From a virus: a DNA stretch of 64,000 nt. Positions 1 through 64,000 of this stretch are shown here, piece after piece. Numbering within the stretch: position 1 is the stretch's first letter; the number at the start of each line of letters is the position of its first letter. The position numbers and the translations under genes were made by a program. The notes beneath the pieces were generated by a model, which saw only the letters and a program-made list of their open reading frames with translations, searched no databases and was not told where the DNA came from. The DNA is taken from IMG/VR virus record IMGVR_UViG_3300037119_005846, positions 32,031 through 96,030 of that record; one strand, written 5' to 3'.

Positions 1-14
1 AGAAGGCGCCGACA

Positions 15-1040
15 ATGATGGTAGTCCGCCCTGAGACAGACGGCTTCGGACTGATGTATGACGACGCCGTGGCTAACCTGATCGGCGACAAAGCAACAGG
101 TAAGAGCTGGATGCTGATGCAGGTAGCAATCGACGAGATGAATCGTGGTCGACCTGTTGTCTGGCTCGACTGGGAGATGACAGAGAACCGCGTCGGTCTG
201 CGACTCGTTCAAATGCGAGCTGATCCAACTGTCGTAATGAGTCGGTTCAGATACCTCGAGATGGGCGGCAAGACACTCGCCGCAGCAGTGGGTGCAGCCG
301 AGAGCTCGTTCGGTCGGGGGAGCGGCGCGCTGGTCATTCTTGACTCAGTCAGCCGCGCGCTCGGCAGCGAAGCCGGCGCCGGCGACGAGCGAGACGAGAA
401 CTCCGCGGGCCTGTATGCCGCGTTTATCGAGCGCGTGTCGCGTCTTCGCCAGGTAGTCGGCGGGCCCGTGGCGATGGTGGAGCATACCGGCCACAGCTCG
501 AAATGGCGAGCTCGCGGGACGTCGGCGAAGGGACAGCAGGTCGACACAGAGCTGTCAGTCACGGTCGTCAAGAGGTGGTCGCGATCAGAGTCAGGCTGGG
601 CTGCTCTGACTGCTCGGAAGGATCGCGGTGGCTGGCTCGAGGAAGATCAGCCGCTGTGGGGTGCGTTCTTTCAGCCGCTTGGCGGGGCCGGCGAGCTGTC
701 CGTGAAGTTCCGCGAGCTGGATGACTGGGAGCGCGGTGAAGCCGGCATCGCCGGCCTCGACGAGTCAGAGCGATCACGGCACGAGCGGGACAGCGCGCGT
801 GAGCGACGGACCGTCGAGAAAGAAGAGGAGAACGTTGAGCGAATCATGAAGGTGCTCGCCGACGACAAGGAGCACTCGAACAGCGAGCTTGAGCGGATCA
901 CGAAGATCCCACGGAAGACCGTTGGAGAGATCGTCGATCAGCTCCTCGCGGACGGCGAGGTCGTCTGGAACGGCAAGTCTGGGCGGTTCAACGGAGTCCG
1001 GCTCGCGGGTGCCGAGGGATCTGATCCCATTGAGTCTTGA
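15..1040 (+). CDS. RecA-fold (AAA_25/RepA-like) replicative helicase, probably the C-terminal part of a primase-helicase
   Basis: Walker A GDKATGKS, Walker B LVILDS, HTGH..RARGTSA motif and a C-terminal winged-helix-like segment. The frame is open to the window edge, so it is likely 5'-truncated. Confidence 0.8.
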   Translation: MMVVRPETDGFGLMYDDAVANLIGDKATGKSWMLMQVAIDEMNRGRPVVWLDWEMTENRVGLRLVQMRADPTVVMSRFRYLEMGGKTLAAAVGAAESSFGRGSGALVILDSVSRALGSEAGAGDERDENSAGLYAAFIERVSRLRQVVGGPVAMVEHTGHSSKWRARGTSAKGQQVDTELSVTVVKRWSRSESGWAALTARKDRGGWLEEDQPLWGAFFQPLGGAGELSVKFRELDDWERGEAGIAGLDESERSRHERDSARERRTVEKEEENVERIMKVLADDKEHSNSELERITKIPRKTVGEIVDQLLADGEVVWNGKSGRFNGVRLAGAEGSDPIES

Positions 1041-1250
1041 CCAATGGTATCAGATGAGCCAATGGAGCCATATGCTGACGAAATCCCATCGGAAACCGGC
1101 CATCGTGGAGTATACATTGAAGTGTACCCCCATTGGCCCCACTGATCACCGCCCGGAGGGCGGTGCCTGGCCTCAGGTGCCTGGCCCAGGTGCCAGTGAC
1201 CAGTGGGATCAGTGGGACAATTCGCCGACCACGAACCCGGACTTCCCACT
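1021..1250. repeat. Cluster of short direct and inverted repeats (core CARTGG), candidate replication origin
   Basis: GACCAATGG, GAGCCAATGG, GACCAGTGGGATCAGTGGGAC on +, and CTGATCCCATTG, CCCCATTGGCCCCACTGATC inverted, right at the helicase stop. Confidence 0.5.
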
Positions 1251-1283
1251 GAATTTTGAACTGACGAGACGAGAGGACAGACC

Positions 1284-1391
1284 GTGACCACAGATGATGA
1301 CCTGACAACGCTCGGCAAGGAGCTGACCGTGACGACAATTGCCGGATTCAGACTCGGCGGCCAGCTAATCGAGTGGGGACGTTGGGTGTGA
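1284..1391 (+). CDS. Small hypothetical protein (possibly the N-half of a split ORF)
   Basis: GAGG RBS, GTG start, 35 aa. Its stop overlaps the next GTG (GTGA). Confidence 0.45.
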   Translation: MTTDDDLTTLGKELTVTTIAGFRLGGQLIEWGRWV

Positions 1392-1549
1392 CCGTCCGCA
1401 CCAGCGGTCCAGACCGCGATCGAACGTTCATTCCGTGGACGAGTGTGTCGCACGTCAACCGTCCGTGGCATCCGCGCGATGCAGAGCTGATCATGAATCA
1501 GGCCGTGGCTAACGCGCTGAAAGAGCCTGACTATGACCGCCCACACTGA
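1388..1549 (+). CDS. Small hypothetical protein (possibly the C-half of a split ORF)
   Basis: 53 aa, VTVRTSGPDRDRTFIPWTSVSHV..., 4-bp overlap with the upstream ORF. Confidence 0.45.
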   Translation: MTVRTSGPDRDRTFIPWTSVSHVNRPWHPRDAELIMNQAVANALKEPDYDRPH

Positions 1550-1735
1550 CGGCATGAGGGCCTGTGGTCACGCCTGCGGTGAGAGACGGTGAGAGCTGAA
1601 GGGATATCCATCAGGGCAGCTGAGGGCCTGAGAGGGACACAGGGAGCGAGCCAGAAGCCCGGCCGGACCACAGGTAAGCCAACCGATGTTGGCTTTAGAG
1701 ATCCTGTCCCGCGACGACGCACGTGCGCGTGCGTC

Positions 1736-2135
1736 TGAGATCCATGCCCATATCACATTCCCGTCGGCGAGGCGCCGCTGACAGGGACGTCAGCGCGCTG
1801 ACTGCGACCGCGACCGCATCGCTGCCGGAGATGCCTGCCCATATGCTTTTTGAAGTATAAGCACGCGACGTTCGGCGCTGATCGCTGACAGCTCGCTCTC
1901 GCAGAAAAGTGCTGCCCATATGCTTTTCAGACCGGCCTGGGACATCGACGACGACGCGCAGGTTATTCGCTGACAGCTGACAGCTCTGCACAGGTGTCAT
2001 TCTCGTGAAAGTGCCGACCATATCATATTTCTCGGGTCCCCTGATTGTCACGCGCTTTCGGCGTGCATGAGTAGATTCTTAGATGCGCGCAGGGTGCACA
2101 CACATTCTAGATAATGCTGCCCATATCATTTTCTA
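1736..2135. repeat. Five spaced copies of a ~22-25 bp imperfect-palindrome motif (core TGCCCATAT)
   Basis: Cores start at 1745, 1836, 1913, 2015 (variant CGACCATAT) and 2118, in non-coding DNA. Confidence 0.8.
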
Positions 2136-2287
2136 ATAATCGGCGAGTCTTTGACGCGTGCATTCTCTTCCCGAGATTCCCGCCGGCGAATGCCGGCGCG
2201 CGGGCACGCGAGCGTGCCGGTGCACCGCAACCACAGCCATGTCACTTTGGCACGTGTCGCTCGGCGCGCTCTCTCGCGCACAGGTGA

Positions 2288-2330
2288 ATGCACGCGCGTG
2301 CACGCACGCATGCGCGTGTATGCGCACGCG
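2288..2330. other. 43-bp perfectly alternating purine-pyrimidine tract (Z-DNA-prone)
   Basis: ATGCACGCGCGTGCACGCACGCATGCGCGTGTATGCGCACGCG, containing the 14-bp palindrome TGCACGCGCGTGCA. Confidence 0.75.
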
Positions 2331-2717
2331 AGAGAGCGAGCAGTCGTCTCGTCGCTCAGCGCTCAGCGCGCATGAGCGAGAGCGCAGGCACGGGCAGCGG
2401 CAGGGGGGCACGTGCAGGCACGTGCAGGCGCGCGAGTCTCTTGACTCGTCGGCGCTCGGCCCGGCGACGTTGCTCCGGCGTCGGCGCCCGGGGGCGAGAG
2501 CTCGAGCTCGTGCTTGTGGCCATGGGCCGGCTCCCGCAGAGCACCGAGCTACGCGGAGTGGAGTTGTGCGTGCACTACGCGCCCTTCACCTCCAGATCCC
2601 CCCGTGTTAGGCACAAACATGTATACGCCCTCAGCATGAGCGAGAGCTCAGGGCTGTTTCACCGCCCTCACCACGGGGAACTATGACCGCGAGTCAGCAC
2701 ACTCAAAGGAGACAACA

Positions 2718-2909
2718 ATGGCCCAGTCACAGAAGTCAGCGCCCAAGTCCAAGGCAGACGACCTGTCCGCCGAGGAGCAGAACTGGATGAACGAGCCGGA
2801 CAAGCCCGGCTACGACCCCACGCTCCCCCAGAACACCCCCAAGGCCGGCGCTCGCCCGACGTCCCCCGACGAGACGGTCGCCCTCGAGGTCGACGACAAG
2901 GAGAAGTAG
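2718..2909 (+). CDS. Small hypothetical protein
   Basis: AAAGGAG RBS, high-GC3 codon usage, 63 aa. Confidence 0.75.
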   Translation: MAQSQKSAPKSKADDLSAEEQNWMNEPDKPGYDPTLPQNTPKAGARPTSPDETVALEVDDKEK

Positions 2910-3056
2910 ATAAGGTGTCTCTTGCTCGCCGCGTGACGCGGCAGGCCGGGAGGGATCGCACGTAAACGACCGTCCCGAGGCCCGGACGGCTGCCGGCGCC
3001 CACATCCCGCCGGCGGCCCCGGGTACCGGGCACGAACGCTGATAGCGTAGCAGTCG

Positions 3057-3368
3057 ATGGCGACGTCGAACAGTCCCTGGGTCATCAGCGGCGCGCTCGT
3101 AACGGCGACCTGCGCCTGGAACTGGCCGGCAGACGAGAGGGACCCGGACCCGGACCCGGACGCGGACGCGGACGCGGACGAACCCGTCTACCCGCCGGAC
3201 CCGATGTACGACGACCCGCCCCCGACGCCGACCCCGCCCGCTCCCCCGCCTCAGTCCCAGGTGCCCCTGATGCACGAGTGTCGTCTGACCCCCGGGCACG
3301 CTGACAGCCACTACTGCGCCTGCGGCGTCGTCGGACCGGAGTCTTCGACGCCGAGCCCTCCGGCCTGA
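3057..3368 (+). CDS. Hypothetical Pro/Asp-rich protein with a C-terminal Cys/His cluster
   Basis: 103 aa, (DP)n(DA)n hexamer repeats, HECR..H..H.C.C segment. Confidence 0.55.
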   Translation: MATSNSPWVISGALVTATCAWNWPADERDPDPDPDADADADEPVYPPDPMYDDPPPTPTPPAPPPQSQVPLMHECRLTPGHADSHYCACGVVGPESSTPSPPA

Positions 3369-3399
3369 CACGAGAGCGCCCGGCCACAAGCCGGCCGGG

Positions 3400-3428
3400 T
3401 GGTCATTTACAACACATTGGTGTATAAT
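3400..3428 (+). promoter_or_regulatory. Class I sigma-A-like promoter, leaderless
   Basis: TGGTCA-17bp-TATAAT, with ATG 7 nt after the -10 hexamer (3435). Confidence 0.85.
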
Positions 3429-3434
3429 GACGCC

Positions 3435-3665
3435 ATGACACAGACAGAGAAGCCCGATCCCTACCCGATGGAGATCAGCCCCGAGCTCAAGGCCTTCCTC
3501 TACGGCGACGTGCTCGTCCGACGCGAGCTGGACGCCGACGGCGACCCGGCTCCCGACGACGAGCCCGAGCTCAAGGCCGGCGAGCTGTACGACGACGACG
3601 CCCTCCACGACCGCTTCAACGCCTACCGCCCCTACGAGCGCGACGACTGGAACGAGCGTGACTGA
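3435..3665 (+). CDS. Acidic hypothetical protein (leaderless, starts MTQT)
   Basis: Start reassigned from 3399 to the ATG at the predicted transcription start. Confidence 0.75.
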   Translation: MTQTEKPDPYPMEISPELKAFLYGDVLVRRELDADGDPAPDDEPELKAGELYDDDALHDRFNAYRPYERDDWNERD

Positions 3666-3789
3666 CAAGACCCAGACCCAGACCCGCGAGCCGATCCGCC
3701 CGCCGGCCACTCCCACCGCGACGCGGTACGCTAGCAACCACAACTGGTCGCGCCGCGGTGACAACACCAAGTACAAGACCAAGAAGTGA
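3658..3789 (+). CDS. Small basic hypothetical protein
   Basis: 43-aa ORF filling the gap and overlapping the upstream stop. Confidence 0.45.
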   Translation: MTDKTQTQTREPIRPPATPTATRYASNHNWSRRGDNTKYKTKK

Positions 3790-3803
3790 AGTAAGGACCC
3801 GAC

Positions 3804-4097
3804 ATGACGACCAACGCATCCCACTCAGCATGCGGCGCACACCCGAACCATCACCACCCCTGGAAGCTCGCCCAGTACGTCTCGCCCGGCGACGTCGTCA
3901 GCGACGAAGATCACCTGTACTGGACGGTGACGGCGACCGCCCATGCGCACTACCCGTCGTCCGGCATCGTCCTCGAGCTCGCGGGCGCCGAGGACGGCGT
4001 CAACGCCGACCGCCGAACCTCCGTCTTCTACGGCGCCCACGAGCGAGTGACGCTGGTCGCCGACCTCGACCCCGGCACCCCCGAGGCGACGCCGTGA
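3804..4097 (+). CDS. Hypothetical protein (small beta-barrel-like)
   Basis: AAGGA RBS, 97 aa, phage-like codon usage. Confidence 0.7.
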   Translation: MTTNASHSACGAHPNHHHPWKLAQYVSPGDVVSDEDHLYWTVTATAHAHYPSSGIVLELAGAEDGVNADRRTSVFYGAHERVTLVADLDPGTPEATP

Positions 4098-4201
4098 GCG
4101 GCTCTCACATCGGCACCCGCGGTATGTGCGTATGGGAGGAGGACACGCCCATCCCAGACGTGGTGGCCGTGTTGGCCCGGTATCGGGAGGCGAGGAAGTG
4201 A
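4094..4201 (+). CDS. Small hypothetical protein, paralogue of 5003-5101
   Basis: WEEDTPIPDVVAVLARYREARK, translationally coupled at both ends. Confidence 0.6.
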   Translation: MSGSHIGTRGMCVWEEDTPIPDVVAVLARYREARK

Positions 4202-4482
4202 TGGACGCCGTAGACGTACTCAACGGGATCATCGCCACGAAGGACGCCGAGATCAAACAGCTACGGGACGACCTGGCCCGCATGTACCGGCTGCGCCGCG
4301 AGCAGCCACCAATCACCCCGGAACAGCGGGCCGTCCTCGACGCCGCGATCGGACTGCACGAATGCTCCGGGGCGGACGACACCGACGAGGCCGACGATCC
4401 GCGTCTCGCCGAATGGACCGACCGTCTCTACGCAGCTATCGACGCCCTCCGGGCCGCCACCCCGAAACACGACGACCGATGA
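4201..4482 (+). CDS. Hypothetical coiled-coil protein, N-terminus paralogous to 5101-5346
   Basis: MDAVDVLNGIIATKDAEI, TGATG coupling, GAGG RBS. Confidence 0.75.
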   Translation: MDAVDVLNGIIATKDAEIKQLRDDLARMYRLRREQPPITPEQRAVLDAAIGLHECSGADDTDEADDPRLAEWTDRLYAAIDALRAATPKHDDR

Positions 4483-4667
4483 GCCTGTTCTTCGGGGACT
4501 TCCCCACCGAGGACACGCTTGCGCCGACCGTGAGTGGCAGCAGTGCCGGGATGAACTCGGCGATGTTCTTCACCTGCCCCGCCTGCGGAGCGTGCGTCGT
4601 GGACACGCACTACGAGACCACGAACCGCCACCTACACGACCAGTGGCACGCCGCCGGAGAGCTCTGA
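4479..4667 (+). CDS. Small zinc-finger protein
   Basis: CPACG...HDQWH, ATGA overlap. Confidence 0.65.
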   Translation: MSLFFGDFPTEDTLAPTVSGSSAGMNSAMFFTCPACGACVVDTHYETTNRHLHDQWHAAGEL

Positions 4668-4687
4668 CACCGCCCGCACCACGACCC

Positions 4688-4712
4688 TGTATAATCGACT
4701 CAGACACAGACA
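4688..4712 (+). promoter_or_regulatory. GTATAAT promoter followed by a CAGACACAGACA leader
   Basis: TATAAT at 4690-4695, -35 poor, GACACAGAC at 4703. Confidence 0.65.
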
Positions 4713-4731
4713 AGAAAGGTAGGTCGACATC

Positions 4732-4962
4732 ATGACCGACGGCCCATCCGACCTCGTCACCGAGGGTCCGGACGCGTGGTGGCGCTTCCACGACAACGTC
4801 GTCCAGCTCGCGCACCACCTCGCCGACACCGGCTGGGAGGCGAAGAACGTCGCCCACGCGGTGGAGAAGCCGTGGAAGTTCGAGGACGAGTACCGCGAGG
4901 CGCTGATCGCTCAAGCCGAGAGCGAGGCCAGCGAGGCCGGCGAGGCCGGCGATGCCGACTAA
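4732..4962 (+). CDS. Hypothetical protein
   Basis: 76 aa, downstream of a promoter and AAAGG RBS. Confidence 0.7.
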   Translation: MTDGPSDLVTEGPDAWWRFHDNVVQLAHHLADTGWEAKNVAHAVEKPWKFEDEYREALIAQAESEASEAGEAGDAD

Positions 4963-5002
4963 GCGAGCATCCCGCTCCCGCCTCCCGCCCTGCGACGTGC
5001 TC

Positions 5003-5101
5003 ATGGAGAACTTCAGTAGCGAGGGCGTGTTCATCTGGGAGGAAGACACTCCTCTGCCAGATGTGGTGGCGTTGGCCCGTTGGCGAGAAGTGAGGAAGTG
5101 A
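5003..5101 (+). CDS. Small hypothetical protein, paralogue of 4094-4201
   Basis: WEEDTPLPDVVALARWREVRK. Confidence 0.55.
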   Translation: MENFSSEGVFIWEEDTPLPDVVALARWREVRK

Positions 5102-5346
5102 TGGATGCCGTGGACGTGCTCAACGGCGTCATCGCCGTCAAGGACGCCGAGATCCAGCGGCTGGGCGACGACCTAGAGAACGCCTACCGGCTGATACGAG
5201 AGCGCCACGACATCATCGGTTACGAGAGGGCGCTGGCCGACGACTTGGCCGCTGTGCTCTCCACGGTCCTCGATCAGTACGGCACCTTCCACGCCGAAGA
5301 CGAGGTTGAACGGGTGCTGGACCGCTGGCGGGAGGCGAGGAAGTGA
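5101..5346 (+). CDS. Hypothetical coiled-coil protein, paralogue of 4201-4482
   Basis: MDAVDVLNGVIAVKDAEI, ends VLDRWREARK. Confidence 0.75.
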   Translation: MDAVDVLNGVIAVKDAEIQRLGDDLENAYRLIRERHDIIGYERALADDLAAVLSTVLDQYGTFHAEDEVERVLDRWREARK

Positions 5347-5438
5347 CTGTCGCCAGGTGGATCTCGGTGGTGGTGATGGCCGTCCTGCTCGGCCTCACCG
5401 TGTTGCTGATCATCGACGTGCAACGGAGGAAACGATGA
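5343..5438 (+). CDS. Small membrane peptide
   Basis: 31 aa, one hydrophobic stretch, 4-bp overlaps at both ends. Confidence 0.6.
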   Translation: MTVARWISVVVMAVLLGLTVLLIIDVQRRKR

Positions 5439-5677
5439 ACGAGCGCCCGAAGTGGGTCAGGGCGGTCAGTGACTTCGTCACTGACGAGGTGATCGATGAG
5501 AAGTACGACTACCCCGAGGACGGCAGCGACGACTGGCTGCACAGCCTGGTCGAGGACGCTGTCAACGCCATCTTCTGCAACCACTACGGCCATGAGATCG
5601 TGGACGACCAGTGCATGATCCCCGCCCACAGGTACTGCGTATGGTGCGGAAGGAGCGCCAGTGCCATCGCCGGATGA
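5435..5677 (+). CDS. Hypothetical Cys/His-rich protein
   Basis: C..YGH...C...HRYCVWC, GGAGG RBS. Confidence 0.7.
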   Translation: MNERPKWVRAVSDFVTDEVIDEKYDYPEDGSDDWLHSLVEDAVNAIFCNHYGHEIVDDQCMIPAHRYCVWCGRSASAIAG

Positions 5678-5807
5678 CAAGCACTACGTCGTGCGAGTGA
5701 CGGACATGCCGCCGACCGAACTGGAGTGCAAGTGCGGGATGCGTACCGAGGGACCGGATTGTCTCGACCGAATGGTCGTTCACGTCAGGGAGGGCAATCG
5801 TGAGTGA
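5661..5807 (+). CDS. Small hypothetical protein
   Basis: AAGGAG RBS, 48 aa, CxC motif. Confidence 0.55.
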   Translation: MPSPDDKHYVVRVTDMPPTELECKCGMRTEGPDCLDRMVVHVREGNRE

Positions 5808-6207
5808 AGAGAAGCTGACACCGGAGCGGGCCGTCAGGCTGTTGAGGGCCAAGGGCGCCGAGTTGGAGAACAAGGCCGCCGTGCTGTTCGAGGACGACAC
5901 CGACGTACTCAACGACGAGTTCGGCTTCATCGCCGCCGACATCGCTCTCGTCGCCCAACTGCTGGCCGACCACATCGAGCGCACCGCCTACACGCTCACC
6001 ACGTCGGCGTCGAGCGGCTCGTTCACCGCCACGACCCATCAGCGGGTGAGCCGTGGCTACCTCAAGTCGATCCTGAACGTGACCGAGTTCGAGGTCGGCT
6101 CCAAGGAGGAGGCCGACTACGTGGCGGCGTTGAAGGCCGAGTGTGACGCCTACCTCGGCCGTCGCTGGGGGCCGGATCACCACGACTACGACGAGATGGG
6201 CCAGTGA
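5800..6207 (+). CDS. Hypothetical protein
   Basis: 135 aa, GGAGG RBS. Confidence 0.7.
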   Translation: MSEEKLTPERAVRLLRAKGAELENKAAVLFEDDTDVLNDEFGFIAADIALVAQLLADHIERTAYTLTTSASSGSFTATTHQRVSRGYLKSILNVTEFEVGSKEEADYVAALKAECDAYLGRRWGPDHHDYDEMGQ

Positions 6208-6296
6208 TGAGCGACGGCTTCGCCTGGACGATCGTGGTCGAGTTGGCCGTCATCATCGGCCTGCTCGTCGGCCTCGTGTTCGGACCGCGGAAGTGA
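6207..6296 (+). CDS. Small membrane peptide
   Basis: 29 aa, hydrophobic, coupled at both ends. Confidence 0.55.
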   Translation: MSDGFAWTIVVELAVIIGLLVGLVFGPRK

Positions 6297-6526
6297 GTGA
6301 AGAGCGCATCGCTCGCCTGGAGACGGCGATGACCGAGATGGCCGAGGCGATGACCGAGACTCGCGTGGACATCCGTCGCCTGTACGAGGCGTGGCCGGGC
6401 CAGTTCAAGCAGGTCACCGCAGCGGCCGATCACGTCCGTCAGCGGATCTCCACGGCCGAGGTCGCCGTCGTCAGTGAGATACGGCGCATTCATGACCGAC
6501 TCGATGCACTGGAGAAGAAGTTGTGA
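6293..6526 (+). CDS. Hypothetical coiled-coil protein
   Basis: GTGA overlap, SEERIARLETAM... Confidence 0.65.
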   Translation: MSEERIARLETAMTEMAEAMTETRVDIRRLYEAWPGQFKQVTAAADHVRQRISTAEVAVVSEIRRIHDRLDALEKKL

Positions 6527-6547
6527 TCGACAACAGAGGGGGAACCT

Positions 6548-6958
6548 ATGAAGAGACTGATCATGGCGTTTGCGGCAGCGATCTGCCTGACCTTGACAGT
6601 GGCCAGTCCGGCCGAGGCGATACTGCCGACGTGCGACATCTGGTTCACGATGTCATCGACACCGAAGGCGTACAGCCCGTGCAACAACACGGTGATCGGG
6701 CCGTGGACGAGTCCAGCGGGCGGCTGCCTGCAATGGGTGTCGTGGCATCGGACCCAGCGCCGGGTGCAGAGAGGGGCGGTGACCCGCTGGCAGTACCGGG
6801 AGCTTCTGGAGAACGAGGTACGGGCCAAGTTCACGGTGACGGTGGGGCCGGTCGTCTACCACAAGACGCAGACGATGCCGGGGTCGCACACGACGACGAC
6901 ATTGCGATCGTGGCTGGTATGGCCGGGTCCGGGCGGTTGCGTACCGCTGCACATATGA
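6548..6958 (+). CDS. Secreted hypothetical protein
   Basis: Sec signal peptide MKRLIMAFAAAICLTLTVASPAEA, with four Cys in the mature part. Confidence 0.75.
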   Translation: MKRLIMAFAAAICLTLTVASPAEAILPTCDIWFTMSSTPKAYSPCNNTVIGPWTSPAGGCLQWVSWHRTQRRVQRGAVTRWQYRELLENEVRAKFTVTVGPVVYHKTQTMPGSHTTTTLRSWLVWPGPGGCVPLHI

Positions 6959-7152
6959 ACCGCTGGACGGTGCTCACTGTGGTGGCCATGTTGTGGCTGA
7001 TCGCCGCCGCCGTCAACGCCATCTGGTTCCCGTCATGGGGCGCCCTGGCCGGAATGCTCCTGGTCATCCTGGCGGCGTGGTGGGTAGTCGGCGGCTGCGC
7101 CCGCCGCGGTGACCCACTGGCTCGACGCCTGACACACATCCACTCGTCGTGA
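6955..7152 (+). CDS. Two-TM membrane protein
   Basis: ATGA overlap, two hydrophobic helices. Confidence 0.65.
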   Translation: MNRWTVLTVVAMLWLIAAAVNAIWFPSWGALAGMLLVILAAWWVVGGCARRGDPLARRLTHIHSS

Positions 7153-7244
7153 TCATCATCGCTCTCGCCGCCCTCGCCTTGATCGGCCTGCTCGCCGTTG
7201 CGGCGACGATGCTGAGCAGCATCATCAGCCGGGAGGAAGAGTGA
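7149..7244 (+). CDS. Small membrane peptide
   Basis: 31 aa, hydrophobic, GTGA overlaps. Confidence 0.55.
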   Translation: MIIIALAALALIGLLAVAATMLSSIISREEE

Positions 7245-7327
7245 CCACCAAGCACCACGTCATGCTCTGGCTGGCGATGATCACGATCATCTTCGACGTC
7301 ACGCTTCTCGCCGGTCACTATCACTAA
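7241..7327 (+). CDS. Small membrane peptide
   Basis: 28 aa, GGAGG RBS, GTGA overlap. Confidence 0.55.
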   Translation: MTTKHHVMLWLAMITIIFDVTLLAGHYH

Positions 7328-7354
7328 CAACACAGACATGAAGGAGACACAGTC

Positions 7355-7723
7355 ATGAGTAGGAAGGACAAGCGCGCTGCCGAGCGTGCCGCGTACCTCG
7401 CGTACTACCAGGCACAGGTCGCGCCGACGCAGTTCGTGCCGCCGGTCATAGCGCAGGCTCAGCTCGCGCCGCCGCGGTCGAAGAAGATCAAGGTCAAGCG
7501 CGGCCAGCGACTCTGCGCGGTCTGCGGCGACATCAACAAGCCCAAGGTCAAGACCGAGACGTTCCGCGGCCGGCCGCGCAAGAAGGTCAGCGGCTGGGGC
7601 GCGCTGGCGACCGGCGGGCTGTCGGTGATCGGCGACCTGGCTGCCCCGCGACGTCAGGGCCCGGTCACCGGCAGGCAGCGCACCGCCTACTGCCGCAGCT
7701 GCGGGGCGGCGAGCCCCGGCTGA
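7355..7723 (+). CDS. Basic zinc-ribbon protein
   Basis: CAVC...CRSC pairs, AAGGAG RBS. Confidence 0.75.
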   Translation: MSRKDKRAAERAAYLAYYQAQVAPTQFVPPVIAQAQLAPPRSKKIKVKRGQRLCAVCGDINKPKVKTETFRGRPRKKVSGWGALATGGLSVIGDLAAPRRQGPVTGRQRTAYCRSCGAASPG

Positions 7724-7748
7724 CAGACCCGCGCCATTTACAGCGGAG

Positions 7749-7777
7749 TGGACAAACACAACACAATGCTGTATAAT
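7749..7777 (+). promoter_or_regulatory. Class I promoter, leaderless
   Basis: TGGACA-17bp-TATAAT, ATG at +7 (7784). Confidence 0.85.
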
Positions 7778-7783
7778 GGCGCT

Positions 7784-7810
7784 ATGACAACAGACTTGAC
7801 AATCCGATGA
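7784..7810 (+). CDS. 8-aa leaderless minigene (MTTDLTIR)
   Basis: ATG at the predicted TSS, stop overlaps the next ATG (ATGA). Confidence 0.5.
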   Translation: MTTDLTIR

Positions 7811-7881
7811 GCGCCGCCATGCCGGGAATCCTCGCGATGCTGTTCATCACCGCCGCGTTCGTGTGGCTGGTGCGGCGATGA
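7807..7881 (+). CDS. Small membrane peptide
   Basis: 24 aa, hydrophobic, ATGA overlaps at both ends. Confidence 0.55.
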   Translation: MSAAMPGILAMLFITAAFVWLVRR

Positions 7882-8048
7882 CCGGTATCAGCCAGAATTG
7901 CGTCATATGCGGCCAGAACGGCGATGTCGCCGAGCTGGTCTGGCACGAGACCTTTCCGCACGGCGAGCCGAAGCTGGCCCATCCGGGCTGCGTCGGAGCG
8001 CTCGGCTACGAAGTCGGGGCCGAGCAAGCCCGCAGAGAACAGCGTTGA
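7878..8048 (+). CDS. Small zinc-binding protein
   Basis: CVIC...HPGC. Confidence 0.6.
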   Translation: MTGISQNCVICGQNGDVAELVWHETFPHGEPKLAHPGCVGALGYEVGAEQARREQR

Positions 8049-8332
8049 CCGGCATCACCAGCGCCGAGGCGATGGTCGAGCTCGCGGCCCGCGCGCTGGA
8101 CGACATGTACCGATCGTACGAGGAGGACGGCGGCGTCTCGCCCGACACGTACGACGAGCACCTCGCCGTCGCTGACACTCTCGGCGCGCCGCCGTTCGAC
8201 CGCGACAACGAGCTCGAGCGCCTGCTTCTCGACGCCATCTACGATCAGGCCCAGGGCGGCATCGCCATCGACGAGATCGCGCGCCTCCACGTCGAGGCGC
8301 TCGGCGACTGGCTCGACTATGACGCCAGCTGA
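8045..8332 (+). CDS. Acidic hypothetical protein
   Basis: TTGA overlap, ~95 aa. Confidence 0.65.
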   Translation: MTGITSAEAMVELAARALDDMYRSYEEDGGVSPDTYDEHLAVADTLGAPPFDRDNELERLLLDAIYDQAQGGIAIDEIARLHVEALGDWLDYDAS

Positions 8333-8350
8333 ACACCAAGTACAGCCAGG

Positions 8351-8379
8351 TGGACAATTACAACATGATGTTGTATAAT
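8351..8379 (+). promoter_or_regulatory. Class I promoter followed by a CAGAC-rich leader
   Basis: TGGACA-17bp-TATAAT, then CAGACCTCAGACACAGACCACAGACC. Confidence 0.85.
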
Positions 8380-8426
8380 AAACGCAGACCTCAGACACAG
8401 ACCACAGACCCAGGGAGAGAGAAATC

Positions 8427-8462
8427 ATGACGATCAACGCCAACACCGAAGGCGACGACTGA
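8427..8462 (+). CDS. 11-aa minigene (MTINANTEGDD)
   Basis: Follows a GGGAG RBS, and its stop overlaps the next ATG (TGATG). Confidence 0.45.
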   Translation: MTINANTEGDD

Positions 8463-9295
8463 TGGCCGCCGTCGATCACGTGCCGGACGAGAGCTTGCTC
8501 GAGCCTGACCCACGGAAGATGCTGCACATCTCGGTCACCAAGCTGGTCATCGACAGCGAGCCTCAGCGGGCCATGAACATGGACGTCGTAGAGCGCATCG
8601 CCAACGAGTGGGACTGGCTGCGGGCAGAAGCCGCAACCGTCGTCCCCATCGGCGGCGGGAAGTTCCGGGTGGTCGAAGGCCAGCACCGAGTCCGGGCCTT
8701 GCAGCTCCTCGACCTCACGGTCTCGATGTGGTGCCTGGTGCTCCCGAACGAGGAGCTGGGCGTGACCAACGAGGCCAAGCTCGGACGGCAGATCGCCACC
8801 GGACGTCGTGGCTACTCGACGCTCGCCAAGTGGGTGAGCTGCGCGGCCAGCAATGAGCCTCATGAGGTCCAGGCCAACAAGGTGCTCGCCAAGCACGGCC
8901 TCCGGGTCGGGCAGGCGCAGTCCACCCGCACCATTGCCGCGGTCGGGGCGGTCTCTAAGATCGTCCACGGGCAGAAGAACACTCCGGCCTCGGGAGCTGA
9001 TCAGCTCGACAAGGTGATCATGATCATTCTGAACACCTGGCCGGATCATGACCCCAGCTCCAGCACATCGCGATTCGACGGCCGCCTCATCGAGGCTCTC
9101 GGCCTGATCGTGGCTCGCAACCCCGACCTGGACGTCAAGCGCATGGTCACCAAGCTCGCCTCCAAGCGAGCGATGCGCTGGATCGACGACGTGCTCAACA
9201 CCACCTCGGGGAGGTCCATCCGCGACCTGGTCGCCGGCTCGATCATCACGAGCTACAACGCACAGCTCCGCACGGGATCGAGACTAAAGTTGTGA
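8462..9295 (+). CDS. ParB/Srx-fold (DGQHR-type, DUF6551-like) protein
   Basis: LVID..PQR ... FRVVEGQHRVRAL. Confidence 0.7.
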   Translation: MAAVDHVPDESLLEPDPRKMLHISVTKLVIDSEPQRAMNMDVVERIANEWDWLRAEAATVVPIGGGKFRVVEGQHRVRALQLLDLTVSMWCLVLPNEELGVTNEAKLGRQIATGRRGYSTLAKWVSCAASNEPHEVQANKVLAKHGLRVGQAQSTRTIAAVGAVSKIVHGQKNTPASGADQLDKVIMIILNTWPDHDPSSSTSRFDGRLIEALGLIVARNPDLDVKRMVTKLASKRAMRWIDDVLNTTSGRSIRDLVAGSIITSYNAQLRTGSRLKL

Positions 9296-9924
9296 GCGGC
9301 GAGAAGAGGTTCGACAGCACAGGGCGCCCGCAGTATGTTCGCAAGTCCACGCAGGCCGAGATCGACCGGCGCACGGGGCTGATTGCCAAGCTCTACCGGC
9401 GCGGACACAACACGCAGGAGATTGCGACGGGAATGAACGTCAGCGAGGACGTGGTGCGAAAGACTCTGCGGGCCATCTCATCAAACAGAGGGAAGCGGTA
9501 CAGGGGGCGGGGCCCGGTGACCGAGGCGTGCCCCTGGCGCGACGAGGACCTGCCTGTCGTGGAGCGCCACGTCACGACCGAGGTCGAGGAGTCTCGGTGG
9601 CGGCGGTCCAAGATCATCGGGATGGCTCAGATGCTCAACGACGAGTATCGAGAATCCAACTTCACCAATATCCTCGCCAACCAGGTGACCGATGCCGAGG
9701 CAGCCGGCGACAAGGACTGGCTGATCGAGGCGCTGGCGCATGTCACGTCGGCCATCGAGAAGTTGGAGCGGGCCCGACGCGTCCTTGTCGACGACCACTA
9801 CCGAGTGCTCTGCCGAGACACCCTCGAAGGCGTCGAGCAGATGCGGCACAAGGTCAGCGTGCCACTCCTGCGGGTGATCTCGTCCGGCTCCCCCGAGAGG
9901 AGCGCGCGTTGTGAAGAGTCATGA
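9292..9924 (+). CDS. HTH DNA-binding protein
   Basis: LYRRGHNTQEIATGMNVSEDVVRKTL. Confidence 0.7.
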   Translation: MSGEKRFDSTGRPQYVRKSTQAEIDRRTGLIAKLYRRGHNTQEIATGMNVSEDVVRKTLRAISSNRGKRYRGRGPVTEACPWRDEDLPVVERHVTTEVEESRWRRSKIIGMAQMLNDEYRESNFTNILANQVTDAEAAGDKDWLIEALAHVTSAIEKLERARRVLVDDHYRVLCRDTLEGVEQMRHKVSVPLLRVISSGSPERSARCEES

Positions 9925-10162
9925 CGAGGAGATCGCCGTGATCTGCCTTACCACCGACACCCACTCCTCCAACGTGCCCGGCTCGACGCGAGAGTACTGC
10001 TCGATCTGCGCCGCCGAGGTGTGGTGTTCGCCCGCCAGCAGGCTTCTGGCCGACGTCATCATCTGCATGGACTGCGCCCCCGGAGCGATGGAGGCGACCG
10101 GCGGCGAGCTGAGCAAGCCAACGCCCGAGCAGCTGCGCGAGGTCATGGAGAACTGGCCGTGA
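9911..10162 (+). CDS. Small zinc-binding protein
   Basis: CSIC...CMDC. Confidence 0.65.
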   Translation: MKSHDEEIAVICLTTDTHSSNVPGSTREYCSICAAEVWCSPASRLLADVIICMDCAPGAMEATGGELSKPTPEQLREVMENWP

Positions 10163-10542
10163 CCAACCCCGGAGTCTGGATGCTCTGGCCACAGCGTCTT
10201 ACGGCCAGAGACCCCGGCTCCCGCATCGTTCGGGCATTTGATGATCACATCCCCGAGTCCGGGATCATCCTCGCCGCGGCTCCGAACAACGACCTCCGAC
10301 CGCGCGTCCCGCTGGCCGAGGCCGACGTCAAGACGACGATCGGCCAAGGCCAGGCCATAAGTCGCGACCGCCGTCGGCCGGACCATCGCCCGGACTACCT
10401 CCTGTCACTGTGCTGGTGCGGCGCCACCAGAGTCTGGGTGTCCTCGGCAGAGGTCAGGGCCGGTCGCACGCGGCCGTGCCGCAATCTGAGGTGCGGCCCG
10501 ACGAACCAGCTGACGAGGGTCAGAAGCAACAGCTCATGGTAG
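10159..10542 (+). CDS. Hypothetical protein
   Basis: GTGA overlap, CWC...C....C. Confidence 0.55.
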   Translation: MTNPGVWMLWPQRLTARDPGSRIVRAFDDHIPESGIILAAAPNNDLRPRVPLAEADVKTTIGQGQAISRDRRRPDHRPDYLLSLCWCGATRVWVSSAEVRAGRTRPCRNLRCGPTNQLTRVRSNSSW

Positions 10543-10551
10543 AGTCGCGGC

Positions 10552-12051
10552 GTGCCCGTGTCATCGCTGCAGCCTGTCTACCCGCCGCCGGCCGGCCGCG
10601 CCGTCGAGGCTCCGTGGGGCGTCGCCGTCGCCGAGAGCGTCGTCCAGCACTTCGCCAGCACGACTACTCGTGATACAAACTGGACGACGCCGCCTGTCGG
10701 CGCGCTCTGCGCGACTCAGAGCGACAAGTTTCTGTGGTACTTCGCCGGCGGCACCGTCCCGACCGGCTGGAAGAAGATCGCGCAGGTAGCTCTCGACGTT
10801 ACCCCGGTCGCAGCCGCCGCGGTACAGACCATCGGCGACACCATGACCGGCCCGCTGATCATTAATGCTACACCGGGTCTCAAGATACGCCGCAGCAACA
10901 ACTTGCCGTACTTGCAGTTCGAAGACGTCACTGGCGTTACTCGATACGGCTACGTCCAGGGCACGGCAGCGGACATGGTCTATTACGTCGATGCGGCGAC
11001 AGCCGATCACAGTTTCTGGGTCAATAACGCGCGGAAGCTGGAGATCAACAGCACTAACACTGACGTCTGGACAACGCTCACCGCACACCAGAGTATCGAC
11101 GTTACGAGTGGTATTGATGTGAACGGCGGCGGCGTGCGCATCGGCGGCAACGGCGCCCAGCTCAAACTGATTGACACGTCGACGTCCGCGTCTGACTTCC
11201 ACGACACCTACATCGAGTTCTTCGGCGACGGCGTGTCGATGGCGTCGCCTGGCACCCGGTCCGGCTACGTCGGGTTCCCCGGTAGCACGACGATGTACAT
11301 GAACAACGAAGTCCTCAACGGAGGGATACGACTTCAAGGCAATGGGTCGGGCACGGTCACCCTCGCGACCGGCACCAGCGGCGACATCAACATGTTGTGT
11401 GGGTCGGCCGGCAACATCTTGCTGAACGCGGCCACCTGGGGCGTGATGTCTTCGGGAGGTGCCGAGCGCGGCCGTTGGGGTTCGACGTTCATGTGGGGCA
11501 AGACGAGCAGTGGTCACGGCAACGTTGGTTGCGAGTTGTTCGAGTCCGGGGTGATCTACGCGACGACGGCGACCGCATCGTCGTGTCTGGTGCTGCGTCA
11601 CAACACTGACACCGATGGCGGCTCATTCATCCTGTTCCTCAACTCGGCCGGCGGTTCCCTGTCGACGCTCAGTCAAGATGACGTCGCCCCCACCGGCATC
11701 AAGATCAACAACTGCACGACGACCACCCCATCCGACTACCGGTTGAAGGACGACCTCGGCCCGATGGTCGGCGCCCTCGACCGGGTCCTCCAGCTGCAAC
11801 CAAAGCATCTGGCGTGGAAGGAGACCGGCGTCGAGTTCGACGGGTTCATCGCCCACGAACTGGCGACGGTGGTGCCGGACGCCGTAGACGGCGACAAGGA
11901 CGCCGTCTACGACGAAACCGAAGCCGAAATGATGGGCGTCCAACCGGGCGACATCAAAGCGCAGCAGCTCGACCAGACGCCGCTGATCCCGTTGCTGGTC
12001 GCCGCCGTTCAGGAACTCGCCGAGCGCCTCGCCGCGCTCGAAGATGCATGA
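10552..12051 (+). CDS. Tail fibre/spike with C-terminal intramolecular chaperone (peptidase S74)
   Basis: Gly/Thr-rich beta body, S-D cleavage motif PSDYRLKD, GFIAHEL, terminal LVAAVQEL coiled coil. Confidence 0.9.
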   Translation: MPVSSLQPVYPPPAGRAVEAPWGVAVAESVVQHFASTTTRDTNWTTPPVGALCATQSDKFLWYFAGGTVPTGWKKIAQVALDVTPVAAAAVQTIGDTMTGPLIINATPGLKIRRSNNLPYLQFEDVTGVTRYGYVQGTAADMVYYVDAATADHSFWVNNARKLEINSTNTDVWTTLTAHQSIDVTSGIDVNGGGVRIGGNGAQLKLIDTSTSASDFHDTYIEFFGDGVSMASPGTRSGYVGFPGSTTMYMNNEVLNGGIRLQGNGSGTVTLATGTSGDINMLCGSAGNILLNAATWGVMSSGGAERGRWGSTFMWGKTSSGHGNVGCELFESGVIYATTATASSCLVLRHNTDTDGGSFILFLNSAGGSLSTLSQDDVAPTGIKINNCTTTTPSDYRLKDDLGPMVGALDRVLQLQPKHLAWKETGVEFDGFIAHELATVVPDAVDGDKDAVYDETEAEMMGVQPGDIKAQQLDQTPLIPLLVAAVQELAERLAALEDA

Positions 12052-12065
12052 CATCGGAGGAACAG

Positions 12066-12401
12066 ATGACCACGACCATCGAGCCGCCGCCTCCGGGCAC
12101 CGTCTTCACGAGAGACCCGGTGCAGATCACGACAGGCATCTTCACGCTGCTGCTCGGAGTCACCGCCGTGCTGACGATGACCGGTGTGCTCGAGGAGGTG
12201 ATCAGCGGCGTCATTACCGGAGTGCTCACGGCCGCCTGGGCCGCCGTCAACCAGCTGCTCGTGCGCCCGGCCACGGTGCCCCGTCAGCCGCTGGCTGAGC
12301 TCGCATACGAAATGGCTCAGCCGGCGAGCACAGTCGCTCCGGCGTCCACTCTCGTGGTCGAGGTCGAGTCGGATCAGAAGAAGTCACCGCCGAAGAAGTA
12401 A
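12066..12401 (+). CDS. Holin (2 TM)
   Basis: Two hydrophobic helices with RDPV and VRPATVP flanks, directly upstream of the lysins. Alternative start 12048. Confidence 0.65.
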   Translation: MTTTIEPPPPGTVFTRDPVQITTGIFTLLLGVTAVLTMTGVLEEVISGVITGVLTAAWAAVNQLLVRPATVPRQPLAELAYEMAQPASTVAPASTLVVEVESDQKKSPPKK

Positions 12402-13189
12402 TGGCTGATACCTCTAACGGCATCGTCTACACGACGAAAGAGTGGGCCTACGTTTGCGCCCACGTCGGCTGGCGGCAGCCTGATCTGTCACGGTTCGTCG
12501 CCACCTGCATCGGTGAGTCACAGCTTCACTCGGCCGCGTACCGGCCGGCGACGCAGAACCCGGGCATCCCCACCACCGTGCCGAAGAACCGGGCAGGCCA
12601 TGACTGGTCGATCTGCATGATCAACGACTACTTCTTCCCGGTCGATGACCCGTTCACCCGGCTCGATCCGATGACAGCTGCTCGTGATGCCCTGGAGATC
12701 TACAAGGCGAATGGGTTGAAGCCGTGGGGCTGGTACGACAAGCGCAACGACGTCAACATGCACGTTGCTGCGATCACCGAGGAGATCGGGCCCAACCCGT
12801 ACGACATCCACCATTCGCCGTACTGGCGGATGAAGAGTGCGCTGATTAACACGTGGGACTTGCCGGTCCCGCCGGCGGATGACTACGTGCCGATCCTGCC
12901 GCCGGCGCCGCTGCGGTACAACACCGGCGGCTATCCGCCCGATCCGACTGGCGTCAGCGTCAACAAGCTCCAGCGGATTCTACAGTCGATGGGTCGCTTC
13001 ACCGGCGCGCTCGACTACTGGTACGGCAGTCGGGTGCGAGATGGCGTGGCGTCGATCCAGCGCGATCTCACGGCGGCAATGCTGTGGACCGGACCGAGCG
13101 ACGGTAAGCTGTTCAGCGTCGAACTCGCGCAGGTATGGGAGGGTGTGCTCGAGGCTCAGTTCGCATTCAACAGAGGGACACTGACATGA
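12401..13189 (+). CDS. Endolysin 1: lysozyme-fold lytic transglycosylase with a degenerate PG-binding domain
   Basis: IGES catalytic Glu motif, CMIN, LDP..AA..A..IY..G.KPW, and a C-terminal V.KLQ..L segment. Confidence 0.65.
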   Translation: MADTSNGIVYTTKEWAYVCAHVGWRQPDLSRFVATCIGESQLHSAAYRPATQNPGIPTTVPKNRAGHDWSICMINDYFFPVDDPFTRLDPMTAARDALEIYKANGLKPWGWYDKRNDVNMHVAAITEEIGPNPYDIHHSPYWRMKSALINTWDLPVPPADDYVPILPPAPLRYNTGGYPPDPTGVSVNKLQRILQSMGRFTGALDYWYGSRVRDGVASIQRDLTAAMLWTGPSDGKLFSVELAQVWEGVLEAQFAFNRGTLT

Positions 13190-13371
13190 GTGATGAACCA
13201 GAAGTAGTCGAAGATGACTCCGAAGAGGTCGACTTCGAGATCGACTTGGACGCCGTGCCCGAGATGACGGGAGGGCGCTTTCCCGAGGAACTCGAGGAGC
13301 ATCTCTCCGATCCCGTCGAGGAAGGCGAAGTGCCCGAGGTCGATGGGTCAGAAGAAGATGAGGTCGACTGA
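13186..13371 (+). CDS. Very acidic small protein
   Basis: 61 aa, D/E-rich, coupled to both lysin genes. Confidence 0.7.
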   Translation: MSDEPEVVEDDSEEVDFEIDLDAVPEMTGGRFPEELEEHLSDPVEEGEVPEVDGSEEDEVD

Positions 13372-14231
13372 TGGCGATCCTGTATCCATTCGGCTACGGC
13401 GACTGGGCGGCTCGGGTCACACTCGACACGCTGTTCGAGAAGGAGACGGTCCGCAAGCTGCACCCCGAGTACCGGCGACGACTCAAGTCCTTGCTCGTCA
13501 AGGGTGGCGGTCGCTTCGGCATCGGCACCGGATGGCGCTCGTCGGACGTGCAGAAGTCGATCTTCCTCGCTCGTCACTACAAGGTCGCCTCGGGCGGGTG
13601 CTGCCGCTACGGCAACGCCCGCTACCAACTCAAGAAGGGCGTCGCCCACGCAGCTCCGCCTGGATCGAGCTTCCACGAAGCGGTCGTGCACGGCTGGGCC
13701 AGTGCCATTGATGCGATCGGTGACATCAACTGGTTGGCGCAGAACTGCGAGGCGTACGGCCTTGAGCAGGCGACGTGGGGGAACGAGGACTGGCACTACC
13801 AGTTCACCGAGTTCCCGCACTCGGTAACGCAGTGGCGTGCAGCTGGTCAGCCCGCTCCGAAGACGTGGTCAATCCCGGGCGTGCAGCCGCCGGTCGGCCC
13901 GCCGACTACCGGCTGGGCTGCCGCGGGAGCGAAGATGAGCACGCCGCCGGGCACGCCGACGCTGCGTCGCACGGTCCAGCACAGCAACGTGCCGTGGCTT
14001 CAGGCGGTGATGTGCTCGATGCCGAAGCCGCCGGCAGACGGTGGCAAGCCGATCTATCCGCCGACCCGCGTCACGTCCGACCGGATCGGCGCTGGTCCCG
14101 TCGACGGCGACTTGTTCGGTGATCTGACGTACGAGGCCGTGCGCTACTGGCAGTCGAAGAACGCGCTCACCGCGGATGGCATCTACGGGCCGCAAACGGC
14201 GGCGAAGCTGACCACAGTTCGCGGCAAGTAA
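13371..14231 (+). CDS. Endolysin 2: M15-family zinc peptidase with PG_binding_1 domain
   Basis: GWRS..Q, APPGSSFHE, AID, EDWH, and C-terminal T..AVRYWQ....LTADGIYGPQT. Confidence 0.85.
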   Translation: MAILYPFGYGDWAARVTLDTLFEKETVRKLHPEYRRRLKSLLVKGGGRFGIGTGWRSSDVQKSIFLARHYKVASGGCCRYGNARYQLKKGVAHAAPPGSSFHEAVVHGWASAIDAIGDINWLAQNCEAYGLEQATWGNEDWHYQFTEFPHSVTQWRAAGQPAPKTWSIPGVQPPVGPPTTGWAAAGAKMSTPPGTPTLRRTVQHSNVPWLQAVMCSMPKPPADGGKPIYPPTRVTSDRIGAGPVDGDLFGDLTYEAVRYWQSKNALTADGIYGPQTAAKLTTVRGK

Positions 14232-14677
14232 TGTTCACACGACCGCCGCAGCAGACAATCAAGGTAGCGGCCGCCGTCTATGGCCAGCTGACCGTGAACA
14301 TCCGTGAGGGTGACGCACTCCACGGTGAGAACTACAGGCAGGCGAGAATCTGGATCGTCATCGACGAAGATGAAGACGGCAGCGACGAGCCAGTGGGGCA
14401 TCTCATCTACGCGTTCAACGACTCGAGCAGAGGCGGGCAGCCGACGTGGGTCGAGGCTGGTTCAGTGCAGCGCGCGATGGTGCGCGCGGTCGGCGGCACA
14501 CAGTCGTGGGACGTCGTCCTCGTCGACCCGATCGACGATGGCCCAATGTCATTGAGGATAGTCGCAGCTCCGTGCGTCTGCGGCGCTGGCGCAGTCGGCA
14601 GCGCCGGTCCGTCCGGCGAAGCACACTACGTCGACTACGTCCGCGCCGACCAGTACGCGTTCATTCAGCGCTCGTGA
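14231..14677 (+). CDS. Hypothetical protein
   Basis: TAATG coupling, 148 aa, CVCG motif. Confidence 0.7.
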   Translation: MFTRPPQQTIKVAAAVYGQLTVNIREGDALHGENYRQARIWIVIDEDEDGSDEPVGHLIYAFNDSSRGGQPTWVEAGSVQRAMVRAVGGTQSWDVVLVDPIDDGPMSLRIVAAPCVCGAGAVGSAGPSGEAHYVDYVRADQYAFIQRS

Positions 14678-14762
14678 GCTGTACGGTCTACTCTGGAGCA
14701 GGAGAGGATCGCCGCCGAGTTTCTCTCTTGCTCCATAGCGGTCGCGAGTATAGTTCAGTTTC

Positions 14763-14969
14763 ATGAACCTCGCGGTCGTGGTCATGGGCGTCTGCGTCAC
14801 CTTCTGTTTCGCCGCGGCCGTGGCATTGTTCTTCATTGATCAGTCGGCTGCAGCGTGGGCAACTCTCGTCATCGCGCTGCTGTCTACGCTCTCGCTTCTC
14901 GCCATGGTCGTGTCGACCGGTCGCGCTGAGACGAGCGTCGCTGACATCAACTCGAGGCGGCGGCTGTGA
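14763..14969 (+). CDS. Two-TM membrane protein
   Basis: 68 aa, hydrophobic, TATAGT upstream. Confidence 0.65.
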   Translation: MNLAVVVMGVCVTFCFAAAVALFFIDQSAAAWATLVIALLSTLSLLAMVVSTGRAETSVADINSRRRL

Positions 14970-17218
14970 ATACTCTCACCGCGGCCGTCGCGTACGACGT
15001 CACCGATTCCGCGGTCAAGGCGGTCGAGAGCGCGTCACGCGTCGCCGACGAGAAGACCGCGAGCACTGCCGCGCTAGCGCTGGCGATCGCGATGGACTCC
15101 GAGAACGAAGAGTCTGCGAGAGTGGCGGTCCTTAAAGATCCGCGCATCGCTCGCCTCAGTCTCGAGGCGGCGCAGGCGATCAACGACGCCGCCGAGCTCG
15201 CGGCCTGGCATCCGTCGCCGGATACGGATGCCGCGGTCAGCGGCAGTGTCAAAGATGCACTGCGAACACGTCGAACCGATGCCGAGCTCGCTGACACGAT
15301 CCGGAGCACGGTCGCTGACGCAGCAGCGGCTAGACGCTCGACGGTTGAGACCGATGATGAGACGCCCGACGCCGAGTCACGCCGTCACTGGAGTGATGCC
15401 GCCGGGCGCACTGCCGCGACACGGCTGGCAGCTGAGCGAGTCGTTGAGTCCATGCCGGTCGTGGAAGAAGCCGCCGGTGTCTCGCTTCACAAGCTCTGGC
15501 TGACTCAGGCAGACAGCCGCGTCCGGTCAAGTCATCGTCATCTCCAGGGTAAGACCGTCGAAGCTGACAAGCCGTTCTGGCGCGAGCTCGGCACCGACAA
15601 GCAGCTGCGCTTCCCGGGCGACCCAGAGGCGCCGCTGGATCAGACCGTGAACTGCCGGTGCTTCTTGTGGCTCGTCCCCGCGGACCAGGCGGCGGCCGCC
15701 GAGGAAACGTTCCAGATCAGTGACGATGACTACGCACTCGCTGCGTCTGTTAGTCGCCATCCGTCATGCGGGCTGCTACACGGAAATGCCGCGCTGATGA
15801 CAGTCGATGAATTCGACGGTGCGGCCGACATCCTGTACGGTCTGACAGCAGCGACCGAGCGCAAGTACGACGAGAGCAAGCACAAGCGCGACAAGGGCGG
15901 CAAGTTCTCGAAGCATGCCGGCCAGCAGGGCGGCACAGTTCACGAGCACAAGCGCTTCGATCGCAAGAAGTGGCTCGCCGAGGGTGGCTGGGACAGGGTC
16001 AGAGCCAAGTACGGTCTCGGCAAGGGCAAGGGCAAGGGCAAGGGCTCTGGCTCCGGCTCTGGCTCCGGCTCCGGCGGCGGAGACAGCGGCAGTGGAGACG
16101 ACGTCGACGCGGGCAAGGCCTTTGACGACGCCGCCGAGCGTGCTCGCAAGCGCTTCGAGACAATACAGAAGGCTCTTCAAGATCGCAGAGATGAGATCGA
16201 GAACACTCGAGCATCGAACGAGGCTGATAGAAGGCAGCTTCAGGCGCAGGCCGACCTCGAGCAGATCACGCGGCGCGAGGGCGAGGACGCCGCGATGAGG
16301 AAGCGGGAGCAGATGGTCCGAGACGTTGAGCAAGATCTGCGCAAGCACCAGAGTGACGTCGAGCGGTCGCAGAACTTGATCCTCGGCATGCGCCTCCGCG
16401 GCGAGCTGCCGGACGTGATCGAGGCCGAGCGTCAGAAGCTCCTCCGGCTCAAGGGTGAGACGACCGAGCTGGTCAATCTCAGTCGCTCGCTCGGCACTCC
16501 CGACCAGGTGCGCGACCTGCGCGATCGCGTCCGCTCGAGTCGCCGCATTCAGGACGTCGGCACGCGGAACAATCGCGCGGACCTGGATCGTCGGATCAGA
16601 CTCGCGCAGCGCCGGCAAGATCAGGGCCTGCGAAACACTGAGCGCTCCGCGTCGCAGGACTACCAGAATCAGGTACGTGACTTGCGCGCTCGAGCGAACG
16701 AGGCGAGGAAGCAGGCGGCGGAGGCGAAGAGGGGTCGCCGCGCCTCGCTGGTTGGCGGCGGACACGCGGACTCACCGCAGTCATGTGTCATCGCGCTCAT
16801 TCCGAAGGGCCACAAGGAGATCGAGTACGAGTCCGGCGAGAAGGCTCCGGCACATCTGACGCTGGCATACCTCAGTGACGGCAGCGACAACATCGAGGAT
16901 GACTTTGACGCGATCGACGCGGCCGTTGCGCGCTTCGCTGCGAGTCGTCAGCCGTTCACCGTGACTGTCGCCGGTCGAGCTAACCTTGGCGAAGATGGAG
17001 ATGACGTCATCATCGTTGAGGCGTCGGAGCTCGCTGAGGCGCGGGCCTGGGCGGAAAGTGAGCCGGGCATCAGCGAACGCTGCGCTGCCAGTGATCACCC
17101 GCACTGGATTCCGCACATGACTGGCGTCGACGGTGACTACGGCGACGAGGTCGAGTTCGATCGCATCGGCGCGTGGTACGGCGACGACAAGCGAGAGTAC
17201 CCGCTCGGCGGCGGGTAA
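14966..17218 (+). CDS. MuF-like minor head protein fused to an HPR-like tag, coiled coil and C-terminal 2H phosphoesterase
   Basis: K.W....D.RVR.SH, L.FPGDP, VNCRC (MuF), then YDESKHKRDKGGKF, then two HxT motifs (AHLTLAYL, PHMT). Confidence 0.85.
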   Translation: MNTLTAAVAYDVTDSAVKAVESASRVADEKTASTAALALAIAMDSENEESARVAVLKDPRIARLSLEAAQAINDAAELAAWHPSPDTDAAVSGSVKDALRTRRTDAELADTIRSTVADAAAARRSTVETDDETPDAESRRHWSDAAGRTAATRLAAERVVESMPVVEEAAGVSLHKLWLTQADSRVRSSHRHLQGKTVEADKPFWRELGTDKQLRFPGDPEAPLDQTVNCRCFLWLVPADQAAAAEETFQISDDDYALAASVSRHPSCGLLHGNAALMTVDEFDGAADILYGLTAATERKYDESKHKRDKGGKFSKHAGQQGGTVHEHKRFDRKKWLAEGGWDRVRAKYGLGKGKGKGKGSGSGSGSGSGGGDSGSGDDVDAGKAFDDAAERARKRFETIQKALQDRRDEIENTRASNEADRRQLQAQADLEQITRREGEDAAMRKREQMVRDVEQDLRKHQSDVERSQNLILGMRLRGELPDVIEAERQKLLRLKGETTELVNLSRSLGTPDQVRDLRDRVRSSRRIQDVGTRNNRADLDRRIRLAQRRQDQGLRNTERSASQDYQNQVRDLRARANEARKQAAEAKRGRRASLVGGGHADSPQSCVIALIPKGHKEIEYESGEKAPAHLTLAYLSDGSDNIEDDFDAIDAAVARFAASRQPFTVTVAGRANLGEDGDDVIIVEASELAEARAWAESEPGISERCAASDHPHWIPHMTGVDGDYGDEVEFDRIGAWYGDDKREYPLGGG

Positions 17219-17227
17219 GATCGAAGC

Positions 17228-18025
17228 ATGAGCGCCGTCGAGAGCGAGCAGACCACGCCGCCGGCAGAAGACAAGCGAGTCAGCGCCGACGGCGACGACC
17301 GCCGTGATCGCGCCGTCAGCTCGTCCGGCTTCTACGCGTGGCTCGCCAAGTACGCCGACGATCGGTACAGCCCCCTGAAGGAGAAGCTCGACCGCAAGGC
17401 GCAGAGAGCTGTGCTCGGTGCGACGTTCAGTCGCGAGAAGATCGCCGCCTATCTCGAGTACGACGAAGACCTCATGACTCTGCTGACCAACGCGGAGATG
17501 GAGTGGCGCGCCGACATGGTCGCGAAGGACGGCCTCAAGGCGCACATGGAGGTCGACACCAGTCCACGCTATGACTTCCGCGATCCGACGATGAGACGCG
17601 CCCAGACATGTCGGTATCGCGGTGCGAGTGGCGTGTGCGGGAAGGGCGCCGTTCCGGGCACGGTTCGATGCGGCGAGCACGGCGGCGAGCTGGTCGATGA
17701 GGTGACGCGGCGAGCGATCCTCATGACGAGTTACTTGCAGATTGTCGAGGCCAGCGGTGTCGCCGTCGAGGCGCTGGTCGATGTCGCGCAGCACAGTCGC
17801 AACGACATCGCTCGAGTTGCCGCCGCGAAGGAGATTCTCGACCGCGCCGGCCTCACGGCAGATCTTCAGGTCACGGTGCACATCGAGGGAGACGAGCGCA
17901 ACGAGCGCATCTCGCGACTGCGGGACCGGCTCGACTCGATGCAGAAGGGACTTCAGAGCCGAGCGATCGACGCTGTCGCTCGCGAGGAGAACATCGTCGA
18001 CGCGGAGGTCGTCGCCGCGGGGTAA
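17228..18025 (+). CDS. Probable terminase small subunit
   Basis: C..C...RC..HGG zinc motif, AVEALVD...RVAAAKEILDRAG, located near the portal. Confidence 0.55.
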   Translation: MSAVESEQTTPPAEDKRVSADGDDRRDRAVSSSGFYAWLAKYADDRYSPLKEKLDRKAQRAVLGATFSREKIAAYLEYDEDLMTLLTNAEMEWRADMVAKDGLKAHMEVDTSPRYDFRDPTMRRAQTCRYRGASGVCGKGAVPGTVRCGEHGGELVDEVTRRAILMTSYLQIVEASGVAVEALVDVAQHSRNDIARVAAAKEILDRAGLTADLQVTVHIEGDERNERISRLRDRLDSMQKGLQSRAIDAVAREENIVDAEVVAAG

Positions 18026-18064
18026 GATAGGCAAGTCACATCAGACTCAGACAGGAGACAAGTC

Positions 18065-18406
18065 ATGGCACTCGCAGAGGTTCCACCTCCTCACGACGAC
18101 AAGTACATCACGTTCAAGCTCGACGACTTTATGACATGGGTGAGTCACGGCGTCGCAGACGACGAGGAAAAGTTCAAGCTCGCGTTCAACGACGCGGTCT
18201 TGCTCTCGCTTGATGACGCTGTCGTCATCCGCCGCCAGGACTACTTCGCCTCGCCGGCGCTGGCGACGTACGCGGCGATGATCGCGATCACGATCAAGCT
18301 GATCGACGACCCGGATCGCCGCGCTCAGCTTCTCGCGATCGCCGACTACTTTACAAGACAATCAGAGCTCGCGGCGGATGAGGGATGGAAGTACCCCGAC
18401 CTGTAG
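18065..18406 (+). CDS. Hypothetical protein
   Basis: AGGAG RBS, 113 aa. Confidence 0.75.
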   Translation: MALAEVPPPHDDKYITFKLDDFMTWVSHGVADDEEKFKLAFNDAVLLSLDDAVVIRRQDYFASPALATYAAMIAITIKLIDDPDRRAQLLAIADYFTRQSELAADEGWKYPDL

Positions 18407-18419
18407 TAGCTTGGATGTC

Positions 18420-18761
18420 GTGTTCGACATCCTGATTGTCATCGTCATCGCGGCGCTAATCGGGTTCCGTCTCGCTCGAGCTATCGCTATGGATGATGTT
18501 GGCAGGCCGATTCGTGACTGGACTGTCAAGTTCAAGGGTCGAAAGCCGCGCAGCCGGCCGCGGACGTGGCTCGTCGGCCTGATGCAGTGTCCGCACTGCA
18601 TAGGTGTCTACGTAACGATCGTGGTCGGGCTCGCCGTTAGCGCGATCTTGCTCGATGTTGACTGGATCGTCGACCTGATCATCGCCGCCGCGGCGGTTGG
18701 TGCTCAGAGCCTGATGGCGACGTACGCTCAGGAGGAACAGGTCCACGTAGACCTTGAGTGA
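18420..18761 (+). CDS. DUF1360-like membrane protein
   Basis: RLAR...DD...P.R and L..CPHC.GV motifs, TM helices, upstream of the portal. Confidence 0.7.
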   Translation: MFDILIVIVIAALIGFRLARAIAMDDVGRPIRDWTVKFKGRKPRSRPRTWLVGLMQCPHCIGVYVTIVVGLAVSAILLDVDWIVDLIIAAAAVGAQSLMATYAQEEQVHVDLE

Positions 18762-18773
18762 TACGGTTGGCCG

Positions 18774-20489
18774 GTGGCAGCACGACGGTTCTTCGATGAC
18801 TCGACTAATCTCGCGAGACAACCGTACGCGACACCGCGTCCGATCGTTGGCTCCGTCGAGCGACTGAATCTGAGCAAGGGCAGCGAGCGAGTCGAGAAGC
18901 GTGCCGTCAGCGCATGGCAGACGAGCGCGTGGCAGATGTTCGACGCCATCGGCGAAGTCCACTTCGCCTTCAGTCTGATCGCTCAGATCCTCAGTCGGGT
19001 CCGGATCTTCGCCGCGATCGTGCAGCATCAGGACGAGGCACCTGTCGACGTCAACGACTTTGTCAAGTCTCTTCAGGGCGACGCAGAAGTCGACGCTCCG
19101 AACACGCGCGAGGCCTGCGAAGAGGCGACCAAGATCCTTAACCAGCTCGTCCTCAACGCGCACGGCGGCATCAGCACGCTGCTCAGACTGATGGGGTTGA
19201 ACCTCTGCGTTCCCGGCGAGATGTACCTTCTCTACTTCAAGGATGAGTGGCACATCGCCAGCGTTGACGAGCTGACGCAGAGCGGCCAGACGCTGTACTA
19301 CCGGACGATGCGGACCTCTCCTAACACCGGCACCAAGGCAACAGCTGGTCGCGGCGAACCGCTGCCGAAGGACGCGTTCGTCGCGCGCATCTGGCGACCG
19401 CACCCACGGTACTCCGGCGAGCCGGACAGCTCGATGCTCGGAGTCCTTGATGACTGCGAACTGCTCGTCCTGCTCGAGCAGTCGATGAGGACGATCACGC
19501 GGAGCCGGATGAACGCCGGCGTGATGTTCATCCCCGAGGGACTCGCGTCGTTCGTTGCCGGCGACGAGGCAATGAGTGTCGAGGATGCGATCAGTCGAGC
19601 TAGCATCGAGAGTGTTGAGAACGAGACGGCTCAGGCGACCGTGGTGCCGCAGATTCTGAAGGGCCCGCCCGAGCTCGGCGACAAGATCAAGTGGATCCCG
19701 TATGGTCGGCAGATCGACCAGCAGTTCGTCGAACTCGTCGACAGGACGTTGCAACGCGTCCTTCAAGGGATCGACATTCCGAAGGAAGTCGTCTCCGGCC
19801 TCGCTGACGCGAAGTTCGCTAACGCGATCGTGATCACAGATGAGCTGTTCAAGGCGCATGTCGAGCCGCTCGTGCTCTTGTGTGTCGATGCACTGACGCA
19901 GGTCTATCTGAGGCCGCTGCTCAAGCGAGCACTCGGGATTGCTCCGGGCTCGGACGCGGACAGTGATGGCTCGAACATCGCTAACCGGATCATCATCTGG
20001 GCCGACACCGCCGGTATCGCTACGCGACCCGACAAGAGCCAGGCGGCGAACGACGGCTTCGACCGGAAGGTCCTCAGCGCCAAGGCGTGGCGTGACACGC
20101 GAGGGTTCACGGACTCCGACGCGCCAGAAGAAGAGGAGCTGCTGTTCCGCGTGGCGCTTCAGAGCGCGGTCATCCCGCCGGAGATCGTCGAGGCGGTGCT
20201 CAAGCGGATCGACCCGGCGTTCTTCGCAGCAGCTCGCGCGGCTAACTCGGAGATCCCACCGGAGATCGAGCAACTGCTCGAGCCGGTGCTCGGGCCACCA
20301 CCCGGCGAGGCACCATCAGCCGCCGGCGGGGCGGGCACTCGGCCGTCGTCTGGCACCACGGCGCCGCCGGTGAATCCAGCGCCGCCGGGGGCCGCGCCGC
20401 CGTCCGCGCTGACGACGCAGCTGAATGGCGCGGACATCAACACGAATGGCTCGAAGCCACCGCGAGCCGGCGAAGCGGCACTCCGCTAG
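18774..20489 (+). CDS. Portal protein
   Basis: WQ..AW..FD.IGEV, SR.R, RIWRPHP...EPDS, GIDIPKEV motifs typical of actinophage portals. Confidence 0.85.
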   Translation: MAARRFFDDSTNLARQPYATPRPIVGSVERLNLSKGSERVEKRAVSAWQTSAWQMFDAIGEVHFAFSLIAQILSRVRIFAAIVQHQDEAPVDVNDFVKSLQGDAEVDAPNTREACEEATKILNQLVLNAHGGISTLLRLMGLNLCVPGEMYLLYFKDEWHIASVDELTQSGQTLYYRTMRTSPNTGTKATAGRGEPLPKDAFVARIWRPHPRYSGEPDSSMLGVLDDCELLVLLEQSMRTITRSRMNAGVMFIPEGLASFVAGDEAMSVEDAISRASIESVENETAQATVVPQILKGPPELGDKIKWIPYGRQIDQQFVELVDRTLQRVLQGIDIPKEVVSGLADAKFANAIVITDELFKAHVEPLVLLCVDALTQVYLRPLLKRALGIAPGSDADSDGSNIANRIIIWADTAGIATRPDKSQAANDGFDRKVLSAKAWRDTRGFTDSDAPEEEELLFRVALQSAVIPPEIVEAVLKRIDPAFFAAARAANSEIPPEIEQLLEPVLGPPPGEAPSAAGGAGTRPSSGTTAPPVNPAPPGAAPPSALTTQLNGADINTNGSKPPRAGEAALR

Positions 20490-20511
20490 CCGACCGGCCA
20501 CGAGGCCCGAG

Positions 20512-20540
20512 TGGCATTTCTATACATCACGTGGTATAAT
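20512..20540 (+). promoter_or_regulatory. Class I promoter, leaderless
   Basis: TGGCAT-17bp-TATAAT, ATG at +7 (20547). Confidence 0.85.
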
Positions 20541-20546
20541 GGCCAC

Positions 20547-20843
20547 ATGACACAGACTTCAGACAAGGCGCTGGCGCCAGACCAGGTGGTCACGATCGCC
20601 GGCACCGTCGGATTCTTCAAGGTCAAGGAGATCCCGGACCACGGCCGGTTCGTCGTACTGTACGGTGGCAACGTCCAGAGGCGCGGCGGTATCAAGGCGT
20701 CGAGTCGTACGGTGCCGCCGGCGAAGGTCGAGCCGATCACTAGCTCGGCGACTCTGAAGCGAGCGAACGCCACACTGCATGCCATCGCCGAGGCGATGGA
20801 AGCCGCACCGCACCCGCACTACAAGAAGGCCGGCGCCAAGTAG
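20547..20843 (+). CDS. Hypothetical protein (leaderless, starts MTQT)
   Basis: Start reassigned to the ATG at the predicted TSS. Confidence 0.75.
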   Translation: MTQTSDKALAPDQVVTIAGTVGFFKVKEIPDHGRFVVLYGGNVQRRGGIKASSRTVPPAKVEPITSSATLKRANATLHAIAEAMEAAPHPHYKKAGAK

Positions 20844-20874
20844 CTCGGCCGCAACCCGAGAGGCAAGACGAGAC

Positions 20875-21087
20875 ATGAACGACCTGCGCAAGAGCAAGTT
20901 CGAGACCAAGGTAGCAGCGGCTGAGGCCGCCGTTGCCGCCGGCGCCAAGCTGTACGTCGGTGGACGACGTACCGTCGCCACTGCAGAGGAAGAAGGCGAG
21001 ACACGGGTGTATAACCTCGGCGGCGGTGAGGGCGCCTACCAGTGGCGCTGGCTGACCGCGCTGGATGATCCGAGTGGCATTCGGTAA
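20875..21087 (+). CDS. Hypothetical protein
   Basis: 70 aa. Confidence 0.6.
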   Translation: MNDLRKSKFETKVAAAEAAVAAGAKLYVGGRRTVATAEEEGETRVYNLGGGEGAYQWRWLTALDDPSGIR

Positions 21088-21155
21088 CATCACAATGTAT
21101 AATGACATCAGCCAGCCGGCGAACCCGGCTGGCACCAGGACTTCAGACACAGACA
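21075..21155 (+). promoter_or_regulatory. Class I promoter with a 5' hairpin and GACACAGAC leader
   Basis: TGGCAT-17bp-TATAAT (21098), 9-bp stem GCCAGCCGG/CCGGCTGGC at 21111-21133, motif at 21146. Confidence 0.8.
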
Positions 21156-21169
21156 AAGGAACCAACCCA

Positions 21170-21979
21170 ATGCACGCAACAGCCCCAGTGCCGAACCGAT
21201 CGACGTCATCGTTTGTCGTCTCCTTCGGCCTGATCAACATCCCGGTCAGCGTCTACACGACGGTGGCCGAGACCAAGGTCGCCCGCAAGGAGTTCACCGC
21301 GGACGGCCACGCCGTCGGCCGTAAGCCGTACGACAAGGAAACGGGCGCTGACGTCAACTTCGGTGACGTCGTCAAGATGGTCGAGGTCGGCGGCGCCACA
21401 GTGCCGCTGTCCGACGAGGAGATCGCTGGCGCGACCGGCCACGTCGCCGGTGTCGCGCCGATCGTCGGCCGCGTCTCGATGACCGAGCTCAACTCGGACT
21501 TCATTGCCGAGCGCGTCTACCAGCTTCGCCCGAAGAGCGACAAGAAGGTTCAGAAGGCGAGTGATCGCGCATTTGCGCTGCTGATCGCCACGCTGAAGGA
21601 GACAGACGAGGCCGCGCTGGTGCGAGTCAGCATCCGCGGCACTGTCGCCAAGTGGGGCGCGATCACACCGGACGGGTACCTCCGCATCATCCACAGCGCA
21701 GACCAGGTGAAGGCGGCGCTGCCAATGCCCGACGCGGTCGTCACCGAGAAGGAGACGGAGCTCGCCAAGGCACTCCTTGGCGCGATCCCGACACTGGCCG
21801 TGGAGGACCTCCGTGACGATTCCAGTGAGCGGATTGCCGCATACGTCGACGAGAAGCTGGCTGCTCTGGCTGGCACTGGCACACTGCTGACCGAGCCGAT
21901 GGCTCTGACGCCGGCCGCGGTCGATGACATGTTCGCAGCGCTTCAGGCAAGCATGGACGCCCTCGTGGCGAAAGGATGA
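21170..21979 (+). CDS. ku: Ku-like DNA end-binding protein
   Basis: SFGLINIPVSVY, D.VK..E, LSDEEI, E.ELAKAL motifs, AAAGGA RBS. Confidence 0.85.
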   Translation: MHATAPVPNRSTSSFVVSFGLINIPVSVYTTVAETKVARKEFTADGHAVGRKPYDKETGADVNFGDVVKMVEVGGATVPLSDEEIAGATGHVAGVAPIVGRVSMTELNSDFIAERVYQLRPKSDKKVQKASDRAFALLIATLKETDEAALVRVSIRGTVAKWGAITPDGYLRIIHSADQVKAALPMPDAVVTEKETELAKALLGAIPTLAVEDLRDDSSERIAAYVDEKLAALAGTGTLLTEPMALTPAAVDDMFAALQASMDALVAKG

Positions 21980-21985
21980 AATGAA

Positions 21986-22177
21986 ATGATCACACCACAA
22001 CAGCGGCTGGCTGCCAGCAACAAAGCGAACGCCAAGCGTCGAGCACTGTCAGCCGAGACGAAGGGTCTGGCCGACTGCGGTCGGGCCTCGTCTGGTCGGT
22101 ATAGCACTGGCTGCCGATGTGACGCGTGTCGCACGGCAAAGCGCGAGTACGACGCAGCGAGAATTGCCACCGCGTGA
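21986..22177 (+). CDS. Small zinc-binding protein
   Basis: Y..GCRCDACR motif. Confidence 0.65.
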   Translation: MITPQQRLAASNKANAKRRALSAETKGLADCGRASSGRYSTGCRCDACRTAKREYDAARIATA

Positions 22178-22191
22178 TAGTGTCCCGTGTC

Positions 22192-23763
22192 ATGAGGGCA
22201 CGGGTGGCGGCACTGTTGGTGGCGAGTGCGGCGGTGATCGGGATACCGGCTGTTGCTCTCACGGAATCGGGTGGTGTGGTGCAGGGCGGCGGGTCCTACA
22301 CCACGACCTCCCATCCGTCGTACACAACGACGACGACGACGATCACTCCACCCACCAGCACCTCCTCCCCGTCCACCACGACTACGACGGCGGGTTCGAC
22401 CACTACGTCCTCTACTCCGACCTCTACTTCGACTACGAGCGTGGTGACTTCTACGAGTACGACGACTACGACCTTGACAACTACGTCCACGACCGCAGCG
22501 TCGACCACCACGACGACTGAGGTCATCAAGAAGGTCTTTGTCTGTAAGTTCGTGGGGACGCCGGGAGTTGATGAGAGACTTCAGACTGGTCAGAACCCGA
22601 TCTCGGTCAGCGTCAACGCCATCCCCAACTGGGACGGCGTGATCGGCTCCTTCTTCGCTGACGCCCAGGGCCGCAGTCGGGTGATCGCCTTCGACGTCGG
22701 CCAGCCCGAACCTGACGTGTCTCAATGCCTCCCTGGTGGTGGTACAACAACTACATCGTCAAGCACCACGACAAGTTCGACCACCGCGCCAAGCACGACG
22801 ACCTCCACCGTCGTGCCTACGAGCACGTCTACGACGACTTCCACCCCATCTTCTACGACGACGACTTCCTCGACTTCTACTTCCCTCCCCCAGATCACAC
22901 CGTTCGCGATCGAGGTCGCCCCGCTGTGCCCGGACGGGACGACACCGCAGATCGAGATCACGTTCGGGGTACGCCCTGATCTGAACGGTCAGACCGGCAC
23001 CCTGAGCTTCTCCACCGGAGGGTCGGTCCCGTTGGTGTTCAACTCGGGTGGGACGACCGACATCGCGTATCCGGCGTCGGCCGGGACCGGGCCGGTGACG
23101 ATGACCTACACGTTGGGGGCCGAAAGTGTGGAGCGCTCGACGACCTTCCCCGAAGCTTGTGAGGTGACGACATCAACGACCACGACGACCTTGATTGGCA
23201 CGACGACGTCTACAGCGGCTCCGACGACGACGACCGCTCCGTCGACATCTACAACGAGCACCAGCAGCACGTCCGTGCCATCCTCGACGACTACTTCGTC
23301 GACCACCTCAACGACCCTGCCTGACACGTTCACGTTCGGCGCGGCCGGCACGGTGTGCGTGCGTGAGGTGCCGACGATCCGCATCACCTTCCAGAACCTG
23401 TTCCCGTCCCTCGCCGGGCAGACGGGCACTCTGACCATGACGGCGGCGGCAACGGGCGAAGTCGTTGGCGTCCAGTCCCTCGTCTATGAACCCGGGACGA
23501 CAGTCGACATCCTCTACCCGGGGACGCATGTCAATCCCGACGGCTCCGTGGCCGACGTCCCCGGGTGGATTCTCAACGAGGACGGCTTCTGGATTCAGGA
23601 CCCGTCCGATGCCTTCCTCCGCGACGGCATTTTCCTCACTTACGAGGTGAACCCGACGGCAGGCCCGGTGCTGGTGCTTTACCCACCCGAGTCGAGCGCC
23701 TGCGCCAACCCGGACGGCCCGTTCCCGCCGTTGAATCCGAACCAGCTGCCGCCTACCGCGTAG
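22192..23763 (+). CDS. Secreted Thr/Ser-rich (mucin-like) multidomain protein
   Basis: Signal peptide MRARVAALLVASAAVIGIPAVA, three T/S tracts separating Cys-bracketed domains, ends LPPTA. Confidence 0.8.
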   Translation: MRARVAALLVASAAVIGIPAVALTESGGVVQGGGSYTTTSHPSYTTTTTTITPPTSTSSPSTTTTTAGSTTTSSTPTSTSTTSVVTSTSTTTTTLTTTSTTAASTTTTTEVIKKVFVCKFVGTPGVDERLQTGQNPISVSVNAIPNWDGVIGSFFADAQGRSRVIAFDVGQPEPDVSQCLPGGGTTTTSSSTTTSSTTAPSTTTSTVVPTSTSTTTSTPSSTTTTSSTSTSLPQITPFAIEVAPLCPDGTTPQIEITFGVRPDLNGQTGTLSFSTGGSVPLVFNSGGTTDIAYPASAGTGPVTMTYTLGAESVERSTTFPEACEVTTSTTTTTLIGTTTSTAAPTTTTAPSTSTTSTSSTSVPSSTTTSSTTSTTLPDTFTFGAAGTVCVREVPTIRITFQNLFPSLAGQTGTLTMTAAATGEVVGVQSLVYEPGTTVDILYPGTHVNPDGSVADVPGWILNEDGFWIQDPSDAFLRDGIFLTYEVNPTAGPVLVLYPPESSACANPDGPFPPLNPNQLPPTA

Positions 23764-23772
23764 GCTGATACC

Positions 23773-23814
23773 GCGAGCCGGCCCTCTCAACTGTGGGGGG
23801 AGGGGGCGGCTCGC
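23773..23814 (+). terminator. GC-rich hairpin after the secreted-protein gene
   Basis: GCGAGCCG...CGGCTCGC inverted repeat with only a weak U tail. Confidence 0.5.
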
Positions 23815-23842
23815 TTGACCGCAGACACAGACAGGAACACAG

Positions 23843-24418
23843 ATGACACTGAGTATGGATGAACACGCACGGCTGGATGAGACGCGAGGAGGAGCATGGC
23901 TGACACCGTCAGAGGCGAGGCGTCATGACTTTCTGACGACGACGAGCGGCGGCCTGATCGACAAGGTCGACGCTGCCGCAGTGTTCGGCGCTGGCGGTGG
24001 CGGCGTCGCCGCGTACCTCCGGCACGTCAGTCATGTCGCGAGCTTGACGCTCGTCGAGGATGACGCGTCCGGACTGATCGCGCTGCGGAACACGTACACC
24101 GGCGCTCGCGGCGTGACGATCGTCGAGGCCGATCCGGTCGAGGCACTGGACGATGTCATCCGGCAGCGCCAGCCGTCCGTGGTGATCCTTGACCTACGTG
24201 GCCGCGAGGTGGAGCCGCCCGTGGTCCGGGTATTGGCACAGCCGCTTGATCGCGTCGAGGTCCTGTGGGTCATCTACGGGCCTGAGACGGACTCCGAGCG
24301 GGCCGCGGGCCTCGACGAGATGATCCGGACCTGGCACTCGGACGAGCTGCGTTGGTACCTGCAGTCGGTGAAGCACAACGACGAGATCGGCTCGCTGCTC
24401 GTGTATGCCAGAGAGTGA
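23843..24418 (+). CDS. Class I SAM-dependent methyltransferase-fold protein (spermidine-synthase-like)
   Basis: VFGAGGGGVA, LTLVEDD, IVEAD, VVILD. Confidence 0.55.
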   Translation: MTLSMDEHARLDETRGGAWLTPSEARRHDFLTTTSGGLIDKVDAAAVFGAGGGGVAAYLRHVSHVASLTLVEDDASGLIALRNTYTGARGVTIVEADPVEALDDVIRQRQPSVVILDLRGREVEPPVVRVLAQPLDRVEVLWVIYGPETDSERAAGLDEMIRTWHSDELRWYLQSVKHNDEIGSLLVYARE

Positions 24419-24471
24419 CCGCGAAGTTCATAGTATAGTATAGTAAGTGACACAGACAGGAAGGATGACGG

Positions 24472-24810
24472 ATGACGTTGCGACTAGAGGACATGACGAC
24501 GGTCGACCACGAGACGTTGGTGGGCGCGCTGCGATGCGCCACGATCGGTCACGCGTGGTTCGACGTCGACTCGACGTGGAAGCCGAACATGGGTGTGCCA
24601 CTGACAGTCCGCTGCGAGCGCTGCGGCCGCGAGCGGCGTGACACACTGGACGTTCACGGTGAGGTGCTCAACCGGGACTACTGGCCGCGCAAGTCGTGGC
24701 TCCGCTACCCGAAGCATCAGCGACCATCTCGCGCTGAGTTTCGTCAGCTGCTGCTGAAGCAGCGGATGCTCGAGGCTCGTGAGGCTCGGAAGATGGCGGT
24801 GAGCGCATGA
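24472..24810 (+). CDS. Hypothetical zinc-binding protein
   Basis: C...GHAW...RCERCG.ER.D. Confidence 0.7.
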   Translation: MTLRLEDMTTVDHETLVGALRCATIGHAWFDVDSTWKPNMGVPLTVRCERCGRERRDTLDVHGEVLNRDYWPRKSWLRYPKHQRPSRAEFRQLLLKQRMLEAREARKMAVSA

Positions 24811-25142
24811 CTCGTGAGAAGGTGCCGTGCCCGGAGTGCGGCGTCGAGTACTACCGCGGTCCCGGCATCACGATGCATCGCAAGAGCGCGCACGGCGTTC
24901 AGCCGGCCGGCAACGCGGCCTTGCGGAAGCGTGATCGTGAGCGAAAGCGTCGCTCTCGCGCGAAGGCAAAGTCTTTGACGCCGACGACGGCGCAAGTCGA
25001 CGCTGGCTCGGAGTTGACGGCCGACGACATTCTCGTCTCATTCGTCTCCATGCGATGGCCGGAGCGAATGCCGACATCCGTGATGGCACCACTGCTTGAC
25101 TGGCGTGAGGCGACCAGTCGGATGCTCGAGCGAACTCAGTGA
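24807..25142 (+). CDS. C2H2 zinc-finger protein
   Basis: CPEC...MHRKSAH plus a basic tract. Confidence 0.7.
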   Translation: MTREKVPCPECGVEYYRGPGITMHRKSAHGVQPAGNAALRKRDRERKRRSRAKAKSLTPTTAQVDAGSELTADDILVSFVSMRWPERMPTSVMAPLLDWREATSRMLERTQ

Positions 25143-25630
25143 CCTACTCGTACTCGTCTCGTGTCGTCCTCGGGCAGTGTCCCGGCGAGGGTGGCCCGCT
25201 GCCGTTCTTCGGCGACGTGCCATCGGACTCCGCCGGGCGCATGGACAAGTTGATGGCGAACTGGCGCGATCATGCGCGGGGCGTGAACCTCTGGTGGAAC
25301 GCGCACGACTGGCAGTGGGGCAATCCGCATCACCTCGACGACATCGTCGCGGAGACTCAGTGTGAGCTGATCGTTGGCCTTGGCACGTTCGTCTGCACAG
25401 AGCTCGGCATGAACAAGCGCGGTGACATCTTCGAAGCTGAGGTCGTGCCATTGCTCACTCGCGAAGTTCTCGCAGTTCGCTTTCCACACCCGTCCGGGCG
25501 CAATCACTTCTGGAACATGGAGCGCAACCGTGAGTGGGCGGCACACGCGCTCCAGTACTCTCTGACAGCGCCGATCAGCGAGATCCGTGAACTGACGAAG
25601 CATGACAGGCGCTGGGTAGCAGCACGATGA
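25139..25630 (+). CDS. Uracil-DNA glycosylase superfamily protein
   Basis: VLGQCPG (motif A), IVGLG, FPHPSGRNHFWN (motif B). Confidence 0.65.
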   Translation: MTYSYSSRVVLGQCPGEGGPLPFFGDVPSDSAGRMDKLMANWRDHARGVNLWWNAHDWQWGNPHHLDDIVAETQCELIVGLGTFVCTELGMNKRGDIFEAEVVPLLTREVLAVRFPHPSGRNHFWNMERNREWAAHALQYSLTAPISEIRELTKHDRRWVAAR

Positions 25631-26547
25631 GTGAAGCCATAAGAGTCAGTCACAGCGACATCGCGTCGTTCCTTCGCTGCCGGCGCCAGTTCGCGTGGTC
25701 ATACATCGACGATTTCCGCGAGCCGGAGCGACTCTGGGGGCCGATGGCCACGGGCAGCCGCGTCCACAGCGCGATCGAGCAGGCGCGCAAGACGGCGACG
25801 CCGATTGTGGAGACCCACAAGGCACTGGCCGCTCGTGATGAAGAAGTCTTGATCGCGACTCGCGCTCCCGGCTGGGCCCTGGACGATTTCTACGAGAACG
25901 TGATCATGGGCCGCAACTGCTGCATCGCCTATGAGCGCTGGGTCGAGACCGAGGGACCGTACGATGGCTACGACGTCGAGTCAGAGGTGCTCCTCGAGGC
26001 ACCGATCCTGGACGGCCGCGCGATTCTCATCGGCAAGGCCGACCTGCTGCTGACTCGGCGCGACGACGGCTGGATCTTCACGGACGACATCAAGACGTCG
26101 TCGACGCACGTCCGGACGACGCTGCCGGTGATCCTCGAGAAGAGTTATCAGCATATCTGCTATCAGGGCCTCGCTCAGCGGATGAACCCGGAGGCGCACA
26201 TCGGCGAGGCGTGGTACACGATCCTGTTCAAGGCGAAGAATCCGGCGAGGATGACTCACCCGATGGTGGAACGGTTCCGGGTGCCCGGCCATATCAGCGC
26301 GCTGCCGAATCGCATGCGACAGGTCGAGACGATCGTCGCCGACATGCTGGCGCTGATGGAGCGCCGCGAGAGTGAGGGTGCACACGTCGCCTACCCGACT
26401 CCCGGAGACAGCTGCCGGTGGTGTCCCATGAGATTACCGTGTGGGTTGGTAGATGAAAATCCTTTGGGCGCTCGAGCACTGCTCGATGTTGAGTTCGTGC
26501 GCGGCGGCCGCCATGCACGGTACGACAATGAAGGAAACAGGAGATGA
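25627..26547 (+). CDS. Cas4/RecB-like PD-(D/E)XK exonuclease
   Basis: SHS.I..F..C, G..VH..IE, GKAD, D.KT, Q...Y, C.WC....PC. Confidence 0.85.
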   Translation: MSEAIRVSHSDIASFLRCRRQFAWSYIDDFREPERLWGPMATGSRVHSAIEQARKTATPIVETHKALAARDEEVLIATRAPGWALDDFYENVIMGRNCCIAYERWVETEGPYDGYDVESEVLLEAPILDGRAILIGKADLLLTRRDDGWIFTDDIKTSSTHVRTTLPVILEKSYQHICYQGLAQRMNPEAHIGEAWYTILFKAKNPARMTHPMVERFRVPGHISALPNRMRQVETIVADMLALMERRESEGAHVAYPTPGDSCRWCPMRLPCGLVDENPLGARALLDVEFVRGGRHARYDNEGNRR

Positions 26548-26548
26548 C

Positions 26549-26881
26549 ATGACGAACACTATGACTACTGACACGACCGTAGAGCTGATGTCGCCATCGC
26601 CGGACGTAGCGAAGATGCGTGATCAGCTCGACATAATCGGCATGCTCGCGCTGCTGCCGTATCCGTTCACGCCAGATCAGGCGATGAAGGTATTCCGCCT
26701 CATCGACCACATCGTGCTTGACTTGAGCGCTCCGCTGATCGACATCTGGCCGCGTGAGGAATCGAAGAATCGCTACATCGCGCTGAAGTTCAAGGGCTTC
26801 TCCAAGGCGATGTACGTGCACTCGAACACGCGCACCGATAGCTACGTCGACATGCCGGACGGTCGGCGAGTGACTCTTTGA
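26549..26881 (+). CDS. Hypothetical protein
   Basis: AGGAG RBS. Confidence 0.65.
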   Translation: MTNTMTTDTTVELMSPSPDVAKMRDQLDIIGMLALLPYPFTPDQAMKVFRLIDHIVLDLSAPLIDIWPREESKNRYIALKFKGFSKAMYVHSNTRTDSYVDMPDGRRVTL

Positions 26882-26906
26882 TCATGATCAACGACAGGAG
26901 AATGAC

Positions 26907-27257
26907 ATGACCACGAAGATGCCCAAGCTGATGGGCACGCAGGAGATGGTGGCGCGCATCCGCGTGCACTCGCTCGACGAGGCCGATGACTTCCTCGAGG
27001 CGTTCGCGCCAGGCGCTCGCAAGAAGGGAACGGTTCAGATCCTTCGAGCGACGCGCACGAAGGGCGTGGACTCGTATCTGCTGACGATCAAGTTCACGCA
27101 CACCGCCCAGAACATGACGCAGACGGTCGACGGCTACCCGTCGGGCAACGGCGACGGCGACTACAACACGCGTCGCTTTATCCAGGAGGCGTCTGACCGC
27201 AGCAAGATCGATCCGATGAAGGTCGAGATCGAGCTCGGGCGCTGGGTGCGTGCGTGA
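26907..27257 (+). CDS. Hypothetical protein
   Basis: AGGAG RBS, 116 aa. Confidence 0.7.
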   Translation: MTTKMPKLMGTQEMVARIRVHSLDEADDFLEAFAPGARKKGTVQILRATRTKGVDSYLLTIKFTHTAQNMTQTVDGYPSGNGDGDYNTRRFIQEASDRSKIDPMKVEIELGRWVRA

Positions 27258-27412
27258 GCGACCGCCCGTACGACTTCAGCGTGCCGATCGACGAGGCTCA
27301 CCGGATCTCGCTCGAGCTCACGGGTCTCATCAACGAGGCGTACGAGCAAGCACGCAGGCGGGCGGCTGCATGGCAGCCCGCGCCCTGTCCACCGCGCTGT
27401 ACTCGCAGCTGA
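27254..27412 (+). CDS. Small hypothetical protein
   Basis: GTGA overlap, 52 aa. Confidence 0.45.
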   Translation: MSDRPYDFSVPIDEAHRISLELTGLINEAYEQARRRAAAWQPAPCPPRCTRS

Positions 27413-27459
27413 GTACACGGTAGTGTAGACGATATCGACACAGACAGGAAGATGATGAA

Positions 27460-28263
27460 GTGAATCGGTCACTGACGATCCTCGTTCACGGGGCTAGTAA
27501 GAGTGGCAAGAGCTCGTTCAGTGTCACGTGTCCGACGCCGCGTCTGTATCTCGATGTCGAGTCGGCCGGCCGATTCCTCGCGATCAAGGCAGTTTCATGG
27601 GACCCTGCCCGTGAAGCACCGCCAGTAGAGGATGGCACGTGGGACACGGCCGTGGTCGCGACGCGTGACTGGGGTACGGTTGAGCGAGCGTATCAGTGGC
27701 TTGCCTCAGGTCAGCATCCGTTCAAGAGCGTCATCATCGACTCTGTCAGCGAGCTCCAGCAGCGCTTCATCGAGAGCAAGTCAGGCCGCAATCAGCCGAC
27801 GATGCAGGATTGGGGCGCGGTGTTCCGCGTGGTCTCCGGTCTCGTCCGCGACATTCGCGACTTGACGATGCATCAGACCAAGCCGCTCGAGTGCGTCGTC
27901 ATGACGGCGATGACTCGACAGCAGGAGGGGATGTGGCGCCCGTGGGTCAGTGGGCAGCTCCAGACCGTCTTGCCGTACCTGCTCGACGTAGTGGCGTACT
28001 TGTGGACCGAGCAGGCGGTCGACGAGACGACCGGAGAAGTGAAGGAGGTTCGTAAGATCCTGACGCGCCGGACGACACAGTTCGAGGCCGGCGAACGCGT
28101 CGACGGCAAGATCCCGATCGTGGTGGAGGTGACGGCACGCGCTCCTGGTGAGCCGGGCACAGACATCGACCGCCTGATCGACATGGTCTTTCCGCCGACG
28201 GCGACAACTGAGACTGAGACAACACCAATCACCACAACAACGGAGACTACAGATGACCATTGA
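27460..28263 (+). CDS. Sak4/AAA_24-like RecA-fold recombinase
   Basis: HGASKSGKS, LDVES, VIIDSVSELQ, QDWG. Confidence 0.85.
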   Translation: MNRSLTILVHGASKSGKSSFSVTCPTPRLYLDVESAGRFLAIKAVSWDPAREAPPVEDGTWDTAVVATRDWGTVERAYQWLASGQHPFKSVIIDSVSELQQRFIESKSGRNQPTMQDWGAVFRVVSGLVRDIRDLTMHQTKPLECVVMTAMTRQQEGMWRPWVSGQLQTVLPYLLDVVAYLWTEQAVDETTGEVKEVRKILTRRTTQFEAGERVDGKIPIVVEVTARAPGEPGTDIDRLIDMVFPPTATTETETTPITTTTETTDDH

Positions 28264-28801
28264 CTGGGGCGCGGAACTCGACCGCGTCGAACAGGCCACC
28301 AAGCCCATGGCTGAGGGGCCGCACACCTTCCGGATCGTCGACGCGAAGCCCGTGACAGCGAGCACCGGCAACAAGATGATCAAGCTCACGTGCAAGGTCG
28401 AGGGCGGCCCTGACGACGGCAAGCTCGGCTACAACAACATCGTGTTCACGTTCGACAACCCGCGGGCACTGAAGATGACACTGCGGCGCCTGCGTGCCCT
28501 CGGCATCGACGCTGACTTGCTGCGCGGCGAGAAGCCGTCGATCGAGCAGATCGCCGGCAAGCTGATGGGTCGCAGCGCGGAAGGCAACGTGACGCATCGC
28601 CAGTGGAACGGCGAGACGCAGGACGACATCGACTTCGGCGCGGCCGGCTCTGGCACGCCGGTCATCCCGGCGGCGCCCGTCGTCGGTGGCCCCGCTCCAG
28701 TTGTCGCTCCCGCGCCGACCAAGGAGGCGGCGGCCCCGCCGGCGCCGGTCATCCCGACCGAGCCGACGACGCCGGTCGCGCAGAGCGAGGAATCGTTCTG
28801 A
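28253..28801 (+). CDS. DUF669-like single-stranded DNA-binding protein
   Basis: PMAEG.H.F.I, STGNKMIKL, Pro-rich tail ending in F, next to Sak4. Confidence 0.75.
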   Translation: MTIDWGAELDRVEQATKPMAEGPHTFRIVDAKPVTASTGNKMIKLTCKVEGGPDDGKLGYNNIVFTFDNPRALKMTLRRLRALGIDADLLRGEKPSIEQIAGKLMGRSAEGNVTHRQWNGETQDDIDFGAAGSGTPVIPAAPVVGGPAPVVAPAPTKEAAAPPAPVIPTEPTTPVAQSEESF

Positions 28802-28802
28802 C

Positions 28803-29228
28803 ATGACCGATCGCCTCGACGAGATCTTCGCCCGGCAGCAGCAGCTCCAGCTGGAGTCGTTCCACATCGACGTCACCGCCCTCGAGGGCCTGCCTCGCGA
28901 GAGGTACGTCGTCCAGAACGCGTTCGCTGTCGTCGCGGAGCTCGTCGAGGCGCTCGACAACATCGACTGGAAGATGTGGACGACCGGCAGCCCGGCGCGG
29001 TTTAAGGACCGGGACAGCTTCGTCCGCGAGATGGTCGACGTCCTGCATTTCATGGTGAACCTCCTTCTGATCGCCGACTGCGATGCCACAGAGCTGTATA
29101 GTCGTTATCTCAGGAAGGCCGAAGTCAACGCGCAGCGTCAGCTGGACGGGTACGACGGCGTCAGCACAAAGAAGGATGGGCGAGCGATGGACGAGCCCGA
29201 GTGGCGTCGAGAGGAGGTGGAACCATGA
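28803..29228 (+). CDS. All-alpha dimeric dUTPase/dCTPase
   Basis: F.RQ..LQ, ELVEA....WK.W, EMVDVLHF, Y..K..VN..RQ..GY. Confidence 0.85.
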   Translation: MTDRLDEIFARQQQLQLESFHIDVTALEGLPRERYVVQNAFAVVAELVEALDNIDWKMWTTGSPARFKDRDSFVREMVDVLHFMVNLLLIADCDATELYSRYLRKAEVNAQRQLDGYDGVSTKKDGRAMDEPEWRREEVEP

Positions 29229-29464
29229 ACGTGCTTGACGAGCTGAGGCAGACGACGAAGGCGCTCGAGGACGCGGAGTTCGTCGTCTTCAGGCTCAAGC
29301 AGCAGCGCGACGCGCAGGTGTCTGCGGCTCGCGACGAGCGCATCGGCTACGCCGAGATCAAGGACGCGACCGGCATGTCGATCAGCTGGATCAACGCGTC
29401 GCTCGTGCGCACCGACGGCTATCGGCCGCGCGCCGGCCGGCCGCGGAGGCGCGAGGTCGCGTAG
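29225..29464 (+). CDS. Small HTH protein
   Basis: YAEIKDATGMSISWI, GGAGG RBS. Confidence 0.65.
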   Translation: MNVLDELRQTTKALEDAEFVVFRLKQQRDAQVSAARDERIGYAEIKDATGMSISWINASLVRTDGYRPRAGRPRRREVA

Positions 29465-29562
29465 GTAGCGGCGGCCACCTATGCCAGCGACCAGCCGGCG
29501 CCGTGATCACAGAGCCACGACGCCGCTGGTCGCTTCTGCGTTCTGCCCGCGTGCGGCCCGTG

Positions 29563-29614
29563 TGGCTTTTGCTTACATCGCGTTGTATAATGGTTCCAGA
29601 CACAGACCCAGACC
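29563..29614 (+). promoter_or_regulatory. Class I promoter followed by a CAGAC leader
   Basis: TGGCTT-17bp-TATAAT (29586), then CAGACACAGACCCAGACC. Confidence 0.8.
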
Positions 29615-29629
29615 AACTTCGAGGAGACC

Positions 29630-30619
29630 ATGTCCACCACAGTCAAGTTCGACCCGACGGCGCCTGACGCCGGACGGGCCATTCTGGCGGCGGCCTTGGA
29701 CCGGACCAGCGCGATGCGGGACCTCAGCCGCATCAAGTCGATGCCGTCCACGACGACCGCCTCAACCTCTACACCGGCCGAGCCCGCCAAGATGCGGACC
29801 GTGTTCGACGGCATCGAGGTCAGCTCCAGCTACGTCAGGCCGAACGGCTCGGAGTACAAGCCCCGCGCCATGACGGTCGACGGCGTCGTCGTCCACGACG
29901 TCACCTTCGTCCGGTCGGCCGCCAAGGTCAACAAGCCCGTACTGCTGTACGGCCCGCCAGGAACCGGCAAGACCTCGCTGATCGAGGCCGCCTTCCCCGA
30001 CGTCGTCACCGTCCAGGGCACCATCGAGACCGAGATGACCGACTTCGTCGGCAGCTGGGTCCAGGACAGTGACGGCACGTACCGCTGGATCGACGGCCCC
30101 TTGCTGGTCGCCGCCGATGAGGGCAAGAAACTGCTGATCGACGAGATCGCTCTTATCGACCCGCGGAGCCTGGCCGGCGTCTACGGCGTCATGGACGGTC
30201 GCGACGAAATCGTCGTGACTCAGAACCCGAAGCGTGGCGTTGTCAAGGTGCAGCCCGGGTTCATGGTGCTCGGAGCGTTCAACCCGAACGTCCCCGGCGC
30301 CGTGACATCGGACGCGCTGATGAGTCGCTTCCCGGTTCAGATCGAGGTCGGCACCGACTGGTCACTCGCCTCGGCGCTCAAAGTGCCGGCAAAGATCATC
30401 CAGGTCGTTCGCAACCTCAACCACAAGGCCGAGACCGGAGAGATCACCGCGGCCCCCCAGCTTCGCGAGCTGCTCGGCTTTCGCGACCTCACCGAGGTCT
30501 ACGGCGAGGAGTTCGCCCTCAGGAACTTCATCAGCCAGATCCGTCCGGAGAACCGGGCGGTCGCGCTGGCAGCTATCAAGGCGGTCATGGGCGCAGAGCC
30601 CACCGCACTCACCATCTGA
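29630..30619 (+). CDS. MoxR-family (CbbQ/NorQ/CobS-like) AAA+ ATPase
   Basis: LLYGPPGTGKT, WIDGPL, LLIDEI, AFNP, DALMSRF. Confidence 0.9.
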   Translation: MSTTVKFDPTAPDAGRAILAAALDRTSAMRDLSRIKSMPSTTTASTSTPAEPAKMRTVFDGIEVSSSYVRPNGSEYKPRAMTVDGVVVHDVTFVRSAAKVNKPVLLYGPPGTGKTSLIEAAFPDVVTVQGTIETEMTDFVGSWVQDSDGTYRWIDGPLLVAADEGKKLLIDEIALIDPRSLAGVYGVMDGRDEIVVTQNPKRGVVKVQPGFMVLGAFNPNVPGAVTSDALMSRFPVQIEVGTDWSLASALKVPAKIIQVVRNLNHKAETGEITAAPQLRELLGFRDLTEVYGEEFALRNFISQIRPENRAVALAAIKAVMGAEPTALTI

Positions 30620-30636
30620 CACAGACAGGACACATC

Positions 30637-31284
30637 ATGACCACCACAGCAGCGAGCTTCCTCGGCTCCAACCCCCACGTCGCGCCGTCACCCCATGGCG
30701 TGGACGCCTATGGCCTCTACATCGAGACCGTCGAGGTTAACAGCCTCAACCAGGTCCAGTGGTACAACCGGATCTTCCTGGCCGGCAACGCAATCAGCTT
30801 CTATCACCGAGCAGCTCACGCCTCTCGAACCACGTGGAAACTGTACCGCTACGCTGACACCGCCACCGCCGAGAAGGCGCTGACCAAGTTCACCACGGGC
30901 GGCCGCGGCACGATGCTCCTCCGCGGGGCGCCGATTCTCGTCCAGTTGGACGCGGTCGACGTCACCGCGATTGATGAGATGAAGATGCCGATCGCTCGGT
31001 ATCGCGGCAACAACCGCCACGAGAGCTTGTTCGGCAAGTTCAACCTAGACGACACGCCCCAGATCGCACCGCAAGCGCTCAACGCCAAGGGCTTCGACTC
31101 CGCGAATGCCGCGATCGTCGCGGCCGCAGCCTCGGCCGCAGCCGCCGCCAAGGTGGCGACCGACTTGACGTCAACCATGACCCCACCCTTGCCGACAGTT
31201 GGCGGGATGACGAGTGGCACGACGACGAGTGGCACGACGACTGCCACGATCATCACCACCAGCTCGGGCACCGAGCCGTACTGA
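30637..31284 (+). CDS. Hypothetical protein
   Basis: GACACAGACAGGA leader, 215 aa. Confidence 0.75.
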   Translation: MTTTAASFLGSNPHVAPSPHGVDAYGLYIETVEVNSLNQVQWYNRIFLAGNAISFYHRAAHASRTTWKLYRYADTATAEKALTKFTTGGRGTMLLRGAPILVQLDAVDVTAIDEMKMPIARYRGNNRHESLFGKFNLDDTPQIAPQALNAKGFDSANAAIVAAAASAAAAAKVATDLTSTMTPPLPTVGGMTSGTTTSGTTTATIITTSSGTEPY

Positions 31285-31326
31285 CCGACAGCGCCCGGTC
31301 CGGGAGTCAGACGGGTTCCCGGCCGG

Positions 31327-31355
31327 TGGCCATTGTGTTCACAATGGTGTATAAT
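31327..31355 (+). promoter_or_regulatory. Class I promoter, leaderless
   Basis: TGGCCA-17bp-TATAAT, ATG at +7 (31362). Confidence 0.85.
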
Positions 31356-31361
31356 GAGGAC

Positions 31362-33233
31362 ATGACAGACATGAAGACGACAAGGACGGTGAACCCGCAG
31401 CGTGACGCTCTGCAGGTCGCCCTGAACGCGGAGATCCGGTACTCCCCGCTGCGGGTGCCCAGCGCGGTCGTCCACATCGAGGACGACGAGTCGCAGCCGA
31501 ACCCGCCGGCGGTGGCGTGGTACGAGCCGAAGACCGGGGACATCCACATCCACATCGACCGCGCCAAGATCAACCCCACCGACGCCAACTCGCGCGGCCG
31601 CAAGGACTACGCCGTCACCCGCGGCCTACTGGTCCACGAGGCCTCGCACGCCAAGAACAGCGCCTGGCTGACCACCCTCTGGCACACCGGCATCAAGCCG
31701 TCGGTGATGCGGACTCTGACGATGTTCGAGGAGATGCGGGTCGAGGCACGGGCGGTCAACGCCGACCCGGACGAGTCCCGCATCAACCTCCGGGCGTCGC
31801 TGCCGCTGGCGATGGGTGACATCCGCGACAACCCGCCGGTGACCCGCTACGACGCGGCCAACAGCTGGGGCCTCATCTACGGCCGCTCGCTGACGACGGT
31901 CGTCAGCCACATCGAGCTCCAGTGGCTCGATGACGCGGCTCGCACCATCCTCGGCGACGACGACGTCGATCAGCTCGGCGACATCCTTCAGGAGGCGATC
32001 GGCGCGAGCCACCGCGACGCTGCCCGACTCATCCAGCTCGCCGAGGAGTGGATCGACTTGGTCGGCGCTCCGCCGGAGGGCGAGGGTGGCGGCGGCTGCG
32101 GTCATGGCGAGCCGACCGAGACCGAGCCGGAGGGCGAGAAGATCGAGAAGGGTGAGCCCTCCAAGGATGCCGCGAAGGGTGAAGAGGACGAGGACGACGG
32201 TGACGCCAAGGCGACAGCCGACGGCGCGGCCGCCGAGGACGAGTCCGACGGCAAGCCATCGCGTGGCAAGTTCAACAGCGAGGACGATGATGAGGACGAA
32301 GAGTCCGCGGAATCCGAGAGCGCGCCGATCAGCAAGGACGCCGGCGAGCTGATCAAGGAGATGCTCGACCAGCTCCTCGATGACGTCGAGATCAACTGGT
32401 CGAAGGTCAGGGTCGACATGGCCGACCCGATGGACATGGCCAAGCGCGTGTTCGGCATCCACCGCAGCGACAAGGACATCACGAAGTCGGCACCGACCGC
32501 GGTCCACCACGCCGCAGTTGCCAAGACGGCGAAGGCGCTGGAGGAGCTGGTCGTCCCCGCGATCAGCAAGGTCAGCGTCGCCGCTGAGCTTCCGCCGGGA
32601 CGGCTGCGGACCCGCGAGGCGGTCCGTGCTTCTGCTGAGCGTGCGCAGGGTCGGATGGTGACGGCTCGTCCCTGGGAGGCGACGAAGCGCCGCCACACGA
32701 CCTCACGCCCGATCGTGGTCGGCATCGCCACCGACGTCAGCGGCTCGATGGGATGGGCCGAGCAGATGGTCGCGGACTTCGCCTACACCTGGACCAACGC
32801 CGGTCGCCGGATCGGAGCCCGGACCGCGGCAGTCACGTTCGGTGATACCGCTCAGGCGATCGCCGGTCCCGGTGAGGTCCTGTCCGAGGTCCCGCGCCGC
32901 AGCGCCAACGGTGGCAAGGAGCGGGCCGACCACGCGCTGGCCGCCTTGGACGGGGTGCTCAAGCTGAGCCACAATAACGGCGCCGCCAAGTTGCTCGTCA
33001 TCGTCAGTGATGGTGTCCTCGTGATCTCCAACGAGATGGACCGAGTCCGCCAGCGGCTAGCCGACTTCAAGCTCGGTGGGACGACCGTCATCTGGGTGAC
33101 GCCGGAGCGGTCGTACGTCAAGGGTCTCGTCAAGCTCGGCCTCGTCGAGATCGTTGAGGTCTCGATGGGACGCGGCTCCTTCGACCAGGTCCAGGAGGAG
33201 GTGCTGAAGAAGATCAGCCAGCTCAGCCACTGA
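31362..33233 (+). CDS. CobT-like metallopeptidase-vWA protein (MoxR partner)
   Basis: HEASH..., EEMRVE, acidic linker, MIDAS motif DVSGSM, VIVSDG. Confidence 0.85.
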   Translation: MTDMKTTRTVNPQRDALQVALNAEIRYSPLRVPSAVVHIEDDESQPNPPAVAWYEPKTGDIHIHIDRAKINPTDANSRGRKDYAVTRGLLVHEASHAKNSAWLTTLWHTGIKPSVMRTLTMFEEMRVEARAVNADPDESRINLRASLPLAMGDIRDNPPVTRYDAANSWGLIYGRSLTTVVSHIELQWLDDAARTILGDDDVDQLGDILQEAIGASHRDAARLIQLAEEWIDLVGAPPEGEGGGGCGHGEPTETEPEGEKIEKGEPSKDAAKGEEDEDDGDAKATADGAAAEDESDGKPSRGKFNSEDDDEDEESAESESAPISKDAGELIKEMLDQLLDDVEINWSKVRVDMADPMDMAKRVFGIHRSDKDITKSAPTAVHHAAVAKTAKALEELVVPAISKVSVAAELPPGRLRTREAVRASAERAQGRMVTARPWEATKRRHTTSRPIVVGIATDVSGSMGWAEQMVADFAYTWTNAGRRIGARTAAVTFGDTAQAIAGPGEVLSEVPRRSANGGKERADHALAALDGVLKLSHNNGAAKLLVIVSDGVLVISNEMDRVRQRLADFKLGGTTVIWVTPERSYVKGLVKLGLVEIVEVSMGRGSFDQVQEEVLKKISQLSH

Positions 33234-33284
33234 GCAACCACACAGACCAAGACCCCCTCAGACACAGACAACAAGGAGGATCCC

Positions 33285-33611
33285 ATGTGGATCATCAGCA
33301 AGACCGGCTTTGTGTCGGTCGTCCAGCATCAGCAAGACCCCAGCCTCATGCGAGCGAGGGCTCGCCGACGCGACCATCTCGTCAATACGTTCGGCCTCGG
33401 CGACGAGGAGGTAATCGACCTCGGCCCCGGCGCCAACGACTACCGCTGGCATGCTGACGTCACTCGCGAGCACGTCAAGCTCGCGCTGGCCTCAGCCGTC
33501 AACGACGTCGACTACGACAGCCACGTCAAAGAGGCGGTCACCGGCGGTGACGAGGTGTTCTACACCGCGATGATCAAGAGCTGGGGCGCTCTGCGGAAGC
33601 TGCAGTCATGA
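33285..33611 (+). CDS. Phage hypothetical protein
   Basis: MW...GF.SVV...RAR...DYRW, AAGGAGG RBS. Confidence 0.75.
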   Translation: MWIISKTGFVSVVQHQQDPSLMRARARRRDHLVNTFGLGDEEVIDLGPGANDYRWHADVTREHVKLALASAVNDVDYDSHVKEAVTGGDEVFYTAMIKSWGALRKLQS

Positions 33612-33772
33612 TCGGCGAGGTCGATCACAGCGGCGCCGTTCCACTGCTGGAGTTCTTGGTCGTCGTCGCGTCTGGCCTCCTGATCCTCGACGTCGTGGCG
33701 GAGGTATACCGCTGGAACATCCGTCGGCGTGAAGAGCGTGACCAGGAGAGGCCATGGCGTGGCATCGAGTGA
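33608..33772 (+). CDS. Small membrane protein
   Basis: ATGA overlap, one TM helix. Confidence 0.5.
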   Translation: MIGEVDHSGAVPLLEFLVVVASGLLILDVVAEVYRWNIRRREERDQERPWRGIE

Positions 33773-33990
33773 CTGGTCTGACAGCCGAGGACATGGTCAA
33801 GGCCGCGTCCAAGCGACGCTTCGTCGTCCTCGCTGACGGCCGCCCGGTGGAGCTCGTTCGCTGGCCGGCCACCGGCACGGGCCGCGCCCGCGTCCAGACA
33901 CCGCGGGGCAAGCCGTTCAGCGTCGCCGTCGCAGCGGTAGTCGAGATCGATCTCCCGCCAGGTGGCAATGTCATACAACACGATGTATAA
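33754..33990 (+). CDS. Hypothetical protein
   Basis: 78 aa, start uncertain. Confidence 0.5.
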   Translation: MAWHRVTGLTAEDMVKAASKRRFVVLADGRPVELVRWPATGTGRARVQTPRGKPFSVAVAAVVEIDLPPGGNVIQHDV

Positions 33991-33991
33991 T
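33963..33991 (+). promoter_or_regulatory. Class I promoter, leaderless
   Basis: TGGCAA-17bp-TATAAT, ATG at +7 (33998). Confidence 0.85.
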
Positions 33992-33997
33992 GACGCC

Positions 33998-34612
33998 ATG
34001 ACAGAGACACAGACCACCACGCCGGCGGCGGCGAACCCTCTGACCGCCGCGCAGGCCGACTTCATCGGCGGCCTCCTCGACGAGCGCGAGGGCTTCACCC
34101 CCGGATTCGAAGTTCGAGTCCGCGAGGGCATCGCCACCTGGGCGATCGACAAGACCAAGGCGAGCGAGATCATCGGCTGGCTGCTCGAGCGCCCAAAGAG
34201 GGCGAAGGCGACCGGCCCCACCTACACCGCGATCCTCGCCGATGACAAGCTCGACATCCCCGCCGGCCACTACGCCGCGACCGTTCCCGGCTCGCACGAG
34301 CCGCTCTCGTTCTTCCGGGTCGACCGGCCGACCGAGGGCAAGTGGGCGGGCGCGACGTTTGTCAAGCACATCGTCGGTGGACACCCGGACTACCCCGTCA
34401 AGGGCGCGGCTGCGCAGGAGGCGTTGAAGGCGATCAACGACGCCGGCATCGTCGCCAGCGCCGTCAGGTACGCCGCTGAGTTCCGTCGCTGCCTTCACTG
34501 TAACTTGCAACTGACCGACCCGATCAGCCGCGCGATCGGTATCGGCCCTCACTGCCGCAAGGCTTACGCCGGCACCGCACTGATCGCCGCCGTCCTGGCG
34601 GTCGGTCGGTGA
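33998..34612 (+). CDS. DUF6011-domain protein
   Basis: C..C...LTDP.SRA.GIGP.C. Confidence 0.8.
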   Translation: MTETQTTTPAAANPLTAAQADFIGGLLDEREGFTPGFEVRVREGIATWAIDKTKASEIIGWLLERPKRAKATGPTYTAILADDKLDIPAGHYAATVPGSHEPLSFFRVDRPTEGKWAGATFVKHIVGGHPDYPVKGAAAQEALKAINDAGIVASAVRYAAEFRRCLHCNLQLTDPISRAIGIGPHCRKAYAGTALIAAVLAVGR

Positions 34613-35484
34613 GCGTCGACATCGTCTGGGCGGCGCTGGAGAACCGGCGCCGCTCGGTCAACCTCCTTCGTGCCGTCGACTGCCTGCAGCCGGCGGCACT
34701 CGAGCGCGCGGCCACTGTCGCCCTCACCGGTGCCGCGGTCAGCGTGCTTGACGCAGTCGGCGACGGCATGCCCGACGACACCGTCGTCTGGCCGATCGTC
34801 GAGTCGGCATGGCCGTACGAGCACGTCCCCGCGCTGTTCGTGGCGACCGACCCGATCACAACCGAGTACATCATCACGTCCAACGACTACGGCATCCTAG
34901 ATGAGCCGTACGTCGACGTCAAGGAGCTGACGGCGCAGCTGATCGTTCCGCCCGGGTTCTACAGCCGCCAGCCGATGCCGGTCTACATGCGCGTCGAGGA
35001 CGGTCACCTCGAGAAGATCAACATCGATGCCGCGGACTACAGCCTCGCCGTGGACATCCATCCGGACGGCGACTCCACCATGAGCTGGATCCCGTGGGGC
35101 GAGAAGATGCGGACGCGCGGCACTGACTGGCGGATCAGCAAGTCGACGCGGCGACAGCGAGCACTGGTCCATGCGATCGCGACCGGCAAGATCATGCTCG
35201 CTGATCCCGACGGTATGACCAAGACTCAGCGACGGCGGCTGGAGCAGGCGAAGACGACACTGAAGATCCTTCGACCGGTCCGCATCGGTGACGCGCTTAA
35301 CAGTCCAACCGCACCTGTCATCCACCACCGCTCGCACTGGACGGCAGACGGCCTCGAGAAGCGAGCGATGTCGCTGTCATGGGCGAAGCAAATATGTGAC
35401 CGTGACCCGGTGATGACTTCATACAAGTGCCACGTCTGTGGCAAGATCCACGTCGGTCACACCGTTGAGACGATCGACCTCTAG
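34609..35484 (+). CDS. Hypothetical protein with a C-terminal zinc knuckle
   Basis: Y.CHVCG..HVGH. Confidence 0.7.
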   Translation: MSVDIVWAALENRRRSVNLLRAVDCLQPAALERAATVALTGAAVSVLDAVGDGMPDDTVVWPIVESAWPYEHVPALFVATDPITTEYIITSNDYGILDEPYVDVKELTAQLIVPPGFYSRQPMPVYMRVEDGHLEKINIDAADYSLAVDIHPDGDSTMSWIPWGEKMRTRGTDWRISKSTRRQRALVHAIATGKIMLADPDGMTKTQRRRLEQAKTTLKILRPVRIGDALNSPTAPVIHHRSHWTADGLEKRAMSLSWAKQICDRDPVMTSYKCHVCGKIHVGHTVETIDL

Positions 35485-35493
35485 GGAGATGAC

Positions 35494-36564
35494 ATGAAGA
35501 TACTCTGCACTGCGTTCAACAGCGCGGCGCTGACCGAGGCGACGCACCGGTGGCATATTCGTAATGCCGTCGGCGCCTACGTCGCCGCGCTGAGAGACCT
35601 CGGGCACGACGTCGACTGGCGACGCTCGACGATGGATGACGCCGATCTCGTGCAGACACGCCGTGATCAGTACGACGTCATTATCGCTAACGTCGTTCCG
35701 CCGCTCAGTCTCGTCGCGATCGACTGGATTCCAGTCGTCAGACTGATGAACGCGGCGACCGAGCGTGGCATCCCCGTGATCATGTCCATCGACGACTGGA
35801 ATACAGACAACGTGACCCGCCGCGTCGAGCGCAACGGCGAGAATCCGAGTCTCGTTCTCGGCAAGGACTTCCACGCGAAGCGCGCCGGCTACGAGTGGGC
35901 GATGGCCGATCACGACCGGTACGTCAGGATGTGCTTCGACTTCGCCGCGACCAAGTTCCCGACGCTCGTCTGCGCCTACGAGTTCGGTACTGCCGAGGGC
36001 TTCGCAAGGCTCGCGAGCCGGCTGCCGGGACGAGTGTACCAGTTGGACCCGACGCCGTACGTTCACCACAACTACTACCCGCAGATGCCCGCGAAGCGTG
36101 ACCGCGTGTGGGTCATGTCATCGCTCGCGTGTCATAACAAGTGGCTATCTGAGCACGAGTGGAAGTGGCCGGGCGAGTATTACCTGACGGTTGGAGAGAA
36201 ATGGCCGCCGCCACCCGGCTGGGAGATCCATCCGCCGATCAAGCAGCACGACATTATCGAGCGCTACGGCCAGGTCTGGGGCGTGCTCCTTCAGCCGTAC
36301 AAGAGAATGCTCAGCTCGGGCTGGTGGCGTGACCGGTGGGTGACTGCGACGAGATCAGGCACGGTACTGTATGTCGATCCGGCCGACGCCGGCCGATTGA
36401 CTGACCACAACTTCAGACGTGAGATTGGTGACATCGAGAACATGTCGACAGAGGACCTAGCGCGGCTGGCGAATCGTCAGCGTGAGGAGATCGAAGACTG
36501 GCTCTGGACTAAGGAGCGACTCCAGCGCGAGCTGTCACTCGTGCTCGAGCTGGAGTGCCGATGA
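35494..36564 (+). CDS. Putative GT-B glycosyltransferase (DNA beta-glucosyltransferase-like)
   Basis: MKIL, ALRDLGHDVD, YDVII, IDDW, Y...WGVL..PY, GWWR.R. Size and N-terminal pattern resemble T4 BGT. Confidence 0.55.
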   Translation: MKILCTAFNSAALTEATHRWHIRNAVGAYVAALRDLGHDVDWRRSTMDDADLVQTRRDQYDVIIANVVPPLSLVAIDWIPVVRLMNAATERGIPVIMSIDDWNTDNVTRRVERNGENPSLVLGKDFHAKRAGYEWAMADHDRYVRMCFDFAATKFPTLVCAYEFGTAEGFARLASRLPGRVYQLDPTPYVHHNYYPQMPAKRDRVWVMSSLACHNKWLSEHEWKWPGEYYLTVGEKWPPPPGWEIHPPIKQHDIIERYGQVWGVLLQPYKRMLSSGWWRDRWVTATRSGTVLYVDPADAGRLTDHNFRREIGDIENMSTEDLARLANRQREEIEDWLWTKERLQRELSLVLELECR

Positions 36565-36950
36565 CCGATCCGACGCCACCGTGGGAGTACGACGAAGTTG
36601 ATCGTGGCTACGAGACGGCATGTTGGATCGTTCGCGCGAAGAACAAGACTGGGATTCATCCTCGTGCTGGACTCACGAACTGGTTCTCGCGATTCCTTCT
36701 TCGTGGTGAGAAGGGTGTCTTCCAGCATCTCTGTGAGCAGTGGGGTGAGGTCAATTGCTGCGCTCGCTTGTCCCACATCGTGGTTGGCACGCAGTCATCG
36801 AATGCTAAGCACTGGCATCAGCTTCGTCGCGAAGCCGGTGTTGGCTTCTATCACATGCGCGGGCAGCGAAGAGTTCTCAAGACACGTCAATGCGAGGTCT
36901 GTAAAAGAGTCATTAGCCTCGTCAACTTTGAAAGGCACAAGTGTAAGTAA
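36561..36950 (+). CDS. HNH-like homing endonuclease (divergent)
   Basis: CWI, HLC....CC...SH...GT.S.N, lower GC than its neighbours. Confidence 0.6.
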   Translation: MTDPTPPWEYDEVDRGYETACWIVRAKNKTGIHPRAGLTNWFSRFLLRGEKGVFQHLCEQWGEVNCCARLSHIVVGTQSSNAKHWHQLRREAGVGFYHMRGQRRVLKTRQCEVCKRVISLVNFERHKCK

Positions 36951-38317
36951 TGACTTTCTCGGTCGTGGATGTCAACGGGCTCAATGGAAGTCTCAGCTGG
37001 GGAATGAACCAAGCTGGTGGTCGTCTGTTGTACCGAACGGGATACCTCGATCTCGGTCGAGCGATTGTCAGAGCGAACGCGCCACTGTGGGGCAATGATT
37101 GGCACGACTACATCGAACCGGGTGTCAAGGACTGGGAGGCGTGGTACCTAGGTGACCAGATGGCTGATGTCGTCGTAGCAGTCCCACCATGTAGTGGATT
37201 CTCCTTGCTAACTGGCAAGGGCTTGTCGCGCGGGACTGGGAACGCAGTTAACGCTGGTGCAGCTCATCCAATGAACTCGTGCATGTGGGAGTCTGCACGC
37301 TACGCCGCTCGTCACGCGCCGCAAGTGTACGTCTTCGAGTCGGTCACGGGCGCGTACCGTCGCGGCCATGACGTCATGCTCGGTCTCAGATCCGAGATCG
37401 AGCGGATCACCGGCAGGCACTACACGCTCACGCACTGGCTCCACGACTGCGCCGTGCTTGGATCGCCGACGTCTCGTCAGCGGTACATGTTCGTTGCCGT
37501 CCAGGGCGACACGCCGTTCTGCGTGACGCCGGTCGAAGAGTACGCGGTGAAGGAGCTGACTACGACGCGTGACGCGATCGGCGACCTCAGCAGCATGGAC
37601 ACAGGCGTTGGCTTGCGCCCCATCCCGTATCCGACGCTCGCCGGCGTGTTTGGTCGTCGTCTTCATCGCAAAGACAAGATGGTCGACGGTCACTACAACA
37701 ACACCGACCTTCGTCGTGATCGCGGGCTGGCGCCGCCGAAGTGGCATCACCAGGTCGATCAGATCGCCAAGACGCTGCAGGCTCACGGTAGCAATTGGCG
37801 TCAGGGCCAGAGCGAGCCGGACGCGCTGCGATGTCTCTACCAGGCGGCTGGCCTCGACCCGCTGGTCGCGATCGAGGGCGAGAAGCGCGCCGGCAAGTTT
37901 GTGCAGAACGACTTCAACCTCGGTGCGTACTTCGCGTGTCGTCTGATCTGGGACGCGCCGTGCGGCGTCATCTCCGGCTCCGGCGGCGACAGCTTTGTGC
38001 ACCCGGAGCATGACCGCCTGCTGACACACCGCGAGTGCGCCCGAATCCAGGGCTGGCCGGACGAGCTCGTGATCGAGTTCGACTCGAAGAAGTTCGGCAA
38101 GGAGCACCTCGGCGCGGTCTGGGGCAAGGCTGTGACACCGGTCGTGGCACGTCATGCTGCGCAGGAGATCGCAGCATGGCTCGAGCAGCCGGCCATGATC
38201 GGCAAGAACGCGGGCACGCTGATCGGTGATCGCGAGTACTTGATCGATGACCTCGAGCCGTCGCGCTTTCTGCGACGGATGTCGTCAGACCTGCGACGCA
38301 GGACTCTCGCTGCCTGA
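36950..38317 (+). CDS. Divergent DNA (cytosine-C5)-methyltransferase-like protein
   Basis: PPCSGFS (IV), FESV (VI), R.RYMFVA (VIII), RLLT.RECARIQGWP (IX), GKAV (X). Motif I is degenerate. Confidence 0.8.
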   Translation: MTFSVVDVNGLNGSLSWGMNQAGGRLLYRTGYLDLGRAIVRANAPLWGNDWHDYIEPGVKDWEAWYLGDQMADVVVAVPPCSGFSLLTGKGLSRGTGNAVNAGAAHPMNSCMWESARYAARHAPQVYVFESVTGAYRRGHDVMLGLRSEIERITGRHYTLTHWLHDCAVLGSPTSRQRYMFVAVQGDTPFCVTPVEEYAVKELTTTRDAIGDLSSMDTGVGLRPIPYPTLAGVFGRRLHRKDKMVDGHYNNTDLRRDRGLAPPKWHHQVDQIAKTLQAHGSNWRQGQSEPDALRCLYQAAGLDPLVAIEGEKRAGKFVQNDFNLGAYFACRLIWDAPCGVISGSGGDSFVHPEHDRLLTHRECARIQGWPDELVIEFDSKKFGKEHLGAVWGKAVTPVVARHAAQEIAAWLEQPAMIGKNAGTLIGDREYLIDDLEPSRFLRRMSSDLRRRTLAA

Positions 38318-38436
38318 CGAGGTATAGTCTCGGCAGACAGCCAGACGCTAGACGCAGACGAGGACGACAGACCGACCATCTACTGATCGCACAGGTCGTC
38401 CATGTCCAATCATGACGAGAAAGAGAGTCAGACGCG

Positions 38437-38787
38437 ATGCCACGCACCTTTAAGGGATATGTTCCCATCGAGGCTCCGAGTTTCGAGCTCGAGTCTCCCG
38501 ACGGCGCCCGCAAGATCACAGTCAACTGCATCGGCATGCTACCAGGATCAAGATTCCTTGACTTCCTCGCCAAGACCGGCGAGGACGACCCCAAGGCAAT
38601 GGTTGGCGCGGTGGACGAGCTGCTCCGAGCAGCCGTCCGACCCGAGTCGTGGGACGAGTTTAAGGCCTTCATCGATCTACCCGATAACGGAATCGGCATG
38701 GACATGCTCGGCGAGATCACCGGGTACATCGGCGAGCTGTACGCGCGACGCCCTACGGCGCCCTCGGAGCCGTCCTTGGCTACCTGA
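38437..38787 (+). CDS. Tail assembly chaperone (short form)
   Basis: Directly upstream of the tape measure gene, ends ...ELYARRPT. Confidence 0.8.
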   Translation: MPRTFKGYVPIEAPSFELESPDGARKITVNCIGMLPGSRFLDFLAKTGEDDPKAMVGAVDELLRAAVRPESWDEFKAFIDLPDNGIGMDMLGEITGYIGELYARRPTAPSEPSLAT

Positions 38788-39035
38788 GGGAGAACTGGTC
38801 GCCCCTAGCGGGCGAGTACTTCTGGCAGACCGGGCAGGATCTTCGCGACGAGCCGCTGCACTTGATCTTCGACTTCGGCTATGCCGCGCTACGACGGCAC
38901 GTTCTTCGCACGGAGGAAGAGGACAAGCAACTGGGCAAGCTCGACAGGCTGCTGCGCGACTCCGGCCCCCTGGACGTCGAAGTGATACCCGACTGGATGA
39001 GCCAGTACGAGATCAAGAAGAGCGTGCCGCGCTGA
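38751..39035 (+). CDS. Tail assembly chaperone -1 frameshift extension
   Basis: Open -1 frame of 94 codons from CGC-CCT-ACG to TGA 39035, with no RBS-supported start of its own. Confidence 0.7.
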   Translation, partial: PYGALGAVLGYLRENWSPLAGEYFWQTGQDLRDEPLHLIFDFGYAALRRHVLRTEEEDKQLGKLDRLLRDSGPLDVEVIPDWMSQYEIKKSVPR

Positions 39036-39050
39036 GGGTGGTGACATAGC

Positions 39051-42000
39051 ATGGCTGCCGAGGCTATCGGCACGGCATTTATTGTCATCAGAGCAGTCAC
39101 GACTCGTCTCGCCAAGGACATCCAGGACGGCATCGAGAAGGGCGCCAAGGACGCTGACGTCGAGAGCTCCGGTCGCGACATGGGCGACCGGATGGGCACG
39201 GCCGGCGGTGAGTCGTTCGGGGACTCGTTCGACGAGACGTCATCCAAGAGAGTAGAAGAATCCGCTGACTCTCCTGAGATGAAGAAGTCTCAGAAGAAGT
39301 TCAGCGACAGGTTCTTCGGCCGCTGGGGCGCGCACTTCAGTCAGGGCGCTGATGATGTAAGTGACACGTTCCGTGAGCGACTCAGTGTTGGTATGGAGCG
39401 GTCGGCCACGGACATCGACGTCGATCGCGCTGCCGGCACGTTCGGTAGTGACCTCGGCGACGAGGTGGGCAACGACTTTGACGCGTCGTTCTCCCGCAAC
39501 ATGCAGCACAACTTCAAGAACCGGTCGAACGATGACACGTTCGGCACGGGCTTCAGTGGGTTCGCGCAACGTGCTGGCAAGAGCTTGGCCGACGGCGTGG
39601 GCACCACGTTCCTCGACAGCTTCGTTGGCTTTGGTGACACGGTCGCCGGCGCACTGAACAGCATCAAGATTCCGGGCGGCTCGATTGCCATTCTGGCTCA
39701 GCTCGCGATTCCTGCTCTTGGCGGGGCACTGCAGTCGATCGGTGCGCTCGCTGGCTCGGCCACGGCCGCGCTTGGCTTCCTCGGCACGGCGGCGGCAGGA
39801 GCAGGCATTGGGTTCCTTGGCCTGGGAGCGGCGATCGCGCCAGCGTTCCTTCTGATCAAGGGAGCGTTCGGCGTTGAGTCGGACGAGCTCGACGCGTTCA
39901 ACGGGCAGCTTGATGACTTCAAGGAGAAGTGGGAGTCAGTAGGCCTAGCAACGCAGGAGACTCTGCTTCCAGCGCTGTCAGCGTCACTCGAGATGTTCGA
40001 GGCGCTCATCCCGACCTTTGAAAGCTATGGCTCGGTGATCGGCCAGGTCGTCGGCGACATCGCCTTCGGCGCCGCAGGTATTCTGACGAGCACAGAGAGT
40101 CAGCTGAAGCTCAGCAGTATCCTCGCCAATGGTTCGCAAGTCATACGGACACTTGGTGACGCCGGGGTCGACTTGATCGCGCCAGTGCTGACGATCCTCG
40201 AGGCGGCGATGCCGATCGCTCAGCAGCTCGCGGATGCGATTCACCGCGTCGTTCAGAGCTTCGCCGAGTGGATCGACATGAAGTCGAAGTCGGGCGAGCT
40301 TACGGCTTTGTTCCAGAAGTGGTACGACCGCTTCAAGCTGATCATGTCGATCCTCGGCAACCTCGGCAGCGCGCTGGCTGATGTCTTCGGAATCGGCGCT
40401 GACTCTGCCGACGGCATGTTCAAGACTCTTGATGCAATCACCGAGAAGTGGGCTGAGTGGACGAACTCCGACGAGGGTCAAGCGAAGCTGACGACCTTCT
40501 TCGAGAACGCGAGAAAGATCTCGGGTGAGATCTTCGGAATTATTGGCGACATCGGCAAGCGCTTGTTTGGTGGGATGTTTGACCCAAAGGGCACGGATGG
40601 TCTTTTGGGCTTCTTCAAGACCATCCGCGAGGTATGGATTCCCGCACTGTTCGATTTCGGCGGCATGATCAAAGACCAGCTCGGTCCAGTTGTCGGTCAG
40701 GTCTTTGGCGTCATCACTGATCTGGTCAAGACTCTCACGGAAAACCCCGAGCTCGCAGGCGGCATTATAGGAGTCCTCGCCTCGAATTTCGTCTTGCTCG
40801 TCGCTGCGCTCAAGGGTCTCAACGCCGTGCTTAACACGGAGTTCGTCAAGAAGTGGGGCCCTCTGATCCTGAAGATCCTCCTGTTCGCGAAGATCGGCGC
40901 GACGCTCTGGCCTATCGTCAAGAAGATCATTAAGGTGTTCCAGGGCCTCGAAGCGGTTCTGGGTGCGATCTTCTCGCCGATCGGCCTGGTCGTCGCCGCG
41001 GTTGCTGCGCTCATCGCCGGCATCGTTCTTCTGTACTTCCACTTCCAGCCGTTCAGAGACTTCGTCGACCGCAACATCATCGACCCACTGCAGCGACTAT
41101 GGGACAGAATCGGTGGGTTCAGAGGGATCATTGACTTCTTCAAGGAGTTGCGTGAAGCCTTCAAGACAGGTGGGTTCGGTGGGGCGGTAGACTTCCTCAG
41201 CGAGCAGCTAGGAAATCTGCTCGATGACATCAAGGAGTTCTTCGCCGGCCTTCACATCGACTGGGGTGGGGTCTGGGACACTCTCTTCGAGGGCGCTGGA
41301 GACATCGGTGAGCAGCTCAGTGAGTGGCTGCAGACTGGTATTGACTGGCTCTCCAAGAACTTCCCCAAGATCGCCAGGACGATTGGGAAGATCGCCGGCA
41401 AGGTGCTTCTCGCTATCGTGGGGGTACTCACCCTGATCGTGCGAGCGATCGGGCCAGCGATGCTGACACTTCTCAAGAGTCTGCCGAGGATTCTCCAGAC
41501 TTTGGTCGAGGGAGCATTCCAGTTCCTGATTGGGATCCTGGAGGGTCTGGGTCTTCCCGAGGGAATTGTCAACTTCTTCGAGGGAGCCTTCGGCTTCATC
41601 ACCGATGCGTTCCAGATCATCACGGACTACGTCACTCGTCACATCGAGCGTGGCATCCGGATCGTCACAGACATCATCGGCTTCTTCAAGGCACTCTTCA
41701 GCGGCAACTTCGGCGAAGCCTTCGGCAAGATCGTCGACATTGTCAAGACAGTCATCGAAGATGTCATTGACCAGCTCTTGACGTTCGGCAAATTGATCTG
41801 GTTCGCACTCAAGAACAGTTTCAGCATACTGAAGGATGTGGGCTCACTCCTGCTGGGTTTCGGGCATGATCTCATCAACGGGCTGTGGCAAGGCATCCAG
41901 CGCATCTGGGACTCCACTATCCTGCCATTCTTTAAGAATCTTCCCGGCAACATTCTTAGCGCGATAGTGAGCGTCGGAAACTGGCTCCTGGAGACTGGCA

Positions 42001-44297
42001 AGACCATCCTCAACACGCTCTGGCTCGGCATCCAGATCGTCTGGCCGATCATCACCGACTTCTTCAAGAATCTGCCGGGAAACATTGTCGATCTCGTAGT
42101 CAGCGTCGGCGGATGGCTGCTTGAGACCGGCAAGACCATCCTCAATACGCTCTGGCTGGGAATTCAGATCATCTGGCCGATCATCACAGGCTTCTTCAAG
42201 GACCTTCCCGGAAACATTGTTGACCTGGTCGTGGACGCCGGTGGATGGCTGCTCGAGACCGGTAAGACGATTCTCAACACGCTATGGCTCGGGCTCCAGC
42301 TCATCTGGCCGACGATCAGAGACTTCTTCACGAATCTTCCTGGCGCGATTCTTGGACTCGTAGTCGATGTCGGAGGATGGCTGCTCAACACGGGCAAGAA
42401 CATTCTCAACACGCTGTGGCTTGGAATCCAGGCGATCTGGCCGACCATCACAAACTTCTTCACGGGTCTTCCCGGAGCGATCTTCAGTCTCATCTCCGCG
42501 GCCGCAGGTCTGTACGTAGACGCACTCATCGGCATCGGTTCGAACTTCATCAACTTGATCTGGTTCGGCGTTCAGATGATCTGGCCGACAATCCGAGACT
42601 TCTTCACTGGCCTGCCCGGCAAGATCTTGGATGCCCTGGGGCAGGTCGCGGACTTTAGCGGTGACTTGCTCTCATGGGGCGCTGACTTGATCAGCACGAT
42701 CATCCGCGGCATCACTGACTGGATTCGAGACAACGTTCCAGGCGCTGGATGGCTTCTTGATCTCATGGGCATCGGCGACCTCATGTCTGAGGAGGATAAG
42801 CAGTCAGAGGCTATTCGGTCGACATGGGAGCATGTCGCTGCGGGCTACGTTCTCGCCGGTCAGCAGGCGATGGCAGGCGCGCGCCAGGATCTCGTCGACC
42901 AGGCTGGCGAGGGCAGCGACACGGTAATGAATGCGTTCATCCTGGGTCTTCAGGATGCTGGCACGCAGGCGAACTTTGGGGGCATCGTCCCTTCGACGAT
43001 GATCAACGACATCGTCGGTCAGCTGGGTGACATCGGTGGCCCCGCCGCCGACGCACTGACACTGGAGATCGAAGAGGCACTGAAGGGAGGACTCACCGAC
43101 GCCGAATTCACTGACATCATCACCTCGGCGGAGAAGATCCTTACTGACGCAGGGACGACCGCTGCACATGGGTTTGGGGCTGGACTTTCCAATCCTGACG
43201 CTATCAAGGCTCTGACGCCAGCAATGGAGGCGATGGTCGATACTGCATGGGTGCAGACGCTTGATGGCAGTAGCTTCAAGAAGACTAGCAAGAACACCGC
43301 GACTACCGTCTCTAAGGGGTTAGCCGGCGAGATCACCAAGACCAAGCCGAGTACTTTCCAAAGCTCGGCTGATGCGATGATGACGAACTTGTCAACCGGG
43401 CTGAAGAAGGCTCAAATTTTGCTCAAGGCGTTCGCCGTAGGCCTGATACTCACGATTGTCTCGTGGATCAACCCGACGGTCAAGCTGATGCAGACACTTG
43501 GTCTGAGCATGATGAACGGCTTGCTCCAGGGACTACTCCTGGGCCTGGTCATTGTCCTCGTCGCGGTGAGGACGATCCCGACGAAGATCGTCGCAGCGAT
43601 TGGCAGTGTCGCGACGACACTGCTCGCGTCCGGTCTCAGTCTCATGCGCGGCTTCCTCGCCGGCGTCAACCTCGGCGCGGCTATCGTCGTCAGCGCGCTC
43701 AATGGCATGAGGGCGCGGTTCGTCTCGGCGGTCGGCAATCTGAGCGGCGCGCTCACGAGTGCCGGCTTGGGACTTATGAGCGGCCTGATCTCTGGTGTCC
43801 GCACCGGGATCATCGCGCTTGTCATTCTTCTCGGCAGTCTGCGTCAGACCGTTCTCAACATGTTCGCGGGCTGGGGCAAACTGCTCTATCCAACCGGTGT
43901 GAGCCTCATTCAGGGTCTGATCGCCGGCATCCGGTCGCAGTTCTGGGCGCTGCAACAAGCGGCGAACGAGGCGAGAAGGATCGCTACGATCCCGGCGGTC
44001 ACTGGCGGTCAGCAATTCGCACTAGGTGGCATCGTCACCGGGCCGGTATTTGCGACGATCGGCGAGGCCGGTGCCGAGGCGGTGATCCCGCTGACCAGGC
44101 CACTGCGTGCGCTGTCCTTGCTGCACGCATCGGGTCTCGATGAGCTCGTTCGCCAGGGCTCGCCGACCGGCGGTGACGTCACACTGCTCAACATCGAGCA
44201 CGCCGAGATCAACGACAAGGTAGACGTCGACATGGTCGCGGCTAGACTGACTAGTGCTTATCGCGCAATGATCACAGCTAACGGAGCAGTAGCATGA
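39051..44297 (+). CDS. Tape measure protein
   Basis: 1748 aa, amphipathic helical repeats, C-terminal FALGGIV.GP....GEAG.EAVIPL. Confidence 0.95.
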   Translation: MAAEAIGTAFIVIRAVTTRLAKDIQDGIEKGAKDADVESSGRDMGDRMGTAGGESFGDSFDETSSKRVEESADSPEMKKSQKKFSDRFFGRWGAHFSQGADDVSDTFRERLSVGMERSATDIDVDRAAGTFGSDLGDEVGNDFDASFSRNMQHNFKNRSNDDTFGTGFSGFAQRAGKSLADGVGTTFLDSFVGFGDTVAGALNSIKIPGGSIAILAQLAIPALGGALQSIGALAGSATAALGFLGTAAAGAGIGFLGLGAAIAPAFLLIKGAFGVESDELDAFNGQLDDFKEKWESVGLATQETLLPALSASLEMFEALIPTFESYGSVIGQVVGDIAFGAAGILTSTESQLKLSSILANGSQVIRTLGDAGVDLIAPVLTILEAAMPIAQQLADAIHRVVQSFAEWIDMKSKSGELTALFQKWYDRFKLIMSILGNLGSALADVFGIGADSADGMFKTLDAITEKWAEWTNSDEGQAKLTTFFENARKISGEIFGIIGDIGKRLFGGMFDPKGTDGLLGFFKTIREVWIPALFDFGGMIKDQLGPVVGQVFGVITDLVKTLTENPELAGGIIGVLASNFVLLVAALKGLNAVLNTEFVKKWGPLILKILLFAKIGATLWPIVKKIIKVFQGLEAVLGAIFSPIGLVVAAVAALIAGIVLLYFHFQPFRDFVDRNIIDPLQRLWDRIGGFRGIIDFFKELREAFKTGGFGGAVDFLSEQLGNLLDDIKEFFAGLHIDWGGVWDTLFEGAGDIGEQLSEWLQTGIDWLSKNFPKIARTIGKIAGKVLLAIVGVLTLIVRAIGPAMLTLLKSLPRILQTLVEGAFQFLIGILEGLGLPEGIVNFFEGAFGFITDAFQIITDYVTRHIERGIRIVTDIIGFFKALFSGNFGEAFGKIVDIVKTVIEDVIDQLLTFGKLIWFALKNSFSILKDVGSLLLGFGHDLINGLWQGIQRIWDSTILPFFKNLPGNILSAIVSVGNWLLETGKTILNTLWLGIQIVWPIITDFFKNLPGNIVDLVVSVGGWLLETGKTILNTLWLGIQIIWPIITGFFKDLPGNIVDLVVDAGGWLLETGKTILNTLWLGLQLIWPTIRDFFTNLPGAILGLVVDVGGWLLNTGKNILNTLWLGIQAIWPTITNFFTGLPGAIFSLISAAAGLYVDALIGIGSNFINLIWFGVQMIWPTIRDFFTGLPGKILDALGQVADFSGDLLSWGADLISTIIRGITDWIRDNVPGAGWLLDLMGIGDLMSEEDKQSEAIRSTWEHVAAGYVLAGQQAMAGARQDLVDQAGEGSDTVMNAFILGLQDAGTQANFGGIVPSTMINDIVGQLGDIGGPAADALTLEIEEALKGGLTDAEFTDIITSAEKILTDAGTTAAHGFGAGLSNPDAIKALTPAMEAMVDTAWVQTLDGSSFKKTSKNTATTVSKGLAGEITKTKPSTFQSSADAMMTNLSTGLKKAQILLKAFAVGLILTIVSWINPTVKLMQTLGLSMMNGLLQGLLLGLVIVLVAVRTIPTKIVAAIGSVATTLLASGLSLMRGFLAGVNLGAAIVVSALNGMRARFVSAVGNLSGALTSAGLGLMSGLISGVRTGIIALVILLGSLRQTVLNMFAGWGKLLYPTGVSLIQGLIAGIRSQFWALQQAANEARRIATIPAVTGGQQFALGGIVTGPVFATIGEAGAEAVIPLTRPLRALSLLHASGLDELVRQGSPTGGDVTLLNIEHAEINDKVDVDMVAARLTSAYRAMITANGAVA
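41860..42700 (+). repeat. 132-bp (44-aa) tandem repeats inside the tape measure gene
   Basis: FFxxLPG units start at 41928, 42060, 42192, 42324, 42456 and 42600. Confidence 0.9.
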
Positions 44298-45583
44298 GTA
44301 GCACCTACGGTGAAGGACCGTATGGCGTTGAGCCATACGGCGGTACCGACGAAGATGGTGATGGCTTCGTTGACACATTTGAGGATGTGATCCTCAGTGG
44401 TCGACCAGAGGACTGGCCCGCGCCAGGTGAAATGCACTTTCGCTTGTCAGACGCGACACTAGGCAATCTTGATCTGTCGTGTGACACGGGTTACATCGTG
44501 CGCAGCTATGACTTGGGATTCCCAGAGGTGCGCGAGGTCAGCTATGCCGCGACTCTGGACGACGGCACATTTGATGTCACTGCATTCGTCGGCGCTCGAT
44601 CAGTGTCGCTCGACATCGTTCTTCGTGCCACGGACGTCAGCGGTCACCCTCTTCCATCCGGGCCAAGTGAGACACGAATGCGAGATGACCTGCTGAAGTA
44701 TCTCAGTCCCGCTCTTCGCCCCGTCCTCATGTTCTCGGAGCATGGTGACGATCGCGTCCGCGCTATTGTGCTGCGCGGGTCAGATGCGCCGATCAGCGTG
44801 TCGCAGCCGCAGTTCAACAGTGTCAGCGTGTCGTGGCGTGCTCCCCGAGGGATGATCGAGAACACGGATGTGCACCGCGCGTACTTCACCTTCGATGAGC
44901 TGCTGAGTGCGGAATACACAATTTTGACCGAGAACAAGGGAACAGTCCCCGCCCACTGGCAGCTTCAGATCTCTGGCGATCTCGAGAGCCCCCACATCAG
45001 CATTGGTGATCTGCACCTCTGGCTCAACTATCACATCGAGCCAGCCGGCGTTATCACGATCGACTCGCGCACGAGGACAGTTCGCATCGGCAACGTTCCT
45101 GTGGGCTATCGATACCTAGACGACAAGAGTGACTGGTTCCGTATCCCGCCGGGCTTTCAAGAGATTCACTTCTCTCATGACGCCGTGCCACGACTTGGTC
45201 TTCCCTACGCCTACTGGCAGCCTGATGCTTCGTCTGTGTCAGCGTCACACACCGCATGGGCCGCGATCGCGATAAGCAACGTGACCGCGACGCACTTGCC
45301 GAGCGCGTCGTCGTTTGGGAGTCTCGCCGCGCTCAAGGCGAACCCAACATCTGGCGATGGTCACTACGGCGGTCCGGCGTTTGGGCCTGGCAATTATGTC
45401 GTTCTTGGCGACACTTCGCAGGCGTGGTACAACAGTGCGATCTGGATAGCCGGCTACATGCCGTACGACAATCCTTCACCGATCGGCGCGCCGCCGTGGA
45501 TCTGGACGCCCTCGGTCGATGACGGTACCGGCGAGCCGGTCGTTGGCGAAGTGACACTTACTTATCGCGAGCTCTACTTGTGA
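44294..45583 (+). CDS. Distal tail (Dit-like) protein with a C-terminal insertion
   Basis: Follows the TMP, with DLGFPEVREV, GAR.V, N.G.VP, W..IPPG motifs. Confidence 0.75.
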   Translation: MSSTYGEGPYGVEPYGGTDEDGDGFVDTFEDVILSGRPEDWPAPGEMHFRLSDATLGNLDLSCDTGYIVRSYDLGFPEVREVSYAATLDDGTFDVTAFVGARSVSLDIVLRATDVSGHPLPSGPSETRMRDDLLKYLSPALRPVLMFSEHGDDRVRAIVLRGSDAPISVSQPQFNSVSVSWRAPRGMIENTDVHRAYFTFDELLSAEYTILTENKGTVPAHWQLQISGDLESPHISIGDLHLWLNYHIEPAGVITIDSRTRTVRIGNVPVGYRYLDDKSDWFRIPPGFQEIHFSHDAVPRLGLPYAYWQPDASSVSASHTAWAAIAISNVTATHLPSASSFGSLAALKANPTSGDGHYGGPAFGPGNYVVLGDTSQAWYNSAIWIAGYMPYDNPSPIGAPPWIWTPSVDDGTGEPVVGEVTLTYRELYL

Positions 45584-46815
45584 CACAGTGGGGGATAAGG
45601 CTCTTCGATCCACCAAGTGGCGAAGAACTGGCACTCAACTGGAACAGCATCTCTATCACCGACAACTTCGAGGGCACGAGTGCGACGATAGAGATAGCGG
45701 GTGAACGACCAGAGATCAGCTTCATCACCGAGCTTCGCACGGATGTGCTTCTCTTCAGTGACAAGGTGCTCGCGTATAGACTTCGCGTCATGGATGCCGA
45801 GGACACGTTCACGGCGGACGCGCACACGGTCAGTCTGACATGCCAGTCGTACGAGGCGATACTTGCGCGTCGAGTCCTGTTCGCGGACTACGAGACGAAA
45901 GCTGGAGCACCGCCTGTTGCAGCCGCGATCGGTCAGCATGAGATCGCCTGGCAGTTGATTAGCTACACGCAGCAGTATGACAACTTGTACATTCAGAAGT
46001 CGACCGACTGGACGTCGTCCACGGTCACGCAGAACCGCGTTATCAAGCGCGGCCCCACTATTGCCGAGGCGATTAACAGTGTCGCGACGACGAGTGACGG
46101 CTTCGATTGGTGGATCGACCAGAACTTGAAACTGCATGCTCAGACACCGCGACTCGTATTTAACACCGGTCTTGATCTGATCTGGGGAGCTCGCGTCGCA
46201 TCGTTCACGCGGTCTAGCGCATCTGACTTGTACGACAGTGTGGTCATGGTCGTCGGTGCCGAGACCGACACTCAGATTGGCTCGACGACATACCCACCGC
46301 CGCCGCCGGCTATTCGCCAGCTGCCATCGCGGCCATTCGGACGATGGGAGCGGTTCTACACGTACAGTGATCTGGTCACGACCGCTAGTGTCACCAAGAA
46401 GGCGGACTGGCACTTGGCTGACTCATCGAAACGTCGCGCGACATACAGTGTCGTCCTGACTCCCGGCGTCTGGAATCAGGCGATAAGGCCCGGTGGACTC
46501 GTGTCTCTTCGCGCGCGATCACTGCCGCGCATCGACTTTCGAGTGCCGTGCCGCATCGAGGAGCTCGGCATCAGTGCTACTCCCGATGGCGCTGAAGACG
46601 TGACGCTAGGCATGCGCGCTGAAGCCGCCGAAACACAGATCACGATGACACCGAACGAGACACCTGAAGTTCCGATCATCACTACCAGTCCACCCGGCGT
46701 CGTTGACTCTGACGTCACGCAGCCTGCTGGCCGGACTATCACGAACGCGCGGTCGTCGAGCACGCGAACGTTCGTCGCTATCATCCGCGCAATCTCGCGA
46801 AGAGTCCCGCGATGA
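45580..46815 (+). CDS. Minor tail / baseplate hub protein
   Basis: Position after Dit, Y..IL.RR and GFDW.ID motifs. Confidence 0.7.
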   Translation: MTQWGIRLFDPPSGEELALNWNSISITDNFEGTSATIEIAGERPEISFITELRTDVLLFSDKVLAYRLRVMDAEDTFTADAHTVSLTCQSYEAILARRVLFADYETKAGAPPVAAAIGQHEIAWQLISYTQQYDNLYIQKSTDWTSSTVTQNRVIKRGPTIAEAINSVATTSDGFDWWIDQNLKLHAQTPRLVFNTGLDLIWGARVASFTRSSASDLYDSVVMVVGAETDTQIGSTTYPPPPPAIRQLPSRPFGRWERFYTYSDLVTTASVTKKADWHLADSSKRRATYSVVLTPGVWNQAIRPGGLVSLRARSLPRIDFRVPCRIEELGISATPDGAEDVTLGMRAEAAETQITMTPNETPEVPIITTSPPGVVDSDVTQPAGRTITNARSSSTRTFVAIIRAISRRVPR

Positions 46816-46843
46816 TTTCAAGTGTTGAGGTAGTATCCGCGCC

Positions 46844-47701
46844 ATGAGAGCAATTGTCTCCGCTCCGGCACTTCGAACGCACGAGCATGGTCTTGTCAGT
46901 GTCGGCAACGTCATCCAGCCGGGCGACGACCGGTGGTACGACGGTATCAACTTCACCTCACGCGGCTGCGACGTGATCTTTGGTCACGACACAGGCTGCT
47001 GGTCGCCGCGCGGCAACAAGAGCAGTCAGGACTGCAAGGCCCTCGGAGTGTTCACGCCGTATGTCATCGAGACCTCGCTCAGTTGGATGACTGGCGATCT
47101 GGCCGCCGATCCGAAGGCGATGGTCAGCGAGACACTGGAGGTGGGAACGTCTGCCATTCTCGAGCGAATGATCGAGATGAACCTCGTCGATGTCGCCGAT
47201 GCGACGCCGCTGACGAGCCCGACAGTCGTCGGTGCGGTCAGCGCGACCGGCATTCGCGGGCGCGTCGGCGTCGGCGGCGACGTCAGTGTCAAGCTCGAAG
47301 ACTCAGTCAGCATGGGAGTCGCGAGCACGCCGGCGCGAGCGGCGCTCGGCTACATCGAGGCAAAGCTGCTCGACGCGAGCGATCACACCGGCGGCGCCGG
47401 TGTCATCTACGTCAGCCCGCTGTACGTGCCCTTCCTGCGTGACGCGCTCACGTACGCGGACGGCCAGCTGTACACGACGGCCACGGGTAGCAAGGTCGTC
47501 GTCGGCAACTTCGCCGCCAACGCGATCTACGGTCACGTCGGCGACGTCGACGTCTACCTCGGCGACATCATCATCAACGAGTTCGTGCAGAGAGGGGCAA
47601 ACGAATACTTCGTCCAGGCCGAGCGGGTGGTCGCGGCCGTATGGAACCCGTGCGGCGCGTTCCGACAGACCATCGACAACACGCTGACGTTCGCCTCGTA
47701 G
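46844..47701 (+). CDS. Probable capsid pentamer / minor capsid protein
   Basis: P....HGL.SV, RW..GI, paired Cys, F.P..I, G..V.VG, AER pattern as in actinophage pentamer proteins. Confidence 0.55.
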   Translation: MRAIVSAPALRTHEHGLVSVGNVIQPGDDRWYDGINFTSRGCDVIFGHDTGCWSPRGNKSSQDCKALGVFTPYVIETSLSWMTGDLAADPKAMVSETLEVGTSAILERMIEMNLVDVADATPLTSPTVVGAVSATGIRGRVGVGGDVSVKLEDSVSMGVASTPARAALGYIEAKLLDASDHTGGAGVIYVSPLYVPFLRDALTYADGQLYTTATGSKVVVGNFAANAIYGHVGDVDVYLGDIIINEFVQRGANEYFVQAERVVAAVWNPCGAFRQTIDNTLTFAS

Positions 47702-47774
47702 CGGGCGTCTGGGCGGCTCGTCTGACAGCCGCGGTGGTAAAGTAGAACTACAGACGAATGAAGGAGACAGAGAC

Positions 47775-48260
47775 GTGGCTGAGTTCATCGTGGTCCAGGA
47801 CGGGTCACGCAAGATCACTTTCGAGGGCGATCTCATCGCCTCGGTGTCGAGCGTAGGACCGTCCAAGCCGAGGTGGTCGGAGTACCGCCTGTACAAGACG
47901 ATCTCGGGAACGTACGTCCTCGAGAAGGTGGGGCGGTCGATCGTCGTCCACACCCCCGGATGCCCGGAGATCATCGACACCCTCGATCGGTTCCAGGATA
48001 AGAACCCGGGTAAGGACCCGTCTGACGGCTTCTGGCTGTGCGAGAGCTGTATGACTAGTCGCTACGACATCACGGCGCTTCTCGTCGAGCACGACAGGCA
48101 CTGGGTCACGATCACCGAGGAGCCAGCCCACGTCGTTGACGCGCTCTACCGCAAGCGGGACGGCGCTCGCCACCTGCCGCGGCTCAGCCTGGAGCTGCTC
48201 GACCAGGCGGCCCGCGTCGATGACAATCTGGCCGATGCCTTCCGCGTCGAACGGATCTGA
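47775..48260 (+). CDS. Hypothetical protein
   Basis: AAGGAG RBS, RW.E..LYKT..G.YVL..VG.S.V.H. Confidence 0.75.
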   Translation: MAEFIVVQDGSRKITFEGDLIASVSSVGPSKPRWSEYRLYKTISGTYVLEKVGRSIVVHTPGCPEIIDTLDRFQDKNPGKDPSDGFWLCESCMTSRYDITALLVEHDRHWVTITEEPAHVVDALYRKRDGARHLPRLSLELLDQAARVDDNLADAFRVERI

Positions 48261-48262
48261 TC

Positions 48263-49129
48263 ATGTGGATCATTCTCGAGGGAGTGGACGGCAGTGGCAA
48301 ATCTACACTCTGCGACATCATTGCCGAGTCGATCCCCGACATCCCTGACGTCATACGCACGCACCTGGGTGCGCCCAAGTCTGCCGCCAGCGCACTGATC
48401 GAGTGCACTGACGACGAGCCGTTCGGCACGTACCGACCTGGCGGCGGTGCTCACATCATCAGCGACCGTCACCACTGGGGCTGCCCGGTGTACGGACCTG
48501 TCCTGCGGCCGGAGCGTGACACGGACGGCTACGGCGACTTCAACAAGGCCGGCTGGCGATACTGTGAGCTGTTCATCGCGTCCCGGGGTGGTCGGACGAT
48601 CTACGTCGACGTCAGCGCCGAGACCGCGCAGGAGCGCATACGGCATCGAGGCGACGCGAACTACGACGTTGAGACGCTGATCGCCATCACGCCGGAGCTG
48701 CTCGACCGCTACCACTGGTTGCTGACCGAGGCGCCGACGCTGGGGCTCCACATCGTCGAGCCGAGCATGGCTGAGCTGACGGTCCTTGCGCGCGACATCA
48801 TCGAGCTCGGCTCGATCCACGAGGACGAGGCCGCGCCGCTGGCGCACTACCCGGACTACATCGGTAAGCCGCAGCCCAAGAAGCTGCTCGTCTGTGAGCC
48901 GACCAAGGATGCGCGGCTAGACATTCTTGCTAGCTTCAGTGACGATGAGTGGGCCGATGTCGGCTTTTGCTCGAGCGCGCACACGCGTGACTCGCTGCAC
49001 GAGCTAGCGTCGACGCTGGATTACCCGCAGATCGTCGGTGTTGGTCGTCTGCCGAGCGACGCGGACGCATTTGTGTTCGACATGGCTGGTAGGGTTGAGT
49101 CAGCCCGCGACGGCGCAGTGGCTATCTGA
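48263..49129 (+). CDS. Thymidylate-kinase-like dNMP kinase with a C-terminal extension
   Basis: IILEGVDGSGKST, DRHH, R.RGD. Confidence 0.85.
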   Translation: MWIILEGVDGSGKSTLCDIIAESIPDIPDVIRTHLGAPKSAASALIECTDDEPFGTYRPGGGAHIISDRHHWGCPVYGPVLRPERDTDGYGDFNKAGWRYCELFIASRGGRTIYVDVSAETAQERIRHRGDANYDVETLIAITPELLDRYHWLLTEAPTLGLHIVEPSMAELTVLARDIIELGSIHEDEAAPLAHYPDYIGKPQPKKLLVCEPTKDARLDILASFSDDEWADVGFCSSAHTRDSLHELASTLDYPQIVGVGRLPSDADAFVFDMAGRVESARDGAVAI

Positions 49130-49147
49130 CACAGACAGGAGACATAG

Positions 49148-50041
49148 ATGCATCACCGCAAGGTGAAGGATCTTCGACGCGAGTACGCGGACATCGTGTA
49201 CGAGGTGCTCACGCTCGGCGACAAGACCGCTCCGCGTGGCATTCCGACGCACGAGATCCTCAACTACGTGATGACGTTCGACGACGCGCGCAACTGCACG
49301 TTCCCGTCCGGCATCGGCCGGCTGGTCAGCCCGCGAGTACTGGCTGCCGAGGGGATGCAGTGGCTTGGCGGGGTCAGCGACCTGGCGCAGCTGGAGTCGG
49401 TCAGCGCCAAGTTCCTCGAGTACTCGGACGACGGCACGCGGCTGTACGGCGCCTACGGGCCGCGATCACACAAGGGTCTCTGGCGCGCGATCAGGCTTCT
49501 GTACAATGACCCGGACACTCGTCAGGCCGTCGTGTCAATCTGGAGCCATGACGAGCTCCATTCGACGCGTGACCTCCCGTGCACAGTCAGCTGGTCGTTC
49601 ATCATCCGCCGCGGTCGGCTGCACATGACGACGTTCATGCGCTCGAATGACGTCTGGACCGGCCTCGCGTACGACGTCCCGATCATGGCACGCATCCAGA
49701 CGGCGATGGCATGGGCGCTTGGCGTCGACGTCGGCTCGTACACGCATCACGCTCAGTCGATGCACATCTACGAGAGTGACCTCGCCGGGCTGGACTCGCT
49801 GCAGTCGGTGATCCTGGAAGTCGATGAGCCGCCATTCTTCGACGACATCGGCAATGTGCACCATCTGCCGTCGCAGCGCTGGAAGTACGTTGTTGAGTGG
49901 GCCATCGACGCCGCTCAGGGCGCGTCGCATCTGCCGCCGGCGTTCGACTGGTACTCACGTCAACTTGCGGCGACCGAGCACCACCCGTACTTCTGCGACC
50001 GCTGCCGGTACTACACACCTGCCGTCTGCGAGTGCGAGTGA
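49148..50041 (+). CDS. Thymidylate-synthase-family enzyme, Asp-type (dCMP-modifying)
   Basis: YGPR, TRQAV, DLPC(145)T, MRSND...G..YD(176), SMHIYE. Confidence 0.85.
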   Translation: MHHRKVKDLRREYADIVYEVLTLGDKTAPRGIPTHEILNYVMTFDDARNCTFPSGIGRLVSPRVLAAEGMQWLGGVSDLAQLESVSAKFLEYSDDGTRLYGAYGPRSHKGLWRAIRLLYNDPDTRQAVVSIWSHDELHSTRDLPCTVSWSFIIRRGRLHMTTFMRSNDVWTGLAYDVPIMARIQTAMAWALGVDVGSYTHHAQSMHIYESDLAGLDSLQSVILEVDEPPFFDDIGNVHHLPSQRWKYVVEWAIDAAQGASHLPPAFDWYSRQLAATEHHPYFCDRCRYYTPAVCECE

Positions 50042-50496
50042 GGCCGACGTGGGACGCGACGTGGATGGCGATGGCCGACAGCGTCGGGCAACGAAGCCTC
50101 TGCAGCCGCGCTAAGATCGGTTGTGTCATCGTCACTCGCGACAATCGCGTCGAGTCGGCGACATATAACGGCCCCGCACCGGCGTTCGATCACCACGAGC
50201 TCGAGTGCGACCACTGGTGCGAGCGGATGATGACCGGCGAGAAGGGCGTCAACTATGACACATGCCCGTCGACGCATGCGGAAGCTTCCGCGATCGCGCG
50301 AAGCGACTGGTCTCGACTTCAAGGCGCGACGTTGTACGTCAACGGATCATGCTGCCAGAATTGTTCGAAGCTGATCGCTCAGACAGGCATCAAGCGAGTA
50401 GTGCATCGCGTCACCGAGAGCATGGCGTATCGCCATCCCGAGCTGGTCGAGCAGTACTTGCGGAGCATGCTCATCGAGGTGAGACGTGCCACTTGA
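50038..50496 (+). CDS. dCMP deaminase
   Basis: RPTWD, RS.C, YNG.., HAE, C..C.K.I.Q.GI, GTGA-coupled to the TS homologue. Confidence 0.9.
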   Translation: MRPTWDATWMAMADSVGQRSLCSRAKIGCVIVTRDNRVESATYNGPAPAFDHHELECDHWCERMMTGEKGVNYDTCPSTHAEASAIARSDWSRLQGATLYVNGSCCQNCSKLIAQTGIKRVVHRVTESMAYRHPELVEQYLRSMLIEVRRAT

Positions 50497-52261
50497 CCCG
50501 ATGCAGGCGGTCAACTTCGTCGAGTCTGCCGACGACGTCGAGCGACTGTGGCGCTGGATGTCCGCTGAACCGCTGATCGCGACCGACACCGAGACGACCG
50601 GCTTCGGCCTGTACGACGATGACTTCAGCGTTCGGCTGATCCAGTTCGGCTCGCCCACTGAAGCGTGGGTGGTCGACTTCCAGCGCTGGCGCGGCCTGGT
50701 CGAGGACATCTTCATCCGCTACCAGGGTGACTGGGTGATGCACAACGCTCGCTTCGACGTTACGGGTCTGGCCCAGGAAGGGATCGCGGTCCCATGGCAT
50801 CGCCTTCACGACACCATGGTCCAGATGCGCCTGGCCCGCCCGACCGAGTCGGCGGCACTGAAGAACGCCGCCGACAAATACATCAGCCCGATCAGCAGCG
50901 ACGCTCAGAAGGTTCTTCGCGAGGCGTTCCGCCGCCAGGGATGGAACTGGGCGACAGTGCCGATCGACTTCCCGCCGTACCGCTTCTATGCAGCCCTGGA
51001 CCCGATCTTGACAGCCCGGCTGTATCACACCCCGGTCTGCCGCGAGGGCCGCGAGAGTGACGTCTACGCCCTCGAGATGCAAACCAAGGCGGTGTGCTCA
51101 CGCATGGAGCAGAACGGGCTCCGGATCGACCGCGACTTCTGCCGCCGCAATGCCGAGCGCCTGCGCGAGCACGCCGACGCGCTGAAGGCCGAGATGGACA
51201 GTCGTCACGGCATCAGCATCACCAGCGCCATGCAGCTGAGTCACTGGTTCGCCAGTCGGCCGGACGCGCTCGAGTGGATGACCAAGGAGACTCACAAGGG
51301 CAAGCTCAGCGTCGACAAGGAAGTGCTCCACGTGCTGGTCGGCCTCGGCGGCGAGGTCGGCGAGATGGCGTCTGCCGTGCTCGCGGTCCGCCGCGACGAG
51401 AAGATCGCCGGCTCGTACCTGGAGAACTTCTTGCGGATGTCCGACGGTGATGACTTGCTCCACCCGCAGATCGAGACGGTCGCCGCGCGCACCGGTCGCA
51501 TGTCGGTGAAAGAGCCCGGTCTTCAGACGCTGCCGAAGCCGACGGTTGAGAGTGATTACAGAATCGTCCGTGAGGGGATCGTGCCGTTCACCGACGACGA
51601 GGTGATCATCAGCTGCGACCTCGACCAAGTGGAGTTGCGCCTGGCCGCGATCATCTCCAAGGACCAGGGCCTGATCGACGCGTTCGCCGCGGCAGATGCC
51701 GGCGAAGACGACTTCTTCACACTCCTGGCTCAGGGTGTCTACCGCGACCCAACGATCACCAAGGATAACAAGCGTCGAGCCCGGATAAAGACATTTTCTT
51801 ACGCGTCACTTTACGGCGCGTCGGTGCGCAAGATGGCGATCAGCGCCGGCGTCCCTGTCGCGGAGATGCGCGACATCCGTGACGACATGGCGGCGCGGTT
51901 CCCGGGTTTCTTCAGCATGGGGCTCGAGGCGCAGCACCAGCTTCGTGAGAACGGCGGCTACATCAAGACACTGTTCGGCCGCAAGTTGCCGGTCGACGAG
52001 TCGAAAGAGTATGTGTCGACAAATTATTTGATACAGGGCAGCGCTGCCGACCTGCTCAAGCGGTCACTCGTCCTGATGGCGCAGGCCGGCCTCGAGGAGT
52101 ACATGCTCGTGCCCGTCCACGACGAGATCGTGCTGTCCGTGCCGCACGCCGACGCCGACGAGGTCGGCCGCGAGGTCGAGCGCGCGATGACGTCGACGGA
52201 GTTCAGCGTGCCGATCACCGCGTCGTCGTCGACCGGCGACAACTGGGCAGCGGCGAAATAG
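50486..52261 (+). CDS. polA: Family A DNA polymerase with 3'-5' exonuclease
   Basis: DTETTG, HNARFD, YAALD, RTGRMS, D..QVELR, K...YA.LYGA, IQGSAAD, VHDE. Confidence 0.95.
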   Translation: MPLDPMQAVNFVESADDVERLWRWMSAEPLIATDTETTGFGLYDDDFSVRLIQFGSPTEAWVVDFQRWRGLVEDIFIRYQGDWVMHNARFDVTGLAQEGIAVPWHRLHDTMVQMRLARPTESAALKNAADKYISPISSDAQKVLREAFRRQGWNWATVPIDFPPYRFYAALDPILTARLYHTPVCREGRESDVYALEMQTKAVCSRMEQNGLRIDRDFCRRNAERLREHADALKAEMDSRHGISITSAMQLSHWFASRPDALEWMTKETHKGKLSVDKEVLHVLVGLGGEVGEMASAVLAVRRDEKIAGSYLENFLRMSDGDDLLHPQIETVAARTGRMSVKEPGLQTLPKPTVESDYRIVREGIVPFTDDEVIISCDLDQVELRLAAIISKDQGLIDAFAAADAGEDDFFTLLAQGVYRDPTITKDNKRRARIKTFSYASLYGASVRKMAISAGVPVAEMRDIRDDMAARFPGFFSMGLEAQHQLRENGGYIKTLFGRKLPVDESKEYVSTNYLIQGSAADLLKRSLVLMAQAGLEEYMLVPVHDEIVLSVPHADADEVGREVERAMTSTEFSVPITASSSTGDNWAAAK

Positions 52262-52677
52262 TGATCATCCTCGGCGTCGACCCCGGCATGCACACCGGCG
52301 CGGTGATGCTCGACCTGCCGAGGATGCTGGTCACGTTCAGCGTCGAGATGAGCGTCGAGGACTTCTTCGACTCGGCCCGGCTGCTGGTCGGTCAGGCTAA
52401 CATCGTCGCGGTCGAGCAGTTCACGATCAGCATGCGGACCCTTCAGATGACTCGGCAGCCGGACGCGCTGCACATCATCGGCATCCTTCGGTTCCTCTGC
52501 CACGAGCGGTCGACGCCGATGCTGACGCAGCTGGTCGCAGACGCCAAGGCGTCGTTCAGCGACGAGACCCTGCGTGACCTCCACGTCTGGAGCTCGTCCA
52601 ACCATATTCGGGACGCGACGCGGCACGCGCTCCTGGCCGCGCGTAGGAGTGGTCATGACGTGCACGTCGATGTATAA
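52261..52677 (+). CDS. RuvC-like resolvase
   Basis: ILGVDPG..TG, VAVE.F, H.RDA.RH. Confidence 0.8.
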   Translation: MIILGVDPGMHTGAVMLDLPRMLVTFSVEMSVEDFFDSARLLVGQANIVAVEQFTISMRTLQMTRQPDALHIIGILRFLCHERSTPMLTQLVADAKASFSDETLRDLHVWSSSNHIRDATRHALLAARRSGHDVHVDV

Positions 52678-52678
52678 T
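52650..52678 (+). promoter_or_regulatory. Class I promoter, leaderless
   Basis: TGGTCA-17bp-TATAAT, ATG at +7 (52685). The RuvC stop TAA lies inside the -10 element. Confidence 0.85.
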
Positions 52679-52684
52679 GGCCTC

Positions 52685-52885
52685 ATGACACAGACAACGA
52701 CAGACACGCTCAACCGCGAGGCCAGCGAGCTCGGCCTTCTTCCCGGCAACTGGCCCGTGGAACTGACCATCGACGGCACCCGGTTCTACCGCGTCGCCGT
52801 CAAGCGTGACGCTGACTTCGACGTCGTCTACGTCCGCTACGAGGACAACAACGACACCCGCCAGCTGAGGGTCTGGAACGACTGA
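52685..52885 (+). CDS. Small hypothetical protein (leaderless, starts MTQT)
   Basis: EASELGL.PG.WP, coupled to the helicase gene. Confidence 0.75.
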   Translation: MTQTTTDTLNREASELGLLPGNWPVELTIDGTRFYRVAVKRDADFDVVYVRYEDNNDTRQLRVWND

Positions 52886-54693
52886 TGACCGCCACCATCG
52901 CCCCGGCCAGCGCCGCCTCGTGCGATCTGAGCCCGTACCACGCCGACCGGATCGCCGTCTGGAGCGACTACCGCCTCAAGGACAGCGTCAAGCGCGTCCC
53001 CGGCGCCCGCTGGGACGGCGACAACCGATGCTGGACCGTGCCCCTGACATGGCCCAGCTGCCTCGCGCTGCGCGCCGAGCTCGGCCGCAGCCTGACCATC
53101 GGCGGCGGCCTCAACGCATGGGCCAAGGAGCAGCGCGAGGCCAAGGAAGCTGTCAAGGCCCTCTGCGGCGCGCACGTCCTCGACGAACTCGACGTCGGCG
53201 ACGCCGAGTGCTACGTCACGATGTACCCACACCAGCGCACCGGCGCGCGGGTGATCGCGGACACGCAGGCGTTCGCGCTGTTCGATGAGATGGGCGCCGG
53301 CAAGGGTCGGACGACTCTGGCTGGCCTCCGCCTCGCGAAGGAGGACGGCGAAGAAGTCTTCCCGGCGCTGATCGTGGCGCCGAAGTCGATGCTGATCACC
53401 TGGGCGCGTGACGAGATCCCGCGGTACTTCCCCGAGACGACCATCAGCGTGGTCGCTGGCACGCCGACCAAGGTGCGCGAGGCACTCAAGCCCGGCTTCG
53501 ACGTCTACGTCTGCTCGTACGACACGGCTCGCCGCTACTCGCGCCACGCCGGCTACCCAACTGTGACGCTGACGCCCGACGAGGCCAAGGACAAGGAGCT
53601 GAACGCTATTCCCTTCAAGTCCGTGGTCGCCGACGAGGCACAGCGGATCAAGAACCCGTCAGCCAAGCAGACTCGCGCGCTCTGGCAGCTCGGCCGTCAC
53701 GCCGACTACCGCGTGGCGCTGAGCGGCACGCCGATCCAGGACACGCCAGAGGACCTCTGGTCGATCCTCCATTTCATCTCGCCTGATGAGTATCCGGGCA
53801 AGACGGCCTTTGTCGACCGGTTCCTCCGTGTCAGCTACAACCCATGGGGCGGTCGCGAGATCAAGGGCCTCAATCCGCTGAACGAGATCGAGTTCCGCGC
53901 CAACGCGGAGACGCGGTTCCGCCGAGTGACCAAGGCGATGGCACTGACGTTCCTCCCGCCGAAGGTGTTCGAGACCCGCTGGGTCGAGCTGCCGCCGCGG
54001 ATGCGCAAGGCATACGAGTCGATGGTGGACGTCCTCGTCGCTGAGCTGGAGGGCGGCGACAAGCTCGTCGCTCAGTCCGTCCTCGAGCGGGCCGGCCGGT
54101 TGATCCAGATCGCCAACGCGTCTGGGACAGTTACTGACGTCGAGGAGACTGACGCCGACGGCGTGACCAAGATCAAGCACGTCTTCAAGATGGAGCTGCC
54201 GAGCCCGAAGATCGAGGCGTTCTTAGAAGACGTCGCCGAGGGTGACTTCGACGACCAGCAGGTGGTCGTGTTCTCGGACAGCCGCCAGCTGATCGACTTG
54301 CTCAGCGCGGAGATGACGCGGAAGAAGCTTCCTCACGTCACGGTCACTGGAGCGGTCACGGGCGACGACCGTCAGGAGGCAGTTGACGCGTTCCAGCGAG
54401 GGGACGTCCAATTCATCCTCATCACGCGCGCCGGCGGCGAAGGCCTTACCCTTACTGCCGCGTCGGTGATGGTCCGCCTGGTCAGAAGCTGGAGCTACAT
54501 CGTCCACACCCAGTCCGAGGATCGGGTGCACCGGATCGGCAGCGAGGTCCACGACTCGATTCTGTACGTGGATTACATCACAGATGATACTGTAGAGTTG
54601 TCTCAACTGGCACGTTTGAACAGCAAGCGTGAACGAGCAACAGAGGTACTTCGTGATGATGAGCTACTCGACATGCTGAAGCCGAAGAAATGA
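52885..54693 (+). CDS. SNF2-family helicase
   Basis: DEMGAGKG, DEAQ, LSGTP, AGGEGLTL, QSEDRVHRIG. Confidence 0.9.
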   Translation: MTATIAPASAASCDLSPYHADRIAVWSDYRLKDSVKRVPGARWDGDNRCWTVPLTWPSCLALRAELGRSLTIGGGLNAWAKEQREAKEAVKALCGAHVLDELDVGDAECYVTMYPHQRTGARVIADTQAFALFDEMGAGKGRTTLAGLRLAKEDGEEVFPALIVAPKSMLITWARDEIPRYFPETTISVVAGTPTKVREALKPGFDVYVCSYDTARRYSRHAGYPTVTLTPDEAKDKELNAIPFKSVVADEAQRIKNPSAKQTRALWQLGRHADYRVALSGTPIQDTPEDLWSILHFISPDEYPGKTAFVDRFLRVSYNPWGGREIKGLNPLNEIEFRANAETRFRRVTKAMALTFLPPKVFETRWVELPPRMRKAYESMVDVLVAELEGGDKLVAQSVLERAGRLIQIANASGTVTDVEETDADGVTKIKHVFKMELPSPKIEAFLEDVAEGDFDDQQVVVFSDSRQLIDLLSAEMTRKKLPHVTVTGAVTGDDRQEAVDAFQRGDVQFILITRAGGEGLTLTAASVMVRLVRSWSYIVHTQSEDRVHRIGSEVHDSILYVDYITDDTVELSQLARLNSKRERATEVLRDDELLDMLKPKK

Positions 54694-55304
54694 CGCAGCT
54701 ACATCACATTCACTACGTTCATGTAGCACTCGAAGCATATGGACCACTACCTCATCCATGCCACTTCTGCGAGCTTCCAGTCGTCCACTTGACGACGCGG
54801 CACCCACTAGGTGGTGTTGTTCATCATCTTGACGCGAACCGGGCTAATGACGATCCGTCGAATCTCGTGTTCGCGCACACCGCCTGTCACTCACGTCATC
54901 ATCAGACCGGGCGCAAATTGACCAAGGCGGCGAAAGCCAAGATCGGCGAGGCAGTCCGTGAGTGGAACAGCAAGCTCGAGAATCAGGAACGAAAGTCTCG
55001 TGGCATGAAGACAGCGCACGCAGACGGTAAGTTCACCACGATGTATGAGAAGGTTCGTCTGCGGTGGGCGGATCCAGAGATGCGACAGGCACAGTCAGAC
55101 CGACTTCGAATCTACGAGCCACGGGAGCTACTCACGAAGGAGCAGCGCGCTGAGATCTACCGAGACAATGGTGCACGCTACAGCGCGCATCTTCGATCTG
55201 GCATGTATGACGTTGACTGTCCGAACGGCTGCGGCAAGCGATGCGCTCCTGGTCCGATGGCCATACACGTCCGCGGCGGCCGGTGTCCTCTGAAGGCGAA
55301 ATGA
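54690..55304 (+). CDS. HNH endonuclease with NUMOD3-like helices
   Basis: C..C...VHHLD.NR.N....NL...H..CH. Confidence 0.8.
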   Translation: MTQLHHIHYVHVALEAYGPLPHPCHFCELPVVHLTTRHPLGGVVHHLDANRANDDPSNLVFAHTACHSRHHQTGRKLTKAAKAKIGEAVREWNSKLENQERKSRGMKTAHADGKFTTMYEKVRLRWADPEMRQAQSDRLRIYEPRELLTKEQRAEIYRDNGARYSAHLRSGMYDVDCPNGCGKRCAPGPMAIHVRGGRCPLKAK

Positions 55305-55327
55305 GCGACGAAGGTAGTATCCCGCCC

Positions 55328-58300
55328 ATGACTGACGTTGACGTCAATGCCGTCTCCGAACTGTACGCTACTTGGGAAAGAGAGCTAGCCCAGCTCGACC
55401 ACGAGCCTGATCCCGCGCTGATCGCGTCACTGGAGAGCCAGGCGCTCGACATGGGCGTCGACCTGTTCGACGTCTTCACGACGCTGACCGCGGCGTTCGA
55501 TCCGAGCCTCCATCCGCGCGGCAAGGACGGCAAGTTCATCGAGGTCGGCGGACTGATCCGCTTGTTCAATTTCTCGATCCAGGGCAAAGACGGCAAGCAG
55601 CACGACTTCAGCGGCCGTCGCGGCAAGGTCCTCGGCATCGACAAGGACCCGAAGAGCGACAAGCTGCCGCCGAACATCCGCGTCGGGCTGTACGACACGG
55701 ATGACATGAGCGGCCCGCCGAAGGCTGTCGTCACTGTCAAGCCGAACCACATCGAGAAGGCACCGGAGAAGGGTCGTCTGCCCAACGCGGAGTCGTATAA
55801 GGCGCCTGACGTCAAGATGCCGGGCGGCACGAACGATGTCATTCCGATGACGCCGACACCGCCGAAGTCCGAGAACCAGAAGCTGAACGACTCCGGCATG
55901 AAGTGGAACAGCAACCTTCAGCTCTACGAAACGCCGAATGGGACGAGCGGGTCGCAGATGAGCATCGACAATGTTGACAACAAGCCTCGCTACAGTGTGT
56001 TCCCGCCCGGTATATCTCGCTGGTCGACAGATCAGAGCGGCGTGCGACGGTACGACAACATCGATGACGCGTTAGCGAGCATCAACGAGCCGGCTACACC
56101 AGGTGCGAGTGCGCCGCCCCTGACGCCAGATGACCTCAACACGGTACCGGCGCCCGCGAGCTTCACACCGTCATCGAACATCACCAATGACTTCGTCGAG
56201 TACCCGGTCGGCTCCGGTGACGTGTACATGCTGACGCCGTTCAACGGCGGCGAGCGCTACCAGCTGACGCCGCAGAATCCCACGGCCGGCGAGCCGATCC
56301 AGAACCCGTACCTTGACGAGCTTAATCCGGACGAAGTCGCGAAGATCGACACTAGCGGTAGCGGTGGTGGCGGCGTTCCCAAGAACACGCCACCCTCTGG
56401 CTCGCAGTACGAGGAAGCTTCAGTACGCGCCGAGGGACTTCGCAACACCGGCATCTTCGATGACTGGTACGGCCGCGAGGCCGAGCTCGCCGACGGCAAG
56501 CTGTGGCTGTCGAAGGAGAAGTTCAACGCCGACGTCGACAAGGGCAAGTATGGCTCGGTCTCGGACGGTCAGCGCGAGGCACTTCGCCAGGCTTTGATGA
56601 ACCAGGCGGCTCAGGTCAATGCCGTGAATGAGGCCGACCTGAGCACTCAGAGCGCCGACTTCATGAACACTCAGCGCGCCAAGGCCGTGCCGTTCGACCA
56701 GGCCAAGAAGAACTCGATCGTGATGATCAACGAGAACGGCGTCGAGACTCCGTTCAAGGTTGAGGGCAAGCGCAACGGCAAGCTGTACGGCCATACGATG
56801 ACTCCTGATACCGCCGGCGAGGTGTATTACGACGACGGCCTGTCACCGAACGAGGCGTGGGGCGCGAGCGACATCGGCTTCGGTAGCGATGAAGAGACAG
56901 CCGACGACCTCAAGGATTACGGTCCGTACGCATTCAAGGATGGTGGCGGAAACGTTCTTCCGCCGATATCGCCCGAGATGCAAGCTAAGGCCGACAAGTT
57001 GATGGGTCCCAAGCCTGCCGCTGCGCCGAGCGCACCTGGTGGCGGCGGCGGCGGCCGTGAATGGCCGCCTCTTCCGTCCAGCCCCGACGATGACGATGCT
57101 ATCGCTTTGATGGACGAGGCGATTGATGCATTTATCACCGATTGGGCGCGTGAGCACAACGGTGAAGAAGTCGACAATATGGGCGCATCTGATATCGAGG
57201 ATGCGTTATTTGACGGTGCTATCGAATCCGGGCTCGACGCTGAGGCTCTTGACAGCATGACGGCATGGGACCCGCATGAGTACTACGACCGCTGGCGAAA
57301 CATCACAAATGACGGCACAGAAGTTCCTGGTGAAGGTCATGTCCCCGTAAGTGAACGTGAGCCTCTTGCGCCTGTACCTTCTGCTCCCGTCGGCGTGTCG
57401 ACGCCGTCCGCCAAGAGCGGCCCGGCGCAGCCGGGCGGCGGCAAGAGAACACCTGATGAGGTGCAGAAGATCGCAGACTTCATCGGAGCATCACCTGCCA
57501 CGACCGCGGATCTGCAAGAGTTCTACGGCACGAACGACCCTCAACGTCGTGCACAGCTTGGCAATAAGCTCAGCAAGCAAGTTGGCCCAGGAGCATGGGC
57601 CGACATCAACGATCCTGAGTATGTCGACAGCGTCGTTCTCAAGAACAAGCCCATCAAGTTCGTCGGGACGCCAGATGCCGCATCTGATCCCGTCGAGTCG
57701 CGCGGCGGCTTCGACCTCTGGGACAACGGCGCTGAAGGCTGGGCCGTCTACAGCTCTGACGGCGACCTCGTCGTCGCCGACACGACCGAGGCCAACGCTC
57801 GCTCCGTGTTCAACACGTCCGCGGGCAAGGATGGTGGCGGCACGCCGGCGTACGCACCGCTCGACAAGGCTCGTGTCGACGCGATCATTGATCACATCGG
57901 TGCTAAGGGAAAGATCGCGGCAGATCTCAGAGAGTTCTTCAGTACGACTGATCCGAAGCGCAAGGCGGCACTCGGTACCAGCCTCGACCAGCGAGTCGGT
58001 CCGGGAATCTGGAGCGATATCAATGATCCGGACTACGTCGACAACACCATCTTGAAAGGCAAGGGCACATCATTCGCCGACGTCGGCAATGCCGTCGCGA
58101 AGGGCGGGACCGGCGGAACGTTCAAGCCCGAGAACTACAACAAGATGAAGGCCGGCGACGCGGACACGTATCTGGCCGGCCTTACTCCCGAGAACCGCGC
58201 GGCGGCGATGGACTTCACCAAGAAGGACGTCCCGGCTCGCGCGAAGAAGTTCGACGACGCGAGCCTGCGAGCGACGTATGAAGCCGCGACCGATCCCGAC

Positions 58301-58945
58301 GTCAAGCGCGACCTGAAGATCGAGCTCGCGAGACGTGGCCTGCTTACCGAGGTGGACACGGTCGGGGGAGGTGAGGGCGCGGCACCGGCGGCGGAGGCGC
58401 CGGCCGTCCCTTTATCTGAGGCGCCGGCCGCGCCGGCGCCAGCGGCTCCTGCAGCCCCCGCGATGCGCAGCAGGGCGGCGATCCAGACCGAGCTCGACGA
58501 CGTCACGGCTCAGCTCGACAAGAAGTGGGGCGATCAGTTCGGCAACATGGGTCCAGGCGCGCAGAACATGCGCAACAATCTCATGAACAGGCGCAAGGCA
58601 CTCTACGCCGAACGCGACGCTGTCGACGCCAAGGAGACCGACGACCTTCGAACGTCACTGAAGACAGTGCAGCCGCACACCTATATCAAGCCACAGCACG
58701 ACTACGTTCGTCAGCAGTGGGAGATGTACTTCGCCGAGGAAGACAGCATGTACTCGCCCACTGACACGACGATCACGGCGCTTCTGCGTGACGCGATCAA
58801 GAAGCATCCGAACGATCCATACGTGACGATCGGTCCGCCGTCCGAGGCCGAGGTCCAGTTCCCGATGGCCGACGCTCGCATCCTCGCGTACACCAACCCG
58901 ACGATGGAGTACAGCCCACCGCCGGGACTGCCGGCGATAGTGTGA
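55328..58945 (+). CDS. Large multidomain protein with N-terminal HPR tag (putative head cargo)
   Basis: LTAAFDPSLHPRGKDGKFIE and an internal duplicated domain. Start moved to the ATG 8 nt after GGTAGTAT. Confidence 0.8.
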   Translation: MTDVDVNAVSELYATWERELAQLDHEPDPALIASLESQALDMGVDLFDVFTTLTAAFDPSLHPRGKDGKFIEVGGLIRLFNFSIQGKDGKQHDFSGRRGKVLGIDKDPKSDKLPPNIRVGLYDTDDMSGPPKAVVTVKPNHIEKAPEKGRLPNAESYKAPDVKMPGGTNDVIPMTPTPPKSENQKLNDSGMKWNSNLQLYETPNGTSGSQMSIDNVDNKPRYSVFPPGISRWSTDQSGVRRYDNIDDALASINEPATPGASAPPLTPDDLNTVPAPASFTPSSNITNDFVEYPVGSGDVYMLTPFNGGERYQLTPQNPTAGEPIQNPYLDELNPDEVAKIDTSGSGGGGVPKNTPPSGSQYEEASVRAEGLRNTGIFDDWYGREAELADGKLWLSKEKFNADVDKGKYGSVSDGQREALRQALMNQAAQVNAVNEADLSTQSADFMNTQRAKAVPFDQAKKNSIVMINENGVETPFKVEGKRNGKLYGHTMTPDTAGEVYYDDGLSPNEAWGASDIGFGSDEETADDLKDYGPYAFKDGGGNVLPPISPEMQAKADKLMGPKPAAAPSAPGGGGGGREWPPLPSSPDDDDAIALMDEAIDAFITDWAREHNGEEVDNMGASDIEDALFDGAIESGLDAEALDSMTAWDPHEYYDRWRNITNDGTEVPGEGHVPVSEREPLAPVPSAPVGVSTPSAKSGPAQPGGGKRTPDEVQKIADFIGASPATTADLQEFYGTNDPQRRAQLGNKLSKQVGPGAWADINDPEYVDSVVLKNKPIKFVGTPDAASDPVESRGGFDLWDNGAEGWAVYSSDGDLVVADTTEANARSVFNTSAGKDGGGTPAYAPLDKARVDAIIDHIGAKGKIAADLREFFSTTDPKRKAALGTSLDQRVGPGIWSDINDPDYVDNTILKGKGTSFADVGNAVAKGGTGGTFKPENYNKMKAGDADTYLAGLTPENRAAAMDFTKKDVPARAKKFDDASLRATYEAATDPDVKRDLKIELARRGLLTEVDTVGGGEGAAPAAEAPAVPLSEAPAAPAPAAPAAPAMRSRAAIQTELDDVTAQLDKKWGDQFGNMGPGAQNMRNNLMNRRKALYAERDAVDAKETDDLRTSLKTVQPHTYIKPQHDYVRQQWEMYFAEEDSMYSPTDTTITALLRDAIKKHPNDPYVTIGPPSEAEVQFPMADARILAYTNPTMEYSPPPGLPAIV

Positions 58946-58949
58946 GGTC

Positions 58950-60413
58950 ATGAGCGACAGCTTCGTCGTAGTACGACGCACTCGAGAGTACAAGCCGCTG
59001 GTTGCGGCCTTCAATCCGGACCTACATCCTCGCGGGCACGACGGCAAGTTCATCGAGAAGTTCGGTTTCATCAAGATCGTTGGTGGCTACGACAAGGGTA
59101 ACCATGGCCAGGTTGTAGACATCACTCCGGACAAGAGCAACCCCGGTCGGCCGGTCATCCACTACCGCCAGACTGATAATCGCGGCAACCAGATCGGCCC
59201 TCGTCTCGGAGCTACGCCGGATCAAGTCGAGTCGATTGACGAGAAGGCGCGTCTCAGCGGTCCACCCAGCGCGCGCCGTACTGAGATGGACGTAGACTTA
59301 GGGCCGGACACGAACCAGTCACCGTATGGGCAGCTGAACTTCGAAGCACCAGGGCAGGTGCCGAGATTCCCGGTGCCGCAGCCGCAGACGACGAGTCATG
59401 ACGCCGAGATTCCCGGCATTGGTAGCGTCGACGAGTACCTAGCCGCGAACCCGCAGCAGCCTGATGAGCCATTCTTCGAGTGGCAGTCTAGACTATGCGA
59501 TGGCCTTCCGCAGAAGTCGAGGCACGCGCTGACGTTCGAGACGAGAGAGCGCTACCCCAAGGTCGACTACATCGCCGAGGGCTCCGCGCGCTGGCGGGCC
59601 GAGCACGATCTTCCCGAGCCGAAAGTCGACCTGACCGAGGTGCCGGCGCCGCTGGAGAAGGCTGACGCCGTCGCTCGAGCGTTCGAAACCGCGGCTGATC
59701 AGAGCGACGACCCGCGAGTGCAGGCGGCATTCGCCGAGTTCAAGCGGCAGAACGACGAGATGTGGGACTTCGCGACTAGGCCCGAGTCAGAGGGCGGCCT
59801 CGGGATCAAGGTCGACTTCTGGACCAACCTGGACGAGACACAGTTCGGCGTAGGTCCGTATGCGGACGCGACCGCGCAGGCTGAAGACTTGCGCGCCAAC
59901 CATCACATCTACCTCGAGCACGGACTCGGCGGCGATCACGGCGCGACGATGACCGACGACGAGTACGACAGGTTCCGCGCGGTTCACGATATCTTCGGCC
60001 ATGCCGGCATCGGCGGCGGGTTCGACCGTCACGGCGAGTACCAGGCGTACCTCGCTCACTCGTCGATGTACGAGGGCGACGGCCGTCGTGCGATGGCGAG
60101 CGAGTACCACGGCGTCAACACCGCGGTCTGGGCGGGAGCGCCCGGCAGCCCGGGCACGGGCAAGTCGATCTTGCTTCCGGAGGAGCTGATCCCGAACCCG
60201 TTCGGGCCGACCGGCGACATCATCGCGGCGTCCGCGGTCCAGGTCCCGACGCCGGCGCAGCAGAAGGCGCTCGGCATCGACGCCGCTCACGCGGAATCGC
60301 TGGTCTACCTCGCGATGCAAGCGAACATCGAGCCGCCGTTCGCTCAGTGGTATGACGACCTGCCGCGACACCACTCGACGCCGCCAGAGGGAACAGAGCC
60401 CTACGCGGCCTAG
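58950..60413 (+). CDS. HPR-tag protein with an FRAVHDxxGH metallo-domain
   Basis: LVAAFNPDLHPRGHDGKFIE, FRAVHDIFGH...GE..A...H..MY. Confidence 0.8.
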   Translation: MSDSFVVVRRTREYKPLVAAFNPDLHPRGHDGKFIEKFGFIKIVGGYDKGNHGQVVDITPDKSNPGRPVIHYRQTDNRGNQIGPRLGATPDQVESIDEKARLSGPPSARRTEMDVDLGPDTNQSPYGQLNFEAPGQVPRFPVPQPQTTSHDAEIPGIGSVDEYLAANPQQPDEPFFEWQSRLCDGLPQKSRHALTFETRERYPKVDYIAEGSARWRAEHDLPEPKVDLTEVPAPLEKADAVARAFETAADQSDDPRVQAAFAEFKRQNDEMWDFATRPESEGGLGIKVDFWTNLDETQFGVGPYADATAQAEDLRANHHIYLEHGLGGDHGATMTDDEYDRFRAVHDIFGHAGIGGGFDRHGEYQAYLAHSSMYEGDGRRAMASEYHGVNTAVWAGAPGSPGTGKSILLPEELIPNPFGPTGDIIAASAVQVPTPAQQKALGIDAAHAESLVYLAMQANIEPPFAQWYDDLPRHHSTPPEGTEPYAA

Positions 60414-60429
60414 GCGGTAGTATCCGACT

Positions 60430-63400
60430 GTGATCACGGCAGACGATGACGTCCTCCTTGACATCGACGTCGTAGAGCTGTCACCAGCGGGCCTGCGTCA
60501 GCTTGAGGCAGCCCCCGTGAGCGTCCAGACTGCGTGGTACCAGAGGCGTCGTCGGGAGGCTCTAGCAGCCGCGGGGCTGGTCGGCGCATTCAATCCACTC
60601 CAGCCTCGAGGCAAGGATGGCAAGTGGATCGAGAAGTGGGGCTGGGTCCGCTGGCTGGAGAATGGCCAGTGGAAGCGCGGCCGTGTCACAGACATCGACA
60701 AGGACGGTAACTCAACAGTCACGGAGACGGCGACTAAGCAGCAGCGCAGCTTCGATCGGTTCGAGGCGCGCCGTCGCCTGTTCACGACGGCGAAGACGAA
60801 GGCGACGCTCGAGCTGCCGAGCCCCGGCGCGCACAAGGGCGCCGACGGCTTCACGCAGATCGGCGGGCAGGGCGGCTCCAACCCTGGCGCGCTGTACCAG
60901 GTGACCGACCAGGACGCGGTCAAGGGCAACCTCGCGCTGACGCCAAGCATGATGCGCGAGTCACTCAAGCTCAACAATGTCTCGCCGCACGACGTCAGCT
61001 TCAACGAGACGGACAGCGTCACAAGTGTTCAGTCGAAGATCGGTCAGCCGTCGATCTTCATTGACAAGTCGAACAACAAGGCGTATCTGAATCTCTCGGG
61101 CGGCGTCTTGTGGGATCTCGACACCGGCGACATAGCCGAGGTCGAGGAAGTGTTCGGACTGCCCGACACGCCGCGTCGCCACGACGTCCTCGGTCAGCTC
61201 GAGGTCTACGACCCCGGCGACGTCACCACGCAGACGAAGATCCTTCAGACGGCGCGGTCACTTGGCGTCGGCAGGCCGACAGTCGACACGAAGTTCTACG
61301 TCAAGACGTCGAAGTCGCCGGAGCACGCCCGCAACGAGGCGCTGGCCAACGACCTGTACGAGCTCGCCGGTGTCTCTGTCCCGAACGTCGCCGTCGGCAA
61401 GGACGGGAACACGATCTCGAGCGAGATCGTCACGGGCGACAGCGTCCAGCCGCTCTCGAACGTTCTCAGCGACCCTGACATCATGAAGCGAGTCCGCGAG
61501 GACTTCGTCATCGATGCGTGGCTCGCTAACTGGGACGTCGCCGGCCTCGGCCTCGACAACATGGTGATCGTCGACGGCCAGCCGTATCGGATCGACGCCG
61601 GCGGTGCGCTTCTGTATCGCGCTCAGGGCAACCCGAAGGGTAACAAGTTCGGGAATGAAGTCACCGAGCTCGACTCGCTGACGAATCCGAGCGTCAACCC
61701 GCAGGCGGCGAAAGTGTTCGGCAAGGTCACACCTGGTGAGATGGCCGATGGCGCTCAGCGCCTCGCGGCGATCAGCCCGCAGCAGATCATCAACGCGGTC
61801 GAGGCTCAGAACCTCGACAAGAGCCTCGCTGACAAGCTGATCGCGCGGCGCAAGTACATCCTCGACAAGACCGGCATCATCGAGCCCAAGGTCGACGACA
61901 TCCTTGAAGAGTTGCTCGACGAGGAGCCGCCGTCGACGCCGGTATTGCCGATTACGCCCGGTAACACTCTTGACGTCGGCACCGGCACTACGGTCTACGA
62001 CCCCAAGACGAAGTCACTCGTTCCTGGTACGGCACTGTCAGTCAGCGCGCAGAATGATCATGACGCCTTCATCACGAGTCACGTCGGGCCGCTCAAGGGA
62101 GATGGCATCGTCGGCGGCTACATAAACGGCGACAAGCTCGTTGTCTCGACTGACGGCAGCCTCTGGGAGGTCACGGGAGTAGAGCCAACATCGGGTACCG
62201 GCGGCTCGTACAATCTTAACATTCGTCACCTCGGCACGGGCGAGGTAAGCACGATGAACGTTTACGACGACACGACGTACTACGCGACGACTGATACGGA
62301 TGGCTCACTCGCAGCTGACTACGCTCCGGTCTATGATGACTTCCAGACGTATGCCGTGAACTCGTACACGAGCGTCAGCGACATGCTCAATGACGGATGG
62401 CGTCCTGAGCTGAAGACCGCGCCGACTCACAGTGGCGTGACGCTCAAGCCGGGTGACTGGATCATTCGCGGTTCAATCGCGTCTACCAAGCCGGGGGCGT
62501 ACAGGGTCGACAGTGTCGCGGACAACGGCTATGTGTACGCGACGAGCATGAGTGGTGAGAAGCTCGCGACCAAGCCCGGCTTCGACTGGCGTCAGGCCGG
62601 TCCCGGAACGATGGTGAATCAGACGCTGGACGCAATCAAGGCTCGCAACGACGCGGCGGCGCACGCTGACATTCTAGCTGGATATAGCGATGGAATAAAG
62701 ACCGCGTACACGCCGAGCGACCAGACGCTAGCGAAACTGAACGCGTCGACGCCCACGCCGCCGAATCCTGCCGTGACGCCGGTAGTCGTAGACCCGGACA
62801 CGCTCGAGACTCACTTCGACCCGGAGACCGGGATCAACGAGAGCCTGAAGGTGCTCGGCGATCCCGTCCCTGTAACTGAACTCAAGAACCAGAACCCGGA
62901 CGACTGGGTCGGCAAGTGGGTCTACGTCCGCAAGTCGATCGAGCCAAAAGCCGACTGGAAGGGCTACAAGGCGTCGGGCGATCAGGGGATGTTCAAGATC
63001 GCGGGTGACGACTGGTCCGGCGGTTACGGTGTCTGGGCTTACGACTCGACTGGACTGAAGCAGAAGATCGACCCGTATGGCAACGAGGTCATGTTGATTG
63101 ACGGTGAGATTCCGCCGGTCGTCAACCTCCAGTTCAAGAAGGATCACACGATCGCGGTCAACGGTCATCGCGTTGGCTCGTGGAGCGGCAGCGGTGATCA
63201 CTGGTATCACGACTACAAGGTTCAGCTCGATCCTGACTACACGGTCAGTGGCCAGGTGTTCCGCGCGAAGGTCGGCCAGAAGGCGGCGATGCGCACGATC
63301 ATCGTGCCAATGCTCATGCCGCACAGCGTCGGCGGCAGCAAGGACAAGTCGACCGCCTCGATCGAGCTCGAGCACGCGGTCCGCGCCGACGTCGAGTTCG

Positions 63401-64000
63401 GCGCTGGCAGTGCCGAGGTCACCGAAACGGGCACGGCCGACACATTGCTCGACGGCTCCAAGGCTACGCTCGGCATGTGGGTCATCTCCAAGACCGACGG
63501 CAAGGTCGGCAAGATCTCGACGATCGAGAAGGGGACCGGCTACGTCAAGGTGACGATGGACGACGGCACGATCAAGGGTCGTGCCGCGTCGACTCTCAGT
63601 GCAGCAGCCGATCCGTCGTCTGGCGCGATCCCGCCCTACTCGCCGCTGTACAAGGACGTCAAGCTCGCCGACGGCAGTGGCGCGTTCCCGTCTCAGGGCG
63701 TGCTCGTCGGCGACAGCAGCGCGACGATCGTGATGATCAAGCCGGATGGCAACGTCCGCATCGTTGACTCGTCGGGCAAGTTCACCTGGACGAAGGCGAC
63801 GAAGCTGTCGCCGGCCAAGACGTTCTCGGTGAAGACTCAGGCGGACGTCCATAACAGTCCGGCTGTCGGCATCGCGCTGAGCACTGACGCATGGAAGACA
63901 GTCGGCAAGCCGGGCAAGGTCCAGTACGCCGCGCCCGGCGACGTCACTATCCCGCAGACGTCCAATGCGGTCGAGATCTATCGCGAGTTCGCGCACACTC
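60430..64000 (+). CDS. Very large HPR-tag protein with a HipA/PI3K-like kinase domain (3'-truncated by the window)
   Basis: Translated by hand: LVGAFNPLQPRGKDGKWIE, GGQGGSNPG, FYVK, NE.LA..LY, DAWLANWD..G...DN, RIDAGG. I saw no stop before the window end, and the ORF is absent from the track. Confidence 0.85.
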   Translation, partial: MITADDDVLLDIDVVELSPAGLRQLEAAPVSVQTAWYQRRRREALAAAGLVGAFNPLQPRGKDGKWIEKWGWVRWLENGQWKRGRVTDIDKDGNSTVTETATKQQRSFDRFEARRRLFTTAKTKATLELPSPGAHKGADGFTQIGGQGGSNPGALYQVTDQDAVKGNLALTPSMMRESLKLNNVSPHDVSFNETDSVTSVQSKIGQPSIFIDKSNNKAYLNLSGGVLWDLDTGDIAEVEEVFGLPDTPRRHDVLGQLEVYDPGDVTTQTKILQTARSLGVGRPTVDTKFYVKTSKSPEHARNEALANDLYELAGVSVPNVAVGKDGNTISSEIVTGDSVQPLSNVLSDPDIMKRVREDFVIDAWLANWDVAGLGLDNMVIVDGQPYRIDAGGALLYRAQGNPKGNKFGNEVTELDSLTNPSVNPQAAKVFGKVTPGEMADGAQRLAAISPQQIINAVEAQNLDKSLADKLIARRKYILDKTGIIEPKVDDILEELLDEEPPSTPVLPITPGNTLDVGTGTTVYDPKTKSLVPGTALSVSAQNDHDAFITSHVGPLKGDGIVGGYINGDKLVVSTDGSLWEVTGVEPTSGTGGSYNLNIRHLGTGEVSTMNVYDDTTYYATTDTDGSLAADYAPVYDDFQTYAVNSYTSVSDMLNDGWRPELKTAPTHSGVTLKPGDWIIRGSIASTKPGAYRVDSVADNGYVYATSMSGEKLATKPGFDWRQAGPGTMVNQTLDAIKARNDAAAHADILAGYSDGIKTAYTPSDQTLAKLNASTPTPPNPAVTPVVVDPDTLETHFDPETGINESLKVLGDPVPVTELKNQNPDDWVGKWVYVRKSIEPKADWKGYKASGDQGMFKIAGDDWSGGYGVWAYDSTGLKQKIDPYGNEVMLIDGEIPPVVNLQFKKDHTIAVNGHRVGSWSGSGDHWYHDYKVQLDPDYTVSGQVFRAKVGQKAAMRTIIVPMLMPHSVGGSKDKSTASIELEHAVRADVEFGAGSAEVTETGTADTLLDGSKATLGMWVISKTDGKVGKISTIEKGTGYVKVTMDDGTIKGRAASTLSAAADPSSGAIPPYSPLYKDVKLADGSGAFPSQGVLVGDSSATIVMIKPDGNVRIVDSSGKFTWTKATKLSPAKTFSVKTQADVHNSPAVGIALSTDAWKTVGKPGKVQYAAPGDVTIPQTSNAVEIYREFAHT

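What the first reader, a model, noticed from the sequence alone, without database searches (positions are those of the whole stretch)
3437..52695. GACACAGAC start-associated motif at 14 or more genes, in UTRs or written into the first codons
Seen: exact GACACAGAC on the + strand at 3437, 4703, 8394, 20549, 21146, 23824, 24449, 27437, 29599, 30618, 33261, 34006, 49128 and 52687, with variants at 7330, 18042, 31364 and 38335. About 0.25 copies per strand are expected by chance at uniform composition. Every copy I found is at a gene start. In leadered genes it precedes the RBS. In leaderless genes it is coded in-frame, so unrelated proteins start MTQT or MTETQT. At 30618 and 49128 it overlaps the previous stop codon with no promoter nearby. 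It marks mainly non-structural genes. Established: start-associated sequences are known in some mycobacteriophages, but with a different sequence. Inference: an RNA-level signal, either a translational enhancer or the site of a phage or host RNA-binding protein.
Basis: partly seen in the sequence, partly recalled or inferred. Interest (0 to 1): 0.8.

Follow-up and report, generated by a model that had tools for sequence, protein, structure and literature searches.

The report
Start-linked ACAGAC repeat in actinophage
An uncultured soil actinobacteriophage and its relatives place a short repeat (core GACACAGAC) at the 5' end of early transcripts and beside start codons, even inside the first codons of leaderless genes; it most likely controls translation initiation, like the unexplained start-associated sequences of mycobacteriophages.

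Summary
GACACAGAC occurs 14 times on the + strand and once on the - strand of the window (shuffles: mean 1.19, max 4). The whole 96-kb virus record has 15 + and 1 -. All 15 + copies lie from about 35 nt before to 11 nt after a start codon.

- All 10 perfect TATAAT promoters (TGGnCA -35, 17-18 nt spacer) are followed by the motif or a variant. In most cases it starts at +2/+3 of the predicted transcript.
- The unit is a 6-nt repeat (ACAGAC, i.e. GAC-N3-GAC). Relatives expand it in tandem.
- Metagenomic relatives with about 53-55% identical helicases carry the same 9-mer only on the gene strand (18 + / 0 - in 84 kb), at equivalent junctions.

Five copies have no strong -10. Two of them overlap the upstream TGA stop. 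The motif can sit before the SD, between SD and AUG, or just after a 5'-terminal AUG, and it is predicted unpaired.

Best reading: an RNA-level element of translation-initiation regions of early and middle genes, acting as a C/A-rich enhancer (0.4). Rivals are an operator for a phage RNA-binding regulator (0.25) and a stoperator-like DNA site (0.2).

No mechanism is shown. It is a new variant of a known kind.

The parts
3437..3445 (+). Motif coded in frame in a leaderless ORF (ATG 3435, 76 aa, MTQT...); TATAAT at 3423-3428, 8 nt upstream
4703..4711 (+). Motif at +2 of a leadered transcript (TATAAT 4690-4695, 7 nt upstream); ATG 4732, 20 nt downstream; overlapping variant GACTCAGAC at 4697
7329..7354 (+). 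Variants AACACAGAC and GACACAGTC flanking the SD of the gene at 7355
7772..7810 (+). Consensus promoter (TATAAT 7772-7777) followed by a leaderless 8-codon mini-ORF, ATGACAACAGAC... (variant motif)
8394..8402 (+). Motif in a leader GACCTCAGACACAGACCACAGACCC (TATAAT 8374-8379); SD and an 11-codon upstream ORF from 8427 whose stop overlaps the ATG at 8462 (TGATG) of the ParB-like gene
18044..18052 (+). Variant GACTCAGAC directly before AGGAGAC and ATG 18065; TAAGAT -10-like hexamer upstream
20549..20557 (+). Motif in frame in a leaderless ORF (ATG 20547, 98 aa, MTQT...); promoter GTGGCA-18-TATAAT at 20511-20540
21146..21154 (+). Motif before the SD of the Ku-like gene (ATG 21170); promoter 21074-21103; a 9-bp 5'-terminal hairpin (21111-21133) lies between the predicted transcript start and the motif
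23824..23832 (+). Motif abutting AGGA; ATG 23843; no strong -10 (at least 5 of 6 to TATAAT) within 60 nt upstream
24449..24457 (+). Motif 4 nt after TATAGT (24439-24444), abutting AGGAAGG; ATG 24472
27437..27445 (+). Motif abutting AGGAAG; GTG 27460 (Sak4-like annealing protein); only a weak TAGTGT hexamer upstream
29599..29613 (+). Motif at +2 of the transcript (TATAAT 29586-29591) with overlapping GACCCAGAC; ATG 29630 (ATPase); same arrangement at the orthologue in L162 and L167
30618..30626 (+). Motif overlapping the TGA stop of the ATPase gene, abutting AGGA; ATG 30637; 17-nt gap, no promoter
31350..31370 (+). Consensus promoter (TATAAT 31350-31355) and leaderless ATGACAGAC variant starting the 623-aa AAA-ATPase-like gene
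33239..33269 (+). CACACAGAC, GACCAAGAC and exact motif (33261) in one leader; SD AAGGAGG; ATG 33285; no strong -10 within 60 nt upstream
34000..34014 (+). GACAGAGAC plus exact motif in frame in a leaderless ORF (ATG 33998, 204 aa, MTETQT...); promoter 33962-33991
38335..38375 (+). AGAC-rich leader after TATAGT (38323-38328), includes GACGCAGAC 38351
47766..47774 (+). Variant GACAGAGAC between SD GAAGGAG and GTG 47775
49128..49136 (+). Motif overlapping the TGA stop of the upstream gene (a dNMP-kinase-like gene by synteny), abutting AGGAGACA; ATG 49148 (thymidylate-synthase-like); no promoter
52687..52695 (+). Motif in frame in a leaderless ORF (ATG 52685, 66 aa, MTQT...) between the RuvC-like and helicase genes; TATAAT 52673-52678; a second ACAGAC lies 6 nt downstream
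45232..45240 (-). The only - strand copy, inside a tail-region ORF; taken as chance

Best explanation
GACACAGAC is the core of a transcribed, strand-specific cis-element made of GAC triplets at a 6-nt period (ACAGAC units). This phage clade places it in the translation-initiation regions of its early and middle (mostly non-structural) genes.

The proposed mechanism is at the RNA level. The element is an unpaired C/A-rich (ACA-containing) tract that raises ribosome loading. It does so whether it lies upstream of the SD, between SD and AUG, or immediately after a 5'-terminal AUG of a leaderless message. This would give phage early messages priority on host ribosomes.

Shown here:
- the enrichment and strand bias;
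- the link to start codons;
- the link to the phage's consensus promoters;
- the in-frame coding in leaderless ORFs;
- conservation in relatives;
- predicted accessibility.

Inferred: that it acts on RNA, that it enhances rather than represses, and that the partner is the host ribosome. I put the umbrella claim, an RNA-level signal at initiation regions, at about 0.65, and the enhancer sub-mechanism at about 0.4.
For: 1. Enrichment and strand bias.
- Window: 14 + and 1 - against a shuffle mean of 1.19.
- Genome: 15 + and 1 -; with TGTATAAT it is the most over-represented word.
- ACAGAC occurs 42 times on + and 14 on -; 23 of the 42 lie in the 6.7% of the genome that is -45 to +15 from a start.

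2. Position is flexible relative to the start, as reported for ACA and CA enhancers (PMC3879156).
- Upstream of the SD by 10-24 nt; "GACACAGACAGGA" recurs five times.
- Between SD and start in relatives and in variants (L164 4292, L167 307, window 47766).
- Positions +3 to +11 of leaderless ORFs.

3. Four to five copies have no usable -10. Two overlap the upstream stop codon in 17-18 nt gaps. These cannot be promoter parts.

4. In the Ku-like gene leader, a 5' hairpin separates the predicted transcript start from the motif, which stays unpaired next to the SD. Position tracks the initiation region, not the transcript start.

5. The motif is more unpaired than controls: 0.60 against 0.40, Mann-Whitney p about 0.001.

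6. Relatives expand it in tandem, for example GACACAGACACAGACACAGACACAGACATAGGAG. That is usual for single-strand or compositional elements and awkward for a 9-bp duplex site.

7. Conservation.
- 18 + and 0 - in 84 kb of loci whose helicases are 46-65% identical to the window's; all 18 copies lie in loci at about 47-55% identity, with GC 56-65%.
- 2 + and 14 - in 1.66 Mb of more distant loci.
- Copies are kept at equivalent junctions while the flanks diverge.
Against: - The exact 9-mer dominates its variants (15 exact against about 10 start-linked one-mismatch copies). That points to a sequence-specific partner rather than a merely unstructured tract.
- Structural genes, presumably the most expressed, lack it. 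They use a different -10-only leaderless promoter type. A pure enhancer would be expected there too.
- 401 sampled Actinomycetota genomes show only background density. Hosts would therefore not seem to use this exact word, although the true host is unknown.
- No special complementarity to actinobacterial 16S rRNA.
- Seven of the nine window copies that follow a strong -10 start 4-8 nt after it, which also fits a promoter-proximal operator.
- There are no expression data of any kind.
Confidence: 0.4

Rival explanations
1. The motif is an RNA operator for a phage-encoded RNA-binding regulator or nuclease. A protein made early would recognise spaced GAC triplets on the messages of one temporal class. 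It would then shut off, activate or cleave them together. The logic is that of T4 RegA or RegB, or of TRAP and HutP reading spaced triplets.
For: - Exact-sequence conservation within the genome and across relatives of different GC fits a co-inherited specific binder.
- The motif is restricted to genes served by the consensus (presumably early) promoters and is absent from structural genes.
- The sites overlap or adjoin the SD or AUG, where T4 RegA operators and RegB cuts lie (PMC3014915).
- GAC-N3-GAC is the preferred spacing in start regions (23 against 6-14 for other spacers), and variation falls on positions 4-5.
- Relatives carry tandem arrays at a 6-nt period.
- Cellular Actinomycetota genomes show only background density.
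Against: - No KH, S1, CSD, Sm/Hfq, TRAP or RegA family hit among the 46 mostly small window proteins scanned with Pfam.
- No such hit among the 20 scanned with PHROGs or the larger proteins scanned with Pfam.
- Copies 20-24 nt upstream of the AUG are far out for simple ribosome occlusion.
- No candidate co-occurring gene could be sought, because full contigs of relatives were not available.
Confidence: 0.25
2. The motif is a DNA-level operator or 'stoperator'. A phage DNA-binding protein would bind the asymmetric duplex site at +2 to +11 of early promoters and in short intergenic gaps. It would block initiation and elongation in an orientation-dependent way, as the L5 repressor does at its 13-bp stoperators.
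For: - All 10 perfect TATAAT promoters are followed by the motif or a variant, and in most cases it starts 7-8 nt after the -10.
- Relatives show the same arrangement (TATAAT-N7-GACACAGAC).
- There are many copies in one orientation in short intergenic gaps, as described for L5 stoperators (cited in PMC3203893).
- One weak HTH_23 hit exists among the small proteins.
Against: - Overlapping tandem copies at 6-bp offsets cannot all be occupied on duplex DNA.
- The distance from the -10 ranges from 4 to 42 nt.
- All but one of about 107 genes run one way, and no integrase or repressor was recognised among the proteins scanned. A lysogenic silencing system is therefore unlikely, though an early-shutoff repressor is not excluded.
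- Direct abutment to the SD in six copies has no meaning in this model.
Confidence: 0.2
3. The motif has no function of its own. It would be the initially transcribed part of a promoter cassette that spread by duplication or recombination (compare the PeSL cassettes of T4-type phages), or a 5'-end, processing or stability tag.
For: - There is tight linkage with the repeated consensus promoter.
- Repeated regulatory cassettes that drive modular shuffling are known in T4-type phages (PMC2839356).
- The GIY-YIG endonuclease gene in the left arm carries its own promoter plus motif.
Against: - Spacers and flanks of the promoters are not conserved, so the copies are not recent duplicates.
- Five copies lack a promoter.
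- The same 9-mer persists in relatives with about 54% identical helicases, at equivalent junctions but in different gene contexts.
Confidence: 0.1

Closest known systems
Start-associated sequences (SAS) of Cluster K mycobacteriophages (PMC3203893)
   Same: A short asymmetric repeat in an actinobacteriophage, with 11-19 copies per genome (15 here). Nearly all copies are in one orientation, tied to start codons of mainly non-structural genes, sometimes overlapping the upstream stop, conserved across related phages in front of different gene families, and of unknown mechanism.
   Different: - The sequence is unrelated. GGGATAGGAGCCC is not enriched here (12 matches with up to 3 mismatches against 17 expected).
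- SAS contains the SD and sits 3-7 bp from the start. This motif lies upstream of the SD, or inside the first codons of leaderless ORFs.
- This motif is a 6-nt repeat unit that expands in tandem.
- It is coupled to consensus promoters.
- No ESAS-like inverted repeats were noticed.
C/A-rich (ACA, CA-repeat) translational enhancers of enterobacteria (PMC3879156, which also cites a report of CA repeats acting downstream of the AUG)
   Same: An ACA-containing, unstructured tract next to the SD. Activity is reported to be independent of exact position, and CA repeats also work downstream of the start codon. That matches the UTR and in-frame placements here.
   Different: - Those elements are degenerate and belong to the host. 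Here an exact 9-mer with G at a 6-nt period is repeated 15 times in a phage and is rare in sampled Actinomycetota genomes.
- No GU-rich antisense partner of the GcvB type was found.
- Activity is untested.
L5 / Cluster A stoperators
   Same: An asymmetric site with many copies, oriented with transcription, lying in short intergenic gaps and at an early promoter.
   Different: - 9 bp rather than 13 bp.
- Tandem overlapping copies occur.
- The motif abuts the SD and is coded inside ORFs.
- The phage looks lytic, and no repressor or integrase was recognised.
T4 RegA operators and RegB (GGAG) sites (PMC3014915)
   Same: Phage early messages share a short unstructured signal at their initiation regions. 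A phage protein uses it to shut off that temporal class after transcription.
   Different: - No RegA or RegB homologue was detected.
- The sequence is unrelated: RegA sites are A/U-rich and RegB cuts at GGAG.
- T4 operators are poorly conserved, whereas this motif is exact.

Membership tests
Cluster K SAS | 13-bp consensus GGGATAGGAGCCC | tested here: not met
   12 matches with up to 3 mismatches against 17 expected, none at the motif sites
Cluster K SAS | About 11-19 copies, one orientation, immediately upstream of starts of non-structural genes | tested here: met
   15 + and 1 -; all + copies start-linked; mostly replication and early genes
Cluster K SAS | Occupies the RBS position (contains AGGAG), 3-7 bp from the start codon | tested here: not met
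   The motif ends 10-24 nt before the start and precedes the SD, or lies at +3 to +11 of leaderless ORFs
Cluster K SAS | About half the sites carry upstream 17-bp inverted repeats (ESAS) | not tested
   None noticed in the flanks; positions upstream of -1 carry little information; no systematic inverted-repeat search was run
C/A-rich / ACA translational enhancer | ACA or CA-repeat content in an unstructured tract | tested here: met
   The core contains ACACA and no U; mean unpaired probability 0.60 against 0.40 for controls
C/A-rich / ACA translational enhancer | Acts near the SD without strict spacing, and also downstream of the AUG | tested here: inconclusive
   The placements fit (before the SD, between SD and AUG, after the AUG), but activity was not measured
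C/A-rich / ACA translational enhancer | Raises translation initiation | not testable with these tools
   No RNA or ribosome data; no RNA run holds the sequence
L5-type stoperator | Many asymmetric sites oriented with transcription, in intergenic gaps and at the early promoter | tested here: met
L5-type stoperator | A cognate repressor and a temperate life style | tested here: inconclusive
   Only one weak HTH_23 hit (E 0.003); no integrase or repressor among the proteins scanned; not every ORF was scanned
T4 RegA / RegB regulon | A RegA or RegB homologue encoded by the phage | tested here: not met
   No such Pfam or PHROG family among the proteins scanned; the left arm was only partly scanned

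The most novel reading that the evidence does not exclude
The spaced GAC triplets (6-nt period, expandable in tandem) may be read by an as yet unrecognised, phage-encoded oligomeric RNA-binding protein. It would switch the whole early regulon off or on after transcription. This would be a RegA- or TRAP-like translational regulon in actinobacteriophages, one that also works on leaderless messages by binding inside their first codons.
Probability: 0.2. Interest if true: 0.8.

Novelty: new variant of a known kind. Interest (0 to 1): 0.55.

Why it matters
Short start-associated repeats in actinobacteriophages have been known since 2011, and no mechanism has been found for them. This case adds constraints that make the question testable.
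- The same word works in 5' UTRs and as codons 2-4 of leaderless genes.
- It is a 6-nt repeat that expands in tandem.
- It is tied to one promoter class.
- It is conserved across an uncultured soil clade.

If it is an enhancer, it would be a natural, portable signal for strong translation of both leadered and leaderless messages in high-GC Actinobacteria, which would be useful for expression tools. If it is an operator, it defines a new phage post-transcriptional regulon. It also helps annotation. The motif and its promoter mark true (leaderless) starts that an ORF-based caller placed 36 nt too far upstream.

Tried and rejected
- **Pairing with 16S rRNA.** In 28 Actinomycetota 16S genes (the unpublished G049 was left out), 14 have a run of at least 7 nt, G-U allowed, that could pair with the motif. 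It lies in one region near position 1160 of the extracted sequences. Shuffled motifs do as well in 29% of trials. Rejected.
- **A host-wide signal.** In 401 sampled Actinomycetota genomes the 9-mer occurs at background level, similar to the reversed-pattern control. The one outlier, G292, is a 240-bp tandem array. This aggregate includes 15 unpublished genomes (G121, G002, G175, G392, G227, G049, G240, G019, G337, G149, G083, G269, G319, G344, G089). No individual result from them is used.
- **A phage antisense or GU-rich small RNA.** The only + strand complement is inside a tail ORF at 45232.
- **tRNA and Rfam families.** None in the window.
- **Literature search for the word itself.** Only primers and unrelated hits.
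- **IMG/VR scan for TATAAT-N6-ATGACACAGAC.** The 72 hits are chance, or one orthologous leaderless MTQT gene of an unrelated 48% GC phage family.
- **Named phage relatives.** These are distant (helicase 41% identical or less). DSL-LC01 has 3 + and 1 - copies in 129 kb, which is not enriched.
- **Host identification through genome contigs.** No informative hit.
- **Expression data.** No RNA holder listed; only soil DNA runs hold the sequence.

Full report
**1. What the record is**

The window is bases 32031-96030 of a 96,030-bp IMG/VR virus record, classed as linear and about 95% complete. It has 64% GC. A crude caller of my own places 106 of 107 genes on the + strand.

Named relatives are distant. 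The SNF2-type helicase (52885-54693) is 41% identical to that of Actinomycetia phage DSL-LC01 and 34-38% identical to those of Gordonia, Microbacterium and Arthrobacter phages. Around the helicase the genes for a thymidylate-synthase homologue, DNA polymerase A and a RuvC-like protein lie in the same order as in DSL-LC01. The DNA is held only by soil metagenome runs. This is therefore an uncultured soil actinobacteriophage with an unknown host.

**2.

- GACACAGAC occurs 14 times on + and once on - in the window. Shuffles give a mean of 1.19 and a maximum of 4.
- The whole genome has 15 + and 1 -. The extra copy is at genome 10925.
- With TGTATAAT it is the most over-represented word in the genome.
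- The information profile gives W-GACACAGAC-A with no conserved flanks.
- Every + copy is start-linked.
- Start windows cover about 6.7% of the genome, so 15 of 15 has a chance probability of about 2e-18.
- One-mismatch variants number 32 on + and 14 on -. The excess is at starts.
- The - strand copy at 45232 is inside an ORF.

**3.

The ten perfect (G)TATAAT hexamers of the genome are all on the + strand. Most belong to one promoter type: (G)GTGGnCA, a 17-18 nt spacer, TGTATAAT, and a G-rich 6-nt discriminator. All ten are followed by the motif or a variant.

- Eight carry the exact motif. In five of these it starts 7-8 nt after the hexamer.
- The predicted transcript then begins A-GACACAGAC (leadered: 4703, 29599) or AUGACACAGAC (leaderless: 3437, 20549, 52687).
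- The copy at 34006 reads AUGACAGAGACACAGAC.
- The other two promoters (7772, 31350) give AUGACAACAGAC and AUGACAGAC.
- A further leaderless copy at genome 10925 follows a TACACT -10 hexamer and opens a GIY-YIG endonuclease gene.

The leaderless ORFs start MTQT or MTETQT and share no other similarity. My ORF-based caller had placed these starts 36 nt upstream, at the GTG inside the -35 element.

Structural genes use a different signal, GGTAGTAT or GGTAAGAT, 6-7 nt before an ATG or GTG, and lack the motif.

**4. Copies without promoters**

Copies 23824, 30618, 33261 and 49128 have no TANNNT of useful quality upstream. Copy 27437 has only a weak one. Copies 30618 and 49128 overlap the upstream TGA in 17-18 nt gaps and run straight into AGGA(G). 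The 13-mer GACACAGACAGGA occurs five times.

In the Ku-like gene leader, a stable 9-bp 5' hairpin (-20 kcal/mol, z = -2.9) lies between the predicted transcript start and the motif. The motif stays unpaired next to the SD. The element therefore follows the initiation region, not the transcript start as such.

**5. Nature of the repeat**

- ACAGAC occurs 42 times on + and 14 on -. Of the 42, 23 lie in start windows.
- GACNNAGAC has 42 matches (31 on +, 11 on -) against 18 expected.
- In start regions GAC-N3-GAC is the preferred spacing: 23 against 6-14 for other spacers.
- Start-linked variants change mainly positions 4-5.
- Several leaders hold extra units, for example 8394 (GACCTCAGACACAGACCACAGACCC).

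**6. Relatives**

JGI metagenome and IMG/VR loci could be read.

- In 84 kb of loci with helicases 46-65% identical to the window's, the 9-mer occurs 18 times on the gene strand and never on the other. All 18 copies lie in L162, L163, L164, L167, L168 and L170 (about 47-55% identical, GC 56-65%).
- In 1.66 Mb of more distant loci the counts are 2 and 14.
- L242, an IMG/VR contig of the same group as L167 and L168 by its near-identical motif contexts, has six copies.

The contexts repeat those of the window:
- TATAAT-N7-GACACAGAC-aagagaaaggg...ATG;
- aaaTGACACAGACaggagacaccATG;
- tandem arrays such as ccaGACACAGACACAGACACAGACACAGACATAGGAGACAGACATG;
- copies between the SD and the ATG.

Equivalent junctions keep the element while the flanks and even the gene content change.
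- Upstream of the ATPase gene: own, L162 and L167.
- After the ATPase gene: own tcTGACACAGAC, L162 GACCCAGACATG, L163 TATAAT...GACAAAGAC.
- At the stop of the gene upstream of the thymidylate-synthase homologue: own tcTGACACAGAC, L163 tcTGACCCAGAC.
- At the RuvC-like to helicase junction: own promoter plus a leaderless MTQT ORF; L159 and L160 TATAGT...GACTCAGACaggagagagATG; L161 TACACT...ACAGACACATG; L163 a leaderless ATGAGCACAGAC ORF; L168 TATACT...GACACAGAC.

DSL-LC01 is not enriched (3 + and 1 - in 129 kb). The element is thus a conserved trait of one uncultured clade.

**7. Tests of mechanism**

- The motif is predicted to be more single-stranded than the equivalent positions of other genes or random sites: 0.60 against 0.40, p about 0.001.
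- Complementarity to 28 Actinomycetota 16S rRNAs is no better than for shuffled motifs.
- No phage antisense partner exists.
- There is no tRNA or Rfam hit.
- Pfam and PHROGs find no known RNA-binding, sigma, WhiB, RegA or TRAP family among about 75 proteins scanned. There is one weak HTH hit.
- The 9-mer is at background density in 401 sampled Actinomycetota genomes (that aggregate includes 15 unpublished genomes). The single outlier is a tandem array.
- No RNA data exist.

**8. Interpretation**

The following favour action on RNA at translation initiation:
- flexible placement around the start codon, including inside coding sequence;
- abutment to the SD;
- promoter-less copies that overlap stop codons;
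- tandem 6-nt expansion;
- accessibility.

Published work shows that ACA and C/A-rich tracts enhance initiation without strict spacing. The same paper cites a report that CA repeats act downstream of the AUG (PMC3879156). I therefore commit to an enhancer or standby tract that favours early phage messages (0.4).

Three facts count against a purely compositional enhancer. The word is exact, it is absent from structural genes, and it is rare in cellular genomes. These keep an operator for a phage RNA-binding regulator or nuclease well alive, with the logic of T4 RegA and RegB (PMC3014915) (0.25). The near-constant position after the -10 keeps a stoperator-like DNA site alive (0.2). A passive promoter-cassette remnant is unlikely (0.1).

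**9. Comparison and novelty**

The closest described thing is the Cluster K start-associated sequence (PMC3203893). The behaviour is the same. The sequence and the position differ, so membership fails. By sequence logic it resembles enterobacterial ACA enhancers.

It is a new variant of a known kind. Its main value is that it supplies sharper, testable constraints on a class of phage signals whose mechanism is still unknown.

Noticed in passing
window 1735-2136: Five spaced copies of (C)TGCCCATAT (one reads CCGACCATAT) lie in a 1.7-kb gene-free, repeat-rich stretch (window 1040-2717) just before the first early genes. This may be an origin, a genome-end region or another promoter class. CTGCCCATA/TGCCCATAT is among the most over-represented words in the genome.
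   Followed up: partly
window 46826-46846, 60412-60432, 17210-17230; genome 13731-13751: A second promoter-like class: GGTAGTAT or GGTAAGAT lies 6-7 nt before the ATG or GTG of structural and large late-looking genes, implying leaderless late messages. None carries the GACACAGAC motif.
   Followed up: partly
window 7784-7810 and 8427-8462: A consensus promoter drives a leaderless 8-codon mini-ORF (MTTDLTIR*). An 11-codon upstream ORF with a strong SD ends in TGATG, overlapping the start of the ParB-like gene, which suggests translational coupling.
   Followed up: no
window 21111-21133: A stable 9-bp hairpin lies at the predicted 5' end of the Ku-like gene transcript (-20 kcal/mol, z = -2.9). 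It may be a 5' stabiliser.
   Followed up: partly
L001-L072 (IMG/VR), e.g. L013, L025, L053: An unrelated phage family of about 48% GC has one conserved leaderless gene that reads TTGACA...TATAAT-N6-ATGACACAGACAAACACC (MTQTNTIRKKR...). The same opening word is used, but as a single orthologous gene rather than a dispersed motif.
   Followed up: partly
window 3140-3180: The ORF at 3057-3368 contains a GACCCG/GACGCG hexamer run that codes (DP)n(DA)n, a low-complexity acidic repeat.
   Followed up: no
G292:C3:2093260-2098377: One Actinomycetota genome carries the 9-mer about 44 times inside a 240-bp tandem array. This is unrelated to the phage motif.
   Followed up: partly
L243 13306 (IMGVR_UViG_3300015371_000319): A 64.5% GC viral contig has TAAACT...CCAGACAAGACACAGACAGGAGACACCACATG, the same leader design in a single copy. 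It may be a further distant relative.
   Followed up: no

Follow-up and report, generated by a model that had tools for sequence, protein, structure and literature searches.

This locus raises the question of whether a phage head protein brings a phosphoesterase into the host along with the DNA and, if so, what that enzyme cuts. The gene (P0001) lies in a 64-kb window, the whole stretch of 64,000 nucleotides that was analysed, which belongs to a 96-kb metagenomic record of an actinobacterial phage. It is an uninterrupted reading frame of 750 aa that begins with GTG, has GAGG 9 nt 5' of this start and shares bases (GTGA) with the stop of a preceding 68-aa ORF. An earlier note on this DNA read it as a MuF protein joined to a 2H phosphoesterase through a tag, a linker and a coiled coil. 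The ORF is genuine, and the MuF domain, tag, linker, charged helical stretch and 2H domain can all be located within it. The features are as follows, with the evidence for each in brackets.

14966-17218, + strand: the whole gene, MuF - tag - linker - helical spacer - 2H phosphoesterase, 750 aa (ORF list, translation)
14966-15448, + strand: N-terminal Ala-rich helical region ahead of the MuF core, aa 1-161 (low-confidence predicted helices; PHROG profiles)
15449-15664, + strand: MuF (SPP1 gp7-like) core with H190, H192, C230 and C232, aa 162-233 (PF04233; orthologue conservation)
15842-15913, + strand: junction tag, LTAA ... KHKRDKGGKFSK, a divergent HPRGxDGKF form, aa 293-316 (regex genome scan; orthologue conservation)
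16013-16102, + strand: low-complexity (GK)n(GS)n Gly-rich linker, aa 350-379 (translation; pLDDT <50)
16115-16744, + strand: long charged Arg-rich helical spacer of three helices, aa ~384-593 (AlphaFold; composition)
16781-17215, + strand: 2H phosphoesterase domain, aa 606-750 (PF13563; AlphaFold; Foldseek and VIA-align)
16853-16861, + strand: first catalytic motif, H630-L-T632 (homologue alignments)
17114-17122, + strand: second catalytic motif, H717-M-T719, inside HPHWIPHMT (homologue alignments)
18774-20489, + strand: portal gene, the presumed docking partner of MuF (phrog_776 portal, E 1.1e-84)

P0001 is the only carrier of MuF and the only carrier of 2H in the genome when the 96-kb record is searched. 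It has lysis genes on one side and the portal on the other. The portal starts ~1.5 kb downstream on the same strand, and its product shares 37-39% identity with the portal proteins of Gordonia phages Phendrix, GodonK and GMA2. Megablast found no match to P0001 among 50,697 phage records, so it has no close sequenced relative there. NCBIfam and PADLOC searches with the protein returned no significant family, and a profile search for the S78 prohead protease found no match in this phage genome.

We argue that P0001 is best explained as the gene of a minor head protein. In phage SPP1, gp7 attaches to the portal, a few copies of it are packaged, and it exits with the DNA; C-terminal effector domains are common on MuF proteins. 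P0001 has the conserved D..VR..H...PGD...NCRC signature in its MuF core, as do SPP1 gp7 and Mu gp30, and like theirs its gene is placed near the portal in the head module; portal binding by P0001 itself is presumed. The Phage_Mu_F model (PF04233) matches aa 162-233 with E 4.7e-6. It scores 27.7 bits on the whole protein, just below the Pfam cut-off of 29.6, and the NCBIfam model for SPP1 gp7 has no match (E 0.75). Both of these count against the delivery model argued below. In a six-frame search of the genome Phage_Mu_F scores 32.3 bits, which is above the cut-off, and PHROG head-morphogenesis families match P0001 with E 1.4e-18 and 1.6e-16. The alignments of the PHROG head-morphogenesis and portal-fusion profiles begin at ~aa 50-85. 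The MuF domain of the earlier note is borne out by Pfam and PHROG, and its zinc motif survives in part. The putative zinc cluster (H190, H192 ... C230-R-C232) is present, but H190, C230 and C232 are the only members invariant in 4 orthologues. When the portal (571 aa) and aa 60-270, the MuF part, were modelled as a complex, the score was 0.01, which speaks neither for binding nor against it.

The C-terminal 2H domain

We consider the C-terminal domain confirmed, as far as a modelled fold goes, as a true member of the 2H phosphoesterases whose HxT/HxT tetrad is intact. Pfam 2_5_RNA_ligase2 (PF13563) scores 32.4 bits on the whole protein and 35.1 bits on the isolated domain, where the cut-off is 27. 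The two motifs that had been read by eye, HLT at 16853 and HMT at 17114, are exactly placed. At the first motif the H and T columns are near-invariant in 30 homologues, and the H is invariant in 60 long homologues. At the second, P128 and H133 (domain numbering) are invariant in the 30-homologue alignment, and the motif aligns with PHIT/PHVT of Acb1, the penguinpox cGAMP phosphodiesterase and E. coli ThpR. The AlphaFold model of the domain has a pLDDT of 87.4 and a pTM of 0.82. Comparison of this model with Acb1 and LigT, which the earlier note had proposed as a check, gave a 2H fold with Z 12.8 to the LigT-like TT0787 (138 residues, rmsd 3.4). Every one of the top 45 VIA-align entries is a 2H protein, and so is every top Foldseek match. 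A phmmer search of the domain against PDB sequences found nothing meaningful; 2H entries are reached only by the family profile.

One can imagine a scenario where a 2H fold that has lost catalysis now serves inside the head as a spacer or for binding. Inactive 2H folds are known, and mitoribosomal and AKAP7-like ones are among the structural matches. However, both HxT motifs are intact in P0001 and near-invariant across the family. The catalytic H and T are conserved in both homologue sets (30 short, 60 long), as expected if enzyme activity is under selection, and we find a dead domain barely credible.

The structural Z scores run TT0787 12.8, YjcG 12.0, CPDase 11.9, Usb1 11.5, LigT ~11, the rotavirus VP3 phosphodiesterase 10.6 and Acb1 8.2. 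A phosphodiesterase of Burkholderia phage BCSR5 (PDB 9q2g) also matches at Z 8.8, and a literature search on it found nothing. The 2H domain of P0001 belongs to a separate actinophage clade of the superfamily, with a clade-specific Y-x-D/S-G hairpin before the first motif, and LigT, Usb1 and the VP3 enzyme are at least as near to it as Acb1 is. The Acb1-like label given to it earlier is not supported. The Pfam Acb1 model (PF23474) has no match at E <= 1 to the whole protein or the isolated domain, and only 2 of 60 long relatives match it. An hhalign comparison with T4 Acb1 covers 38 columns and the second motif only, and the Z of 8.2 (structure 7t26) falls under the LigT-type, CPDase, Usb1 and VP3 entries. 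Acb1 has a C-terminal lid over its ligand (Hobbs et al. 2022, PMC9117128), whereas the P0001 chain ends 4 residues past the last strand with no lid of this type visible. It must be noted that Acb1 (phage T4 57B, Erwinia phage FBB1; PMC9117128) is like the P0001 domain in fold, tetrad, phage origin and size (~150 aa), and that the second motif, P-x-[WY]-x-PH-[IVM]-T, aligns between them. Acb1 is a free cytoplasmic protein, in contrast to the MuF fusion seen here; the Acb1 paper reports no such fusion and the words 'virion' and 'packaged' are absent from its text (PMC9117128). The LigT/ThpR types (E. coli ThpR, T. thermophilus TT0787, B. subtilis YjcG) are the best structural matches, over 128-138 residues, and share the tetrad. 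They are only 14-20% identical to the P0001 domain and longer (170-185 aa against ~145). P0001 differs from them by its fusion to a virion protein, the clade-specific hairpin and a setting without RNA repair.

Relatives and probable virion carriage

A 2H family search collected 237 clusters at E <= 1e-3. MuF is in the same chain in about a third of the clusters of 2H relatives (54 of 149), and in 53 of those 54 the order is MuF then 2H. A Pfam tally of 60 long homologues found MuF in 31 and the S78 prohead protease in 2. In 75 actinophage records the domain lies within a 'capsid maturation protease and MuF-like fusion protein' or in a gene adjoining MuF, and in many relatives 2H sits between MuF and the prohead protease in one polyprotein. 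These distributions show a recurrent pattern in actinophages, with this 2H clade either joined to MuF, portal and prohead-protease modules in one protein or encoded next to them. The actinophage genes annotated as such fusions or as 'RNA ligase' carry the same 2H clade at 30-35% identity (tblastn; hmmsearch E 8.5e-51 to 6e-8) in the same head-gene neighbourhood as P0001. Those named are Microbacterium phage Fizzles gp23, Gordonia phage Lilbeanie gp15/gp16, Rhodococcus phage ReqiPepy6 gp013 and Gordonia phage GMA2 Orf10. Their layouts differ from that of P0001. Fizzles has the order MuF-2H-protease, Lilbeanie and GMA2 have MuF and 2H in separate genes, and ReqiPepy6 has 2H at the N-terminus. 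The clade is well populated and has cultured, engineerable members among the phages of Microbacterium, Gordonia, Arthrobacter and Rhodococcus.

GMA2 is the relative that bears on carriage. Its Orf10, encoded by the gene after the portal, was seen in purified virions by mass spectrometry (PMC4524720 Table S5) and has a 2H domain of the same family at aa 723-874. One virion peptide, in a mapping that took in six short fragments, lies over the second HxT motif of this domain. Carriage of P0001 in the virion, which the earlier note raised as a possibility, gains indirect experimental support from this homologue, and the MuF fusion and a portal 1.5 kb away are consistent with it.

That 2H-MuF proteins are packaged is not a new idea; it has been in print since 2017. 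Iyer et al. 2017 (PMC5512222, section 20) and 2022 (PMC9503650, section 21) proposed, on computational grounds only, that 2H-MuF and 2H-portal fusions are head-packaged and injected counter-signalling enzymes. P0001 has the architecture of their fusions (MuF then 2H), the same absence of an RNA-ligase partner and the same proposed role, an enzyme packaged and injected to degrade nucleotide signals or act as an RNase. It also has the marks of their polyvalent, head-packaged effectors (Iyer et al. 2017), namely an effector domain on MuF in a late-gene context. The additions here are the GMA2 virion peptide within 2H, the lineage with a 325-360-aa spacer and the lack of RNA-repair genes. A literature search for bench tests of packaged MuF-phosphodiesterases found nothing.

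We lean towards P0001 being a packaged, DNA-delivered 2H phosphodiesterase on a MuF head protein. The N-terminal MuF part would anchor the protein, a few copies per virion, at the portal or procapsid, with an active, metal-independent phosphodiesterase held in the capsid as C-terminal cargo. This cargo would leave with the DNA and so reach the host cell ahead of any phage gene expression. Another scenario is that the enzyme is not injected at all. The fusion would then serve assembly, the 2H domain being cut off by the maturation protease and lost, or the enzyme would act only late in the cytoplasm, for instance damping abortive-infection signals in the producing cell while late genes are expressed. 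The position of 2H between MuF and protease in so many polyproteins makes processing likely, and cleavage might fall at the conserved LTAA...HKRD junction. A late-expressed enzyme would be in the cytoplasm anyway, so injection is not required for it to act. However, the GMA2 peptide comes from inside 2H, which means the domain is kept in purified particles of that relative, and co-expression alone is hard put to account for the ordered MuF-2H fusion. We would be surprised if this scenario were correct.

If the enzyme is delivered with the DNA, the host response would be disarmed before the phage expresses any gene. Such timing differs from that of known free anti-signalling nucleases such as Acb1. 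The system is also practical, since the 145-aa domain is compact, has clear catalytic residues and should be easy to express and assay, and the virion proteomics of one clade member already places a 2H domain in particles.

What the enzyme would cut

The substrate could be cyclic oligonucleotides, 2'-5' oligoadenylate or RNA 2',3'-cyclic phosphate ends, and neither sequence nor fold can decide among them. Within the delivery model the leading job, at a little short of an even chance, is cutting nucleotide second messengers of host immunity. Candidates would be cyclic di- and trinucleotides, cyclic oligoadenylates and 2'-5'-linked oligonucleotides, cleaved with a 2',3'-cyclic phosphate as the intermediate, the route taken by Acb1, VP3 and ns2. 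The next candidate, tentative by comparison, is RNA, with the enzyme serving as a Usb1-like RNase or working on 2',3'-cyclic phosphate ends. It counts against a signalling role that Acb1 and the poxvirus cGAMP phosphodiesterase, both proven to degrade signals, are more distant from the modelled fold than LigT, CPDase and Usb1 are. CBASS-type signals usually appear mid-infection too, so a pre-packaged enzyme is not obviously needed against them.

Taken as a full alternative, the RNA scenario has a packaged or late-cytoplasmic 2H enzyme acting on RNA and not on signalling nucleotides. It could be a Usb1-like 3'-5' exoribonuclease or RNase directed at host RNA, or a 2',3'-cyclic phosphodiesterase trimming the ends produced when metal-independent RNases of the host (anticodon nucleases, HEPN effectors) cut. 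The best structural matches, LigT-type 2',3'-cyclic phosphodiesterases, plant CPDase and Usb1 (Z 11-12.8), favour it. So does the hhalign match to E. coli ThpR (probability 75%), which covers 118 columns and both motifs. LigT_PEase (PF02834) is above its cut-off of 23.3 on the isolated domain (24.9 bits; 22.2 on the whole protein), with the first lobe alone aligned. The adjoining spacer is 19% Arg and may bind nucleic acid, and Iyer et al. 2017 (PMC5512222) rated the RNase option equally likely. However, how closely folds match within the 2H superfamily says little about substrate. There is no RNA ligase (PF09414, PF09511) or RtcB (PF01139) in the 96-kb record and no tRNA gene within the 64-kb window to complete a repair pathway, so RNA repair is disfavoured and we rated it lower. 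A cyclic phosphate opened to a 2'-phosphate would block rather than aid ligation by host RtcB. The absence of an RNA ligase matches what Iyer et al. 2017 observed. On balance an RNA role is somewhat unlikely.

Tag, linker and spacer

The HPR-like tag noticed earlier is present as a divergent form at aa 293-316. Its pattern, L293-T-A-A ... K305-H-K-R-D-x-x-G-x-F-x-K316, changes little or not at all across the orthologues P0004, P0014 and P0002, the last being the nearest homologue. It resembles the canonical ..AF(D/N)P.LHPRG.DGKFIE.. found near the N-termini of three other large ORFs of the window, which are consecutive (55241-58945, 58950-60413 and 60430 onward). Canonical copies are also found in other 2H-containing proteins. 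In relatives the tag comes after the N-terminal 2H domains of 2800-3000-aa proteins, and in Gordonia phage Phendrix it is at the start of a 1479-aa gene following the portal. It is speculative that the tag is a cut site of the maturation protease or a docking site, freeing cargo inside the head. A bolder reading, which we think distinctly unlikely, has LTAA...H(P/K)R..G(K/R)F as an address signal or cut site common to several cargoes that the capsid delivers. If the prohead protease did cut the tag, or the portal or capsid read it, several ready-made effectors would be injected together by the phage. Inside the head the 2H enzyme would come free of MuF, and it could, for example, destroy type III CRISPR or CBASS messengers from the onset of infection. 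On a first reading of the sequence, the ORF from 60430 onward seemed to hold a HipA-like kinase.

The (GK)n(GS)n linker is there in the translation as (GK)4(GS)5GGGDSGSG. Beyond it the earlier note saw a long charged coiled coil, and of this description the long charged helices hold. AlphaFold predicts three (aa 377-478, 482-509 and 512-593; pLDDT 75-91), ~215 aa in all, and the region is 43% charged, 19% Arg and 19% hydrophobic. For a true coiled coil the heptad signal is weak (a/d occupancy 0.42 vs 0.36 +/- 0.02 in shuffles). On visual impression alone the insertion in the homologue P0014 was read as an intein; Pfam gave no Hint or intein match at E <= 1e-3.

Behind the tag, Gly linker and long helices, the 2H domain of P0001 lies 360 aa past MuF. 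The gap is <=42 aa in 40 of the 53 MuF-2H relatives, so the 325-360 aa spacer of this lineage is unusual, and P0001 has its layout in common only with P0002 and P0004. This layout, together with the conserved tag, may inform on how cargo is positioned in the head or released from it.

A MuF-2H fusion among head and lysis genes

We assign the sequence to an uncultured actinobacteriophage because its portal is 37-39% identical to those of the large Gordonia siphoviruses Phendrix, GodonK and GMA2 and of related actinophages. Megablast gave no match, so the phage has no close sequenced relative. The IMG/VR record is 96,030 bp long and 95% complete by CheckV, and the window takes up its bases 32031-96030. 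The G+C content is about 64%. The genes that matter here all lie on one strand:

10552-12051, + strand, tail fibre
13371-14231, + strand, endolysin
14966-17218, + strand, MuF-2H gene, open for 750 aa
18774-20489, + strand, portal
21065-21979, + strand, Ku-like DNA-end-binding protein (Pfam Ku, E 3.9e-19), soon 3' of the portal gene

An earlier note had read 14966-17218 as a single fusion, and the uninterrupted frame and the Pfam and PHROG matches to both parts bear this out. The gene starts at a GTG overlapping the stop of an upstream 68-aa ORF, with GAGG 9 nt 5' of the start. Phage_Mu_F is found at aa 162-233; its 27.7 bits in the whole protein fall just short of the cut-off of 29.6, and a six-frame genome search scores it at 32.3 bits. 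The N-terminal half matches PHROG head-morphogenesis and portal-fusion families (E 1.4e-18), and the C-terminal domain matches PHROG families that carry the labels 'RNA ligase' and 'head maturation protease'. The record holds a single MuF and a single 2H domain, both in this protein.

The gene order is unusual. From 10552 to 20489 and onward it runs tail fibre, endolysin, MuF-2H, portal, then Ku and replication genes (exonuclease, DNA polymerase A, SNF2 helicase, methyltransferase). ReqiPepy6 has a similar order of tail fibre, lysis, 2H gene and terminase; its gp013 has an N-terminal 2H domain and follows the tail-fibre and lysis genes, as in the window. The hydrophobic 68-aa ORF (14763-14969, +) separates the lysis genes from the MuF gene. 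A GTGA overlap couples its translation to that of the MuF gene, and the ORF may encode a holin-like membrane protein. Directly 3' of the MuF-2H gene is a 265-aa ORF (17228-18025, +) that is rich in Cys over one segment (C-x8-C ... C-x-x-H) and matches no family in Pfam or PHROG. As it precedes the portal, its product may serve in packaging or resemble a small terminase.

The 2H domain does not match the Acb1 family

The two HxT motifs are encoded at 16853 and 17114, exactly where they had been placed. Pfam finds 2_5_RNA_ligase2 (PF13563) at aa 625-719 (32.4 bits, cut-off 27), and 237 representative clusters match aa 585-750 at E <= 1e-3 in an exhaustive HMMER search. In an alignment of 30 short homologues the H and T of the first motif are near-invariant, the P and H of the second (HP-x-W-x-PH-x-T) are invariant, and an LG-x-D turn and an FDR-x-x-x-W strand are also conserved. 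An AlphaFold model built with this alignment is confident (pLDDT 87.4, pTM 0.82). Foldseek and VIA-align place it firmly within the 2H superfamily, so the fold that had been proposed holds up. The top structural match is the LigT-type enzyme TT0787 of T. thermophilus (Z 12.8, 138 residues, rmsd 3.4). Other Z scores are 12.0 for YjcG, 11.9 for PH0099 and plant CPDase, 11.5 for Usb1, about 11 for E. coli LigT, 10.6 for the rotavirus VP3 phosphodiesterase, 8.8 for the Burkholderia phage BCSR5 phosphodiesterase and 8.1 for the penguinpox cGAMP phosphodiesterase.

The domain had been called Acb1-like, a label that is not supported. Acb1 was defined biochemically by Hobbs et al. 2022 (PMC9117128). 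We do not place the domain in its family, since the Pfam Acb1 model has no match in the protein. In the structural comparison Acb1 has a Z of 8.2 versus 12.8 for TT0787. The family profile matched only 2H entries in the PDB, all weakly (PH0099 6e-5, penguinpox phosphodiesterase 1e-3, Acb1 7e-3). With hhalign, E. coli ThpR aligns over 118 columns (probability 75%) and T4 Acb1 over 38 (62%). Because of the alignment, model, structural, profile and hhalign results, we argue from sequence and predicted structure that this is a distinct actinophage clade of 2H enzymes, and that the domain is probably catalytically active. Its substrate is not readable from fold rank inside the superfamily.

Proposed virion carriage and role

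The strongest backing for virion carriage comes from GMA2, whose portal is 37% identical to the one here. GMA2 Orf10 (883 aa, gene directly 3' of the portal) has a 2H domain of the same family at aa 723-874. It is among the proteins found by mass spectrometry in purified GMA2 virions, with a coverage of 29.4% (Dyson et al. 2015, PMC4524720, Table S5). One peptide in that table includes ..YTPHITAV.., the second HxT motif of Orf10. As this virion peptide covers the motif, GMA2 particles physically contain a homologous 2H domain. This is a useful added datum on 2H carriage. It supports the earlier suggestion of a virion-borne enzyme by homology, and for the phage of the window it is indirect. A tblastn search found the 2H domain in 75 actinophage records, in head genes every time.

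The best-supported reading is that MuF would anchor the protein, and that an active 2H phosphodiesterase would be packaged in the capsid and enter the cell together with the DNA. Iyer et al. proposed the same role for 2H-MuF and 2H-portal fusions in 2017 (PMC5512222, section 20, Fig. 5B) and again in 2022 (PMC9503650, section 21). With architecture and role already proposed, this case adds a long spacer plus a junction tag, a minor architectural twist. The literature search brought up no bench experiment on a packaged 2H enzyme. Neither an RNA ligase nor RtcB is encoded in the genome, and no tRNA gene lies in the window, which weakens a role in RNA repair; Iyer et al. 2017 also observed no RNA-ligase partner for the 2H-MuF class (PMC5512222). 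The enzyme could instead degrade nucleotide immune signals (cyclic oligonucleotides, cyclic oligoadenylates, 2'-5' oligonucleotides), which we weight somewhat higher than a Usb1-like action on RNA.

Spacer and junction tag

The Gly-Lys/Gly-Ser linker that had been described is present at aa 350-379. Over its full length the protein is modelled poorly by AlphaFold (pLDDT 60.7, alignment of only 4 sequences), with three long helices predicted at aa 377-478, 482-509 and 512-593 (pLDDT 75-91). Charged residues make up 43% of the spacer, Arg 19% and hydrophobic residues only 19%. The earlier note called it a long charged coiled coil: the long, charged helices stand in the model, but a canonical coiled coil is not borne out. 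The heptad signal is weak, and opposite charges at i/i+4 are modestly in excess. We describe the region as a predicted helical spacer, long and charged, that may form a hairpin or bundle and may bind nucleic acid.

MuF accompanies 2H in 54 of 149 representative homologues and precedes it in 53 of these. The gap is <=42 aa in 40 of the 53, so a spacer of 325-361 aa, as found here and in the nearest two relatives, P0002 (42% identity) and P0004, is unusual. Among 60 long homologues Pfam finds PF13563 in 43, MuF in 31 and the S78 prohead protease in 2. Microbacterium phage Fizzles gp23 has MuF at 122-183 and 2H at 214-380, then the remainder of its 1065 aa, and is annotated 'capsid maturation protease and MuF-like fusion protein'. 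Gordonia phage Lilbeanie has MuF in gp15 and a C-terminal 2H domain in the next gene product, gp16. In the homologue P0014 about 330 extra residues (about aa 203-530) interrupt the MuF NCRC motif precisely at its second Cys. The insertion opens with C-V-A-L-D, includes ..TPEHPV..GW..L..GD.. and closes with ..IVSN before a C, an intein-like look; Pfam gave no Hint match at E <= 1e-3.

The HPR-like tag reported earlier is present at aa 293-316 as L293-T-A-A, then K305-H-K-R-D-x-x-G-x-F-x-K316, conserved in 4/4 orthologues. Three large ORFs in a row carry its canonical form, ..AF-D/N-P-x-L-HPRG-x-DGKF-IE.., close to their N-termini (consensus ..L(T/V)(A/G)AF(D/N)P..(H/Q)PRG.DGK(F/W)IE..):

55241-58945, + strand, 1234 aa
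58950-60413, + strand, 487 aa, PHROG match phrog_3170 (function unknown)
60430-64000, + strand, >1190 aa

Pfam matches none of the three, and the phrog_3170 match of the second is the sole PHROG hit among them. Phendrix, the closest portal relative of the phage, has the tag as HPRGADGRW at residue 28 of gp66 (L008:8756-13195, in its genome), a 1479-aa hypothetical protein without 2H or MuF whose gene comes right after the portal. In several relatives, including proteins of 2800-3000 aa with an N-terminal 2H, the tag directly follows the 2H domain. From these sequences it appears to act as a module at junctions in head-associated proteins; cleavage by a protease, addressing and docking are its candidate roles.

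Follow-up and report, generated by a model that had tools for sequence, protein, structure and literature searches.

A phage-only cytosine C5-methyltransferase-like family with a predicted rebuilt cofactor pocket, linked to a BGT-like glycosyltransferase and a putative hydroxymethylcytosine pathway

Introduction

What might an enzyme with the catalytic core of a DNA cytosine-C5 methyltransferase do once the residues that contact S-adenosylmethionine (SAM) have been replaced? The question is raised by a locus in a 64,000-nucleotide stretch of viral DNA (hereafter the window; positions 32,031 to 96,030 of IMG/VR record IMGVR_UViG_3300037119_005846), where a gene of this kind follows a putative glycosyltransferase (GT) gene. 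The original prediction, made from the letters alone, held that the two might together install or edit a non-methyl cytosine modification. Here we follow up this idea by examining the residues of the methyltransferase-like protein, its distribution, its genetic partners and the nucleotide-metabolism genes of the same genome.

Results

A C5-methyltransferase-like protein with an intact catalytic core and altered cofactor motifs

The locus comprises three genes:
35494..36564, + strand: GT-B glycosyltransferase P0002 (356 aa), most similar to T4 beta-glucosyltransferase (BGT) by predicted structure, with a family-conserved D100-D101-W102
36561..36950, + strand: small Cys-rich ORFan of 129 aa when started at the ATG (131 aa when started at the GTG at 36555), overlapping both neighbours
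36950..38317, + strand: C5-cytosine-methyltransferase-like enzyme P0001 (455 aa), catalytic core intact, predicted cofactor pocket rebuilt (N9-G10-L11, R29-T30-G31, S82, S131, K393)

The translation of 36950-38317 reads VVDVNGLNGS (motif I), VPPCSGFS (IV), FESVTG (VI), TSRQRYMF (VIII), RECARIQGWPD (IX) and WGKAV (X), identical to the motifs listed in the original prediction, including the deviant I, VI and X. Pfam, an AF2 model (pLDDT 94.8) and Foldseek all assign the protein to the class I methyltransferase fold with a target-recognition domain; the Foldseek matches of the model include DNMT1, M.HaeIII and 3G7U (E 1e-19 to 1e-14) as well as CmoX. TIGR00675 matches the protein too, and PF00145 does so with an E-value of 1.6e-17 but only over profile positions 62-322, so the Pfam model does not recognise its motif I. 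The catalytic residues are kept, namely PPC81 in motif IV, E130 in motif VI and R176/R178 in motif VIII.

The cofactor side of the protein is different. In place of FxGxGG, motif I reads N9-G10-L11-N12-G13-S14 in a loop about two residues shorter, and the acidic motif II residue that binds the ribose hydroxyls at the end of strand 2 is missing, Gly31 aligning with CmoX Glu47. Also replaced are the Gln that follows the catalytic Cys and the Gly-Asn of motif X (C81-S82 and G392-K393), and S82, S131 and K393 stand where canonical C5 enzymes have Gln, Asn and Asn (Q82 to S, N120 to S/C and N304 to K in M.HhaI numbering). The second-best PDB sequence match of P0001 is SpCmoX (PDB 8YF3), whose SAM contacts F25, E47, F48 and D69 align to N9, G31, Y32 and D53; two of these four adenosine contacts are lost in P0001, and the retention of Y32 and D53 leaves room for an altered mode of SAM binding.

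The altered residues are conserved in a phage-only family

These deviations are not due to chance, because they are conserved across 82 viral relatives of P0001. K393 and S82 are each found in 82/82 and position 131 is Cys or Ser in every one, while N9/L11 and R29/G31 are each present in 77/82, R-T-G (29-31) in 76-77 and Ala or Ser at position 53 in 68. In most of the family, N, G, T and A/S stand at the positions of the four SpCmoX adenosine contacts, so that all four are lost. P80-C81, E130 and R176/R178 are, by comparison, invariant across 64 proteins and 82 loci, as are P79, V132, R361 and E362. The nearest cellular relatives, in contrast, retain Q82 (48/49), N131 (52/52) and, mostly, N393 (63/73), and a search of 185k cellular genomes returned no close family member (best match 28% identical). 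By sequence comparison, P0001 is part of a phage-only family in which the predicted SAM-adenosine contacts have been replaced in a conserved manner and the cytosine-attacking residues are invariant.

More distant K-type members retain the Phe of motif I and the Glu of motif II, and relatives fused to a GT have Arg at the position of Lys393. The homologue is named an ordinary DNA methyltransferase in annotations and in one paper, which counts against the reading proposed below. Cultured relatives include the Gordonia phages GodonK (gp110), GMA2 and Sixama and the Micrococcus phage Kurnik. A phage considered as a possible case of a methylase-like gene without a thymidylate-synthase homologue (G005 / L088) was set aside as irrelevant to the family, since its methylase is canonical (FAGGGG/ENV/GNAV) and it has no BGT-like gene.

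The methylase-like gene is genetically tied to a BGT-like glycosyltransferase

P0001 is tied to the GT by gene overlaps, by adjacency in three gene orders and by fusions. The stop codon of P0002 overlaps the ATG at 36561 (ATGA) and that of the small gene overlaps the P0001 ATG at 36950 (TAATG), and the predicted coupling through an inserted gene is borne out, all three genes being translationally coupled. The HNH identity first given to this inserted gene is unsupported: 36561..36950 matches neither HNH nor any other Pfam family even at E<=1, nor any PHROG, its loose likeness to C..NCC..H..GT...N is by eye only, and it has no counterpart in the 82 related loci. Co-occurrence across phages, which had been proposed as a check, is high. 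Of the loci centred on the methylase-like gene, 42 have more than 4 kb of upstream sequence, and 34 of these include the GT; of those centred on the GT, 30 extend for more than 5 kb in both directions, and 27 of these include a methylase-like gene. Its absence from three amply flanked GT loci indicates that the methylase-like gene is accessory. One of the three gene orders is a compact cassette (locus L200), and natural fusions of a methylase-like domain with the GT occur in the metagenomic proteins P0180, P0190 and P0194.

The link between P0002 and T4 BGT comes from predicted structure. BGT leads the structural matches by 3 Z units and covers the whole protein, and the predicted GT-B fold can be superposed on BGT over its full length. 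No Pfam family matches P0002, PF09198 (GT63) has no match anywhere in the genome, and hhalign aligns P0002 to T4 BGT only marginally (probability 26%, E 7e-4, 48 columns in register). In the family, D101 is invariant and D100 at least 90% conserved; both follow strand 95-99, the same place as the catalytic Asp100 of BGT after strand 4, to which one of them may correspond. The GT family is also found fused to C5-methyltransferase-like, UDG and dUTPase_2 domains and, in an unrelated gene order, a P0002-type GT lies between dCTPase-like, kinase and hydroxymethylase genes. Relatives have additional GTs and a UDP-galactopyranose mutase or UDP-glucose dehydrogenase. A distinct GT1 gene adjoins the terminase in the structural region.

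The genome appears to encode a 5-hydroxymethylcytosine precursor pathway

Four further genes in the window bear on the nature of the DNA:
28686..29228, + strand: dUTPase_2 / all-alpha NTP pyrophosphatase, candidate dCTPase
48263..49129, + strand: dNMP (thymidylate-type) kinase-like P-loop protein, candidate hm-dCMP kinase
49148..50041, + strand: dCMP hydroxymethylase-type homologue of thymidylate synthase, with Asp at the ThyA L143 and N177 positions and D169 kept
50041..50496, + strand: dCMP deaminase-like zinc deaminase (start codon uncertain, ORF open from 49897)

The thymidylate-synthase homologue (motifs RDLPC ... RSND ... AYD) has the catalytic Cys, the Asp at N177, the acidic residue at the L143 position and the D169 of dCMP hydroxymethylases of the T4 gp42 / MilA type, and its top PDB match is the CMP hydroxymethylase MilA (E 3.7e-18). 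These residue criteria are taken from PMC13326640, 5-hydroxy-dCMP synthases having Asn in place of D169; SPO1 gp29, which is dUMP-specific, carries Asn rather than Asp. The same hydroxymethylase-type features recur in seven related genomes and loci, and the methylase-like gene was never found without a dCMP hydroxymethylase (7/7 genomes checked), which suggests that P0001 may need 5-hydroxymethylcytosine (hmC) as a substrate. In relatives, the GT and methylase-like genes flank the dUTPase_2 gene.

Searches for genes of other modification routes returned nothing. The absence of TET/JBP, reported earlier for the window, extends to the whole 96-kb genome. No CmoA (TIGR00740) match occurs in this genome or five related phage genomes (two at least 90% complete by CheckV, two deposited as complete), and none of 81 sampled genomes from the family of Williamsia muralis, which we take to contain Gordonia, has a CmoA hit over the cut-off. 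An AMP-forming ligase is not present in the phage, and a nucleotide search of a phage collection gave no match. Taken together, the window of this uncultured actinobacterial phage appears to encode a T4-like pathway for glycosylated hmC DNA, from which we infer that the phage DNA itself contains hmC.

Discussion

A proposed SAM-free partner of the glycosyltransferase

The proposal of a repurposed enzyme acting with the GT gains from the phage-only family, the GT linkage, the BGT-like GT and a 5hm-dCMP supply predicted to be made before replication; its HNH component is unsupported. Because the predicted SAM-adenosine pocket and three residues around C5 and the transfer site have been rebuilt, we infer that P0001 has most likely lost SAM binding and works at C5 of cytosine or hmC in DNA together with the GT. 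The balance tips slightly towards P0001 being something other than an ordinary 5mC writer and a part of the hmC-glycosylation pathway. More tentatively, it may be a natural SAM-independent cytosine-C5 enzyme, descended from a C5-methyltransferase, that partners the BGT-like GT and in some cases is fused to it, either as a TET-free post-replicative writer of hmC (from an aldehyde or folate) or as an enzyme that swaps the hmC hydroxyl.

In the scheme that we propose, the dCMP hydroxymethylase, kinase, dCTPase-like enzyme, dCMP deaminase and BGT-like GT would yield glycosyl-hmC DNA, with P0001 as an extra, phage-only member. It would still flip cytosine and attack C6 (Cys81, Glu130, Arg176/178), and would use formaldehyde or methylene-tetrahydrofolate as an aldehyde equivalent to place one carbon on those cytosines that escaped pre-replicative replacement. 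Lys393 would stabilise or protonate the nascent alkoxide, the resulting hmC would be glycosylated by the neighbouring or fused GT, and the loss of SAM binding would prevent dead-end 5mC. We regard this patching of leftover cytosines with a one-carbon unit as somewhat unlikely on its own; it seems redundant with the pre-replicative hydroxymethylase, a point that counts against our main reading.

The first reading to be weighed against it is the ordinary one, in which P0001 is a SAM-dependent 5mC writer with a divergent motif I and an altered SAM mode, acting on unreplaced cytosines or on host DNA. The PF00145 and TIGR00675 matches, the C5-methyltransferase fold, the complete set of catalytic motifs, the retained Y32 and D53 and the Phe and Glu of the distant K-type members are all consistent with such an enzyme. 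Yet the loop of glycines is shorter, 77/82 relatives have no motif II acid and 68/82 have Ala or Ser at position 53; Asn304 to Lys and Gln82 to Ser are invariant and the Asn of ENV has become Cys or Ser, whereas cellular relatives retain all three. The gene also lies within hmC cassettes and occurs in fusion with a BGT-like GT, and a 5mC writer would be left with little to do because the genome is predicted to make 5hm-dCMP before replication, so that C5 would already be occupied. We therefore consider this reading unlikely. That P0001 instead uses carboxy-SAM or another anionic SAM-derived donor, with Lys393 holding the carboxylate to yield 5-carboxymethylcytosine or a related base, draws on the place of 8YF3 among its PDB matches, the Ser after PPC in CmoX, the Arg of the fused relatives and the basic residue at the Asn304 position, which is Arg350 in SpCmoX and Lys in the carboxy-SAM-using variants M.MpeI N374K and M.MedI N377K. 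But CmoA is missing from the phage, from its five relatives and from the Williamsia muralis family (0/81), there is no AMP-forming ligase, and the adenosine contacts are lost (two of four in P0001, all four in most of the family); cytosine, moreover, would be expected to be replaced by hmC. Down-weighted for the lack of CmoA, of the ligase and of these contacts, it appears highly improbable.

P0001 might instead edit existing 5hmC. Cys81 would attack C6, Lys393 would aid the exit of the hydroxyl, and a nucleophile from the cell, be it an amine, an amino acid or a thiol (mycothiol, for example), would join the exocyclic methylene to give a 5-(X-methyl)cytosine. The constant company of a dCMP hydroxymethylase fits this well, as do the smaller residue 82, which leaves room for a 5-substituent, the basic residue at the transfer site and the in vitro coupling of thiols to 5hmC by C5-methyltransferases without SAM (PMC7176277). 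The minimal locus, on the other hand, has no conserved partner gene that would supply the nucleophile, and an enzyme competing with the GT for the same hydroxyl is a poor fit with the GT fusions, which makes such editing improbable in our estimate. The acceptor of P0002, finally, could be a virion or cell-wall glycan rather than DNA, its linkage to the methylase-like gene being synteny by descent only. Actinophages glycosylate virion proteins, relatives encode extra GTs with UDP-galactopyranose mutase, and P0002 has neither a Pfam family nor a significant sequence match to T4 BGT. Against this stand the BGT structural match over the whole protein, well above the rest, the fusions to C5-methyltransferase-like, UDG and dUTPase_2 domains, the placement, within an unrelated gene order, among genes for a dCTPase-like enzyme, a kinase and a hydroxymethylase, and the separate GT1 gene by the terminase, and a non-DNA acceptor seems to us quite improbable.

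Should P0001 indeed dispense with SAM, it would be a first in nature, as this chemistry has until now been known only from side reactions of C5-methyltransferases in the laboratory; we know of no natural enzyme of this type that adds aldehydes or substitutes the hydroxyl of hmC. Such an enzyme would also open a new way of writing or editing 5hmC in DNA without TET, of relevance to epigenome-mapping tools, and the classic T4 scheme of hmC glycosylation would gain a further step. If the pathway as a whole is correctly read, phages of Actinomycetota, among them cultured ones of Gordonia and Micrococcus, would join those with hmC-type DNA, and DNA of this type influences the restriction, CRISPR targeting and sequencing of such phages.

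Comparison with known systems

Canonical C5-methyltransferases (M.HhaI, M.HaeIII, the DNMT1 domain) share with P0001 the fold, the PPC Cys, the motif VI Glu, the Arg-x-Arg and motif IX. The P0001 family differs from them in its shortened motif I, its replaced motif II acid and motif VI Asn, and the Gln82 to Ser and Asn304 to Lys changes, as well as in being found in viruses only, inside hmC cassettes. The motif X Asn changed by engineering in M.MpeI N374K and M.MedI N377K is the very residue that is naturally replaced in P0001, and the engineered eM.HhaI and eM.SssI are reportedly also changed at this Asn and at the Gln after the catalytic Cys. Without SAM, M.HhaI makes 5hmC from formaldehyde, and thiols are coupled to 5hmC by an engineered M.SssI (PMC7176277), which demonstrates that this scaffold is capable of aldehyde addition to C and of substitution at the hmC hydroxyl. 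Such reactions belong to laboratory side activities or engineered variants, whereas P0001 is known here from its sequence.

SpCmoX of Synechococcus phage S-B43 is likewise a phage protein of the C5-methyltransferase fold with a Ser after the PPC Cys. It is a DNA cytosine C5-carboxymethyltransferase that provides a non-methyl C5 handle for further hypermodification, and its Arg350 binds the carboxylate of Cx-SAM (PMC12783734). Unlike P0001, which has lost adenosine contacts and reads ESV, it keeps a canonical FxGxGG, Glu in motif II, Asp in motif III and ENV; it also depends on a phage CmoA, usually with an amide ligase, whereas the P0001 phage has neither and its partners are hmC genes and a BGT-like GT. 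The T4 system combines the gp42 dCMP hydroxymethylase, gp1 kinase, gp56 dCTPase, Cd deaminase and beta-glucosyltransferase but has no C5-methyltransferase-like gene; here, in contrast, the host group is Actinomycetota and P0002 has no significant sequence similarity to GT63. The phage TET pathway, which yields glycosylated hmC post-replicatively, resembles the present locus in combining a DNA C5 enzyme with a GT, next to TET/JBP (PMC8256090). In the phage described here there is no TET/JBP, hmC would arise at the level of the nucleotide, and P0001 is without the SAM motifs for 5mC.

A translationally coupled glycosyltransferase and methylase-like gene

The viral record that contains the window is 96,030 bp long, about 95% complete and has a G+C content of about 64%. 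Three of its genes are translationally coupled on the + strand:

35494-36564, + strand, P0002, glycosyltransferase of 356 aa, with an RBS-like GGGAGA upstream
ATG at 36561, + strand, small ORF, start overlapping the P0002 stop (ATGA)
36950-38317, + strand, P0001, C5-cytosine-methyltransferase-like enzyme of 455 aa, ATG overlapping the stop of the small ORF (TAATG)

The coupling of the glycosyltransferase to the methylase-like gene, claimed in the original prediction, is thus visible as stop/start overlaps across all three genes. The gene is called shorter in the record itself, where its product (P0005, 344 aa) starts at an internal Met and lacks both motif I and the catalytic PPC, the missing part being the N-terminal third of the protein (window 36950-37282). 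Because the homologues are full-length (440-460 aa) with conserved N-termini, they support the 455-aa ORF as the probable product.

Upstream, a block between the dUTPase_2 gene and P0002 (29630-34612), which also holds small ORFs, seems to be inserted when compared with freshwater relatives, for instance the L068 locus:

29630-30619, AAA_5 ATPase
31326-33233, protein of 635 aa whose VWA match is weak (E 0.0017, below the Pfam cut-off)
33962-34612, DUF6011 protein

Downstream, positions 39051-47701 hold a 1748-aa gene, for which the search returned no Pfam match, and tail genes including an SPP1 Dit-like one (44294-45583); from its size and position ahead of the tail genes, we take the former for the tape-measure gene. 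As this tail block separates the glycosyltransferase and methylase-like genes from those for the kinase, TS homologue, deaminase and PolA, the nucleotide and replication module is split by structural genes. Upstream of the recombination genes lies a gene for a Ku70/80-like protein (21065-21979; PF02735, E 3.9e-19). Outside the window, a GT1-family glycosyltransferase gene (25098-26201 of the whole genome, G000; L004 7098-8201) adjoins the large terminase within the structural region, and is a better candidate than P0002 for virion glycosylation.

Conserved changes in the P0001 cofactor pocket

All the predicted methyltransferase motifs were recovered in the P0001 translation (VVDVNGLNGS, VPPCSGFS, FESVTG, TSRQRYMF, RECARIQGWPD and WGKAV). 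The PF00145 match (E 1.6e-17) begins only at profile position 62, and that to the NCBIfam dcm model, below its cut-off, at position 61. A confident AlphaFold model computed with 64 homologues as input (pLDDT 94.8) matches DNMT1, M.HaeIII, the Cp-933R prophage methylase and CmoX.

Relatives of P0001 were collected as 69 protein clusters and are encoded on 375 viral contigs, the best 80 of which, together with two annotated phage loci, gave 82 loci for comparison. Across these, the catalytic positions P79, P80, C81, E130, V132, R176, R178, R361 and E362 are invariant, and so are non-canonical residues: K393, S82, and Cys or Ser at position 131 occur in 82/82. N9 with L11 and R29 with G31 are each kept in 77 loci, and T30 in 76. 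According to the crystal structure of SpCmoX, F25, E47, F48 and D69 contact the adenosine, and R350, equivalent to M.HhaI N304, holds the transferred group (PMC12783734). A HMMER alignment to this structure (8YF3) places these five residues at N9, G31, Y32, D53 and K393 of P0001. Since Thr prevails at position 32 across the family, and Ala or Ser at position 53, all four adenosine contacts, as judged from the alignments, are lost in most members, and two in P0001 itself.

Among 185,579 cellular species genomes, the closest relatives reach no more than 28% identity and are canonical at these sites (Q82 in 48/49, N131 in 52/52 and N393 in 63/73). Together with the invariant odd residues of the 82 loci, this indicates that the family is virus-only within the collections searched, and that its pocket changes are derived and under selection.

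The methylase-like gene and the glycosyltransferase stay together in different arrangements

P0002 fell into no Pfam or NCBIfam family on profile search. The family to which it does belong is large and has no name; it comprises 394 representative clusters, and members occur in 292 viral contigs. Its model has a GT-B fold (pLDDT 95.7), with a D-D-W motif after strand 95-99, in which D101 is invariant; this would be the place of the catalytic Asp100 of T4 beta-glucosyltransferase (BGT), to which the sequence similarity is marginal.

Among cultured phages, P0001 and P0002 match the same ones only: Actinomycetia phage DSL-LC01 and the Gordonia phages GodonK, Phendrix, GMA2, Sixama, Forza, Boopy, BlueNGold and Mareelih. 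The P0002 homologue of GodonK (L002 15289-16098) was found by direct tblastn, the collection search having given none for its two records. In Micrococcus phage Kurnik, the methylase-like gene lies behind two glycosyltransferase genes and a MazG gene. Of the metagenomic loci that are centred on the methylase-like gene and extend over 4 kb upstream of it, 34 of 42 contain a BGT-like gene, usually on the same strand and 2.6 kb upstream. Conversely, the methylase-like gene and the TS homologue each occur in 27/30 loci centred on the BGT-like gene and flanked by over 5 kb on each side. The pair is found in three arrangements.

Gene arrangements of the pair
Type 1 (e.g., L068): BGT, unknown, dUTPase_2, DUF6378, methylase-like; K-type, NGL and RTG
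Type 2: BGT, dUTPase_2, methylase-like; K-type with the motif I Phe and the Glu of motif II retained
Type 3 (metagenomic locus L200, compact cassette): methylase-like (Arg at the N304 position), MazG-like, BGT-like, kinase, TS(Asp), dCMP deaminase, PolA, UDP-glucose dehydrogenase

Moreover, in three metagenomic proteins (P0180, P0190 and P0194), a C5-MTase-like domain at the N-terminus (NPPCA, ESV, Arg at the N304 position) is followed by a BGT-like domain at the C-terminus, one of them with a UDG-superfamily domain in between. Other BGT-like fusions carry dUTPase_2 or a class I SAM methyltransferase domain, Methyltransf_23; the proteins P0085, P0126, P0114 and P0194 together provide the examples with these two domains and with the UDG-superfamily domain. 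The different gene orders and natural fusions show a functional coupling of the two genes beyond shared descent.

Two proteins encoded between the pair in relatives have no homologue in the window. One, of ~330-350 aa and without a family, is conserved among freshwater relatives and also in DSL-LC01 and GodonK:

L068 7480-8526
L001 (DSL-LC01) 11441-12430
L002 (GodonK) 14087-15097

The other (139 aa, L068 8985-9404) is common to L068 and DSL-LC01 only. The cassette is accompanied by UDP-glucose dehydrogenase in L200 (14699-15970) and by UDP-galactopyranose mutase in DSL-LC01 (L001 10324-11421), which suggests that the sugars on 5-hydroxymethylcytosine (hmC) may differ between lineages.

Possible function of P0001 in a hydroxymethylcytosine pathway

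The TS homologue and its associated genes are:

49148-50041, + strand, TS homologue
directly upstream of it, P-loop dNMP kinase-like gene
directly downstream of it, dCMP deaminase
28686-29228, dUTPase_2-type NTP pyrophosphatase

The best match of the TS homologue is the CMP hydroxymethylase MilA (E 3.7e-18). Its motifs RDLPC, RSND and AYD place Asp at the ThyA L143 and N177 positions and keep D169, a signature that distinguishes 5hm-dCMP synthases from thymidylate synthases and D169N 5-hydroxy-dCMP synthases (2026 NAR paper, PMC13326640). In the same alignment, the dUMP hydroxymethylase SPO1 gp29 has Asn at the N177 position. Every TS homologue checked at related loci carries the hydroxymethylase signature. 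As the original prediction had it, no TET/JBP gene is present, here on a search of the whole genome.

What, then, might P0001 do? The literature handles its DSL-LC01 homologue as a plain methyltransferase. The role of an ordinary writer of 5mC fits poorly with the loss of SAM contacts, the replacement of the Q82/N120/N304 triad (M.HhaI numbering) and a C5 position that the genome's hmC pathway would occupy before replication, and we consider it rather unlikely. The use of carboxy-SAM, as by CmoX, is attractive given Lys393, since the equivalent residue is also Lys in the engineered N374K and N377K enzymes; however, CmoA was found neither in the P0001 genome nor in five related phage genomes (of which CheckV rates two as at least 90% complete, and two were deposited as complete), and exceeded the cut-off in 0/81 sampled genomes from the family of Williamsia muralis, which we take to contain Gordonia. 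An AMP-forming ligase was not found either, making this reading highly improbable.

With both disfavoured, a SAM-free chemistry at C5 is what is left as the putative activity. In the laboratory, M.HhaI converts cytosine to 5hmC with formaldehyde, and engineered M.SssI couples thiols to 5hmC (PMC7176277). P0001 might act in the editing direction, turning hmC into another 5-X-methyl base, in keeping with a methylase-like gene never seen without the hydroxymethylase; we regard this as improbable. Our tentative preference, still a doubtful one, is for the writer direction, in which P0001 would convert cytosines that escaped replacement to hmC and pass it to the adjacent or fused glycosyltransferase. 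Writing hmC would explain the loss of SAM binding, 5mC being a dead end. The cationic residue at the transfer site would be explained as well, as a means of stabilising the alkoxide. This direction would require no additional gene and fits a sequential fusion to the glycosyltransferase.

Overall, the TS homologue, kinase-like gene, deaminase, dUTPase_2 and BGT-like glycosyltransferase correspond to the gene set with which phage T4 makes glycosyl-hmC DNA.
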